Origin: Fistulifera solaris
Lineage: Eukaryota
DNA: 64,000 nt
Reading direction: 5' to 3'
Assembly (NCBI GenBank): GCA_030295235.1
Contig: AP026128.1
Coordinates: 620,001 to 684,000, forward strand
The notes under the pieces were generated by a model, which was given only the letters and a program-made list of their open reading frames with translations, searched no databases and was not told the DNA's origin. A program made the translations under genes and the position numbers. Below are positions 1 to 64,000 of this stretch, in pieces (the first letter of the stretch is position 1; each line of letters starts with the position of its first letter).

Positions 1-1
1 G

Positions 2-2498
2 AGTTTAGGGTATGGGTTCGGTGTTGATCACGGTGTCCGACACGATCTTGTTCCTGTTGCAGCAAATCCAAACGTTTCTGAAACAGCAGCGCAGGTTTCT
101 CTGTCAAGCTCTGTATTCCGTGATACAATTGCTGCATCAGGTGGTCTCCTGATCGTTGATCCACGTGACATGACTGCCGCAGAATGGCTCCGTTTACTTG
201 TCTTACTAGCCATGAAATGTGCTTCAAGTGATGTTCTTCAGGCTTTGATTGGAAAAATGGAGACCGAAGCCGCGGAAAAGATGACTCGGCCACTCGAATC
301 AGTTCAGCAGATAACCTCTTTATCACAAATATTGCCACCGGTTAAGACCGATGAAATCACAGATATTCAGCTTGAATCTAAACCAGGTGATAATGGACAA
401 ACGCTTCGTGCTAAGGAGACTAAAGAGGCGAAAGTTTCTCATGCTGGCTCTGTCGTTGTTGAGGCTAGTTCAGTCGAAGTTGTTGAAGAAATTGATGTTG
501 ATACTCAAGCTGTCGCAGTTCCTTATAATACTAGTTCTGAGGCGAATTCCGGAACGGATGATCATGGCAATACAGGAGCATTCCATGATTTTGTGAATCC
601 GCTAGAGACTGCCATTCTTGAAAAGAAAAGACGCCAGAAAATCACCGAGGACAGCTTCACCGCCTATTGCATCAAGAATCAGATCCGATCGATTGTGGCC
701 TCATTTGAAGAGGATATGTTCTCACCCCTTGTCGACGCCGTGATGTCATCGAAGAACTCTCCGTTGAGTTTCTCTAGCCTCCGGTGCCATAGAGTTACAT
801 GTTATTTCTGTGGGTTGACGGATGTGGCTCTAGGAGCACCACTGGTGCGTGTCCCCTCAGATAGTGAGTGGGATCAACTCATACCACACTGTGCCAGGTC
901 CCGACAGACTCACCTGGTAGCCGAGATACCAGTGCAAGAGAGAGCTAGCACTACGAAGTTGCTATCTGTTAAGGTTACAATGGGCGACGAGCTATTTTCT
1001 ATTCCATTTTCTTCGTCTAGCGACGAGAGCTTTCCAGACAGCGGCATGATAGAGTTCTTGCCGAGATCACCATCAGGATTCCAGGATGAGCTTCGATTTC
1101 GGACTGACACGGGACTTCCATTCGTCACCGGTTGTTTGTCTGCTCACGAATGCTGTGCAGTTGCTGCCCACAATGCCCGAAAAGAGAAAATGGTACAATC
1201 ATACAAAGAGAGGGAAGCCGATTGGGTTGAAAAGAAATTTGGTATGGAATGCGGCAGGACGCTTGAAATCGGTCGAGATTGTGCAGGGAGATCATACTGG
1301 AAATTCTTTTCTGACCCAAGTGCTCTTTTGTTTCCGGAGTAACGGATATCGACACTCAAGAAGGCTCATGGCAAAGGTACAACGATAACGCCACGATAGC
1401 AAGTGTCATTGTCAGCTTGGGAAAACAAAATATTGTCAAAGACTTGAAGCGCTCGTATCCGGGTGCTAACGAATTAATCGTCAGTGGCCTCTGGTCAGAC
1501 CTGCTCTTAAAGCGTGCTTTCCCGGGAGTCGCTAAATACTTAGCTGGACGGGCTGGTCCGGATTCAAATGCTGATGTTGAAAGCGAGGGCGTAATAGAAG
1601 TTGAAGGAGGTTTTGAGGTAAGATTGTATGCGGTTATCATGGGCACCTTACTGTTAAGACTAACAAATAATGACAACCAGCCCTACAATATTGGGGAAAA
1701 GGTTTTGGTGGAAGCTCGCTCAGGAAATTTGCTTTGGGATGCGACCATTCTTGGGCAGTCATCGCGGAAGAAGGATGGCGGCGAGGCACTAATCATTGAT
1801 GCCTATCAGGTCAGCTATTCGGATTGGAGCTCTCGCTATATAGAATGGGTGGCGCCGAACAGAGTTGTCGAACCAAATGAAAACAATCGACTTTTGCAGG
1901 TAGGTACTCAATTTTCCGTTTAAAAAAGCTAATTTCTTCTTAACACAAATCGGCTGCAATACAGGATGAACTTGAGGCGGAGAATGCATTCTCTCGTTAT
2001 GGCCTTCCGCGCGAATTAAATAACCTTACAGCTGCGGACTTCCTTGAGGCTAGAGAACGTGCACGTGGCAAAGATCCTCTTCCCGACTTCACTCACATCG
2101 CACGATGCGACCCTAAAGCGTCGTCTGATGCCAAAACACTTCGCATAATGAAAGCTGCTTTGTTTGCGATTGAAGCTGCTTTGCCCGTAGGGTGCATTGA
2201 TAACCGTGAAAGTGGACCATGGAGGAAGAATTTTGCCGAAAAATGGAAACGCGCTGTTGAGGGCGCAGAGGGCCCTGACGTTCTTACTCGCTGCACTATT
2301 ATTCTAGAAGATACTATTTCACAGGAGTGGATCAGAGAAGATATAGGACATCTACGATCTTGTTTACCTGCTAGGTGGAAAGCCGTTGGGGAAGGTTCCG
2401 CGTCTGCTCTTGCTCTTCGTGTCCTTCTGTTAGATCGATCGATTATGTATGGGCAGATTGACCGCAAGCGTTTCTCGTCGCGTAAAAGAAAACGATAA
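2..2498 (+). CDS. 3' part of a large chromatin-associated protein (WHIM/WSD-like motif plus Tudor-knot-like domain); 5' end outside window
   Basis: Frame open from base 2. IGRDCAGRSYWKF resembles the WHIM2 LGxDRxxxxYW motif; YQVSYSDWSSRYIEWV resembles a Tudor-knot. Introns at 1618-1680 and 1900-1964 restore the frame to the stop at 2498. One frameshift in a T-run near 1325. Confidence 0.6.
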
Positions 2499-2526
2499 TA
2501 AGAATACAGAAACAAAACTTCTAAGT

Positions 2527-5500
2527 TTATAACTGCAATCCAATTCCAAGTGATTCTGCTGTTTGTTGGATTGCTTCTAAAGTCTCCATCAGTAAAGCAT
2601 TCTGTCGGGCGGCCACTGACCCAGGCAAACTAGATTGCGTCTCTACCTTGCATAACGTTGCAAGTTTTTGCAGAGAAGACGCGCATTCAATCTTCAAGTC
2701 ACTTTGGAAAGATTTCAGTCTGCCCAAGAGTTCTAGGATTCGAGACGAGGCTTCTCGTGCAGCCCTCGTTGCATCGGCCACATTACCATCACCAACTAAG
2801 GCGACGGGGACACCAACAGGCCCTAGCACTAACGGGAAGCATGCTAGAAGATGAGCTAAGACAGCACGTACAAGCATTTGTGACTCAAGCTCCAAGCGAA
2901 GACCTTGAAAGAGAACTATACGTAGTACTCGACCAGATACGACTAGCAGATCCACAGGTGTGATACTACTTCGTTCGGCAAGAATGTATAAGTACGCTTT
3001 CCAATCATCGATAGCTTCTGGTATATTGTCACAAAAATATTCAAACGCCAGGTTATCTGATATCTGCTTGATAATCATGGCCCCCAGGCCTTCTTGTGAA
3101 GCCACAAGTCGACGGATTAAACCTATCGATACCATGCATCGTTCTGCAGCGGATAGAGTAAAGAAGGACTGACAGAGACATTGCAGAACGATACAATTGC
3201 GTGCCGAGATGTACTCGGCGTCGGCACAATTGTCTTTCATCATCCCTTTAGCCAACCCGTCATTCATTTCAAGAAGGCGGCAAAGAACAAAAAGTGCAAT
3301 CCTTCGAAATCCGCTCTTTTCAGGACGACAAATGGGATTTTAAAAACTAGCAATGGATCCCTGCACAATACCGCATAAGAATAGTGCGGATGCGGTTTGA
3401 CTCTATTTCCCAACAAACCATTGACCGTTGTAGTAATAAGATCTGCTTCACTGAGAGATCCTGTTGCCATCAAGAAGAGCTTTTCGACAGATGCGCATGA
3501 AACATCACATTTCTCCTTTATACCCAAATGAATTGCGTTGCGCAGTTCAACTTTCCCTACGAGCCCCCAGCCTTTCCGGCGCTTCAGAGTAATTACCTGA
3601 TTCCAAAAAGAGACTTCTGGGGCCAATTTTTCAATCAAATGTAGAAAACTATCCGATGCAGCCTGACTCATAACATATTGTTTCGAGTTCATGATACACA
3701 GTCCATAAATTTCCCGCATCGGGATCGTTCCTAAATCGATACCGAATGGTGAGGTGGGAACGGCGTCTAAATATTCTAGGCAGTACAAAACCATCAACAA
3801 GAAGCGAGCACCTGAAGGGCTTAAAGTCTGGTATCCACGAGCAGGTAGGAGATCCGCCTTTAGACTCTGAACATGCAATGGCAGCACTAGGGGGAGCATC
3901 AAATTTTTGTCTGAACGGAGAAACTTTATGGATAAACGCACGAACTTGGGGACCGCTGAACACAGAAGCAAACTACTGCTCAAAGATTCATCTGTAAAGA
4001 TGCAATTCAATAAGCTTGTGCTTCGCAGTTGGTCCTCAGAAACACCACCACTTTGTTGCAATAATCTCAGTGCGTTAGAAATCTGATTTTCAACTTGCAG
4101 TTCATTCGTTGCCTTCTCGAAGAAATTGCGATCTGGATCCGTACAAAACCATTGGCAAAACTTAGTACATGTTCCAATAACTGACTCAACGAACCAAGGG
4201 TCCATACTTCCCGCCGCGGTAAGTAAACGAAAGACACCAGAACAAAGGTCATGCGGGTTGTTGAAAAGTAAGGAATCTGTCAACGCTGCGGCGTGTGCCT
4301 CACTCTGTCGCGAAGGACTAGGTTCACGGAGCGCATTCCGAAGGCTGTCTACAGCTTCCTGTTGAGTCGAATTATCGGTCATAGTGCTGCTGCACTGAAC
4401 CATGGCGAAGCTCAGGATGCAACAGAGTACCATGGAATAACATCGATCGAAGGGGCTCGACTCATAATTTCCTGCAACTCCTAATGTAAGCTGTTCTCGT
4501 ATTTTGATCAATGATCCCAACAACGACTTCTGTTTTGTTGCATCCATGACTGTAAGTAAGTTATCTGCTGGAACACGAAGAAGTACCCATGATAACGCTG
4601 ACATAGTAAAGCGACGACGAGTCAACACTCTTCGACGAGATTCGGCGGTCGTCAGCTTTACGAGGTCATCCAACACAAATGCAATCACTGAGCTCAGCAA
4701 TGTCGAATTTTCCGTCAAATGATTAGCCAATGTCCTCATTTTCACTCGAGCAGGACCTTGTTCTTTTCAAAAGCATTTCCTCTCCTGAGGACAGTGAGTC
4801 CGTCAACAACCACAATGCCAACAAGGGATCATGTTTCATAGCTAGTTCCAATTGAACATCAATCATCACCCCGTCTCGTTCCAACAAACTCCGAATCCGA
4901 CTCGCTTCTCGCGCTGATAATGACGCTAATGATCGAATGGCTTGTCGCGCGGAGGATGCAATGGCGTGATTTTTGGCTCTGGACTGCGACGCCTTTTCGT
5001 AGGCCCGAATGCAACCGCGTACTAAAGTCGGTATAGCGGCAGGGGCATTGGCTCCCATACGAGCAATCAAGCTAGGAGTTTGAGGGACAGCGGCTCGACA
5101 AAGCGCGCACTGTAAGCAAGAACTCGAGTTAGAGATGCACGAAACGGGCATCCGCCTGGATAAATACTTGCGACTGTTGTATCACACTTACCGCAACATG
5201 ATCATGCCGCAAAACTGCCGCGTGATGCATAAGCGACACCACAGTAGCTCCTAAATCACTGCTCACCATGGCTCCACCAACGTTTTTGTCCACTTTGGAG
5301 CCCGGTTCGGCCAAGAGCGATTCTTCCACGGAGATGGACCAGTCGACAAGCTCATCATCATCCTTTTTGGGTGGTTTCAGCGACTGTACCACTAGCGAAG
5401 AAAGTTCCGCCAGTGTTCGTACTACATTTGCCTCTTGCGAGTCTTCGCCTTGTGTATTGATGGTCAAGCGCGGATCCACGCTGGAGCGACGTGGACCCTG

Positions 5501-5944
5501 ACGATGAGTCTCTTTCGCGGATACGACATCGTCATCACCCGATAAAGAGTCATTGTCATCGATTTCCATTTCTCCCGCATCCTTGGGTCGCGCCAACAAC
5601 AAGTCTTCCGTCTGTTTTGTCAAGGTACGCAGAGGTTTAAGGTTGGATATTTTCCGACACACGGCCGGTGCTAAATGAACGGCCGTCACTTCGACTCCTT
5701 CCGCGATGGAATAAATGGCCGCTCGTTGCTCCAAACGTCGAACGGCTTCGTTCAATACTTCGTCGTCATCATTCTCCGTCGTATCAAATGAAGGTACACT
5801 GGACAACGGACGAGCCGCCGCGAGAATGCGCAAGAGCGTGGGGAGACGACGCATTTCGGGTGCCGACGGAGTCGGTTGCGTCGGTAAACCCATTTCAAAA
5901 TCTCCCAAGGCGATCCCGTCATGTAAGGAGAGTTTCGGTGTCAT
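2527..5944 (-). CDS. Large helical protein, probably Integrator complex subunit 2-like
   Basis: Consecutive minus-strand ORFs (5129-6049, 4723-5151, 3264-4745, 2527-3267) joined by an intron near 5110-5190 and two frameshifts. YSYAVLCRDPLLVFKIP resembles the INTS2 C-terminal LxxDPLxV motif (recognised from memory). Confidence 0.5.
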
Positions 5945-6047
5945 TTTAATATTATTGTGTGATTTGGAAAATGCTGAGTTGTTGGATGACATGTCAAAGC
6001 ATTTTAACACGAATGTAATTGACGGCATTATTTGGTAGCATCCTTTC

Positions 6048-6552
6048 ATAGAAAGTCTGGGAGTGTGATACTTTTACGTGTTCAGAAAATATGTGGGAGA
6101 GTGTTCTCGCATGGTTCTCGCACGTACCCAGAAAATGTGGGAGTGTGTTGTGTGCACGTACCCAGAAAAAGTGGGAGTGTGGTATTTGCACTTACCCAGA
6201 AAATGTGGGCGAGTGTTATTTGCACGTACCCAGAAAATGTGGGTGTGTGTTGTTTATACGTACCCAGAAAATGTGGGGGTGTGTTGTTTATACGTACCCA
6301 GAAAATGTGGGCGTGTTTTGTTTGCACATACCCAGAAAATGTGGGGATCTGTTGTTTGCACTTACCCAGAGAATGTGGGAGTGTGTTGTTTCACTTACTA
6401 AGAAAATGTGGGAGTGTGTTGTTTATACGTACCCAGAAACGAAAATGTGGGGGTGTGTTGTTTGCAAGTAGCCAGAAAATGTGGGTGTGTGTTAGTTGCT
6501 TGCACTTACGTAGATTACCAGGTAGTAGTACCAGGTACAGTACCCAGAAAAT
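6048..6552. repeat. 34-bp minisatellite, about 14 copies (unit GTACCCAGAAAATGTGGGGGTGTGTTGTTTGCAC)
   Basis: CAGAAAATGTGGG recurs every 34 bp; same family as 25858-26070. Confidence 0.95.
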
Positions 6553-6692
6553 TCGCGGTCATCCGCGACCGCAAGACCAAGATCCATTATTTGTTCGGTG
6601 AAAAGACTTTTGCCATTATTATTGTTCTCATTGAAGAGTATCACATCATTACTTGTCAATCTTTAAAGAATGCACCACTCGTCATTTTCATA

Positions 6693-8096
6693 ATGGCTCC
6701 CAAAAATAAGAACTTTGAAGAACTCAAGGAGCGATTGAATGCGCTGAAAACAGAACAGCGAGAACTGCAAGCGCTCTATCAAGAACGAGCCAACCAGCGC
6801 GTCGAGTATCAAAACAAAATGGCCAGTCTCAACGTCATGTTGCAAAAACGCAGTTTGGATACGATGTTAATCGAAGATGTCGTCGTTGTGACGCTCGTGG
6901 CCGAAAACAATGCGCGCGAACGGTACGCTCTCCTGCCTCCGGCACCCACGAAAACGGCCATTACGGTGGAACCCGGGCAGAAAACGAAAAGTCTCGAGGA
7001 GGCCTGTAACGTCTACCGAAGCCAAATTGAAGTATTGGAGGAAATGATTGAATACCGAAGAACATTGACAGCGACCGAACGAGATTTGGATCTTTTGTAT
7101 CGACAAGCCGTCGATGACATACTGGATATCATGGACGAGTATTGTGATGACGAGAAACTCAAAGCCGACATGATCTCGTTTGCCGCAGCTGGAACGGCTC
7201 CATGTTCTCCGCGCAAAGAGACGAAGAAGCGGACAATTAGCAGAATACTTTCGTCACCAGGAACATTCTTCTCGCCCAAGAAAGAAGCGGTAAAAGACAC
7301 CATGCAGAATGATTTGCTGCCTGCTCCCCTCTCGGTCGCGCCACCGGAAACGCCGAAACAAGCGTTTTCCCATTTCAAAGAAAACGCCGAGTTGAATGAA
7401 CTGAAATTAGCACCCCTCATGGATGTGAGCGAAAACGACGGTAGCAACAATGATGGAGACGTGTTTGTGAACACGGATCGGGACAATAAGACCGTGGGAT
7501 CGCCGGATCGGCGGAAAAAGAAAAAAGGCCAGTAAAAAAAATTGTTGAAGTAGAAGAACAGGATAATGAAAACGTTGATGAAAAGAAGACGAAGAAAAAG
7601 AAGAAAAAGAGTGAAACTGTCACGGAAGAATCAACCACACCGGGAATTCACGAGTCGTCGGAAGTAGACCAAGAAGCTGAAAGTGACGTTATAGAAAAGA
7701 AGAAAAAGAAAAAGAAGAAACCACAAGAAGTTATCGAGAATGAAATCACACTGGAGGATCCAGTTGACAGCACCAAAGTAAAAAAGAAGAAGAAGAAAGG
7801 CGGCAACGATCAATCGGAAAGTCATAGTGAAAAGCTCGAGGGCAACCGAGACATTGAAGCTTTGCCGGAAGATGTCAGCGAACCAACCGAAGCAGCTCCT
7901 GTCGAGAAAACAAAGAAAAAGACGAAGAGCAAAATCAAGGGCACGGAAGACAACAATCCACCTTCATTGGTGAACGAGGTACCTGTAGCTGACAATCGAG
8001 AGAGCCCCAAGAAGAAGAAAAAGAAAAAAGCCAAAGGACGAAGAAGAAACGGAAAGCGAACTTTCAAACGAGAAAATCAAAAAGAAAAAAGAATAA
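6693..8096 (+). CDS. Coiled-coil protein with Lys/Glu-rich low-complexity C-terminus, unknown function
   Basis: ATG at 6693 (MAPKNKNFEELKERL). Heptad-like N-terminus; K/E-rich tail broken by several A-run frameshifts. 3' end approximate. Confidence 0.6.
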
Positions 8097-8616
8097 AGAG
8101 GAGTCCAATAGTGGGAGAAAAGCTGATCTGTAATCGGGCGAATCGTGTTCACATAATATCATGGATTATGTTGACTCCCTTCAACGTACCAGTAAGCGTA
8201 GATACCGAGCTTGCTATAAAATCGTTTTGATGCGACCGCTTAAAGCAGAAGATGAAAGCATTTCATCTTTTTCATCATCAAAGATATTTCTGGCAGTATC
8301 GATCTCTTACTTTGTCACTATAAATAGCGAAGGCCGATAACTCTAGACCCTAGAGTCCTCGAACCTTCCGGGACTGAAACAGTTTGAGTCGTTTGCTTTT
8401 GGTACAGTGTACAGTTCATTTTAGAGTGGAAATTTTTCGTCTAAGTAATGTCTCTAGTGGCGAGTGTTAGAGCGCCGGCCGACCTCCATTTTTATTTGGC
8501 GGTCAATTTTTTGAAAAAGCTTGACACGTTCCTCCTCGCACCTCCTCGATCCTCGAACAAACATTTCGAGAAACTGCTATCAACGAGATCAAATCTTTTC
8601 GTGCACACTATCTGAG

Positions 8617-11007
8617 ATGGCAGAGGCTTCGAATACAAACTCTAAAGACGAGATGCCACCTGCCGCTTCGCCCAGGCGGGCTAAGCGCGTTTCTGATCGC
8701 TTACGGTTTATTGAGATAATTCGCTCGTCGTCTTTACCCGAAGACGACACTTCGAGCCTCCATGCAGGACATGATACGTATGAGTATTCATCAGAACACA
8801 GATCTCTTTTAAAAGGCTCTCTTGGACGCGACAATTCCGCGATAGCCGCAGCCGGAAGAGGGAGCATGACAGACAACGAGAGGTTAGACGACACCGTGAG
8901 AATAACAAACAGAGACGGTAAAAAAACAAAGCTGTCGATATCAGCCAGTATTTTCGAGGAAACGATGCCAAACGAGCAAACTCCGTTAAGCTGGCAAGCC
9001 CGAAATCGCATCCCAGGTGGAGCAGCCGCCAAGCTCATGATTGTCGGACCTAAAAAGACAGACGACTCAGACGACACTGGATTTAAAACCACCGATTCGC
9101 ATCCGGACACACTTTCCGTCGGAAGTGCAGGACCGATTGAGGATAAGCTGAAGGAAATCGAGTTACAAATGCGGCAGGCCAAAGAAGAATTTGAAAAAGG
9201 CAGCACCGAGAATCGCCGCTACAACCAACGCGACGACGAAGATATTTTTAGATCGCGACGAAAATATGCCAGCTCGTATTGACTGCTCTTCTACTCCGAA
9301 ATTTCTCATTCGCGGAGAAAATTTCCACGAGACTGCGGCGGCCGCAGTTCTGGCTTTGCTATCCACCAGAACACACCAATCTGTTTTCGGTAGCTACGAT
9401 GAATTGGTGTATACGTATTCGACCAACAAAAAGCCCTTGAGCCCCCGAAACAACGTTGTCATCGACAGTGCGTCCTACGAATCTCCTGAAAAACGGGATA
9501 TCGCCCAATTTGTCTTATCCGAACATACTGAGAAGAAACTGCAAAGTCTACGTACTCAAATGCGAGATCCCAACAAGACGATGACTGATTTACTGACAAA
9601 GATTGCCAGTTCCGACGATGGAGAGATGGATCTGGGATACATGGTACGAAGGAAGAATGCATGCGGTGCTTTACACACGTTGACAGCAACAAAAAAGAAC
9701 CAGCAGCCTATTTGCTGGACCTTGGGAGTTTTGACCGCGCTAACAAGTGTACTCGTAGACGGACGCGGCGCCTCGGAGACTCAGCTGAAACGTACGTTTC
9801 CGGATGATCGAATTCGGGAAGAATACAAACAAGCCCGTAACCGTGCAATTGCGGCACTGATGAACCTGTGCATGCCGAAGGAGAATCGGATTGCCATCAC
9901 GCATACTCCTGATCTGGTTCAAACCGCAATATCAATTATTCTGGAAGACGATGACGACGGTATCGCCAGGAGGGCTGTTGCGCCATTCTGGCTTATCTAG
10001 GCAAATCTTCCGAAAATCGGTTGCTGTTGGCCCAAGTACCTGGCTTACTCGACGCATTGATGAAAGTTCTCGCACCCAAAGGAGAAAATCAGTCGACGGT
10101 TGTCATCCCAGAGTGCAACTCCAGTACAAGCAACCTCAAAATGACTTCTCTATCAGCCCAGTCCATGCTGAGCTCTTCTTCGGCTGATAGCGGCGACTCG
10201 ACAATCAGCGCAGAATCGAGCTACCGAAGTTCCTTCAGCAGGGGAACAGACGAACTCGATTCCCCACCCGCATCACCACGAGCCGAAGAATACCTCTATG
10301 ATGACGGGGTAGATGATCTTCTGAAAGCAGCACGTCAGAATGCATTCGCTTTGATACTTCATTTGATTAAAGAGAAAGACAATGCTTATCATTTTGCCCG
10401 CAACGACGAATTCGTAAGGACAATGGTTGAAATTTCAAAGTTTCAAGAAAGTCCCTCGCATGTATTGGCAGTCAAAGTCCTTGCAAATCTTACCCGTCAT
10501 CGCTTGAACACCAATGCCCTTGTTTTTGAGAGACGTGTGGTCGTTTCTGCTTTGGTCCGCGCCCTTGGTTCACCCCATTCACACACCCGTGAATACGCCT
10601 GCTATGCTCTCCAGAATATCGCTCAAGACAAATCCTGCCGCCAAGAGTTAGCAACGACACCCAATTTGATCGAATCACTCTGTCAATGCACACGCCAATC
10701 GTCCGGAGAGGCCGAACGATTGGCAGCTACATCGGCATTGAAGAACATGTGCGACGAACCAGCCAATTTGATCCCGATGTCCAACACACCCGATGGTATT
10801 TCGTCGTTGATGCTTTTGACACACGACGAAGGTGTTTCGGATGTTATCCAGTATCGAGCATGCGATGCCATCTCGACATTGAGTTACTGGCTGCGAAAGA
10901 TCGCCACCAGCGGCAAGGCTTTGGATTGCAGTTTGCAAGGGACGACACCACCAGACGATCTTTTCGTACCAACTCTCCGGGTGGTGACATGGAATCAGTG
11001 GCAGTGA
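8617..11007 (+). CDS. Armadillo-repeat protein
   Basis: Three ORFs (8521-9282, 9191-10000, 10021-11007) joined by two frameshifts. ARM-like helices: AIAALMNLC, ACYALQNIAQ, ATSALKNMC. Confidence 0.75.
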
Positions 11008-11133
11008 AAAACAAAAAGTGCCAGATTTTTTATTTCAATTGATTGATTTGTGTGTAAGGATACATTTATGCATGTCTATTACAACAAAGATGGATCATCG
11101 TTAATCGTTTCAAATGGCTGCTTCAATACTTTT

Positions 11134-11781
11134 TCAGTACGTCATATGCCGCTGTACAACTATTTCTCGTTCAATGTGCTGTTCATCCCTTTGCGCTCGT
11201 AAAATAGCGTACGCCGTGATGGCTGTGATCAAATACACGAATCCTGTCACCATGCACTGTATCATGGCGAACACATGCCCACGTAGTTCAATTGTGGAAC
11301 ACGTTCGAGCATCCTCGAACCGCCATCGTTTCGTCGTACAAGGTTGAAAGGATGCCAAGGCAGCAAAGAGAGGTGTCCACATGAATAGGTCGATGATGGC
11401 TGTAGAAAATGTCACGAAAGCGAAGGATATGCAAAATACCGGAGAATGATGCATCGCACACCCGTGAGCGAGGAGAGCAATCGCCATTTCCCAAAGCAAT
11501 CGTGGCAATCGCAAGGGCCACGGTATCGAAGAATCCGTTCGTAGACTATTGATTAGGACATTGATAACGGCGACAGTGGATGTTAGACGAAATTGAGGAA
11601 CCGCTTGCTGAATGATATTTTGGGTGCTGGACAAATAGGTTTTGTGGCGTCGATGTTCTTGAGCGTTTCTGGGAATCAAAAGACCCCGCTTGCTGTGTGG
11701 AGCTTCGGGAACAGACAAAGATGCATGTGTGTTCCAGAATAGAAGACACAATAAAACGGAGACAAGACGGGTAAATTTCAT
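11134..11781 (-). CDS. Small membrane protein with signal peptide, unknown function
   Basis: MKFTRLVSVLLCLLFWNTHA signal peptide; 3-4 hydrophobic segments. Confidence 0.6.
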   Translation of the reverse strand: MKFTRLVSVLLCLLFWNTHASLSVPEAPHSKRGLLIPRNAQEHRRHKTYLSSTQNIIQQAVPQFRLTSTVAVINVLINSLRTDSSIPWPLRLPRLLWEMAIALLAHGCAMHHSPVFCISFAFVTFSTAIIDLFMWTPLFAALASFQPCTTKRWRFEDARTCSTIELRGHVFAMIQCMVTGFVYLITAITAYAILRAQRDEQHIEREIVVQRHMTY

Positions 11782-11979
11782 GCTGTTCAAATTTGTTGCT
11801 TGTCGTCCTACGGAGTATTTGTTGTGTCTTCGCTTTCGTGTCCGTTTCTCCGGGTGAATCACAATCAAGACAACAACATCTACAATTCGATGATTTCATC
11901 TAGTAGTCCTATTAATTGATCATTTTATTGATAGGTTCTTCTATTGATCCATCATGGTTTACCATTCACTCATGATTAT

Positions 11980-12928
11980 AAGTGCGCGTTCCAGAAATTC
12001 TGGAAAATTTGATCATGAGAAGAAAGAAGCGAAAGTGCCAGTTCCAGAAATTCTGGATTTATTGGATACGTTATTATTTCTAATCATACAGAAATTCTGT
12101 GTCGGTCCAGAAATTCTGGACCACCAATTTTTGGTTCTACCGAAATGATGTGCACGCTCCAGAAACTCTGGACACGGTATTTTGGATCATAGCGAACGCA
12201 AGTGCGCGTTCTAGAACTTCTGGAAAGTGGGGTTTGATCATGAAGAAAGAAAGTGCCTGTTCCAGAAATTCTGGAATTTGGATGCGGTATTTTTAATCAT
12301 ACAGAAATTCTGTGATTGTCCAGAATTTCTGGACCACCAGTTTTCTTGATGCTACCGAAACTTTGTGCACTTTCTAGAAACTCTGGACACGGAGTTTTGG
12401 ATCTTAGCGAAAGCAAGTGCGCGTTTCAGAAATTTTGGAAAGTGTGGTTTGATCATGAAGAAAGAAAGTGCCCGTTCCAGAAATTCTGGATTTTGGATAC
12501 GGTATTATTTCTAATCATACAGAAATTCTGTGATGGTCCAGAATTTCTGGAACACCAGTTTTGTCGATCCTACAAAATATTGTGCACGTTCCTGACACTC
12601 TGGACACAGTGTTTTGGATCATAGCGAACGCAAGTGCGCGTTCCAAAACTTATGGAAAGTGTGTTTTGACTATGAAGAAAGCAAGTGCCCGTTCCAGAAA
12701 TTCCGGAATTTGGATACGGTGTTTCTAATCATACAGAAATTCTGTACTATTTTAGAAATTCTGGACCACCAATTTTTGGTCCTACCGAAATGTTGTGCAC
12801 GTTCCAGATACTCTGGATACGTTGTTTTGGATCATAGCGAACGCAAGTGAGCGTTTCAGAAATTCTGGAAATTGTGTCTTGATCACACTGTCAAAGGAAG
12901 AAAGTGCGTGTTCCAGAAATTCTGGACA
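11980..12928. repeat. Higher-order tandem repeat: about 216-bp unit x ~4.4, each with five copies of a TCCAGAA-N-TTCTGGA-type palindrome
   Basis: Units start near 11981, 12201, 12416, 12633 and 12846 with AGTGCGCGTT; about 22 palindromic cores in total. Confidence 0.92.
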
Positions 12929-13063
12929 ATAGGATTGCGCGGGACTGCATGCCGTGTGCGGTGTGACGTGGCATTTTTGCGGACGCGACAGAAAATCGCG
13001 TTGAACAAAATACAAGCCATTGCGTTGAAACGGTCCCTCAACATTTCATTCCTGCGCACAACC

Positions 13064-13683
13064 ATGAGACCGATTCAATTTTGCATTCAGTATACACCAC
13101 AGCAGTTGTTGCATCGAGGCAGCCGCCGCGCGTTCTTCACGAACACGGATCAAATGAATCGAGAAGATCCGTATCAACAGCTCGGCTTGCAATGGGGCGA
13201 CGGCGCCACGACGGCCGAAATTCGACAAGCCTATCGTCGCAAAGCCGCACAACTACACCCAGATGTCAACAAAAGGATTCACCGCAAGTGGCGTTACGTA
13301 AATTTCAAGAACTACAACGCGCGTATCAGTCACTAATGAAAATACACAGCCACGCCGTCAGCACCGAGAAGGAGGAGGAATGGAGATTTTCTGTCTGGAG
13401 GAACGGGGATCGGATCGCCACCAATCGAACGGATGTAGCGGGAGTGTTACGGAAACGACCGAAACCACCGGCGGAATTATCGTCGCGACAGCGGGGCGCA
13501 TTGTTGGGTCATCCATCGGGGACGGGGACTGTAATAAGGAACGAATATTTAGGAGACGGACAAGCAGCACCTTCGTCGTCGGTAGGGAGAGGTCAAAGCA
13601 AGTGGGTGAAACCGAAAGAATTTGTTCCCTGGGACGGAAAAGTGGTGGTATCTGCTAGCGAACGAGTCAAGAGCAAAAAGTAG
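13064..13683 (+). CDS. Small DnaJ (J-domain) protein, possibly mitochondrial
   Basis: DPYQQLGL...EIRQAYRRKAAQLHPD; continues as KFQELQRAYQSL after an A-run frameshift near 13270. Basic N-terminal extension. Confidence 0.8.
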
Positions 13684-14340
13684 ACTAGCGGAAAGTTTTG
13701 AACAGGCACGGGATGTCCGTGGCTACGAACTTTTGAACTTTTTTGAACGAAAAAACGATTTTTCATAAATCGTTGCAATGAGTCGTCAAGGCTCATCATG
13801 CTCGGCACCAGTAGAGAAGGAACTGGTGCTCTGACTTTCCGCGCAATTTGATTCGGTAGCTTGGCGTTTTGAATGTCTATTGCTGACAGGCATGTTTCAG
13901 GAAACAAAGTGTAGTTTTATTTTTGCTTTCTTTCCACCAACGATTGGCTTATTAGGATCGAAACATAGAAACAAATTTGTTGACAAAGACCAAGCCGCCT
14001 TAGTCGTCGGCCTACAATAAAGTAGCTGCATCGCCTTACCGGTACTTGTACTATCCACTTAAATCTACTTAATGAATAGACTGTGTTAAACATAAAACTT
14101 CCTAAGGTACTGTTTGCTACTATAAACACTGCGCCAGCGTTTGGCATGCAATATTTTTCACGCAACAACATAACTAAACTCGGCGTATTATTTACCGAAA
14201 CGCTTGTTGTGTTGGATCACAATCTGCAGTATTAAACAAACCCATCCACTCATCAACCTTGAAGGTATTGTCTCTCCTAGCCAAGCAAGAAAGCCAATAC
14301 TGCTGGCGGCGTATCGCTTTTACTAGAATGATAGCCGACG

Positions 14341-15303
14341 ATGATTTTTTCTTCCTTGTGGGCCGTCGGTCTGCTCGGTTTGTTGTTGATGGGTGTATTG
14401 TGTTATTTGTTTTACCCCGCCTATGTCGCGCGAGAAGGCCGTGGACGTGTATTGCCCCAAGCCACCATAATAGGAAATAGCAGTACCGAAGAAGATGTTC
14501 TATTATCGATCATCATTCCTGCCTTCAATGAAGAACTCCGACTACCCATCATGCTCGAAGATGCCTTTCATTATTTGAGCTCCCCGTCGTCTCCCGCATT
14601 AAAGCAACTCGGAAACGGCACCGTGGAATGGATTGTGGTGGATGATGGATCTTCGGATCAAACCGGACAAGCCTTTCGTCGTTACGTCGAACAAAAGCCA
14701 CCCACCCCCAACATGTGCTACAAACTCATTGCCCTGCCGTGCAATCTGGGCAAGGGCGCGGCCGTCCAGTCGGGGATGTTGGCCGCGACCGGACAATACT
14801 GTTTGTACGTTGATGCCGATGGCGCCACGTCGTTTGGTCCGGGATTGGAGGCGTTGACCCGCCACATCGTATCGGGAAAGGAATTTGTATTCATGGGCAG
14901 TCGCGCACATTTGCAACAAGAACGCAGCTTCCTTCGTCGATTCTTGGCATTGGCGTTTCGAATACTATTGACGATTACATTGGGACCGGCGGCGCAACAC
15001 ATTCGTGACACACAGTGTGGGTTTAAATTACTTTCCCGGAATGCGGCACAAAGGATTTTTCGAACGTTGCACTTGCAACGGTGGGCGTTTGACATTGAAG
15101 TTTTGTATTTAGCGGTTCATCTGCAAGTGATGGTGAAGGAAGAAATTGTACCGTGGCATGAAGTAGAGGGGTCTAAATTGAATACGAGCATTTGGAATTT
15201 GGCGCTAGTTTCTTCATCCATGTTGCGGGACATGATTTGTGTGCGGCTCTGTTACCAGTTGGGTATTTGGAGCTTCGACAATGACGTGAAAAAGCAAAGA
15301 TAG
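14341..15303 (+). CDS. ALG5: Dolichyl-phosphate beta-glucosyltransferase (GT2)
   Basis: N-terminal TM; LSIIIPAFNEE, VVDDGSSD, NLGKGAAV, YVDADGAT, IRDTQCGFKL, RWAFDIEVL, WHEVEGSKL. Confidence 0.92.
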   Translation: MIFSSLWAVGLLGLLLMGVLCYLFYPAYVAREGRGRVLPQATIIGNSSTEEDVLLSIIIPAFNEELRLPIMLEDAFHYLSSPSSPALKQLGNGTVEWIVVDDGSSDQTGQAFRRYVEQKPPTPNMCYKLIALPCNLGKGAAVQSGMLAATGQYCLYVDADGATSFGPGLEALTRHIVSGKEFVFMGSRAHLQQERSFLRRFLALAFRILLTITLGPAAQHIRDTQCGFKLLSRNAAQRIFRTLHLQRWAFDIEVLYLAVHLQVMVKEEIVPWHEVEGSKLNTSIWNLALVSSSMLRDMICVRLCYQLGIWSFDNDVKKQR

Positions 15304-15620
15304 CCGGAAGAGGACGTAGTCAGTGAGCAACTTGTCTTTTCAGAAATCTACGATTGATCGAAATGGCCAGCGATCGCACGTCTAATTCGTTGAAGCGGCC
15401 TAGTATCGTCGATGTGATTGGTTTTTGATGCCATACGAGTCGTCGGTACTTTGACAAGCGAATTGATCGCTTCACCTCGAATTGTTGTTCTTTACGCAGC
15501 ATCGACGAATACGTATCATTTGATTTATCAGACGTTAACTTTTGTTCACAAGTAACACTTTCAACTCGTTAATTACTAATCTATTCATACACTTCGATGA
15601 CAGGACTCGCAACTGCGGCA

Positions 15621-16631
15621 TTACCTCCTCCACTGCGCAAAGCCTTCTTCCGCATCCGAAGGACGCTCATCGGGTTGGAACGAGTCCAAGTAATGACGCT
15701 TGTCTCTCCAGTTGCAGAATCCGGCGCCAACGAAACAGGAACAGCACGGAAGCTGATAAATCGATACCCACCAGAGAATACCAAAGAGGACAAATCCGGC
15801 TCCCACCAAGACGGCGACACAATAGATGGTACTTTCGACCGGTTCTTGTTCCCAGTCGACGTGATTGAATAATTGATGTGGGTTTTCATTGTAGGGATTT
15901 TTCAGATGTAACACGAGCTGATAAATCACCGACCAAACCACCCACAGCGATTCGATGGGCAGTATATAGAAAAACCAATGAAGCCAACGAAACGGAATTC
16001 GATGAATAACAAACAGATCCCCGATCAGGAAGAATGAAAGAATCACGGTCGCTATCATAGTATCGGAAATGTCACGATCATCATGATCGCCCGGATGCGG
16101 CACAAAGGCATCCGCACAATTCACGACCGCCATTAACGTCACGGAATGTAAGGCTAATTCACCGAATACCCACGTCAAAGCGATGCGGGACGAAACTCGT
16201 TCGCCGGACGTCCGAATCAGAGTGTTGCCCAGACTCAGAACGGCATATACGGCCGCAAACAGAAACGTCCAATGCGTCGGCAATGCCAAATACAATACCG
16301 TTTGCGGGCCTTCCACCAACCAATCGTAGACAATATAACCAACTATAGCCGTAAGGAAGAGTAATTTCCAAAAGACCACGACGAACGAAGCTTCCGGAGC
16401 AAAGGAAGCGGAAATGTTGATAACACGACCATTCGCTGGATCTTTCGTTTGAAAGTGCGGTCGTTTCGTGAATTCGGTCACGAGACGACCGCAACACGAG
16501 ATGGCTGAACTTCGTTCTTGGGACGTAATATCGGACTCGGTCGCATCGACGACGACCGTTTCCGCCACGGAACGTCGCGATTTGGTGGCGGGGATGGACA
16601 AAAAGTCATCATCAAAAGCCGCCCAAGTCAT
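15621..16631 (-). CDS. Multi-pass membrane protein (rolling-stone/FAR-17a-like)
   Basis: 336-aa ORF with about 6 TM segments; LPTHWT, RIPFRWLH and NPY...VDW motifs. Confidence 0.6.
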   Translation of the reverse strand: MTWAAFDDDFLSIPATKSRRSVAETVVVDATESDITSQERSSAISCCGRLVTEFTKRPHFQTKDPANGRVINISASFAPEASFVVVFWKLLFLTAIVGYIVYDWLVEGPQTVLYLALPTHWTFLFAAVYAVLSLGNTLIRTSGERVSSRIALTWVFGELALHSVTLMAVVNCADAFVPHPGDHDDRDISDTMIATVILSFFLIGDLFVIHRIPFRWLHWFFYILPIESLWVVWSVIYQLVLHLKNPYNENPHQLFNHVDWEQEPVESTIYCVAVLVGAGFVLFGILWWVSIYQLPCCSCFVGAGFCNWRDKRHYLDSFQPDERPSDAEEGFAQWRR

Positions 16632-17040
16632 TGTTGAATCTATTATTTACAGTGTGAAGAAATAGGTAAAGAAGAAAAAGCAATCAAAGGGAAACATTGA
16701 TATAATTTTCATGGAAAATGCTGCGAAGCATGTACACCACATTCGTTTGGAGGTGCCAGAAACAATTGCACGATCCGGCGCTCCGAGACGTCCGTACATG
16801 TTATTTTACAGTATGCCACTTTAATTACAAAAAACGATTCAAATTCTGTGCATGGTCGGAATACCGCTTCAATGAGTACATAGAAAATAACATTTCCGTT
16901 GATGTCTGTTGAAGAAAAGTAAACTACAATTTAGGCCATAGAGGAACATTCGGAGGGAGGAGAATTCACGACCTCAGAATATTCCTCTTGTCGCAGTGGA
17001 GCCAGGAAATACAGATGACAACGATCCTCGAAGCTTTTCG

Positions 17041-17401
17041 ACGCAACTAATAATCATTATTTACATTAGCAATTACGGAGTACCTGGTAGCAACGATTCT
17101 GAACGCTTTACTGACACAGGAAAAGCAATTGTAGCTTATATAAATCAAGCAGAACGATCGTAGTTTGCTGGCTCAAAAATCTTGACTCATGATTGGATTG
17201 CATTCGTGGTTTGCTGGAACCTACACTGTACTCGATAGTAAAGTTAGAAAACAATTATTCTCGAAACGTTCTAACGCAACTGATCATCATTTGCATTACC
17301 AACGATGCTAAAGGCATGACTAACACAGGAAAAGCAAATTGAAGCTTACATAAATCAAGCAGAACGATCGTAGTTTGCTGGCTTTGAAAAATCTTGACTC
17401 A
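17041..17401. repeat. Degenerate direct duplication, period about 210-230 bp
   Basis: ACACAGGAAAAGCAA...TAAATCAAGCAGAACGATCGTAGTTTGCTGGCT...AATCTTGACTCA occurs at about 17115-17190 and 17323-17401. Confidence 0.85.
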
Positions 17402-17716
17402 ATTTTTTTTAGTTGTGGCTTTCTTAAACCTACACTTTTGGTCTATAGTACATTTTTCGACGCACATGAATAAATAATACGAGTACTCCGTACAAGTAAT
17501 GAATGACGAATGAATGAATGAACATGAAAATGAAGGCCAAGAGAAATGAAGATGGACGTCATGGATTATATTTCTCCAAGTCTTCATCGAAGGTATTTCT
17601 AAAGCCGTTTGCTTTCCCTTTCCGTAGCTCGCGCCGGCAGAAAGGTTACAAAAAATTCACGACGAGGCCGACAACAACGCATTCGACAAAAACCCTCCGA
17701 CTGGACGGGATTTTCA

Positions 17717-19399
17717 ATGAAACAATTCTTTTTCTTTGCCTTTCTCTCTCTGCTTTTATTCATTCAAACACGTGCATTTCTAGTTCACCACACACACCAT
17801 CCTACCACCACTTCCTTGTCCATGACCCCGCAGATTGCGATCATTGGCGGTGGAGCGGCCGGGTTGGCGGCGGCGCGTGTGTTGACCCGCGATTTGCCGT
17901 CGTGTCGGATTATTGTGTTGGAACAACGGGAAGCCTTGGGTGGCGTATGGAAGTATGACACAAACAAACAACAACATCCCATGTACCGGGATTTGCGGAC
18001 CAATTTGCCCAAGGAAATTATGCAATTTCGGGAATTTCCCTGGACGCACGTCGAGTATGAACCCAATCAACCGCACAGTAGTTTTTTGACGCATCGACAA
18101 GTGTTGCAATATTTGCAAAATTACGCACAACAGTTTGGTCTGGAATCGTTGATTCGATTCCGTGCCGAGGTGCAGCAATTGACCGTTCTGGAGGGCACGA
18201 CGTCGTACTTTCAGCCGTCCAACGAAGCATGGCCCAAAATTCAATTGCAATGGAAAGAGGGAAATGATTCAACCATACAGTCTGCGATATTCGATGCTGT
18301 TTGTATTTGCAACGGTCACTACCACAAACCAGCCCAGCCGACGATACCCGGTCTCCAAGAATTCTTTCCAGGGGAAGTTCTGCATTCGGTTTCGTACGAT
18401 GAAGCCTCTCGGTTCGCCGGAAAGACCATTTTGTGCATTGGTGGTCGCGCCAGTGGTTCTGACATTGCTCGGGAATTGGTGATGCAAGGAAACGCCGCGC
18501 ACGTCTATTTGTCCGACTCGGCGTGTTCGGAGGCCCAAACCACGCCTCATCGCGTCACATTGGTTCCGGCGACCACGCAGTTTCGACCCGGAGGAACCGT
18601 GCAGTTTGGTGCAAACTGTCCTTTGGAGCCGATCGTAGATACGGTCCTGTTTTGTACGGGATATGATTATGATTTCCCTTTTCTTCCAAGTTCGTTGATT
18701 CAGGCGGGCCAGCGACGCATTCGACCACTCTATCATCAATTGTGGCATGCCCAATATCCAAACGTAAGTCGGATAATGATTCATGAAATTCATTCTTTTG
18801 TGGCCACAAACTCTCATGCAACGTCACTTTGCTACGATACACAGTTGGCATTCATTGGCTTGCCACATTCGGTTGTACCATTTCCTTTGTTTGAATTACA
18901 AATGGAAGCATTTTGTAGTCAACTCGTGAATTGGAGACTGGATGGACTTTCCGATCGACTGGCGTCGGCGGACAAAGACGCTTTGTCCGGAGGTGTTTGT
19001 CGTTTGCGCGTCCCGGAAGACACGCATTTTCTGGGTGATGCGCAATGGGAATATTGCCGTCAGTTGGCGCGATTTGCGAATCTATTGGAGGCTTCGGAAG
19101 ACGATAACGGCAACGACATATCAAACTACATTGCGACGAACAAGGTATGTGATTAGGTGAAATGGTGACTTAATTTTAAAGTGAATTTTCTCACATCTTG
19201 TTGTTTGCTTTGATGGGATTGTTCACTTAAGGCAATATACGATCATGCCGGCAAAGCGCGTAAGGGCGCTTTACCGGGAAGTGTCGACGCGTACAGGTCA
19301 CTTTGTTATGAAAGAAACGATTCGTTACAGACGTTTACGTCATGGTCCTGCGAAGACAGCAACACTTTGAAAGATTTGTCGGCTTGCACGAGGGTCTGA
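17717..19399 (+). CDS. Flavin-containing monooxygenase (FMO GS-OX-like) with probable bipartite plastid presequence
   Basis: IAIIGGGAAG FAD motif, MYRDLRTNLPKEIM, FPGEVLHSVSY FMO signature, IGGRASGSDIA. Signal peptide ends TRA|F. Introns about 18764-18844 and 19145-19231. Confidence 0.9.
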
Positions 19400-20281
19400 C
19401 GAAAGGCTGGTTGTCTGTAAGAGAAACGTTAACATCCTGGTAAATAATTCCAAGCACTCATCAAAGTGCCATGGTTTGTTGGATCAAGACTTTTCCTCGC
19501 GTCATCTTGACATGTTGTCACTCGAAAAGGTTGTTTATCCGTTAGGAGATAGGGGATCGCTGAAACGACTACAAGGCCGGACTTTCAGTCGCCAATGCTT
19601 TCTTGTGAGCGATAGGTTGCTGGACGATTCGTTGGCCGTTCCCTTATCAACGCGTCTCAAATCGGTCAACGAGCTTTCTCGATAAAAATGCAACGGACCT
19701 CTTTCGGCAAAATTTGAACGGGCCACACGGGATTGAGTCACAAAATTGTTGAGCGCGGCGGAGATTCCAGTCACGCAATCGAGCCCACTGTATGTTTCAC
19801 AGTCAGGTCCAGCTATGGATACGGTTTTCAAATCATATAGTTTATCCAGTAGTGACAATTTTTCACTATGTCTTTGGTACTTAACAAATACACACTGGAG
19901 CTTCCGGCTTTCTGAAGCTCAGAATTATCTTACTATTTAGACGCATACACCAAGCGTTGAGAAAAATTTGAGCCGGACAGAAGCGCGTAAAACAGACTCG
20001 ATCACAAAATATTTGCATTCTTGTAACACCTTGCCAATTTTGCCAGTCGGCATCACGCAAGTCAACCATCTCCCCTCGCAAGACCATTTTCCCGACCGGC
20101 AAGAGTGGCCGATTGATCGACAAGAAATCGCTTCTTTCCCCTTCATCACAAATTGTCGAAAGCTTTCCGGAAACTTACCGGATACTTGGGACGAAAGGCG
20201 AAAGAGTTGTGAAGAGGCAGCAGGCTCCTTGTCCAAGCAAACATCAAACAACATTCGAATAGAAAACAATTGTAAGGAAAA

Positions 20282-22113
20282 ATGATGTTCACTCAGGAGA
20301 GCCATGGTGCTAATGGTAAGTCGTTTGCAGCTTTGATCGGACGTAGCGAGAGTATGTTGGTTGACTCACTTGTCGAAAATCTGCTAGTTGGAAGAAGCAT
20401 GAAAGGAGATATCTTGCAAGGACGTGGACCTGAAGATGGTTTTTCGAGAGATGGATCAAGAGAAGATTCGACTGGAATGAAAAGAAAGTACACCGATCGC
20501 GATCCAGAGTCTCCGGGGCACCTCGATGTGGATGTAGACACTCCGCTTGCGAAGAAGGAACGAAACTATTTTACCGATATGGATACCGATTCCCCTTCTT
20601 CCTACCCTAAGCATGTTCTTGTTCCATCCGAGCGATCGCTTGAGCCTAAACATTACATGCCGCACACAACACACTTGGGAGATGACCAACGTCTAGATCA
20701 GATTACCTTTCCGACCAATGATGCCCCTCAGGGTGTGCAAGTGTTGACTCCAGACAGTGTTGGACGTGGACGACCTTACGAACCCCAGCCATACCCCCCC
20801 TCGTCACTATCAGCAGTTTCATGATGTGTATCGAACCCCTTCTTATACTCCCTGACATGGATTATGGACGTTCCTATCCGGGACATCACGCTCAAGGACC
20901 CAGTGGTCATCCAGCTGCTGACGGATTTCCTCGTTCTCGTCGATGGGCGTGTGATTACTGCAATGTTGCGACTTTCTTGAGCTATGAAGAGGCTTGCGCT
21001 CACGAAGACGTATGCAGTCGTCGTCACCACGACTCTTCCTATTACGCTGAGCCTTTCCGTCACCGACCAGCTCATCCTGCTTATGGCGGCCAGCCGGCAC
21101 CGCAGGGCAGCGGACTTGGCGCGCTCTACCATGCAAGTCAAGAAGTTGTCACCCCTCCTACTCCCTACCATCAGCAACCCCCGAACCGTTGGGGTGCTCA
21201 TCACGCTCCTCCTCTCCCCGTGTTGCCCCATGAGCAAAACTACTATCGCCATGGCTACTATGACATGAGAGAAGAGCATCCTCACTACCCGCCGAGCGAC
21301 CCATACTACCACGCTCACATGCAACCATCGTACCCGCATCCCCAGCCACCGCCTCAAGATTACTATCAGAAGCGGTTGTTGTTAGCATTGCCTTCCGACA
21401 GGGACTCGCTTTCGGACCGACAATGCTTTGTTCGCTCAGAAATGGTTGAAATCTTCGCCGCCACTCAGAAAGATGTTTCCGCACGTCACTCCAAGGGTGC
21501 ACAGAAGCTTGTTTTGGGTCAAGTTGGCATTCGATGTGTTCACTGCAGTCACTTGCGTCCACGCGATCGTGCCGAACGCTCGGTATGCTACCCCAAGTCC
21601 ATTTGTCGCATCTACCAGACGGTAGCCGATATGCAGCGATTCCACTTCGAAAACTGCCGAGAGATCCCCGATCATGTCCGTCAACTCTACAAGAAGCTCA
21701 AGACGACACGTCCTCGTGGAGTTGGATCGCCCCAGAGCTATTGGGTGTCCAGTGCCAAATCGTTGGGCTTGGTTGACACGGGCGACGGTATCTGCTTCGA
21801 AGCCGACGCCGAGAACCAGGTCAAGGATGAGGAGCAGCAGCAACAGCAGGAACAGCCGCAGCAGCCACAAGAGCTAGCCGAGCAGCAACCGCAGGCCTCC
21901 CGAGAAGACGAGAAGCCAGACGAGCCGCAATCCAGCGATCTGTCACTTGAGGAAGTCAACGAGCCACCACGTGATGAAGTAGTAGTCAAGGAACCAACGG
22001 AGGAACCAGTGGAGGAGCTAGTACAAGACGAAGCTGCTTCTTGTCAACCCACCCCGCAAGAAGAGCAAGTACTCGAACTCCAGTCTTCCGAGATGTCGCT
22101 TGGAGAGAACTGA
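20282..22113 (+). CDS. Pro/His-rich protein with a Cys/His domain typical of diatoms (putative transcription regulator)
   Basis: LSDRQCFVR...GQVGIRCVHC...YPKS...MQRFHFENC domain; C2HC-like WACDYC...HEDVC. Probable intron from 20316 and frameshift near 20820-20850. Confidence 0.7.
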
Positions 22114-22371
22114 AGGGGCTTTGACGACAACTTTTAACGGGGAAGGAAAAGAACATTAAACATTTAGTTACAGAAAATATGTGTTGTTTGACGTGTTTGA
22201 ACTTTAAACTATAAAGCCGGTATTATTACAAAGTACGGAGATAATCATCGTTTCTAGACCTCGAAATTCTTCTCGCGTACATCGTTTTAAAAAGTTATTT
22301 AAAACCCATTTGCTAAGACGTATAGGGAGTAGTAGAAACAATAAAAATTGGTTTTTGTTCTTTAGTATTTA

Positions 22372-22480
22372 ATGCACTTCTTACAACCCGCGCCAATTTC
22401 TGCGTCGCTCTTGGGACCACTGGTGGATCAGTCCTGAAAGAGTTCATTCCGAAGTGAATCTCGCGGGTTATAGGATGCAT
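22372..22480 (-). promoter_or_regulatory. Candidate SECIS element in the SelH 3'UTR
   Basis: On the minus strand an outer stem (ATGCATCCTATAACCCGCG / CGCGGGTTGTAAGAAGTGCAT) encloses ATGAA-CTCTT..GGAC-loop-GTCC..AAGAG-CGAC, giving an AUGA/GA quartet (22447-22444 and 22406-22405). It begins about 15 nt after the stop. Confidence 0.65.
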
Positions 22481-22494
22481 TATGACGATTTCGC

Positions 22495-22973
22495 TTAAAG
22501 ATTGCAAGCTGTCGAGATATCTTGACAGACTTGATCCATGTCGAGGGCCTTGAGGGCCGGAAAGGGGCGTTTCAATGCCAACAACTCAACGACCGGTTCG
22601 TCCTTCCCACTGACGCGCACCACAAAATTGCCTTTACCGGGCTTTTCTTCGTTGATTTTGACGGACGCCTTTCCTTTGACTGAAAAAATGGTACACGATG
22701 ATGAGATCGACAACAGCGCGAAAGAAAGAGAATATTAGACACTTACAATACGTTTCAATTTTCAACGCCCTCGTCTTAAATGCATTTCATTGCTTGCAAG
22801 CTTCGATAGAGATGACGATTTCATTGTCTGCTGCCGTGGATTTTGTTTTGCTTTCCTTGGGGGACATGACCGCCTTCTTGACTGGCTTGGCCTTGGTCTT
22901 CCCCGCCGAGACCGGTTCTTTTTTTCGAGGCTTTCGCCTCAGCAGCTGGTACCGCACTTCTCAATGTACGCAT
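22495..22973 (-). CDS. SELENOH: Selenoprotein H (in-frame UGA read as Sec, CxxU motif)
   Basis: IVISIEACKQ-TGA-NAFKTRALKIETY (UGA at 22787-22789), intron 22680-22746, then FKGKASVKINEEKPGKGNFVVRV...KRPFPALKALDMD. Lys-rich N-terminus. ATG 22973 needs one base removed from the T-run at 22919-22925; alternative in-frame ATG at 22867. Confidence 0.88.
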
Positions 22974-23315
22974 CGTTGTTGATTACGAATGCAACTAATA
23001 GAACGAAAAAGTCTAGAAACAAGATGCGGAAGAGCTCGCCCTATTTTTCATGAAAACGATCCGTCGGCGCAGAAAAAGTCGTTGCGTCAGTCAGCCCAGA
23101 TTACTCTCTCTAGAGAGAGTACTAGAGTGTAGACAACGGTGCAGTCATGAGGAGTCAGTCATGAGGCGAAAAAATGACGCGCGCCCGCCAAAATCTCGTC
23201 CGCCGCATTGGTATATGTTTATTCGACAATCACGCGTTTCATCACAACACAACAAGAACCTAATGCTTTAACTTCATTATTCAAACACTTCACTTGCCTT
23301 CTATCTTCTACTACT

Positions 23316-24203
23316 ATGCACCCCATCGAAGAAGCCTTCGGCAAAGGCTGTTCACTCTACAAAGACGTGCTCCAATGCCCCAAAGATGCCTCCGCGGCGC
23401 AATTGCGGAAAGCGTATTACCGGGCCGCCTTGCTCTATCATCCCGACAAGAATCCCGATGGCCATAAACAATTTCAAGCCATTTCCATGGCGTATCAAAT
23501 TCTGAAAGATAAAGATATGAGAGATGCGTACGATGAATCGGGAGAAATTCCAGATACACCCGACGATGATGATGACATGGGAACTTCCGATAAAGGCAAT
23601 CCGTGGAAAGAGTACTTTGATCGCATCTTTGGTAAGGTGACTACGTCCGATATTGACGCTTTTTCGGCGAAATACAAATGCAGTGATGAAGAGAAAAAGG
23701 ATGTTTTGCAGCAATTCGTACAGCGCCAAGGAGATTTGCTGCAAATGCTCGAATTTGTCATGTTGAGTTCCGAAAAAGATGCCGTGCGGTGGGTGGAAGA
23801 TTATCTCCGACCGGCTCTGGAAGCCAACGAGATTCCGACCGAATATCAATTGACTATGGAGAAGACACTGGAAAAAGTACAAAAGAAACTTAGTAAGCAG
23901 AAGGATTCTGAGGAACAAGAAGACGATGATGATGATGACGCCACCGAGTCGGAAGACGATTTGCCTCCCGTTTTGCGCAAACCCAAACGCACTGTCAAAA
24001 AGGGGAAACCGACGCAAACCAAAAAGAAAAAGAACGACGACATGACCGATTTGATTGCACAAATTCAAAACAAGCGGCGCGGTGGAAACAGCCTTCTCCA
24101 GAGTATAGCGTCACGCTACGGTGTCGACGATCAGGATCCCTTGAACGACGAGGAATTTACCAAAGTTCAGGCGCGTGTCGAGTCAAAGCGAAAAAAGAAG
24201 TAA
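23316..24203 (+). CDS. DNAJC9: DnaJ subfamily C member 9-like co-chaperone
   Basis: J-domain (LRKAYYRAALLYHPDKN...FQAISMAYQIL), then WKEYFDRIFGKVT..DIDAF...YKCSDEEKKD. Confidence 0.85.
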   Translation: MHPIEEAFGKGCSLYKDVLQCPKDASAAQLRKAYYRAALLYHPDKNPDGHKQFQAISMAYQILKDKDMRDAYDESGEIPDTPDDDDDMGTSDKGNPWKEYFDRIFGKVTTSDIDAFSAKYKCSDEEKKDVLQQFVQRQGDLLQMLEFVMLSSEKDAVRWVEDYLRPALEANEIPTEYQLTMEKTLEKVQKKLSKQKDSEEQEDDDDDDATESEDDLPPVLRKPKRTVKKGKPTQTKKKKNDDMTDLIAQIQNKRRGGNSLLQSIASRYGVDDQDPLNDEEFTKVQARVESKRKKK

Positions 24204-24316
24204 TCTTCGGCACTGCAGAATAGAATTCGAATGGGGAATGCACTTACTAGAAGTTGCTCTTCAGTAGCCTAGTTAGAAAAATATTTAAATTATTCAATAT
24301 TGAATAACTTCAATCA

Positions 24317-25747
24317 TTAGACTCCCAAAACATGGGGGAAATACGAATGCAGTACGGCAGTTATGGCTCCCAGGATCGAGCACGCAAAGCCAAATCCCAC
24401 CAGGAACTTGCAAAAGTAGCGTTCCAATTTATTCTTCATCCTTCTTGTCACATCCTTGGACGTATGCTTCAAGTAAAGCAAAGCCGGATACGTGTAAATG
24501 ATGGCCGTCCCCGTCAAAGCCCCATTGAAACTAATGACAAATCCCGCATCTTTGACAAACAGCGCAATGCCCGTCAGTATGGATAACAAAAGTGCCGTCA
24601 CTTGTTTCTTTTCTCCTTCTCGACCCTTGCCCCACAATTGCAAAGCGGCGGAACGACATGCATCAAAGACAAAGGGAAAACCACCCACGACGGAAGTCAC
24701 AATGAGTGACTTGGAGACTTTGGCGCCCCAATCTTGAGCGGGATAATTGTTCAAAATGATTCCTTGTGCATTCGCACCAAACGTCAAGAAACCAAAAGCC
24801 ATGGCCGCCATGCTAATGAGTGTGACGGCCGAATACGAGAATGCTGTCATGATATTGAACTTTTTCAAGACCGACTCGTCCCTAATCGCGGCGTCGTTAC
24901 TTGTGCGTCCCCCCGTCAAGGCATGATAAAATTCTGGTGCCGAGAAATGTGCCATGAGAGCGACACAACTCATGGCAATCAAGAGAAGCGGTGCCGGTGA
25001 AGCCACTCGATTGTACGTATGAAACAAACCGGCCGTCGCATACGGACTGCTGGGTTGCAAGACGGGACACCGCCAGGCCAAAAAGGCAGTCGTCACGACC
25101 GTTCCGGTGACTCCTATGAGTGACAAGGGCGCCAACGAAGCGAGCGATGGTAGATTACAAAGTGGCCACAGAATCCCACCCGCCACCGCCAAAATAAAGG
25201 CCGAACGATTCGACCACCATGCCCCCATTAAACTGGTGACAGAATCTCCAATGACCAAGATATACGCCAAGGCACAACCGAAGCAATAGATAAAGTTGGA
25301 AAACGGAATCAGCGTTGATTTCTTTTCCGCATAAACGGCTTGCCACAAATCGCCCAAATTGTTGGCTTTCGGAAAATACGCATGCGTCAATCGTCCGTAC
25401 AATGCAAACGTATACGCCGAAAGAGCGGCAATGAGCGAAAAGAAGGTACAGCCCGCCCATAAACTGCTGGGATCATTTGAAATGGCCGCCAAACCCGACG
25501 GCAATGACAACAATCCTGTTCCTAACATGGCTTTCATGACACTGAAACTCGTCGAATAAAGACGCTTGTTGTTAGTAGATGAGATAGCCGCATCTTGTGC
25601 TTCATTGGGTACATTCTCGTCGGACGACAACGACGGTGTAGAGGTGAGAGCCAACGGAACCGAAAGACAGCGATGCAACTGCAGTTGTTGCGGCGGCAGA
25701 AAGGCTTCCGTGACCCAAAGTAAGCACAATATTCGAATAATACGCAT
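24317..25747 (-). CDS. Amino-acid transporter (Aa_trans/SLC38-like), probable plastid presequence
   Basis: KAMLGTGLLSLPSG motif, about 11 TM segments, GFLTFG...GIILNNY. N-terminus MRIIRILCLLWVTEA|FLPP. Confidence 0.88.
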   Translation of the reverse strand: MRIIRILCLLWVTEAFLPPQQLQLHRCLSVPLALTSTPSLSSDENVPNEAQDAAISSTNNKRLYSTSFSVMKAMLGTGLLSLPSGLAAISNDPSSLWAGCTFFSLIAALSAYTFALYGRLTHAYFPKANNLGDLWQAVYAEKKSTLIPFSNFIYCFGCALAYILVIGDSVTSLMGAWWSNRSAFILAVAGGILWPLCNLPSLASLAPLSLIGVTGTVVTTAFLAWRCPVLQPSSPYATAGLFHTYNRVASPAPLLLIAMSCVALMAHFSAPEFYHALTGGRTSNDAAIRDESVLKKFNIMTAFSYSAVTLISMAAMAFGFLTFGANAQGIILNNYPAQDWGAKVSKSLIVTSVVGGFPFVFDACRSAALQLWGKGREGEKKQVTALLLSILTGIALFVKDAGFVISFNGALTGTAIIYTYPALLYLKHTSKDVTRRMKNKLERYFCKFLVGFGFACSILGAITAVLHSYFPHVLGV

Positions 25748-25857
25748 ACTTGAATTGCTGTAGTGGTAATCAGGAACGGCTACAATGAAAGAATGCCCTT
25801 GATGCGATTGATGCAGTCTCGAGAGAGTGCCGGGTGTCATTGCGATCTAGTTTTCAT

Positions 25858-26070
25858 GTTTGCACTTACCCAGAAAATGTGGGGGTGTGTTGTTTGCATG
25901 TACCCAGAAAATGTGGGGGTGTGTTGTTTGCACGTACCCAGAAAATGTGGGCGTGTGTTGTTTGCATGTACCCAGAAAATGTGGGGGTGTGTTGTTTGCA
26001 CGTACCCAGAAAATGTGGGCGTGTGTTGTTTGCACGTATACCCAGAAAATGTGGGAGTGTGGTATTTTCG
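25858..26070. repeat. 34-bp minisatellite, about 6 copies; same family as 6048-6552
   Basis: Near-identical TACCCAGAAAATGTGGG(G/C)GTGTGTTGTTTGCA units. Confidence 0.95.
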
Positions 26071-26202
26071 CACATAAAAATTTGGGATACCAGTAGGTCG
26101 ATCACAAGAGCCCGACAAATAATAAAATAATACTGGTAGTAGCCGACAACTAAAATAAAAAAACAGCAGACAGCCAGTTATTGAAAAAACAGGACGTTTA
26201 GA

Positions 26203-28239
26203 ATGGGACGTATGAGAAGGAAAGCACGGTCCAACGCGACGTCTTCGCAATGGACGGCCAACGACCGTTCCGATTTGGTGGCCTTTTTAGTAGCCTACCG
26301 AGATGCGGCCGTCGGTCGTTATCAGTTAAACAACCCGGAGCAGTTTGTAATTGGAGGAATCGATTTTCCTATTTTGTCGGTTCGCTCGATACGGCAACGT
26401 TTCTTGGCATTGCCGATCCAATTGACGGCGAAGCAACGAAAAGTCGTGCACGAGTGTTGTGTGGAAAGTAAGTCGTTTCGTTTCGTTTGTAGAAAAGCAC
26501 CAAGATTCAACATACTTACAAACAATCGACTAGCTTTTTTTGTTTCATGGGACCATCGATCGAGAAGACGGACAGCGACAAGTTTTGATTTCACTTTACG
26601 CCGATGGCTTGCCGAGGACCGAGGGTCGACGATCCGGTGCTCTGTACGTGTATCGACCTTGGTTCTGTCGCGAACGAGAAAGTACAGACGCGCAAGAAGC
26701 AGCCATCGAAGCCGTACAAGCTTTGATTGATCAACCGTCGCGTTGTATTCGAGACACGGATCGTCTCGATCTCGAACAACTTCAAACGATGGTTGTGCCG
26801 GGGCCACTGCTCGACAATCTACTTCTCGTTAATTCGTTAGCGAGTATTCGACAAATGCAACGCGAATGGAAGGAACATCCTCCCACCATCGTTGCCTTTG
26901 ACTTGGAAGCGTACAACGAATCCAAATATTGTCAGTTGACCTGTTTGCTACAAATCGCGGTACCGTCTCATCCACATCAACGACATTACATTATCGATCC
27001 ACTCGCTCCCGATGTATGGGATGAAATTGGCCCTATCTTGGCTCCCTACTTTGCCGATCCGTCCATTGTTAAAATTGGACACGCCATTGGCGGTCTGGAT
27101 GTTCCGTGCTTGTACCGCGACTTTGGAATTGTCGTCGTCAATGCGTTTGATACGTACGAAGCCGCGACGCAATTGAAATTGCCTCTCAAAGGACTCGCGG
27201 CAGTGTGTCATCAGTATCAGCTACTTCAGGATGGAGACTTTTATACAAAACTCAAAGAGCAGTATCAATCTTGCGATTGGAGAGTGCGCCCTTGACGGAA
27301 CCGATGCTCCAATACGGACGATTTGATATTCATTATTTGATGCCGTTACGAGAACTCATGATTCGTGATCTTACCCGAGATGCTTGGGCATCCGATCGTC
27401 AGCAATCGCAACTGGTAGCAGAAGCCCTGCAAGAAACGTTGCAACAGTTTGCACGAGAAGACGACGAGGATGATTTTATGACGTCGGCCCGGACCAGTCC
27501 GACCAGTTATGCAACTGGACGAAATAATGACGGTGAAGACACCGTCGGATATCAGAGTGCTGTTTCGCGGCAGTCTTCGTTAAGTGAGTACGATACTCCA
27601 GCCGAAGATGGAAGTGTAATGAGTAATTATACAAGGAAAAGTGAGTGCATAGCGAATGTGTTATCCCGCAAGGAGTTGAATGCTTCTGAATTACGGATGC
27701 AGATTGATTTGGGAAGGACCTTGGCCATGAGCCAAGAGCACTGTCGGAAACTATGGAGAGGACGCAACGAACCACGGATGGGAGTCTTGGATGTGCTCGT
27801 GCAGCGCCTTCGTCGCCATCAAATTCCGTGGACATCATCGCAGAACGAACTTTACATCCAACTGGCGGATTGGCGAGATGCGATAGCATCTGCTCTGGAA
27901 ACTTTGCCGCAATTCATCGCACCATTGGAGTTTTTGGCCGCTGTAGCTTATCAGCGTCCTTGTACTGAAATCGGTCTGCGAAGGATATCAACCAGTTTAC
28001 CGCACGCAATTGAAGAAAATAAGGAAATTCGAGAACAACTACTTGATATTGTTCGCGAATCTGCTTACACAAAGGAGAGCGAAGACATTTTTTGTGAAGA
28101 GTATTATTTCTATAAAGTGAATAGATTTCGTCGTTTGATGGATGATGGCATAATCATGCAATGGAAGTGGTCTATTGCAGTCGCGGTAGTCCTTGCAGGA
28201 GCAGCGTTGGTCGTGTCAGGACGCAAGCGTTCGAGATGA
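26203..28239 (+). CDS. RRP6-like 3'-5' exonuclease (R3H-like + DEDDy + HRDC) with C-terminal hydrophobic anchor
   Basis: QRKVVH (R3H); VAFDLEAYN...TCLLQI, KIGH..LD..LYRDFG, FDTYEAA, DWRVRPL, YGRFDIHYL; HRDC LADWRDAIA. Intron about 26468-26533; frameshift near 27290. Confidence 0.85.
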
Positions 28240-28325
28240 ACAGCAGCCAAAACGCGAACTAAGGTATGACGTTAAACAAGCTAATGCCAGTAATGTACTA
28301 AATATTGTTCGATTTTCGTAGTGGC

Positions 28326-30254
28326 TTACAAAGTCGGGGACATGCTGCTCAGATTGTGGAAAGCCCCCGACACTTGGGCGGAAGAAGGCACAGAGTCCCG
28401 CTTTTGCTGCAAATACTGGTGGCACGCATCCGCAACACCTCGGCCCTCATTGATGGCCCATACAACAAGGGATTGCCCGCGCCGGCAATCACCTCCAGCG
28501 AAAACACCTTCGACGTTGGTACGATAATCCCCATAGACTGCATGAATGTTCTTGCGTTGATCAGTATCTAACCCAAGCTCCTCAACAATATATTGCTCCG
28601 GCGCAACAAAGCCCATACTCAATACAACAAGATCTGCCGGCCATTCACGTTCCGAACCCTCAATCGCTTTCGGTCCCTCTTTGCTAATTTCAACATCCTG
28701 GGTAACTAGTGCCTTCACGTGACCATTTTCGTCTCCAATGAATTCCTTAGTCATGACTGAGTACACACGTGGATCCTTGCCGAATACAGCTTTGGCCTCT
28801 GCGTGGCCGTAGTCAACACCAAACACTCGTGGCCACTGGGGCCATGGGTTATCGGGAGCACGCGACATGGGAGGTTGGGGCATCAATTCAAAGTTGGTCA
28901 CCGACTTGCAACGATGGCGCATGCTAGTACCGATACAATCGGTTCCTGTGTCACCACCACCAATGACGATGACATCTTTGCCAGCAGCTGTAATCCAGTT
29001 TTCTTTCTCCCACTGAGATTCTAGGGTTCCCTCCTTGGTCATTAGCAGCTTCTTTTGGTTGGCGGTCAAGAATTCCTGTAAATACAAAGAGAAACAAGTC
29101 AGACAATGCTTTCAGGTGACATGAACCGTGCCCAAGTCCTGCTTACCATTGCAAAGTGAATTCCTTTTAATTCACGTCCAGGAACGGGCAAGTCACGAGG
29201 CTTCGTTGAGCCGACACAAAGGATCAAAGCATCCACATTGGCGCGCAATTCATTAATGTCAACATTTTGTCCAATGTTTGCGTTTGTCACAAACTCGATA
29301 CCCTCTTCTCTCAACAAATTCACTCTTCGATCAACGGTATCCTTTTCCAATTTCATGTTGGGAATGCCGTACATCAAAAGCCCTCCGATTCGGTCCGCAC
29401 GTTCATAGACTGTGACTTTGTGTCCCATCTGGTTCAACTGATCCGCCGCCGCCAGCCCCGACGGACCCGATCCTACGACTGCTACAGTCATTCCAGTCCG
29501 ATTTTCTGGAATCCGCGGCGTAATGAGGCCCTCCTTCCACGCACGGTCCACAATACTGTACTCAATGTTCTTAATAGTCACCGGTGCATCGACCAATCCT
29601 GCCACACACGAACCTTCACACGGCGCCGGACACACTCTTCCCGTAAATTCCGGAAAGTTGTTGGTTTTGTGCAGCCGATCGATGGCATCTTCCCACTGTC
29701 CGTTGTAGACTAAATTGTTCCATTCCGGAATTAAATTGTTCACCGGACAGCCCGCATGCGTCTGACAGAACGGCGTACCACAATCCATGCATCGGGCCGC
29801 CTGTACTTTGCGTTCCACGCTGGTGTGATACTCGCTATCTTCCTCGGTGGGGTTCAATTCGCCCCAATCGCGGACGCGTTCGGTGGGCTTGCGATAGGGT
29901 TCCGGATTGCGTTGGTAGTTCAAGAAGCCGCGCAATTTTTCAATCGAGGCGTACGATCCGTCGCGGCGTTTGACACTGTAATAGAAGAATGAATAGAAGA
30001 AGATTAAGTTGAAAATTGGTTCTAAAAAATCATGGGCAGGCATCACCTTCCGATCGCTCGACGGAATTCTCGTACAGTTGGTACCGATCTCTACGTACGT
30101 ACCGAGGTTCATTGTCGTGATCGCTCGATTGGCCCTCTCTCCAAATTTCGTGACGACCATCGGCACCCAAAGGACCCGCTTTTTCAATTTGAGTCGATAA
30201 CGTTCTCCATGTTCGGCTTGAAGCCACAAGTCGTTGCGTGCGTGCGGCCAACAT
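28326..30254 (-). CDS. gltD: Glutamate synthase small (beta) subunit, stand-alone, with mitochondrial-type presequence
   Basis: [72 protein letters not shown]. Two introns (about 29977-30101 and 29076-29146). N-terminus [20 protein letters not shown]. Confidence 0.93.
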
Positions 30255-30763
30255 CTTGAAGAATGATGCGAGAAAAAAAAAAAGCGAAGAAGCCAGCCCT
30301 TGACCACAAAAAAAAAGAATGGGTGCAAATTTTCACGAAGATTGGCCAGGTCAATCTTCCGCCCAAAATTCCGACATGAGTGGTGCTCGGACAATGCGGA
30401 AAAGGTAAGGTATAGTACAAAGTAGAACCGAGTACGTCACGGCGTCCGACTTGCGGACAGAAACAGAAGCAGATGTCACATTCGTGAACCGTTCTTCGCT
30501 TCGTTCCCCCATGCAAGTACAACCCATAAAAAATACTCCGTATACGGAGTACTCCGTATAAGGTTATCAGTCTTGTACAGTATCTGCACGTCCGTCGTCG
30601 GCTCCTTCTTCCACGCAATAAATAATAACGTTGTGTATTGATGTCCAATCGACGTCCATTTTTAAAAATGTATTGGCACAAAAGAAGATCATGTCGGAGA
30701 AAGCGACGATGGCATTGGTGCACAATACCTGGTAGACGCCAAAAATGGTGTAAACGAGAAACT

Positions 30764-31465
30764 CCGGGTTCCCCTGCAGAGATAAATTTCCTACGGCGGC
30801 TACGTGAAATACGCGTAGACATTCGAAGTGTTGTATTATTTTACTGTTTCATGTATCACAATCCAATCAAGGTAGATAATTGCTTAATTGTACGCATGAG
30901 CGATGTTGGGCAAAGTATTGTTGACATTGGTGTCCAAAAGACGTGAAAAAGGTGTGATTGAAATTGCACAATTTCCGGGTGCCCCCTCTGTCGATAAATT
31001 TCCCTACGGGAGCTACGTGAAACTACGTAGACATTCGAAGCGTTGTTACATTCGTTCCATCAACGTTTTGTTTTCAACTCGATGACACCTATTGCTTCCC
31101 GATACGAAGCAAGTACAGTGCGCAAGATAACGTTGACATCTGTGCACTTTAAATCCAAGCTTTGGATGATGGTGAAAAAACAATATCCGGGTACCCCTGC
31201 AGAGATAAATTTCCTACGGCGGCCACGTGAAATACGTGTAGACATTTGAAGCGTTGTATTCTTCAACTGTAACATGTTTCACAGTCCAATCAAGGTAGAT
31301 CATTGTTTCATGGCACGCATAAGTGATGTTGGGCAAAGTATTTTTGGCACTGATGTCCAAAACAAGCGAAAAATGGTGTGATCGAAATTAGACAATATCC
31401 GCGTTCTCCTCTGTCGATAAATTTCCCATCGGGAGCTACGTGAAACTACGTAGACATTCGAAGCA
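30764..31465. repeat. Array of four ~70-bp conserved cores at ~212-bp spacing (A-B-A-B)
   Basis: CCGGGT.CCCC....GATAAATTTCC(C)TACGG..GCTACGTGAAA..CGTAGACATTCGAAG at about 30764, 30976, 31188 and 31399. Confidence 0.9.
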
Positions 31466-32008
31466 TTTTATTTCTTGTTCTTTGTTTGTTTTGTTGTCTG
31501 AATACGCTCAAGTTTAATGAAATATATTCACTGTTAGTGATTGGAATGTTTTTCTTGGTCAAGCTGGCTGCAGGGCGGATTTACTTCATGTCGGTTCAGT
31601 AAACAAGGCGCTATCATTCCACTGATGCAAAGAGTACCATATCAGTTTCTGTCTGTCCGTCGTCCGCTCATTCGTTCGCCCAAGGAATGACGTGTGTGAT
31701 CCGTCGCAATGATCTTTTCGACAGCCTCCACCTTGATGATGATGATGATGATGATGTGTTTCGTTTTTATCCCTCCGATCGAAATCCTTTGACGCGGATA
31801 CCCGATAGCAATCGTGTAATTGTTGCTGTTGTTAAAAAAGGATTACTTTTCTTATATAAAGAACCGATTGGGCTTGCCGTTGGATCAATCGCTGATCTTT
31901 TTCGAACGTCCCTCCTTTGCCTTCATTGAAAGGAAATCGCACCTCCTTTCCTGCGATCCATCGGGCTTCCTGTTTCCTATAAAATCTCGTCTGTCCTCCA
32001 TTCCTTGA

Positions 32009-33825
<1,817 letters not shown>

Positions 33826-34054
33826 AGCAATAATTAGATAATGATTCGCTTTCAATTTTCCTGCTACCTGCGATTGTAAGCGTGACTCATGTTCCCAAAA
33901 AGTGAAGCTTGAGGTGTGATGCCTTCAATCTATTTTCTGCCTTGGAAGGATGAGGGCATGTACAGTTATTTGTTTGATCCAAGAATGCGCATAAGACAGA
34001 GTAGCGGTTTTAGCTAGTATCGGCTTATTACAATATTTATATTTCACATAGCGC

Positions 34055-34747
34055 TCACGCCGCTGGAGCTGTTGGTGCTGACTTGAAGAACAATAATAGC
34101 ACGTTTCCAATGAAACCGTCTAGGTTACCAATGGAATCGTGTTCTTCGTAGGCATTGAAAGAAATTATAGTTGATAGCAGCTGCTCAAAGCAACTTCGAG
34201 ATTTCACTTCATCTCCAAGAGACAAATGAATCTGTCCCAAGTTGTTGGAGATGGCCATTGATTGCAATGGCGAGATAGCGAGCTCCTCGTTTATTTGAAT
34301 CGAGCAGACGAGCTCATATAGAGATTTAGCCTTGAGGAACTTTCCTTTACAGTTGGCATCCTGGATGGCGATGAGATGGTGTGCAAGCGCAATATTGTAT
34401 AGTATTACAAAGGAGAGCTTGACGTTATCTCGGAAGGATTGCATGTCTTGCTGATGGGCTGAAATGTACATTGGTGAAGTGAACGTGTACCCTTCTACTC
34501 CCAAGCTTGAAAGTAAAGTGCATCCGCACTCCGGAGGGCTTTGGAGGAAAACGCCAGGAGGTGACTCGTTATCGTCATCCTCGATGGTATCCTTGCTAGT
34601 TTCCTCCAGCCGTATCATTTCTAACTTGATGAGACTCAAGGCTTTTGATAGAGCTCTGAGTGCCTGGTCGTACCGTCCCTTTGAGATCATGTGTATACCA
34701 ACATTGTTTAAGAGAACAGGGTCGTTGCTTTCAGCGACCAAACTCAT
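34055..34747 (-). CDS. TPR-like protein of a family common in diatoms
   Basis: LNNVGIHMISKGRYDQA, ILYNIALAHH, SNNLGQIH; C-terminal APAA. Confidence 0.75.
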   Translation of the reverse strand: MSLVAESNDPVLLNNVGIHMISKGRYDQALRALSKALSLIKLEMIRLEETSKDTIEDDDNESPPGVFLQSPPECGCTLLSSLGVEGYTFTSPMYISAHQQDMQSFRDNVKLSFVILYNIALAHHLIAIQDANCKGKFLKAKSLYELVCSIQINEELAISPLQSMAISNNLGQIHLSLGDEVKSRSCFEQLLSTIISFNAYEEHDSIGNLDGFIGNVLLLFFKSAPTAPAA

Positions 34748-35972
34748 GGTGTATAGTCTGGTGGTGTCGATCGATTGTGGGATTATGGAGCAACAGTTGG
34801 TATCCTTTGTTTCGTTTGTGGTGTTATTTTTGTCGACCTCAAATAATACCAAAGGTGAAGCTTGAATTCGGTTTTCGGTTGTCGGGGTTCCTCGCAGCAG
34901 AAAAGCCTAAAACCTGAATACAAATACAGAACACGAAACACGAATACCTCATTCCTTACTCCTTACTCAATTCTATAATGTTTTCGCAATAGCGAACACG
35001 AGCTTGAAACCCGAAGGACTAAAGGGCTATGTAATTGTTAATTGTTACTGTAGTGTTTTGAGTTTTATTGCTTTCCGATTTGCACCAAATTGATACGCGA
35101 CACAATGGAACTTGAAGTTAAATGATATGGCTCATTTGATAGATAGTAGAATAATGTAGGTTATTTGTGAGTTTACTTACTACAGGACCAGTTAACCAAT
35201 CATCCTAACGGCTAACGGCAGAATGCGAATACAGCCTTATCAGGAAGCATTTTCAGTTTTCAGTGTTCTCGGATTCTGCGCGTTCTCAACCCGTTCGCCA
35301 CTCTTCAGCTGCCTTAAACCCTCGAATTTCAATGTTCTTTGTTCTTCGCTTTCAGTTTTCTATCAAATGTTTCGGTGACGTTTGTGGAAACATCTCCCTA
35401 CGTCCCAATCAGATAATAGATTAGGAAGCTAGTCACTTGGAGTCACCTTGAGGACGATGACATCCGTATCTGACATCCAAATAGCCCTTAGAGCTATTAA
35501 AGTCTAGATTCAAGACCTCAACGCTAAACGCTGAACTTGGATCTTGGATGAGCTACGCGGAATAATGGAGTAATTGTGCGATAATAGGGAGATAAATATG
35601 CTAGAGAGCCTAAGACTCCAGGCGGAGAATCACGAGGCTCCTTGTTCCCGATTGCTAGGAAGAGCGAAGAGGTAAGATGTGCAAGATATAAAGCTTCCGG
35701 AACTTTGCGGCTGGATAAGACACGGCAACACAATGGGCTCAGCAAGTGAAAACTTGGGTGTCCTCGAAGAGTGCACTGAACATAAAGTCTCTTTACAAGA
35801 TTCTCTAAAACTAAAAAACACGCCGTCTATTGAGCTTAGTTTTTACCAACACTGGATCACACGATGCATACAGCCTACAAGTGGGACAATAATTGTAAAT
35901 GATGTTGCCTTTGCGGCGATCATACCCGGCGAGTGCAGTTGTACATTGAGAGTAGCGCGAAAATTAGCAACG

Positions 35973-36317
35973 TCAATCGAAATAGGCATCTTCATCAACC
36001 TCACCATCCCATTCGAATTTCTCTGTCTTGTTGTCTACTTGCTCCTTTGAGTCTAATTTCTCTTCTTTCTGTTTTAGCCACGGGGTATCATCGCCGCTAC
36101 TGTCGAGAAAAGACGGGTCACCACCCATGGCTTCAATTTCTTCTTCTTCGCTGGCGAAGAAGTCACTTCCCTCCACAAAGGTGAAAGAACCCTTGAAGTT
36201 TCCTTTATCAGAAGCAGAGTATAACTTTGTGGCGACTAGAAAAGAAGGCTTTCGTGATGAAGGCACGAACGCATCGAGACCAGAAAGTAAAACAAAAAAG
36301 GAAAGCAAGTTGATCAT
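35973..36317 (-). CDS. Small acidic protein, probably plastid-targeted
   Basis: MINLLSFFVLLSGLDA|FVP bipartite signal; acidic C-terminus EWDGEVDEDAYFD. Confidence 0.75.
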   Translation of the reverse strand: MINLLSFFVLLSGLDAFVPSSRKPSFLVATKLYSASDKGNFKGSFTFVEGSDFFASEEEEIEAMGGDPSFLDSSGDDTPWLKQKEEKLDSKEQVDNKTEKFEWDGEVDEDAYFD

Positions 36318-36729
36318 CGTCAATCAATCTGGATTGATTAGTGACCTAATTGGAATCTAGCTACGGACCGGAGTTGAAGCTCCTTGACTGTGAAGTGTAT
36401 TTATCCCTTCTGGCGATTGGCGGATGGTTCCCCATGGTGATGATCACGTGCGTGTTTTGTTTTTGTTTTTTTTTGTTTTGGCGGCCGAAAGGAAGCTCGC
36501 CGGTGCGATATGAAATGTTACAGAGACTGAGTTAGTGTAGGAAGTCAAGTACTCCGGGAAAAAGTTGAGGCGGCGCGGACGCGGACGAGGTGCAAAAATC
36601 CTCCGCGACCGCCGCGCACGAAGATTTTTGTTTTTGTTGCACATAATTGAACGCGAACCTCTTACCACTCTTCGTGATTTCAGAGTCAGCTTGTCATCGA
36701 CGATACTCTCAATTGGAAACAGAGCAGTA

Positions 36730-37086
36730 ATGGAGACTGAGCAGGACGGAAGTGCGGCTCGAAACAATGAAAATCGGATGGTTTATTCGGTTATTTGGAT
36801 CATTCTACTTTTCCTCGTGGTTTGGCCTCTGGGATGGTTCCTTTCGCCAATCTGGATCGTCTTGTTGGCCGGAGAAGCCTTCCTTCCTCCAGGTACGTGA
36901 GAGCAACGCTTTTACTTTGAGTAGCAAATACTTTCTTCGGTCGTAAATAATCTAATATTATCTTCTGATATTCATGACGCAGTGCGCGAGCTGAACAGGT
37001 TCATCGAAAAGCTCTTGACATGGCCGCGAACAATGGGATACGCTATTCAAGAAGGAAGGACTGAATTCCCGACACCTCTAGATTAA
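36730..37086 (+). CDS. Small membrane protein (~88 aa)
   Basis: VYSVIWIILLFLVVWPLGWFLSPIWIVLL; intron 36893-36982 leads to VRELNRFIEKLLTWPR...TPLD*. Confidence 0.7.
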
Positions 37087-37440
37087 ACAAATATAATTAG
37101 AGAGGAAGAAAGGGAGGTATCCAATGGACGATACTTACTCGACTTGTCGAGTATAGATTTTTCAAAGAGAACATCTTGTAATCGCTCCTAATAGAAAGTC
37201 TACTTTGAAGGTATTTTTGTATGCACCTCTCCGTTGGCAATAGTTTGATTTCTGACCGGGGAGCGCGATTTGCCTCCTCAGATGACGCGCCTGTTTCCCG
37301 AGTACCTGGTAGGCCGATAACGAACAACGGCACTTTACCTACATGAAGGAATGACTATCAGAATTAGGATTTCTATTCCGTGGCGACATAAAGGTTGCTT
37401 GTTCCAATAGACTACTCGAGCCGAGGGGATTGCGATGTAT

Positions 37441-38115
37441 GAATTACACAATATTCGGGTTCCCCATCTGTCGATAAATTTCCCTACCGGGCCTACGTGA
37501 AATGTGCATACACATTCGCATCAGTTCATCTATTGCCTTTTCTATGTTTCGACGTTCCAATAAAAATGTCAAATCCTGCTAAGGGAATCTATGAAGGTAC
37601 GCGGAGGACTGTTCTGATAATATTTGTCGTTATTGGACCCAAGAGCGGATGAGGCCAAATTCGAAAAGTTCCTAATGCTACCTACATCGCTAAAACTCTA
37701 CGGGGCCTACGTGAAATTCACGTAGACATTCGATGCGTTGTATCTTCGCTACTTTTACCGTTTAGTGCCATTAGTGATGTTGGTTGATGGTTAAAATTAG
37801 GATGGCAGTCGAAAAGGCCCAAAAAAAGGATCATGTCGAATTACACAATATCCGGGTGCCCCCTCTGTCGATAAATTTCCCTACCTGGCCTACGTGAAAT
37901 GTACGTAGACATTCGCATCAGTTCATCTATTGCCTTTTCTATGTTTTGACGTTCCAATAATCTATGACGGTATGCGGAGGATGGTTCTGATGATAATATT
38001 TGTCGCTATCGGATCCGAGAATTGATGAGGTCAATTTCGCGCTAGTTCCGAATGCTACCTACATCGATAAAATTCCTACTGGGTCTACGTGAATTCTACG
38101 TAGACATTTGTAGCG
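37441..38115. repeat. Second array of the ~70-bp-core family (four cores, ~200-bp spacing, A-B-A-B)
   Basis: GATAAATTTCCCTAC..GCCTACGTGAAAT..ACGTAGACATTCG cores at about 37455, 37675, 37850 and 38050. Confidence 0.88.
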
Positions 38116-38198
38116 TCAACACTCTGATAAACATCCGGGTTTCTTTGTGCAAACAACGAATTATTTTTTGTTGCTGGGATGTTTCGGAACATTGACTA

Positions 38199-39239
38199 AT
38201 GGGCATTAAAACAGAAGATATGAAACAAATCCAGCAGAAGTTGTTCACTAAAGAAGATCCATATCATGTTCATAAAACACTTGGACTGGTTGCGCTCTCT
38301 TCCTACATCTATCGCATTTCAAATTTTGGAGCGAGCGACATGGGCTTTTCTCCTACGAAAGAAAGCAGCGATGACTTCTACGTAATCACGCTACTCACAC
38401 TTCTTGTGCACGTTTGCTTGAACATTAGTAGTTTTGAATTTCATATACCCGCAAAACGGATTCAAAGTGACGGTGGCCGTATTTGGCCGCAATACCGATT
38501 TCATTCGCTGGTCTTCTCTTGTCGGGGGTTACTCTGCATCGCGCTGAATGCTTTCTACTACAATGCACTCAAGTCATCGCAGTCACCTCTTGGGTCTTCT
38601 TTTACTCTTCCCCATGGAAACTACTTGATTGTAATCGCCACTATGATCATAGGCGACATTGCCTCCAACTACTGGGTCCAGTACCCCTCCAACTCGATTC
38701 GCGATCTGAAAGCTTCTCCCGTGATCAAGTATTACTTCTCGGTCATGCAATTTCTGGCGACGGGTGTTTCTCTGGTAGGACTTCGCCGGTGTTCTTTGCA
38801 TTATTACATGGTCATGGTCGTCCAGGTTACAGCCTTTCTCATGACACTACGGAGAAAAAACTTGGTGTCTCATGAAACGAATGTGATTCTATATGCTTTG
38901 CTGCTGGCTGGAGGATTCGTAGTGGGAATTTATGAAACGTATGTTTGGGATCCTGCGCAAGAGCTATTGTGGATCTCCGCTTTTCTTGGAATGACTGCTG
39001 CTGTGCTACGAATCCTTTGTGGCATGAACAAATACGTGATTTGGACTATGCTACATATCGTAAATTGCTATTGCTTCCTTCCGAGTATTCAAAGTCAAGA
39101 AGCGAATCTACATTCCATGATCCTGCTAAGTCTTGTTCGGATCCGATGGCTCGGCGTCAGTGCAACAATGATTATGGTCCTAGGCGGATTATGGAGGAGT
39201 TATTTTTCTTCGACACAGATTAAAAGCATCTCTGATTAG
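38199..39239 (+). CDS. Multi-pass membrane protein, unknown function
   Basis: Intact 346-aa ORF with about 8 TM segments; TKEDPYHVHKTLG, IWPQYRFHSLVFS and AFLMTLRRKNL look like conserved motifs. Confidence 0.8.
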   Translation: MGIKTEDMKQIQQKLFTKEDPYHVHKTLGLVALSSYIYRISNFGASDMGFSPTKESSDDFYVITLLTLLVHVCLNISSFEFHIPAKRIQSDGGRIWPQYRFHSLVFSCRGLLCIALNAFYYNALKSSQSPLGSSFTLPHGNYLIVIATMIIGDIASNYWVQYPSNSIRDLKASPVIKYYFSVMQFLATGVSLVGLRRCSLHYYMVMVVQVTAFLMTLRRKNLVSHETNVILYALLLAGGFVVGIYETYVWDPAQELLWISAFLGMTAAVLRILCGMNKYVIWTMLHIVNCYCFLPSIQSQEANLHSMILLSLVRIRWLGVSATMIMVLGGLWRSYFSSTQIKSISD

Positions 39240-40068
39240 CTTCAAAGTTGCCGAATATCAAACTTGGTTTCGTTTGATAAACGATTCTATCGAGGCCTAC
39301 AAACAGTTGGTCTCCTTGTTGCCAACGTCTGCTGCAGTCTCGGTCAGAGTGATACATGGCTCTAGTGTTTACTTCACACATTCTAGCGTGGCTTAAACCC
39401 ACTGCAACCTTCGGATATAACCTGCTATTGGGCGATAAGTCCTTTTACGGTCCATTCGCGTAGAAAAGAGTTTTTTCTCGTAGTTTCTCTGCAGTGATAG
39501 CCTGCCCAGCAATGATTTAATTCGTGACTGAAATGTCTTCACTTTGGCTGTATACTCCGAGTAGTAAATACAAAAAATTACGATCTCCACGGCCTTTATA
39601 GATAGGATAGTATCAATTCTTGCAAACATACCTCTTCTAAAGTAATGGAATTATATTGAAACCCAATAATAGGTTTACATACTACATACTACGAGAACGA
39701 ACGATGATAATAAGTTATCATTGTGACTCGCGGTCGCGGAAGAAAATGACTCATGACTGAAATGCAGTCGTGGCAAAGTTGAGATACACTTCGGCGATAC
39801 AGCAAAACTCGTCATCTCTAACTCTAACCCTCGTCTGCCGAAACACAACGGGATAAATTTATAAAAAAAAACGCAGGGACACGCCATTATTATTTCATCG
39901 TTTCGGACAATGCCAAAGGCCAAGGAGTAGAGAGAGTATTAGTTCTTCTTTGCTATTCCAACTGTGCTTGTTATCTCTTCTCTTCTCTCGCCAAGAGCAG
40001 TGGGGACGATTCATGCGGGGCGTATCATTCGTTTCAATTAGCCCTGTATTTTTTCTCTTCATGCGTTC

Positions 40069-41145
40069 ATGAGAGACCGCCGTGTCATGTCGATGGCTTT
40101 GGTAAAAGCCCGTGAAAGATTTTTGCAGCTCGTCACAGTTCTCTTACTGCTACTGCACTTTGTTCGATGCTCATGGGCCTGGCAACCAGAATCGATTCCG
40201 TCTCGCCACCACCACAACGTCCTACTCTCGCTCATTCGATCCGTCGGTTGGGAGCCGGAAACGGTGGAAGTACGACACCTCGACCAAGAGAAATCAGCAT
40301 TTTGTAACACTGTTTATCGTTTGACCACTTCCTGTGAGAACAGTGACACGACAATCACCATTGCCAAAATATTCTCGCCATTGGCCCTCGAGCGGATGAC
40401 ACATTCCGTCGGGGCGATGGATTCGTATGTGGCAGCACAGGGACTCGCCCCTCGTATTCTGGCCACTAGCAACGACGGCTTACTCATGGAATTCTGTGAA
40501 AGTTACTCAACCGACAGGAGCTTTCGGTGCATGGACGAACGGAACGACACTCTTTGTGCGATTGCCTTGGCGAAATTGCACTCGTTGCCTCCGCTCGTGC
40601 CAGTCAACTCACAGATAGATGAGAACATGCTCTGGAGATCGTGTCGGATACTGATGATGCATGTAAACGAAAGCTGGCTATGTCGTACCAGTGCTCGAAG
40701 TGACGGTTGGACCAAAGAGATGCTTGATACCGAAATGAGACTCCAACAATTTCTGCTTTCTCGGAAGGCCTTAGTGGAAGTGCCTATAGCACATGGTGAT
40801 TGTAAACCATCCAATTTAATTTGTCAACAAGAACGAGCCTTCTTTATTGATCTTGAACTGTGCGGACGCAATTATCGATCATACGACCTCGCGAAATTGC
40901 TACGGAATGATGGAGACCCTACCTTGATGAATAGTTTGTCCCGTCGGATACGCTTTCTCTCTGCCTATGCAGAGCAAATCGATACCGATATTGATCAGCT
41001 TCAGTTCGAGCTGAATGAGATTTTGCCTTTGACATGGTTAGAGGCGGCCATCTTTTTCGCTGCGATGGAATCCGTTGATCCAATGAACAAAGACAAATGG
41101 AACTCTTTGGCAGCATCTCGGTTACGAAGCTATGAAACGTGTTGA
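40069..41145 (+). CDS. Choline/ethanolamine kinase-like phosphotransferase
   Basis: LAKLHSL; Brenner motif HGDCKPSNL; FIDLELCGRNYRSYDLA. Confidence 0.8.
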   Translation: MRDRRVMSMALVKARERFLQLVTVLLLLLHFVRCSWAWQPESIPSRHHHNVLLSLIRSVGWEPETVEVRHLDQEKSAFCNTVYRLTTSCENSDTTITIAKIFSPLALERMTHSVGAMDSYVAAQGLAPRILATSNDGLLMEFCESYSTDRSFRCMDERNDTLCAIALAKLHSLPPLVPVNSQIDENMLWRSCRILMMHVNESWLCRTSARSDGWTKEMLDTEMRLQQFLLSRKALVEVPIAHGDCKPSNLICQQERAFFIDLELCGRNYRSYDLAKLLRNDGDPTLMNSLSRRIRFLSAYAEQIDTDIDQLQFELNEILPLTWLEAAIFFAAMESVDPMNKDKWNSLAASRLRSYETC

Positions 41146-41319
41146 CGCTCAATACGGTAAGAGCTGCTATGAGACTGTTTAATAAAACAAAGGTCACTGC
41201 ATCGCCCCGCGCTTGCTATTATTCCACTTAGAAAAAGGTAGCTCCTCGCACATTTAAAATCTACCATTAAAATTTGACTCAGCCCCTATAGTCCGCTTCT
41301 AAATCACTTTTTATGATTA

Positions 41320-41983
41320 TCATACGCAACAACATGAATGCTCCTCGTTAATCGGGTAATTCTCTGGAGTCATGATTCCGTGTTGAACTTCTATCACGAA
41401 AAAGTAGTGGGGGTAAGCGAAAAACGCAGAATATACCAAACCAGCAATGTTAAGAGTCAAAATCGAAAATAAACATTCCACAACGTAAACCGCGAAGCAG
41501 GCCCCGACCATGAATATCTAGGAAGAGAGGTAAATGGAGGATAACATTTGAGAACAATGGGTTGGGGAAGACAGACTCCCAACTTTGAAGCAAACTTACG
41601 TCGAATCGAAAAGCTCCGTACATTCCCATAAAACTGAATAAAATTTTCGCTGCAGTCACTGCTAGAACAACAATGATACCGGCGTCGTCGAAGCCAACAA
41701 TTGCGTCTTCTAAATCATCGTCGGTCGCCCCTACTGAACTCGCTCCAGCAATCGTAAGGATCGACAAAAATCCAAGGGCAAGTAACGAGGCATTGACAAT
41801 ATTGACGATTATCACAGCTCGTCGCATATCGCAACAGCCACCGCAGAACTTGTGACCCTGCTTCATGCCGATGCGGTGTGGATAAACGCGCATTCCTTCG
41901 TCATATTGATATTCCTCTTTCGCTGTGGACGCCAGCGAAAAATCAGTGTCTGCGGCAGCTAATTGATCCTGGTCATAAGCCAT
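41320..41983 (-). CDS. Small multi-pass membrane protein
   Basis: GHKFCGGCCDMRRAVIIVNIV and a C-terminal YP..EEHSCCCV; two exons with an intron at about 41519-41600. Confidence 0.75.
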
Positions 41984-42684
41984 TCTTTATTATAATCGAT
42001 TGTGTTTATGAATGCATTCAGTTTTAGAAACAAAAGGATCACAACTTATCAATTTTGTTCGTTGTTATCGGCGTTTTATTTAGCGACCCGTGCAATATCC
42101 TCTATAGAGGAAGAAGTAGAGAGCGAGTCGAGACGACGTTCGCAACTATATGGAAACGTATCAGTGCGACTCCTTAGCGATACGCGCTTCCTTTGTTGTT
42201 TCTCGTGACTGACTCGTGACTCGTGAAATGACGTTTGGCATGTTGCCTGCTGGCTGTCGGTTAAGAAGTACTATTTGCATCTATTCTAAATTTAACTTTC
42301 TGGATTGCGTAATTGTTGGCATTACTTTTTTGTGTCAAGTTGTTCGTTCTAATGATTGTTCTTTATTGTCCAGACATAGGACATAGGACATCGGAAATAT
42401 TAGAATAAAGATTGTTGACTGGGAAAATGGAAAATACCAGGTACAGTACTCGGAACTCGGAACTCAGAACAATAACTTGCCCTACACTATATTAGAAAGT
42501 ACACCATTTTGCTACCTTAGTACTATATACTATATAACATATAATCAGTAGTAGGGACCACAGAATACCGCCGAACACATAGAATAAGAGCCAAGGCTAT
42601 TGGAAAGGTCATTTACAGTCATAGTCATTGACAACATTTCAACGAAAACAAAAGTATCTTTCGATCTTTCGTTTTCCGGGGAAG

Positions 42685-42753
42685 GACGTTAAAATTCTGC
42701 CTCTCAGTACAAGTTTCTACGTAGAGCCTACGGCGAGGCAGAATTTTAACGTC
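42685..42753. repeat. Perfect 19-bp inverted repeat with 31-nt loop
   Basis: GACGTTAAAATTCTGCCTC (42685-42703) and GAGGCAGAATTTTAACGTC (42735-42753). Confidence 0.9.
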
Positions 42754-42860
42754 GTTTGCGCAATGCAACATGTACGCGACAAGCGACACCTTCAAGCCGC
42801 AATGATTTCTCATAAACTGAACGCGAGGTCAAAGTATCAAAGCAACGAGTAATCATCACC

Positions 42861-43454
42861 ATGGGCATTAACAAGAACACCCTCTTTGTCTGGGATGGAA
42901 TCCTTGAAGTCCACGATGCGTCTCAGCGGGGCGTCTACGACGTGGTTTGGCACGGAACCTTGGTGGCGAACGAATTCTCTCCCGATGCTACGAGAGTAGA
43001 AGCGCCGAAGCGCAACGCTTTCAAAGAGTTTTGCGATTCGGATCTTCTCTTTCGAGTAACCGGTCAGGCGAGACCTGTTGATCTCGTGATGAATGAAGAC
43101 AAGTTCAAGTCTTATCGCATTCGTCTCACCGAAGGACCCGGTTGGGACCTTGACGGTCAGAAGCACCATGACATTGACCACGAGGTCATCAGCAGCTTGC
43201 AATGGCAAGGTAGCTCTGATTCTCGCAAGAGCCTCGTCTTTGCGACCGGTGGTGACTCTTACGGCAAATTCATCTCCGTGGGATGGATGCGACCTGGCAA
43301 CCGCATCACCTTGGCCCGCCGTTATGTCAGCGACAATCGCGCCGATTGGTCCGCAGAAACCTTGCGCAAGGAAACGCTGAAGTTAATCTATGACGATGAA
43401 GAAGAGGAATGCGTCATGCCTCCGTGGCAGTGCAGCGTCTTCAGTGCTCATTAA
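42861..43454 (+). CDS. Hypothetical protein (197 aa)
   Basis: Intact ORF with C/G-biased third positions; G.FISVGWMRPGNRITLARRY motif. Confidence 0.8.
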   Translation: MGINKNTLFVWDGILEVHDASQRGVYDVVWHGTLVANEFSPDATRVEAPKRNAFKEFCDSDLLFRVTGQARPVDLVMNEDKFKSYRIRLTEGPGWDLDGQKHHDIDHEVISSLQWQGSSDSRKSLVFATGGDSYGKFISVGWMRPGNRITLARRYVSDNRADWSAETLRKETLKLIYDDEEEECVMPPWQCSVFSAH

Positions 43455-43816
43455 GCAGCGCTGTTCGTCGGCCTCGGTCCTTCGCCAGTCAATAGTTTGT
43501 AATTGAAATAGAACGTTTTTCAAAAAAATGAAAGTCTGAGATATCAATGCATGACCACATTAGAGGAGTCGTTAGGGTTTCGTGAAGCAGGATAAGATAC
43601 CAGGTACGGAGTTACTTATGAGCATCCGACATTCTTCGTTTACCTTAGTTCGACCTACCATTCGGGTCAAATGAGTTTCTGAGTACTATAAAATATATAG
43701 GACACGATTACTATATACATAAGTGTGTTTCTACGACAGAAATCGTATACCGTTTGAAGCGACACCTTGCCTTTCCCACTGAACACATTTTTTCTTCACG
43801 ACATTATCGCGCAAAA

Positions 43817-45554
43817 ATGCATCCGAACATGGCGACTCGACGACGCAGCAGTGAAATCAATTCTGGGCGAGCTTGTGTTGTTTTGCACCATTCAAACAAG
43901 CGACGAAGGAGTGATAGATCGGTGCAAAACAACACAAGCAGAGCCCCGGAGTGCGAAGATATTTGGTCGGTTGTCGTGGCATTGTTTCGTCATGCCACTC
44001 CCGGTATCTGGTGGCGATTATTGCCAGAAAACAATAAAAACGATGATATTTCCTACGCAACTTCAGTCGATTGGGAGAACATATGTCCTTTATTGATTTA
44101 TGTCAAAATTTTGGAGAAGAAATTGGTTTTGGGAGTCGAAAACCTTTTTGTGATGAAAGAAGCGCTTGATACACTCGTGGACAAGATGGGGCGAAAGAAA
44201 ATTCATATTTCCACCTATCGCCCACCACACAGCAAGCAGGCTTTCTACTTTTGTGTTGGGCAACCTTTGTATTCTAAGGTCAAGGAATGTGCCCGTATGG
44301 ATGCTTCTGAGTTAGCTCCGGGACCTCCCGGGATGACCGATGACAAGCTCCGCAAAAATGCCGCCTTGCTTCAGACGTACTCCGCGAACACCAAATCGAG
44401 CATGTACGCCCAGCAAATGAACAAGAAAATCTGCACTTACTAGCTAACGCTGTTCTTGAACAAGAACAAGAACAAGAAATCTTTGCTGTGCCATTATCGA
44501 GAGAAGATGAGATCGAAAACGCCATCACATATGCACTGGCGCTTGCATTCGAAAGGGTTCCGCGCTACGTTCGTCAATCGGACGACAAAATCACCTTGGC
44601 GTTGTTGCAAGGCCCAAGAAGTCGAAAGATTTTGACGGAAGAGTCTTTATGAAAAGGGTTAGTAAAGAGAAAGAGTACAGCCGAGCAACACCAAGTTACA
44701 AGTTTCACGACAGCATTTCGATCAACAACGAGATCAAGAACGGCTCTTGGAGAGCCCTTTACAATGATTTGAAAGACATCTGCGGTGATATGACAGTGGG
44801 CGAGTTTTTCGATGCACTTTCCGATTTCTATGAGCTTCGCGACGAAGTGGCTGCAGTCCTGCAATTTCGCAACACAGTCACAAAGAGACCTTTAGACGAG
44901 GATGATCAGCTGTGTGACTTCGACATCAAAGAGCTTGAAGTTCGTTGCTATTACCCGGCAGGGCATAAAGTCGAGGTGGACATTTCCTGTGATTCTTCCT
45001 TCATGCTGAGCATTATGCACCAAGTCGGTCAAGCACTTCGAGAAAAATTTCACTGGGTGGACAAGAACGAGAAAATTTATCTGGTGATGGATAACGCAGG
45101 AGGACACGGAACACAGCTAGCCAAAGAAGAATACAGACGAAAATTGGAGAGCGAATACAACGTTGAGATTGTCTGGCAAGTTCCTCGGTCGCCCGAAACA
45201 AACATGCTTGATCTCGGAGTCTGGATGAGCATTCAAAACAAGGTCGAAAAGGTTCATCACGGAAAACGACCCGATTGCGATGCGCTTGCACGATCAATTG
45301 AAGAGGCATGGGAGCACCATCTTTCACCTCAAGCATTTCTAAACGTGTGGAAGCGATTGCGGCGTGTTTTGAAATTGATTGTGGACGACAAAGGCGGCAA
45401 CAATCTGGTCGAGTCGGAACGAGGCAAACTCTTCAGAGACCCAACGATTGACGATTTGCTGAACGCCCACAACGACACAAACGACGAAGATCAAGAGAAC
45501 AACAACGAAAATGAGAATGACGAAGCAAGCGACGAAGAGAATGACAACGAGTAA
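43817..45554 (+). pseudogene. DD39D mariner transposase remnant
   Basis: LGVVARP...FDGRVF, then MDNAGGHG-(39 aa)-QVPRSPETNMLDLGVW. The N-terminal ORF (43817-44443) is out of frame, and no HTH or first catalytic Asp (DEKWF-type) is visible. Confidence 0.85.
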
Positions 45555-45839
45555 CAATCAAATGAATGGTTTGAAGAGCTTTATTTAATCTTGCTGCGAT
45601 CGGCATTTCATGGGGGAGACTTCCGTTAGGTCTCCAACCAGGGTGAACCTCTTCCGATAGCTCTCCCGTTAGGAGAGACGTTAACTGACTACATTCAACT
45701 TTACAGTAGAGTACGCGCCATTGGATGTGGTACTAATTACTTAGAATCTACTTAGGTTGCTCGATAAAGTAACAAAGCCTTATGAATGACAGTCCCGGAT
45801 GATTCATGAATCACCCCTCTAAGATAACCAAATCCTCAA

Positions 45840-45992
45840 TAAACAATAGTCAGCGAGCGCGACCGCTCTTGATAAAGAAAAAGTCAGCGAGCGCGACCGC
45901 TCTCAATTGTCAATAAAGAAAAACCAGCCTACGTGACCCTGATGCAGCGAGCGACCTTCCAATAAAGAAAAACCCAGCCTACGTGACCTTCC
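45840..45992. repeat. Subterminal direct repeats of the MULE
   Basis: AGTCAGCGAGCGCGACCGCTCT x2 and CAATAAAGAAAAACC(C)AGCCTACGTGACC x2. Confidence 0.85.
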
Positions 45993-46107
45993 ACCGATCA
46001 AGGCTTTCGTCGAAAACTACTTCGTGTAAATAATCAAAACCCAATCTACACAATTTCAGTTTCAAACTAGACTTGGTTGATTAATATCACACATTACTCT
46101 ATACGTG

Positions 46108-49100
46108 TCATTCAGCCAATTGAAACATAACATCAAATACAAAAGGTCGGAGATCATCTCCGACTCCAATCTCCGAAATAGAGTCAAGGAACCATGTCCT
46201 CTCATTGAGGGCACGTCGACCATGTTTCAGAATTGTCGCCGCATAAAAACATACATATGGTCCGCAACTATGGCCATCATGTTGCAATAGTTTATTGGGA
46301 AGACGCATTTCTTGGTATTCCCACGGAGCTAAATCGGGTAATGTTGATTCCTGCTGCTCGCTTGTTGACGCGCATTCTAATTGCTGCCTCACCGCGCGAA
46401 TTTAAATAAACCTGAAAGCCAGACAGCATTAGAGTAGTGATCGTCCGGATCTTCGAGGGAGTCGAGCGAATAAATAACTCGATTATCGGCATCAACCACC
46501 ATCAACCACCAGTGCCTCTCCTTGCACATAGGGAATAAATGAATGCCCAAATTGTTCGATTTTGTCATAGAATTCAATGCCACAAACGCTGAACTAAGCT
46601 GCAGTCTACCCTCTCTCTTAATATTTTGGTTGGCGGAATCCCACAGATTACTCATGACATACGACGGGTGTGCAATAACTCCCTCATCCGTTCACGGTCT
46701 TGCTTGTTATGCTTTCAAGGAAACTGTTCACAATCGCGTCATTGAAATAACATTGCGAGTTCATAATTTCAAGGCATTCACTGGTTATGGATGCCGTGGC
46801 ACCACTTAGCACCTTGATATGATGCTTCTTTCCCTCTTCAGGTCGTGACGACTCAGCGACCTTTATCAACGCCCTTTGCACTGGATTGCAAAAAGGAGTG
46901 ACCGAAGAGATCCCCTGGCATCTTCTTTGTTGTAAATCAGATCGTTTCCATTCTTTCTTGTCCCTACAGTGATAAATGATTCTATTCCACTTCTTTCCTT
47001 TTGCTGTCTCTGCAAGAGTATTCCGCTGCGTGGATTGCAATATTGTTCTCACTCACAAGTCCTCGCTGGTTTGCTTCTGCGTTTTCGGGTTGAAGCCCTT
47101 CTTTTCATCGTTAAATCATTTGTTTCCGTTTCCGTAAATGATTCTGGAATATCAAACTCGTGTTCTTGAACCAAACAATTTAATTGCTCAATGGTTCCCA
47201 CAAATGGATAAGCTGTGTCGTAAAAATAGGATACGATCTTTGATGGTTCATCAGTAATGACTGGGGGTTGCAAAGGGGCTACTCCAATTTGCCTTACTTG
47301 TTGTCGACGTAATGAAAATTGATTTTCATTTCTGGGATCTACAATCTTACGTCTCAGGTCGAAGGGTGTTCTCAAGAATTGTGATGAGGTCCCACTAGTG
47401 GCAGTAGCGGGACTTGTTATAGCTCTCACGAAGTTCTTCTGGTTTTCGGAATACCCACTGAAAATGAACTTGAGAGCGCTTCATTTTGTGCCAAGTTCTT
47501 TCTTCGCAGATCTAGCGGCATTTTCAGGAAATGCGACGAATCGTCACTGAGATTACCGGATTTGGCGGGACTTGCATTCTTCTTTTGGATGTCTAATCGC
47601 CTTTTAAATACATGTGATGAATCGTCACTAGCAGACGTGGGCGGGACTTGCATTAGTGGGTTCTGTCTTCGGTATCTTTATAATCATATCTTCAGGAATC
47701 GTGATACTTCGGTTGTTGGACTGTTTGAATGAGATCTTGGCAGTGCTCTCAGATTACCCCTCTTCATAGTTGGCATCTCAACTATGGAAGAAACTGCTGT
47801 GGCGGGACTTCCTGCTTTTGCTTCTGCAATCGGTGGCGGTTTCAACTTCTTTTTTACGGGCATGAGTCGGGCCTTTGGCTCTGGAATTTGCTGTCAGTTT
47901 CGATCTTTTCCTTTTTTGTGTTGTATTCTCATTCATTGAAGACTTCGATAGTCAAGGCATGAGCTCTGATATCAGGTGGTGGCTTCAGATTTTGACTCTT
48001 CATGGTCGGCCTCTCAAAGATTGACGAATCAGTTGTGGCGGGACTTGTTCCTTCAGCTTTTTGATTTGGTGGCTGTTTCGGCCGTTTTCCTCTTTCTCGT
48101 TGCCATTTTGACTAATGAAAAATCTGTTGTTGCTGGACTGGAAGCACAAGCTGTTGTGGTCGGCGGTGGTTTCAAATTCGGTCTGGATGCGGTCGCTGTC
48201 TTCAATATCGATGACTTTGCGGTAGATGGACTTGCCTTCTGCGCTTTTTAAATTCGTTACTTGTTTGGATCTCCTCTTTGTTCTAGTTGTTGGCATTTCA
48301 TTTACTGAATATTCTGTTGTTGCGGGACTTGAGGCAAAAGCATTATGTGCGGTGCTTGGTTCCACATCTTCATCCTCTAGAATTGTCGACAGATGACCCG
48401 AGTGTGCACTGTTCAGACGGGAATCGTCATGGATGCCTACCTCGACATCATCAACCATGGTCAATTCTTGTTCGTGACTTCTTCTTTCCGTGTAATCCTT
48501 GTCACGAATAATTACTACAATATCTCGGTTACTACCTGACGGAGCAAGGTCCATATCCAGAAGATAGTTATTTTCGTTGTCGCCTTCAGCGTGAATTTCT
48601 GCAGCGTCTTCTCCAGTAAGCTTTAAAATCCGTGACTGGACAATGGCATTGGCTGCATCAGAGTCTTCTACTAAGCCAATCTTGTCAATATTGTGAAGGC
48701 CATGTCCTCCGGAGGTATCATCGTTGTCCAAATCTTCAGAAGTAATTCCTGCATCCATGTCAATGACGCATGTTGGGAAATGGTTGACCAGAATTGCGCC
48801 AGTTTCAAGTAATGCAGGATCCATGTACCTTCGATCATCTTTGAGGTAGTCCAGACACTGTCGAATTGTGTGATTCGGTGATCTGCAGTGAAAGCAGTGC
48901 CGAGGTAAGGGCTTGCCGTCTCTCACGTTCGTCCAAGAGTTGATTCTAGCTGTTGCATGTGTTCCGCCTTTGGTTTGGTCCCAAAATCAAACAGACCATC
49001 GGCGGCAATCGCTTCTGCTATTGCATCGTTATTTCGACTGAGCTTGTTCTTTGAACTTGGCTCATACTCCTTTGTCATTCGTGCTGATTCCAGCGCCCGA

Positions 49101-51172
49101 TTGCTTCTTTTTCTTTGACTTACGTGGTCCCGGTTCACCATTACTGATTATTCTGTTCCCCGAGTTAAGCTTGTCAGTGTAAGTTGGTGATGGATAAATG
49201 TTTTCTGATTGATAAGCAAGCTTGATATCCCCAAATCCCGGGACGTCAAGTCGCCGGATAGTTGTTAAGAAACTCTGTAAGGAAGCTGACGATCACCACT
49301 TGTCGGAACTTTTCCAAACTCTTCGTAGAATTGCGAAAACACAGAGGGTGGGATTGAGGGCCAAGTTGAGGATCTTGTACGTGAAACAAGGTTGATGTGG
49401 CCGCAGTAGATTTCCGCATCGCTGTTCTACTGCAGGAGCAGTACAGGGACGGAGTGCTCGTGGGTTCATAAGTAACATACTCCGTCTTCTTGTGCTTTTC
49501 AGCGTACAATTTGAATTTCAAACTGCCATCGGGCATCCTTCAGCATCCTCTATTACAAAATCTAGATCTTCATTGCCTGTATCTTGCAAGCTTCGAAAGT
49601 ATATGGTGAGGAACCTAGCAGATTTGGTTGTTATTTCATCTCCGAAATTGTCGAAGAGATTCGGCAGCCGCCATCAAAAAGTTAGAAATGGCTAGTGGAG
49701 GGGTATTAGTCCTCACTTCATGATGTAGAAGCCACTGCTGGGCCGATTCGACATGATTTGTTGAACAGAAACCATATAAAGGGAACTTGTTTCCAACTGG
49801 CACGTGATCGTTGAGCAACCACCTCCATTCGTCGACGTCTCCACTTATCTCTGTGAAGCCATTCACTTCAGCTAGATAGGTAAAATATAGGGGCTCCCAC
49901 ATAGATTCATGTTGACTCGGTGTATTTCCAAACACAGTCCAATGAGTAGGATGAATTGTCCCAAGAACATAGATAACAATTCGCGCACCGGTACTAAGAG
50001 TTTCGTTTTCTTCAATTTGTGGAAGCGCTTTGACAAGCTTCTTCGCAGCATCCAAGAAGGCGTTAACATCTGGAGCTTTGCATCTCGCGCGCATAAACCA
50101 AGCGACCGCTCTGCCCTCTCAGCGATCGTTGATTGATATTGAATAGATGGTAAATGTTTGAAGAATATGAATCAAGCAATACTTCACGGAAACAACCAGT
50201 CCATAATGTTCTGCCAACGCTCGGACAGCGGCGAGAATGTGTCCTCGGTCAGTGAATACTGGAAACTCTTCCGAAATTGAACCCAGCTTGATACATCATG
50301 AGAAGGATATATATCATCCCTTGCTTGTTTTCCGAGGGAATCAACCCAAAACCAAGTGGAATGTTACTTCCATTTCCATCGACCCCTATGATCGGGACTC
50401 CAATTCCATCGTGTTCGGGTATACGGATGTGTGTTCCGTCTAAAAGATTGCAGGAATGCAGGCATTTCTAAAGAAGTGCGCCGGCATTCTCAATGAACAC
50501 AGTTGACCGAAAAAAGCATGAGTTCTGGTCAGTTTCTAAATTGACGGAGGCATTTGGATTTAGCTCGACATATTTCCGAAGATACTGGGCCAACAGCTCA
50601 TTGTACATCAACAAATCCTTTCGGGTAGACCTCACGGAAGTGTTTCTTGAGATTTGAATGCATTGTCGGGCCAACTTCGATGTCGAAACCCTCTTTCCTG
50701 AGGACGGCGTTGAGATTCTTGCGAGTAGCATGACTGTCGAAGTTTGGTGCCTGGAAGCATGTTTTGAAGAAGTCTTGAACAGCAGGAATGTTCTGCACTA
50801 TCATTGATTTTCTGCGGCAGTCCTTTGGGAGGTCGTTTGTTGGAGTGCAAAACAAACTGTGCCTGAAGTTAGTACTAGGATGGTCGTGTAGCAATCGAAG
50901 TTCGCCGTTTTCTTCCTTGAACTTAAGTGAGAACGTTTTGCAGCAAGTGCACACGTAGCAAGGGCTTTCTCCGTGCTTGCTGACATCTCGTAAGAGCTTT
51001 CGATCGCATTACACAAAAGCGATGCTGCGGAGAAGCTCCTCGTGATCATCCTCAGGGATCGGTTTGTCATAGAGAAACTTTTCAAAATCATACGGACCGG
51101 TTGGAGGAAGTGCCCCATATTTTTGCATAATCGTGACGAATGATCGCCGCCCTTCGTTTCAATGATCGACAT
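46108..51172 (-). pseudogene. Disrupted MULE transposase-SWIM-zinc knuckle-Ulp1 (peptidase C48) coding region
   Basis: LDGTH...DGNG..IPLGFGLIPSEN...TDRG...YCLIH (about 50450-50170); TNHVES (about 49760); CSC...CGH SWIM (about 49440); CFHCRSPNHTIRQC (about 48860-48900); Ulp1 motifs YFNDAIVN, HWWLMVVD, SLDSL, QHDGHSCGPYVC (46108-46760). Many frameshifts and at least one in-frame TAA (about 51010). Confidence 0.88.
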
Positions 51173-51718
51173 GTTAATGTTGTAAAAGAGCAACAGTAGG
51201 AACGGAAGGGCAACTATGACAATAAGGAATGCAGCGTTCTGATCATCTTGTCGGCAGTCGGAGCGGAACAAACGCACAACGCGAACGATTGTGCGGTTAT
51301 TGTGCGTGACCTAAGTAGAACTAATGATGGATGGAAGGCCTTTAAGTAATTAGTACCACATCCAATGGCGCGTACTCTACTGTAAAGTTGAATGTAGTCA
51401 GTTAACGTCTCTCCTAACGGGAGAGCTATCGGAAGAGGTTCACCCTGGTTGGAGACCTAACGGAAGTCTCCCATTTCATGGTTTTCTACGTGCTTTTACG
51501 TGACGGCAAAGAGTATAGATCTAAAGAGTACTTAGAAACTCATTTGACCCGAATGGTACGTCAAACTTCTACGAAGCCGCCTGGCTTCCGTACGTGCAAG
51601 CTTCCTCCGCACACGGAAAAAGAAAAACAAAACTCTTATTTTTCCGAACCAATGATGACTTTACAACGCTCAGTGTTAAACACAAGTCCACCAGAGCGAA
51701 CACTGCAAATGAGCAATA

Positions 51719-54700
51719 ATGTATCCAACAGGCTGCTGCGCAAGGTACCCTTCACGCGGTTTCTTGGTGCGACGAACACGAGCTGCGTTGCGCTTATCTA
51801 CGTCGTCGTCTCCGGAATCGTTCGTTCGAATTGGAAATGTGCAAGTCCAGCGCGGGCCGAAAACATCGCACGTCAACTATCTCAAACATGTGCAGAAATT
51901 CCCTTCGTCTCTGTCTCATTTTTCGGTGGATGCTGCAGAAGGATCTTTTGCAGCAAGATTTTTGTCTCGTCGGCGGAGATGCGTGGTGGCGTCGTCAACT
52001 CGTCATGGCGTACGCTGAATTGATACAACGACCCATACAGGTGGTCTCCATTACGTCGGATTTGACAGAATCCGATTTAAAGCAACGACGTGAGCTTGCG
52101 AAAGCACCGAACGGTCGTGTGGAATTGAATTTTAGGAATGCACCTCCTGTTCAGGCCGCGATCGAAGGTCATCTGCTGTTGCTGGATGGTTTAGAACGAG
52201 CTTCTCGGAATGTTTTGCCGACTCTGAACAACTTACCGGAACACCGGAGTATGAATTTAGAAGATGGACGATTGTTAGTGTCGCCAGACCGGTACAAGGA
52301 GCTATCACATGCTAATGATATGCTCATTCCGGTGCATCCCGAATTTCGCGTCATTGCGACCACCGAAGTTGCTTCTTCCGCTTCCTTAGACCCTCCCCTT
52401 CGCTCCCGGTTTCAAATGAGACGTGTGGATACCACCACGGACGATATTTTGGCAAATTATGGTGACAGTAAGTGGCTTTCTACCCTCGTGTTAGCATTGC
52501 AAGGGTCCGCGCCCTTTCCGCTAAATCAGTTCCCAGTGACCGAAGCATTACTGCACGACTATCCATCCGAAGATCCTTATTCTATTTTCGTTCGCTCGTA
52601 TCCTATCGTAAAGAAGCTGGATGATAAGAAAACAGCTGCTTTTGAAGTTGCATGGCAACAAGTCTCTGGAACACATATGACGGATCAGTTGTCATCATAT
52701 TCGGTCACCTCTGTCCAACGGACTAGTGACGAAATGGCATCTGTGATACTCGCAGACAATGACTCTTTGGTGCAGATCGAAAGAGCGGTGCCTTGCGGTT
52801 CAAAGGAGCTTCAATCGATACCGACTTCATCGTTTTACCAGACAGCAGGCTTACGATCATTGTTTGCGCAAATGGTACAATCGCATGGAAGCAGCCGTGA
52901 TTTACTTTTGGTCAGTCCCCCAGGACAGGGTAAAACAGCGCTCGCGCTCTTCTTTAGTCAAAAACTTGGCTACGATGTGTACTGGATGCATTTACATGCC
53001 GAGCAAACCGATTTGTTTCTTCGTCGTGCCACTGTGCGAGGCGAGACTACATGGGAATCGACACCGTTGTTGCAGGCTGTCAAGACGGGTGGATTAGTTC
53101 TTTTAGATGGATTGGAAAAGTTGCGACCCGATGTGCTGGCTTCGTTGCAGAGCTTATGTACAGAGAGAGACTTTTTTCTCGCCGATGGAAGGCGGATCTT
53201 ACCGAGTGACAAAGATCCGGGTGGTATAGACAAAACGCAAATCATACGCGTTCACCCCAGCTTTCGGATTATCGCACTCGCGACGCACAAGGATTATAAC
53301 TCATTTACATGGCTTTCGGAGAACCTGGCGAGCATGTTTCACACCTTTTTTCTGCCAAATCCTACGGATGATTGTCTTCGAGCAATTTTAAACTCGGCTG
53401 TTCCTCGACGATCCCCAGAACTACTGGAATACTTGGTTAAACTTCGAAATGTTGTATCTGCATCAGTTGCTCGAGAATGCGGTGTGGAACCGCTTTCGGT
53501 GCGGAAACTGATCCAAATACTTCGTCGCGCAAAGGACCTTTCAGATCTTTTGTCCGTTGTCAACCAAGTCCTCGTCGCTGATTTACTGCCACCAACACAG
53601 CGCGCCACATTGGATACAGTTTTGAGTCATCGGGTAAAGCTGCCGACTACTGGAGAAAAGATTTCATCACGGAGTGAACAGATTTTTACGAATACTGATA
53701 GTGTTACTATTGGGACATTCACCATGGAACGAAATCGCGCGGTTTCGCAGCCAGAAATGGTGCCACAACCGCGTTTCTTTGACATTCCAAGCCACGTTTC
53801 AACGATCAAGGATCTCTTGGTTGATTGGTCCGATGGAGAAAGGGCCTTTTTGCTACTTGGGTCGCAAGGAGTAGGGAAGAATATGCTTGTAGACCGCCTT
53901 TGTGAAATCGCAAACTGGGAGCGCGAATACATCCAGTTGCATAGAGATAGCACTATTGGTCAGATTACTTTACAGCCGTCAGTGGAGTCGGGACAAATTG
54001 TTTGGCATGATTCACCGCTGGTCAGGGCAGTTATTTATGGGAGGTCACTCGTTGTTGACGAAGCTGACAAAGCACCAATCGAAGTGCTCGCGGTTTTGAA
54101 GAGCCTTGTCGAGGATGGAGAATTGTTACTTGGTGATGGACGGCGAATAAGCCGCTCTATAAAGGCCGGTGATGCTGACACAATACCTATTCATCCCAAC
54201 TTCACTATATGGGTGCTTGCAAATCGACCGGGCTTTCCTTTCATGGGCAACGCCTTTTTCAAACTTATTGGGGATTGCTTCTCGACGCGAGTCGTCGCAA
54301 ACCCTGATTTGACCTCTGAAATGAAGCTTCTTGAATATTACGGACCACGAATCAATCGAGAAGCAATCACGTCTCTCGCTTCTTGCTTTTGCTGAGTTGC
54401 GCTCGATGTCAGACCAGCAAATCCTTTCGTATCCTTACTCGGCTCGCGAAGCTGTTGCAATTGTGAAGCATCTTAATCAGTTCCCGGAAGATAGCGTAGC
54501 TACAGCCGTGCACAATGTTCTTGATTTCGACTCGTTTGACGATGCCACTTATAAAAATCTGATGGGTGTTTTCGCGCAACATGGCATCACTATGGACAAT
54601 TATGGCGGCACGTGGAAAGAGAGTTCTTCGGGCTACAAGGACCTAGCGATTGAATTTACGAATCGTGACGAGGAAGGGATCAGCTCTCAGCCTCCTGAAC

Positions 54701-55767
54701 TAAGTTCGCCTAAAGTCGGCAAATGGGATGACGACAACGAGGCTCACGTAGGTGGAAACCAATGGGCAGGTGGTACAGGGGGTAGTGATACAGCTGGTTT
54801 GGGCGGTAGAGGCGGTCCGTATAGATTAGATCGAGGGCACAAGGTTCACCAAGTCAGTGACGAGGCAAAAGCGCAGGTGAGCAAAGAAGCTGCCCAAGCG
54901 GCCCGCTTGATGGCCCAGCGAGAGTTGGAACAGAAATTACGAGAGATCAACATGAATGGTGATGAGTGGGGTATGTACCAGCAGTTTGTGACTCCCATCA
55001 AAAACGATATAGTAATTTTGAGAGCTATTTTGAACAAGGCAGAACTGACACAACCCGAAAAAGGTTGGATACGGAAACAAAGCCATGGCGAGATCGACGA
55101 GACGAGACTGGTGGATGGCGTGACTGGAGACAAGTACATTTACAAAAGGCGTGGTTACCTACAGGAATCTGGCCCGACTCCTAAGCCCAAACGTTTGCGG
55201 TTTGTTGTTGATGTTTCAGGTTCCATGTATCGTTTCAATGGGTACGATTCTCGTTTAGTGCGATGCCTTGAGGCAACAAATTTGATTATGGAAGCTTTTG
55301 ATGGGATGGAATCTCGATTCGATTACAGTATCGTCGGTCATTCCGGTGACTCTGCATGCATTCCGCTTGTAAATAGCGGTGATCCTCCGTCAAATGAAAA
55401 ACAACGAATGAGAATACTTCAAACGATGATTGCGCATTCACAGTACTGTCAAGCCGGAGACAACACGTTGCAAGCAATGGAGCAGGCCATTGCATTTGTT
55501 TCTTCTCAAAACAGCGACGACGATTCAGAGTCACTAGTGATCGGTATTTCCGATGCCAACTTGGAGCGCTATGGTATTCACCCACGTCAACTCGGAAAAG
55601 TCATGGAGACTAACGACAAGACGCGAGCGCATTGCATATTTATTGCCAGCTTTGGGAGAGAGGCGGAAGACATAAAAAATGAACTTCCAATCGGCCGGGG
55701 ACATGTGTGCATGCAAACGAGCGATCTTCCACGCATAGTAAAGAGTGTCCTTTTGGATGAACTATAA
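51719..55767 (+). CDS. VWA8: von Willebrand factor A domain-containing protein 8 (AAA+ domains + VWA), mitochondrial-type
   Basis: RWMLQKDLL, TESDLKQRRE, PPGQGKT, LLGSQGVGKN, YIQLHRDST, HVGGNQWAGGTGGSDTAGLGGRGGPYRLD, VVDVSGSMYRFNG. T-run frameshifts near 51920 and 54388. Confidence 0.93.
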
Positions 55768-55832
55768 ACTTTCATATTTCATTTGAATGTAAAAAGACTA
55801 GTTGATTTGATTAGTGGTAACCATCATAAAAT

Positions 55833-58333
55833 TTAGTGTTTTCCCGTGCAGAGCTTGTAAACACCTTCGACGAGGTCGCTGCCGCGCTTGACGACGGCTT
55901 TTTCCATGCTACTGGCGTAAGGGACTGGCGCATCGTCCATGCATAGTCGAAGAACCGGGGCATCGAGCAAGTCAAAGAGCTCTTCCGAGATGCGGGCCGA
56001 AATAGTGGCACCAACACCTCCACTCTTGGTCGATTCGTCCAAAATGGCGAGTTTGTTCGTGCGCTTTAGTGAGGAAGCAATGGTCTCCATATCTAGAGGC
56101 TTAAGCGATCGGAGTTCAATTAGATCAATGTCAAAGCCTTCTGCTTTAATCTCGTCAATGACTAGTTGGCATTCCTTAACACCGTGCAAATAGGTCAAAA
56201 CAGTGACTGCTTTTTTGCTCTTGACACTGGCTTCGGAAGCACTGTGAAGAATAGCAGCCTTGTTGAGAGGCATGCACTTATCAAGATCGACAGTTCCCTT
56301 GACTTCCTTCATCATTTTGACAGGAGCGAACAAGAAGCATGGACCATTGTCGCGAATCATGGACTTGGTGAGGCCGTAGGCAGCTTCGGGACTGGCCGCC
56401 GTTCCGATCTTCAATCCAGGAATACCCATTACGTAAGCATGGAAGGGCTGACTGTGCTCGGCACCCAAGGCTTGGTTCGGGGCGGTACCTCCAGCACCGA
56501 TGATGGTCATGGGCATGTCGAACTGTCCTCCCGTTGTGGCGTAAGTGTTACCAGCCGAAGAAATCTCCGCCATACCGTAGATGCCAAAGTTCGTGTTCAT
56601 CAACTCCACAATGGGGCGATATCCGTTCAGAGCTTCGCCGAGGGCCTTTCCAATAAAGTGTCCTTCATCAATAATTTCGTCGGCCGCGCGGATTTGTCCG
56701 TACGTTTGCTGGGTCAATTTGGGAATATCATACGACGATCCGGCTTGAAGATCCTCAGCATGAATGGTGCAAGTAGGATCACGCAGCATTTCTTCGTGAA
56801 TGGCCAAGTTAATCGCATCACCAATACTGATTTCACCAGCACGAGCCTTCGTGCGGAGGCTTTCAATGTGCGCCGTGATGGTGTCCATTTGCTCTTTCGA
56901 AATCGTGCGGGCATTGACTTCATCGGCCCAGGCCGGTGCAGCACGAGAGTTGTAATCAAACTCGGGAGCATCCGGATATTCCAATTCCTTCGCAAGCTCG
57001 ACAGGAGGCATGGGAGAGTTATCGGCGAATTCTACAGCTTTCTTGACGTCCGCCAATACTTGCTTCTTGGCTTCTTTCAACTCTTCTTCGGTAAACACGG
57101 ACCCGGTGTACGTATCTTCAAAGATCTTGATGGGATCCTGCTCAAGTCGGGCCCACGCCTTTTCTTCCTTACGACCACGTTCGTGCTCCGGATCTGCCGG
57201 CGAGTGTCCATTGAAGCGATAGGTGTGTACTTGAAGAATGGCGGGTCCTTTGCCCGCACGAATGTGATCAATGACGGCCTTGCCACTCTTGGCGACATCG
57301 ACGGCGTTGCGTCCATCCACGAGCAATCCGGGGACGCCGTAGTGTTTTCCCTGCTTGTAGACATCCGAGTTCATGGCGACGTCGGGAGTGAATGTGTTAA
57401 TGGCACGACCATTGTCAATGACAATAATCAGCAGAGGCAAGTTGTCCTTGGCCGCGGCGTTGAGAATTTCGGCCATGCGCCCATTCTGCGAGCCACCTTC
57501 ACCAATAAAGACGACGGCAATGCGGTCATCATCGGCTGGAGGAGGCACATTTTGCTTGCGGATAATGACTTCGGGATCGTCACTCAATCCCATGGCCCGA
57601 TCGAGCAAGATGGCTTTGGCGGCGCCGGCCGCGTAGGGCAATTGCTCCGACACCAACGCCCAACCTCCTTGCATGTAGAACTCTTTATCGAAGATGTGCA
57701 TGGATCCACCCGCACCGCGGCACGAACCCGTGTCTTTCATCATGAGTTCGGCCATGACTTTACCGGGATCGCACCCACTGGCGAGCGCGTGGGTGTGCTC
57801 ACGGTAGTAACTGAATTTGCGATCTTCCTTCTTGATGGCGAAATCGACCAATCCCGGAATCGATTCTTGACCATTGTCCAAATGCATGAAACCACGAATC
57901 TTTCCTTGCATGTACTGTTGATTGCAGGCATTTTCAAAGCCACGAGCCAACATCATGGCCTTGTAGAGCTGGAGGAGTGACGCCTTGTCCATGCTGTTTT
58001 CGTAGGCGGCGACTTGTTCGGCGGAATATCCGAACGCATCTTGCAATTGTGTTGCAATATCGGTCCACGGCATATCAATGGGAGGACGCATGACAGATGA
58101 TTCGGTCGAAGCTCCGTTCTATCAAGAGAGTGTGAGAAAAGAATATTTTTGTCAGACCCGAACGAGAAAGACTGACTTACCGCGACGACATTTTCGACCG
58201 TTGTGGACATGGAGAGAGACGCGACCGGAGATCGGTAGCTCACATGCTTGTTTCCGATGCTGGGTCTGTGAAAAAGAAGAGGACTGGTTGAGAACAGGAG
58301 AAGAATAACGGTACTTGTACGGTAGGTCGTCAT
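55833..58333 (-). CDS. Plastid-type pyruvate dehydrogenase E1 alpha-beta fusion protein
   Basis: E1alpha: GKIRGFMHLDNGQE, GGSMH, GEG...DN TPP motif, TYRFNGHSPADP. E1beta: IDEGHFIG, AEHSQ, DLIELRSLKPLD. Both in one 752-aa ORF. Exon 1 (58333-58181) encodes signal/transit peptide; intron 58119-58180. Confidence 0.92.
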
Positions 58334-58805
58334 TCCTCATTTGTTCGTTCCGAGCAACTTACGTGAAAGCATGAGAAACGGAAGCTAGGCACAAAGCCCC
58401 AATTGCGGCACAAGAGAATTTCATTGTTTTTTTAATAGAAGGATAACAAGAGATCTGCAAACACCTGAAGAAGAAAATGTCTCTTTACAGATCGACGACG
58501 ACGTGTTGGTTGTGATGGACGTCGAGAAAAACAAACAAAGCGAGGAGGATGATTTCGACAAAAGAGCTACGCCACCCCAAAACCTGTAGATACTACTCTT
58601 CAAATAATAGTCAGTCCCCTTGTATGATCCAAAAAGTTAACTTACGCAGTAATAGTATACCGGTACGACTACATAGCCCCATACTACAAGAGACCGTTAG
58701 TGCGCATACGTCGACAAAATCTCCGCCCGTTCGAGGTGCGTACGACGTAATCAGTGACGTTGTCACGACAGAACCCATCGACGACGCAGTGGGACTGGAC
58801 TACTA

Positions 58806-59217
58806 CGATCCAAAAGCTTTTCAAAGGAAGTCAAGATGTTGCGTTTCAAATGAAAACCGTAATATACCTTGACACCCATAGACTCTCAAAATTGAGTAAA
58901 CATTTTTGAACTATCTTCATGGCCCTCCTTGTCGCCGTTCTATTCGTTGTCCGTCATTGGAGCGTGACTGAAATTCAGTCGCGGTCTCCTCGAACCAACA
59001 CATTGATCCTATAGTGATAATAACAGTCAACGATCCGGAAGCTTTTCAAAGACGTAAATTGAGACGTTGCGTTTTGAATGAAAACCGTAATATACCTTGA
59101 CACCCATAGACTCTCAAAATTGAGTAAACATTTTTGAACTATCTTTATGGCCCAGCTTGTCGCCGTTCTATTCGTTTTCCGCATTTGGAGCGTGACTGAA
59201 ACTCAGTCGTGGTCTCC
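58806..59217. repeat. Tandem duplication, period about 228 bp
   Basis: TGAAAACCGTAATATACCTTGACACCCATAGACTCTCAAAATTGAGTAAACATTTTTGAACTATCTT identical at about 58851 and 59079. Confidence 0.93.
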
Positions 59218-59626
59218 GTAATGAGTAATGAGTAATGAACCAACACGTAATTTTTCTATAGGGACGATTGCGCGAAGTGTATTATAGAGTGATGAAAGCA
59301 GAATGAAATTCAGGAATTCAATAAAACGAAACAAAAGCATAAGGGGATACAAGTCGAGAGACGCGCAGATCAAAAGGTGTCGTCCAGTTGTTTAGTAACT
59401 GCAAAGATAGCCGCGCACAGAGATGTAACCTTGTCCGTGTCCCTGGCTGCTTGATTCCTTTATTTGCGCCGCACTTACAGCTGATAAGCTAGTCTAATAG
59501 TGTCAGCTTCTCGCCTTCAGCGTCATCTCTCGCCGATATGCCGACGGATGATCTTTCACTTTTGTCCGTGATAAGCAAGTTAATGAGAGGCTTACACACG
59601 ATTGTAAACATAGCAACATCCCAACT

Positions 59627-60286
59627 CTATGCGTCATCCTTGACCGATTTCTTTTGGCGTTTCGAGGAGGGGGAACCAAGTTCCAGATCTTCGACGGCCT
59701 GTTCGTTTTCTTGTTCTTCGCATTCGTTGCACATGGCATCTTCCAACAGTCGTAATCGAGCACGATGTCCCAATTTGTTTGTTTCGGGCCAAAATGGCAA
59801 AGCGAGTAATACTTCAAACACATCCAAAGCGGAATCCGCCAATGGCAATATAGCTCTCCGGATTCCTTCCGCAACATCATCCTTGCAGTCGACCCGTTCC
59901 TCTAGTTGATCTTCGGAATGCAAAATGTTGGCTTCCAACAAAACTGGCTTACTGGACAAGAGCTTGCAAATATAGTCATCTTTGTGCAATCGGTCTTTGA
60001 GTTTGGATTCTTTGGATACTTGTGCCGCAGCATGGCAGATCCATTCTAACGTCGTTTCAGTCCACTCGCAATGACTTTCCAGATGAATTGTCACAGAATT
60101 GCGGGTCAATGAAAGACATCCGGAGCGATTTGATCCTTCCGTTGATTCCGCTGGTTCCCAGTGAAGTGACCATTCCTTCAATTGTTGTTCGATTGAACGA
60201 CCGGGTTTGCTTTCTTCGATATAACGACGCAACGCCGTTTCGAACGCGGCGGTTTCTACTGAATCAATGCAAGGTGAATCCGCCAT
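59627..60286 (-). CDS. Hypothetical protein (~219 aa)
   Basis: ATG at 60286 within ORF 59627-60403; globular-looking sequence with a basic C-terminal NLS-like tail. Confidence 0.7.
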   Translation of the reverse strand: MADSPCIDSVETAAFETALRRYIEESKPGRSIEQQLKEWSLHWEPAESTEGSNRSGCLSLTRNSVTIHLESHCEWTETTLEWICHAAAQVSKESKLKDRLHKDDYICKLLSSKPVLLEANILHSEDQLEERVDCKDDVAEGIRRAILPLADSALDVFEVLLALPFWPETNKLGHRARLRLLEDAMCNECEEQENEQAVEDLELGSPSSKRQKKSVKDDA

Positions 60287-60713
60287 TCGTGCCGAAAAGT
60301 CAAGTTGTGGAAGAGAATTGAAGTTACCTGATATTGTTTGCCTTGCAGGATGCTGATCGATGCGAAGAAACGAAAACAAAAGTGAACCACACAAAAAAAT
60401 CAATCCATGTTCGTGACTAAAAGTCAGTCGGGCAAAAAGTCATTTACACTTAGAGTCTATAGTAACCTTGAAGTCAAACGACTAATGATAGAAGCCAATC
60501 TGCGGTCTGAAGTGCTAACCAAAACAAGAAGCACATTGCCATTGCTGATCAAAATTGATAGAATTGGTTGAATAGTGAACGTAATTTTGCGAGTAAAACG
60601 AAAAAAACAAAGAAATCCCCAAAATGCAGTTGGAGAAACACTATCTGAAAGGTACAATAAGCAACTATCGTGCCCCATGTCCATTGTAGAGGACCAATGT
60701 TGACTCATCATTA

Positions 60714-61369
60714 TTATTTCTTAGCTCGATGTTTAACCATGACTCGCTTGCCAAGGGTCATGCTTTCGTTATTTATTTCCTCCTCGCATGATACATAATC
60801 CAGTTGCCCAACTTCATGAAAACCCCCATTCGGAACAAATGATCTAGCGTTGACATTCAGTTTCCCACTCTCATCGGCTTTATTCACCTCATAGCACTGA
60901 GTTGGGGTAGCAAACGATACCGATGGAACAAACATTGGTGCCGAAGGATTCGGAGCAAACGCGACCGGAGGCGCCGGCTTCCAAGAGGACACAGATGGCG
61001 CGACATAGTAATCTTGCTCTACTACATCCTGTGGATGCTTGAAAAGACATCCTTTTGTTTTGCACTCTGACCCAAAACGACACGGAATTCTCTGGTAGTG
61101 AGAAATGAGGTCATCACATTCGGCTTGCGATCGCGGGTGACGCTTGCGACAAGTAGCTGCTTCGAACGAGCAAATGCCTGCTAGATACGCCATGCATGGC
61201 TCCGTGCTTTTGGTTGTTGTGACGCTTTGTCGGATTTGTCATGCTGGTAAATACAATCGGGCCGCGTACAGCCGGCTCCGTAGAAACATTTCTCCGATAC
61301 TTTGACTCCCTTCTTCGCTTGTAAAAACACGCCGCGGTTGTTATTTACGTAGTTCTTCCCACGTGGCAT
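60714..61369 (-). CDS. Triple CCCH zinc-finger protein with PAM2 motifs
   Basis: CFYGAGCTRPDCIYQH, CMAYLAGICSFEAATCRKRH, CRFGSECKTKGCLFKH; FAPNPSAPMFVP and KLNVNARSFVP. Frameshift near 61205. Confidence 0.8.
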
Positions 61370-61870
61370 TCGTAAAATATTGATCTAAAGATATGTAATG
61401 TAATATCTTTGCAACAACTACAAGTACTTTCTTTGTTCTTTTCACATTTTCCTTGCTTTTTCGTCGCCCACCATTCGCTTGCATCGTCGAGCTATTTCCC
61501 TCCAACCGGACGACGGAAGCACCGGGTCATAAAAAACAAAGAAACCTCCCCCCGAGACAACATAATAGCGGACAGTCGAAAACGTTTTCTTTTCCAGACT
61601 GGCAGCAACAGTGGACGGGAAACCGGATGCTTTCGATAATACAAAAGAGTACTGGAAAGACAAAAGCGAGCGAAAAGCATTGCAAGGTGAACGAGAGGAA
61701 ATTGAAAGCGACACAAGCCCATATAAAAAAGCAGTCCCCTTCTATATAGTTGCCAAAGGAAGCTAGAGTCCGCCGGACTGATCCACAATAGAAATACAAC
61801 CGAGCGTGTGATCTATCACACCTTCTCGCAGTCATCTTCGAAAGCCACAGCACAAAGTCGAGCCATTGCG

Positions 61871-64000
61871 ATGGGGCGACCATCTCTCACTGCAACGAGC
61901 GCAAGGCGCCCAACGACTCGTAGTGAAAACGAGGAGGAAGAGACTTTTCCGCGTCGATTCCCTCGAACAGGGAACCTCTTTCAAGTCAAGGCTTTGCCTG
62001 ACATCAATCCGTCTTACCGTTCTGAGAGGGAAAGGCCTCTTTTGATGTCTTCGGATGTCCCATACTGTACGGTGGACGAACAATACTCCGGTAAGTTTGA
62101 TCGCTATCAATTGCCAGAATTCCACGCAGATGTCGCGTATTCCTTAGCGAGAGACACCATCTACGTGATCCTTTTGTTTCGATCTATCCTTGCGTGGTCT
62201 GTTAGGCCACAGTTGACGAATCATGGCATATGGCGGACCCTTTCTTCGATCGAAGGGCTCGTCGTTGACCGCTTTGTTTTGCGGCGTCGTTCGTGAAAAA
62301 AGATGTCCTTTACGGCCGCTGGAGCAGGCTCTGGCCTCACTTTGGTTCGCCGCACCATGAATAGCTTCGACTGACATTGTTTCGTCTACTTTCTCTTCGT
62401 AAGGGTCCTCAGGAGAACAGAAGACCACGGATCGGACACTTGGTTCACCATGGTCGTCGTCCTTTTCCGCGTGCGGCCCATCAGAATTGAATGTCGTAGA
62501 TTCCAAATTCCCTGGACTGACTTTTCCATTCACGTTTACCGATAAGGAAATTTTGGATAGAGGGACAGACGTTGACGCAGCTATGACGACGACGCCTACC
62601 ACGACCATAGTTACTCGTCGCGAATCATCAAAGAAATGTACATCGGAGGAAACCGATCTAACCTTTGATTCGTGGGTCAAAGCAGTCTGCCAATGGCAAG
62701 CTGAACAGCAATTGTCTATGAAGCAGACGCAGCAGCAACCGCGACGCAAAGCTCATGCCACGAAGAAGCGCGCTCGGCCAGACGATGACGAACTGCCTCT
62801 CCCTAAGCGTGCTGCCATTATGGACAATGATGGACAGTCGTGTCAACGCGTTTGGTCGCAGTTTGTGGCACTAGGTGGGGGTCGAATGTGTTTTGCTCGA
62901 CGACACAAAGCGAAGCCGCGTTCTTGGCAAGACCTTTCGGAGCCCGTTGGAATTTTGGGCGATTATCGTTCCGACTCAACACCACCGCTTTTACATCATG
63001 AAAAAGTGCGCATTGATAATGCTGAGGATGTTTGGCAAGCTGTATTGGCATTGTGTGAAGCGCTTGTAACGCAATTGAAACAGCCGTCGGAACAAAGCCC
63101 AATTTATTTGTCACAGGTCATGCGTCTCTTGGATTACTGCAATCAATTACCTGATCCAGAGGATGTGTTTGTTGCCCAACCCCATGATACGACCATTAAA
63201 GATATTCATGAAAATCTTGATTTGCTGCTTGCGCATGTCGAAACCGCCCGCTCGCATCAAGCTCGTCTAATTGATTTTTGGTACCAAAAGGGAGCGGACG
63301 TCGACGAACTTCGTAAGCGCCTTGATATATTGATGAAAGAAAGCCCTCTTCAGCTGGACGAAGTCCACGAACTCAAATCCCAGACAGATGCCGTGGTGAA
63401 ATGGCAGGTGCGAGTAGAAAAAGGTTTTGACAGTATAGAAGATGCCGAAGCACTTGTTCGCGAAGGTGAGACTTTGGGCTTTGAATCAAAGGGGCTATCA
63501 CAGCTTAGATTGAGATTAAGCAAAATTTATGAAATCAGAGAGAGTGTCAGAGAGTGGCGGTTTTCTGGTAGAAAGGAATCCACAAAATTCTTGGCTAACT
63601 TGGTCCGAGAAATCCAGCGCGTTCGATGCCCTTTTGAAGAAGCTCAGGAGGTTTTGTCTCTACAACAGGAGTCGGACTCGTGGATTGACAGAGCCAGTAT
63701 TGCTATTCGAACAAAACTAAGCCTGCAAGAGATGGATGATCTTGTGAAACGTGGAGAAGCACTGCCGTTGGATTTGTCTGAGTTTATCGACAAATTGTCG
63801 ACACGTATTGCTCTAGGAAAAAGTTGGCTCGAGCGCTTCGTGGACGCAGTGCAGCAACCTGAAAGTGATCCATCCCAGTCTTCTTCTTTACATATGTATA
63901 AATGGATGCAAAATATACGACTTGCGTTGAATCCTTCAGCTGAGGATGGTGATACTGTCGTTCCTACCTTGCACGAATTGGCGTCTGAGGGTGGAAGACT
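61871..64000 (+). CDS. 5' part of a PLU-1-like (KDM5-type helical) domain protein; runs off window
   Basis: ELM2-like RTGNLFQVKALP; intron from about 62092; long open helical frame 63050-64000 (EDAEALVREGETLGF, LSLQEMDDLVKRGEALPLDL, GKSWLERF). Confidence 0.6.

Follow-up and report, generated by a model that had tools for sequence, protein, structure and literature searches.

Exact TA-bounded words in promoter DNA of Fistulifera solaris as possible excision scars of TA-targeting transposons

The 64-kb window considered here, i.e. the whole stretch of Fistulifera solaris DNA that was analysed, raises the question of what is represented by a nine-base word, TACCAGGTA/TACCTGGTA (TACCWGGTA), that returns at several places in it. 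A preliminary description had taken the word for the excision footprint of a mariner-like transposon residing in the same window and had named seven positions, all of which were confirmed exactly (6516+, 6529+, 17081-, 30726-, 37303-, 42435+ and 43598+). These copies and the features discussed with them are the following.

6516..6524, + strand: copy 1 of TACCAGGTA, first of a local pair, with copy 2 at 13 bases
6529..6537, + strand: copy 2 of TACCAGGTA, running on as TACCAGGTACAGTA, a chain with TA-CAG-TA
6509..6542, + strand: 34-base TA-delimited block, CGTAGAT TA CCAGG TA G TA G TA CCAGG TA CAG TA
17081..17089, - strand: copy of TACCAGGTA, chained, on the + strand as TACGGAGTACCTGGTA
17067..17087, + strand: 21-base insert, TAGCAAT TACGGAG TACCTGG, in repeat unit A and absent from its sister unit B
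17297..17298, + strand: single TA (the 'empty site') in unit B, ..TTTGCAT-TA-CCAACGAT.., where unit A has its 21-base chain
30726..30734, - strand: copy of TACCAGGTA on the border of a dispersed repeat array
37303..37311, - strand: copy of TACCAGGTA, within TACCAGGTACTCGG; flanks without a paralogue in the window
42435..42443, + strand: copy of TACCAGGTA, running on as TACCAGGTACAGTACTCGG; flanks without a paralogue in the window
43598..43606, + strand: copy of TACCAGGTA, running on as TACCAGGTACGGAGTTA; flanks without a paralogue in the window
14037..14044, unstranded: TACCGGTA variant, chained as TACCGGTACTTGTA
58658..58665, unstranded: TACCGGTA variant, TACCGGTAC
11809..11817, - strand: second exact word, TACTCCGTA
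17478..17492, + strand: chain TACGAGTACTCCGTA, then CAAGTA, containing the second word at 17484
30534..30558, + strand: second word in three copies that abut or overlap, their orientation alternating, TACTCCGTATACGGAGTACTCCGTA
43817..45554, + strand: the 'resident mariner', with ORFs at 43817-44443 and 44649-45554, a DDE-type catalytic region lying in the latter

Occurrence, exactness and chaining of the words

Against the seven copies of TACCAGGTA, 100 shuffles that preserve dinucleotides average 0.13 (maximum 1; 0/100 reach 7). The earlier figure of about 0.5 expected copies is reproduced by an order-0 Markov model trained on the whole window (0.51), and the expectation is 0.12-0.17 at orders 1-4 with the same training and 0.06-0.11 when training is restricted to the 24,636 bases outside ORFs. 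Lack of enrichment over a Markov background, named in the preliminary description as a refutation, is thus not observed within the 64-kb window, with 7 copies against 0.06-0.17 expected. Whole-window training gives 0.6 at order 5 and 2.65 at order 6, the latter approaching the count because the order-6 model is already fitted to TACCAGGTA itself. Since 6516 and 6529 form one local duplication, the independent loci number six and not seven. When all 9-mers were ranked after masking of 4,028 self-similar bases, TACCWGGTA took the first place (6 unmasked copies vs 0.12, Poisson p 4e-9) and TACGGAGTA the third; a run of A and a trinucleotide repeat account for ranks 2 and 4. Among complex 9-mers the strongest excess therefore belongs to TACCWGGTA and TACGGAGTA, each with TA at both ends, and because this ranking is unbiased, the TA bounds are not an artefact of selection.

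The claim that all copies are intergenic holds for six of the seven, which lie outside ORFs of at least 150 aa (such ORFs cover 62.5% of the window), and fails for 30726, which falls within a 212-aa ORF (30184-30822, minus strand) without a Pfam match. As this ORF also overlaps a dispersed non-coding repeat, it is probably non-coding, so that probably no copy of TACCAGGTA lies in credible coding sequence; the non-ORF mask contains 7/7 copies and the ORF mask 0. The TACCGGTA variants reported at 14037 and 58658 were found as described and are weak evidence taken alone: 2 copies vs 0.16 expected, with 1/100 shuffles reaching 2, or vs 0.46 in the test of other footprint forms.

Sites that nearly match the word are not in excess. 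One-mismatch neighbours of TACCAGGTA amount to 4 true sites, and shuffles give 5.08 matches in all; the pattern TACNNNNGTA has 6 sites vs 5.41 expected, and TACNNNGTA has 21 vs 5.29, 13/21 of which are the two exact words, leaving 8. TACCWGGTA is thus an exact word, discrete rather than degenerate. The second exact word, TACTCCGTA/TACGGAGTA, acts like the first in being exact, TA-bounded and chained; both recurrent cores measure exactly 5 bases and the units 7 bases (5 plus TA). Chains of the form TAC..GTAC..GTA number 8, vs a mean of 0.42 in order-3 simulations or 0.9 in order-5 ones (60 simulations per order, maximum 4), and TACAGTA is chained to the first word at 6529 and 42435. Because the second word can stand after CCAGG in one orientation or the other (TACCAGGTACTCCGTA at 17081, TACCAGGTACGGAGTTA at 43598), the words are separate modules and not one longer repeat. 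The exactness of the word, the second exact word, the chaining via shared TAs and one TA-anchored paralogue indel are new here.

Putative filled and empty sites in related copies

The paralogue indel concerns repeat units A and B, which are 83% identical (alignment score 67): a 21-base block of three units, each 5 bases plus TA and together containing CCTGG, stands in unit A vs a single TA in unit B. The gap was placed by optimal pairwise alignment and can slide over TA, MAFFT puts it elsewhere, and one clean A/B comparison cannot alone tell insertion from deletion. Among the 15 indels of at least 3 bases in six paralogue alignments, this TA-anchored chain indel is unique. Unit C of the same 210-bp repeat was tried as a third allele and rejected, its alignment being too weak (score 22.5 vs A, 8.5 vs B).

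The remaining loci offer less clear comparisons. The copies at 6516 and 6529 lie in the small local duplication that ends a 34-bp satellite, where the 34-base block 6509..6542 interrupts the last satellite unit at the TA of the unit's GTACCC box; the case is arguable, the block having exactly one unit length and being 14/34 identical to a unit by hand count. At 30726, a paralogous contig can be aligned by hand either with a 7-base indel or in another manner, which leaves the comparison ambiguous. The copy at 43598, which lies 70 bases past a contig end bearing a run of A at 43528, differs from an inverted partial copy by substitutions at the motif and by no indel, in a weak alignment. The copy at 42435 is covered by a 225-base environmental contig without any difference.

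A metagenome search with a neighbouring 197-aa protein gave no confirmed related locus. A metagenome scan with an 18-base piece of a high-copy 70-bp module of the window gave 11 loci, which are chance matches since none has either the module's second box or the nine-base word. Two high-copy window words run against prokaryote genome and viral collections yielded 0 matches, 5 single chance matches (bacterial contigs) and 0 viral ones, and the window contains no Rfam match at gathering score and no tRNA.

Possible excision scars and rival readings

From these results, a hypothesis may be put forward that we rate slightly short of an even chance: TACCWGGTA and TACTCCGTA/TACGGAGTA may be scars of TA-targeting cut-and-paste transposons, rather than pieces of a resident repeat or degenerate factor-binding sites of the classical type. 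The earlier footprint idea would thereby stand in its general form, which the exact TA-bounded chained words, the one paralogue indel and the published subgenome bias favour, and would fall as regards the resident mariner as donor. A TA-targeting transposon of the Tc1/mariner/PlantMar kind would enter open promoter DNA at a TA, which would thereby be duplicated; once it excised, repair would retain a few bases from its ends between both TAs, and the new TAs would be open to further insertion, giving chains such as TA-CCAGG-TA-CAG-TA. Distinct element families would leave distinct fixed cores (CCWGG, CTCCG, CAG, CAAG), and element histories that differed between the two parental species would produce the subgenome bias. 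CC(A/T)GG could result if an element terminating in CCAG...CTGG were excised by a 4-base staggered cut and its overhangs then paired over 3 bases, the central one being mismatched. The transposase origin of the scars and the identity of the cores with element termini are what we infer from this arrangement, and the annealing route is proposed by analogy with Sleeping Beauty. Cores of five bases would be compatible only with retention of 4+1 bases or with a stagger of 4 bases and an overlap of 3, and by our own reasoning CTCCG cannot come from annealing of identical overhangs. Against excision scars also speaks the five-base core as such, since Sleeping Beauty and mariner cut 3 bases inside the element in the excerpted account of PMC7827188, and so does the chance-level frequency of the further footprint forms given below. 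A TA-flanked element with CCAG(G) or CTCC(G) ends was not found in the 64-kb window. The published bias to one subgenome fits a lineage-specific mutational origin, and so strong a bias would be easier to explain by such a source than by conserved regulation.

A wider proposal is possible, although doubtful: the leading F. solaris 'promoter motifs' (CCWGGTA, RCTMCGTA, TACHRGTA and possibly TABASTA, of which TACAGTA is one form) would be not factor sites but excision scars of TA-targeting transposons, chained at promoter insertion hotspots. Their subgenome bias would be a fossil record of the families active in each parental species before hybridisation, and the 5-base cores would point to an undescribed 4-5-base stagger in diatom Tc1/mariner-type transposases.

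A cis-regulatory role appears rather unlikely to us. The word would then be the palindromic site of a dimeric diatom-specific DNA-binding protein active in promoters, a second factor would recognise TACTCCGTA, and the chains would amount to composite elements. A perfect palindrome in promoters is also expected as the target of a dimeric DNA-binding protein, and the word is indeed a perfect odd-centred palindrome, kept exact, all copies of which are non-coding and most of which lie between divergent genes in our own reading of the ORF map. SBP-type factors, with their GTAC core, were considered as well; to our knowledge, no such family exists in diatoms, and the idea was dropped. A published genome-wide survey recovered the word from the 500 bp preceding predicted start sites (PMC5935921), and for TABASTA, a motif of the same table, the part of that paper dealing with it reports that the homoeologue with the motif is the more highly expressed one. 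However, Table S4 of PMC5935921 gives no factor match for the word, literature searches brought up no protein-binding data for it, and the many near variants that are normal for such sites show no excess here. The distance from the word to the next ATG ranges from ~156 to >560 bases, a subgenome bias with p about 1e-95 to 1e-99 would be unexpected under shared factors, and in the one clean paralogue case the word lies within an inserted block and not in substituted sequence.

The words might otherwise be remnants of something longer, either solo tips of the ~16-20-base terminal repeats (TACCAGGTACTCSG...) of a decayed family, or short palindromes inserted when breaks are repaired through template switching or hairpins, with no TA-targeting transposase involved; we consider this unlikely. 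Such an origin would suit the three loci with more than 9 bases in common, namely 17081 (TACCAGGTACTCCG), 37303 (TACCAGGTACTCGG) and 42435 (likewise, with AGTAC inserted), as well as 30534-30558, which is a zigzag of perfect palindromes. Yet the likeness between loci ends after 10-16 bases, the order and orientation of the modules vary, and no paired inverted copy was seen; template switching, for its part, copies local sequence, whereas here identical words stand at unlinked loci with unrelated flanks. The motif was also tried as the tip of a paired terminal repeat and rejected, there being no TACCA...TGGTA pair with at least 20/30 matching bases within 7 kb, and a general search for TA-flanked repeats in the window gave nothing convincing.

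Excision scars of TA-targeting transposons are to be distinguished from footprints of the resident gene 43817-45554 itself, with ends TA-CCA...TGG-TA, an assignment made in the preliminary description that is largely refuted and very improbable. One copy of the word (43598) does lie 219 bases upstream of the ATG of this transposase-like gene, whose second ORF has a DDE-type region in which 39 residues separate the second acidic residue from the third (DD39D spacing), the catalytic residues being putatively assigned by characteristic motifs. Plant mariners with the same spacing are reported to leave 1-4 bases in the passages of PMC9632168 on their excision. Nevertheless, the 30 bases inside the supposed ends match only 11/30 as inverted repeats, the sole TGGTA 3' of the transposase ORF being at 45728, and terminal inverted repeats were not found, with a best flank alignment of 25 vs a shuffled mean of 25.3. 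In Pfam, the gene matches DDE_3 only below threshold (E 0.0028; 17.9 bits vs a cut-off of 28.6), and it has no relative in the PDB by sequence. Environmental data contain 207 relatives with E of at most 0.001, with a single protein match at 99% and the next at most 60% identical, so that the gene does not represent a multi-copy active family. Nor do the further footprint forms predicted exceed chance: the classical 3-base forms TACCATA/TATGGTA occur 3 times vs 3.9 expected, TACCATGGTA 0 times, and TACCAGTA 3 times vs 1.5.

Chance or base composition as the source of the word count can practically be dismissed: only the order-6 Markov model nears the count, but it was trained on the word itself, no shuffle exceeded one copy, TACCWGGTA is first among all 9-mers, and the word was independently recovered genome-wide in print (PMC5935921).

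If the words are scars, motif discovery in compact algal genomes may mistake transposon footprints for regulatory code, and the connection drawn in print between such motifs and biased homoeologue expression in this allopolyploid, oil-producing diatom would have to be read anew. Such scars could then serve as markers, specific to each subgenome, of insertion hotspots and former transposon activity, and would suggest a transposase that cuts in an unusual way. If, on the other hand, the word is a binding site, it would be a strong candidate for a new diatom promoter element.

Comparison with published motifs and known footprints

The same word in the same organism, within 500 bp upstream of genes, was listed by Nomaguchi et al. 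2018 (PMC5935921, Additional file 2 Table S4) as a promoter motif, 'Fso_l biased' and without a factor match. The table gives 6.9e-99 for MCCTGGTA, 3.7e-95 for CCWGGTA, 7.4e-95 for ACCTGGTA and 3.3e-94 for CWGGTAS, as well as 4.3e-75 for TACHRGTA and 6.6e-15 for RCTMCGTA. These last two cover TACCGGTA and ACTCCGTA, respectively, and together with CAAGTAY they are the companions of the word there (PMC5935921). The motifs are treated in that work as a possible promoter basis of homoeologue expression bias, and no factor, origin or anatomy is given for them. The word is commoner in Fso_l (PMC5935921), whereas the present window is probably the Fso_h partner, as indicated by two weak lines: the homoeologue locus tag has '22L', and GC-to-AT vs AT-to-GC substitutions number 628 vs 557. 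The substitutions were tallied from four sequencing runs aligned to 24000-43999 at 80% likeness. None of the best-supported variants from these runs, which leave aside a further 237 indel and 2,282 substitution rows, falls on a motif site, and this speaks neither for nor against a difference there in the homoeologue or in a near-identical environmental strain. In the main texts of the literature, the literal word appeared only in primers and unrelated sequences, and literature searches for mariner ends or footprints returned nothing on diatoms.

The canonical footprint of Sleeping Beauty has the form TAC(A/T)GTA. The footprints of Sleeping Beauty and mariner arise, in the portion of PMC7827188 devoted to them, from 3-base 3' overhangs repaired between the duplicated TAs. 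The words of the window resemble these Tc1/mariner footprints in consisting of TA, a few bases that would be terminal to an element, and TA, with one dominant form expected, and a palindrome with a free central base would correspond to two identical overhangs annealed with one mismatch. They differ in having a core of 5 bases vs 3, and in the core of the second word, CTCCG, which is non-palindromic.

Plant elements of this kind are known to end in CTCC... The plant DD39D mariners and Stowaway MITEs (Osmar5, Ppmar2) share the DD39D spacing of the gene in the window, as far as the relevant parts of PMC9632168, PMC3660474 and PMC4561436 describe them. With the 1-4 retained bases given for plant DD39D mariners in the pertinent passage of PMC9632168, 4+1 or 3+2 would give five. 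The footprints of plant mariners and Stowaway elements are described as diverse in the excerpts of these sources, whereas one form dominates in the present window.

Counts and placement of TACCWGGTA

A word search of the window recovered all seven positions at which the preliminary description had placed the palindrome TACCWGGTA (TACCAGGTA, reverse complement TACCTGGTA).

6516, + strand, TACCWGGTA copy
6529, + strand, TACCWGGTA copy
17081, - strand, TACCWGGTA copy
30726, - strand, TACCWGGTA copy
37303, - strand, TACCWGGTA copy
42435, + strand, TACCWGGTA copy
43598, + strand, TACCWGGTA copy

The mean over 100 dinucleotide-preserving shuffles was 0.13 (maximum 1). Markov models trained on the window gave 0.12-0.17 copies at orders 1-4 and 0.51 at order 0, the latter being the expectation of about 0.5 quoted earlier, and models trained on 24.6 kb of non-ORF DNA gave 0.06-0.11. 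The copies at 6516 and 6529, spaced by 13 bases, belong to one small duplication, hence there are six independent loci. ORFs of at least 150 aa cover 62.5% of this eukaryotic, gene-dense DNA, and the earlier statement that all copies are intergenic holds for the six lying outside them; the seventh (30726) is inside a 212-aa ORF that overlaps a dispersed non-coding repeat and gave no match in a Pfam search. The TACCGGTA variants reported at 14037 and 58658 are present, an enrichment that is weak by itself (2 vs 0.16 expected, with 1 of 100 shuffles reaching 2). The sequences flanking the TACCWGGTA copies are unrelated, and a search for an inverted partner copy within the window found none.

A second word, chains and neighbouring repeats

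Only four sites match TACCWGGTA with one mismatch, while the shuffles give 5.08 matches in all. When all 9-mers of the window were ranked after masking 4,028 self-similar bases, TACCWGGTA came first and TACGGAGTA/TACTCCGTA (core CTCCG) third, with six copies vs 0.28 expected; beside them ranked only an A-run and a trinucleotide-repeat word, and each of the two complex words has a TA at either end. TACNNNGTA was found at 21 sites (5.29 expected), 13 of which are TACCWGGTA or the second word, and TACNNNNGTA was at chance (6 vs 5.41). The two are thus separate fixed words rather than forms of one degenerate consensus. At several loci adjoining words have a TA dinucleotide in common and so form chains.

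6529 and 42435, chain, TACCAGGTACAGTA
17074, chain, TACGGAGTACCTGGTA
14037, chain, TACCGGTACTTGTA
17478, chain, TACGAGTACTCCGTA
30534, chain, TACTCCGTATACGGAGTACTCCGTA

The grammar TAC..GTAC..GTA occurs eight times in the window, vs 0.42 (order-3) or 0.9 (order-5) in simulations that never exceeded 4. After CCAGG the second word occurs in both orientations, indicating that the blocks are independent modules.

Local repeats inside the window served as stand-in alleles, and one comparison among them is clean. A repeat of ~210 bp is present as unit A (from 17037) and unit B (from 17262), 83% identical, the former reading ..TTTACAT-TA-GCAAT-TA-CGGAG-TA-CCTGG-TA-GCAACGAT.. and the latter ..TTTGCAT-TA-CCAACGAT... 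Their optimal alignment has a 21-base gap, which with two copies only may be an insertion or a deletion. It comprises three 5-base blocks, each with its TA, and has a single TA as its anchor; it is the sole indel of its type among 15 indels of at least 3 bases in six paralogue alignments. The chains at 17074 and 17484 face each other around these units (TA-CGGAGTAC ... GTACTCCG-TA, spacing 415 bases), a 10-base inverted match that, as a putative terminal repeat, is too short to call.

In the last unit of a 34-bp satellite (6120-6545), a 34-base block of TA-delimited pieces, containing the copies at 6516 and 6529, is located at the TA of the GTACCC box. The block is absent from the other units listed, but the case is arguable: with a length of exactly one unit and 14/34 identity to a unit by hand count, it may be a diverged satellite unit. 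At 30726 the match to a paralogous contig of a nearly identical environmental strain breaks off at the word's first TA, and in a hand alignment a 7-base indel was about as good as another solution. The weak alignment of 43598 with an inverted partial copy showed substitutions and no indel, and so lends the pattern no support.

Further repeats were observed in the window. The 34-bp satellite (GCACGTACCCAGAAAATGTGGG...) forms two arrays, 6120-6493 and 25857-26061, each between genes, the second ending in a unit with an extra TA (GTATACCC); its summed contig depth is several-fold above neighbouring bins, so further copies probably exist elsewhere. A 215-bp tandem array (11980-12926, 4.4 copies), rich in CCAGAAATTCTGG/CCAGAATTTCTGG palindromes, extends with its last copy into a DnaJ-domain ORF (12851-13683); its inverted GAA/TTC arrangement may recall heat-shock elements, although the spacing is 1 base and that of heat-shock elements 2. 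Arrays of a ~70-bp module (CCGGGT..GTCGATAAATTTCCCTAC..CTACGTGAAA.TACGTAGACATTCG) occupy two intergenic regions (30745-31470 and 37440-38110) at a summed depth of 640-2990 vs ~20-45 in ordinary bins. A 75-bp hairpin at 42682-42757 (28-base arms, 89% complementary), bordered left and right by sharp loose ends in three runs and reaching a depth of ~8,500-11,000 at 42725, is a short palindromic element of very high abundance that lacks a TA duplication. The ~30-base stretch 39746-39777, which lies in a bin of raised depth and is flanked at either edge by the loose ends of many contigs, is probably another small high-copy piece.

The transposase-like gene

The gene that the preliminary description took for a resident mariner consists of two ORFs.

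43817-44443, first ORF of the transposase-like gene
44649-45554, second ORF of the transposase-like gene

Its protein has a DDE-type region with 39 residues between the putative second and third acidic residues, which were assigned from sequence motifs. The Pfam DDE_3 match was below threshold and a PDB sequence search found no relative; environmental data contained 207 relatives at E <=0.001, of which only the closest is 99% identical and the next <=60%. No terminal inverted repeats were found around the gene, the best flank alignment equalling the shuffled mean, and the ends CCA...TGG attributed to it match as an inverted repeat at only 11/30 positions. Consequently, the gene is not a demonstrable source of such ends.

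Two pieces flanking the gene recur inverted 5.6-7.8 kb away: 41 bases (43647-43687, at 51527-51567, 93%) and 130 bases (45614-45743, at 51343-51472, 100%). In the inverted copy only 54 bases separate the two pieces, so that it lacks the 1.9-kb gene segment which the other copy contains. Within the 130-base piece, which has no Rfam match, are two short hairpins with CGTTAGG loops. The adjoining DNA, probably the decayed remains of a mobile-element region, has frameshifted Ulp1/C48 protease fragments on the - strand (46108-46691 and 48003-48986; Pfam E 0.0013 and 0.019, both sub-threshold); close to them lies an ORF that contains 95-base internal repeats and a weak CCHC knuckle.

Origin of the words

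We tentatively read TACCWGGTA and the second word as scars of excised TA-targeting transposons, an origin whose chances we judge a little short of even. Against it, CTCCG cannot be formed by overhang annealing, the other predicted footprint forms are at chance in the window, and no donor element is known.

F. solaris is an allodiploid diatom. An exact-sequence look-up found three window proteins in public collections, one of them in a cluster with GAX11530.1 ('FisN_22Lh222', F. solaris), so that the window is probably the partner chromosome of '22L'. Window-derived queries against metagenome, prokaryote-genome and viral collections returned chance matches or none. The motif search described by Nomaguchi et al. 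(2018, PMC5935921) covered, for homoeologous genes, the 500 bp upstream of each predicted start site. Its Table S4 lists as 'Fso_l biased' (Fso_l being one of the two subgenomes) MCCTGGTA (p 6.9e-99), CCWGGTA (3.7e-95), ACCTGGTA (7.4e-95), CWGGTAS (3.3e-94), TACHRGTA (4.3e-75; covers TACCGGTA), CAAGTAY (1.9e-60) and RCTMCGTA (6.6e-15), none with a factor match. TACCWGGTA is thus already published as a genome-wide promoter motif with extreme subgenome bias; the motif passages of that paper do not discuss the nature of the word, beyond suggesting in general terms that motifs of this kind may influence how homoeologues are expressed. A true binding site deserves consideration but is unlikely, and other remnants or repair products are slightly more doubtful still. 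Footprints of the supposed resident mariner itself are very improbable, and chance is practically negligible.

As regards excision scars, the relevant account in PMC7827188 states that the nicks made by Sleeping Beauty and mariner enzymes lie three bases within the element, the repair footprints between the duplicated TAs being those overhangs, and a passage of PMC9632168 reports 1-4 bases left by plant DD39D mariners. An element with ends CCAG...CTGG, cut with a 4-base stagger and its overhangs annealed over three bases around a central mismatch, would yield CC(A/T)GG, and such a scheme would reproduce a palindrome with a free centre. In contrast to the three-base nick of Sleeping Beauty and mariner, and as a further point against scars, the cores of the F. 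solaris words are uniformly 5 bases long.
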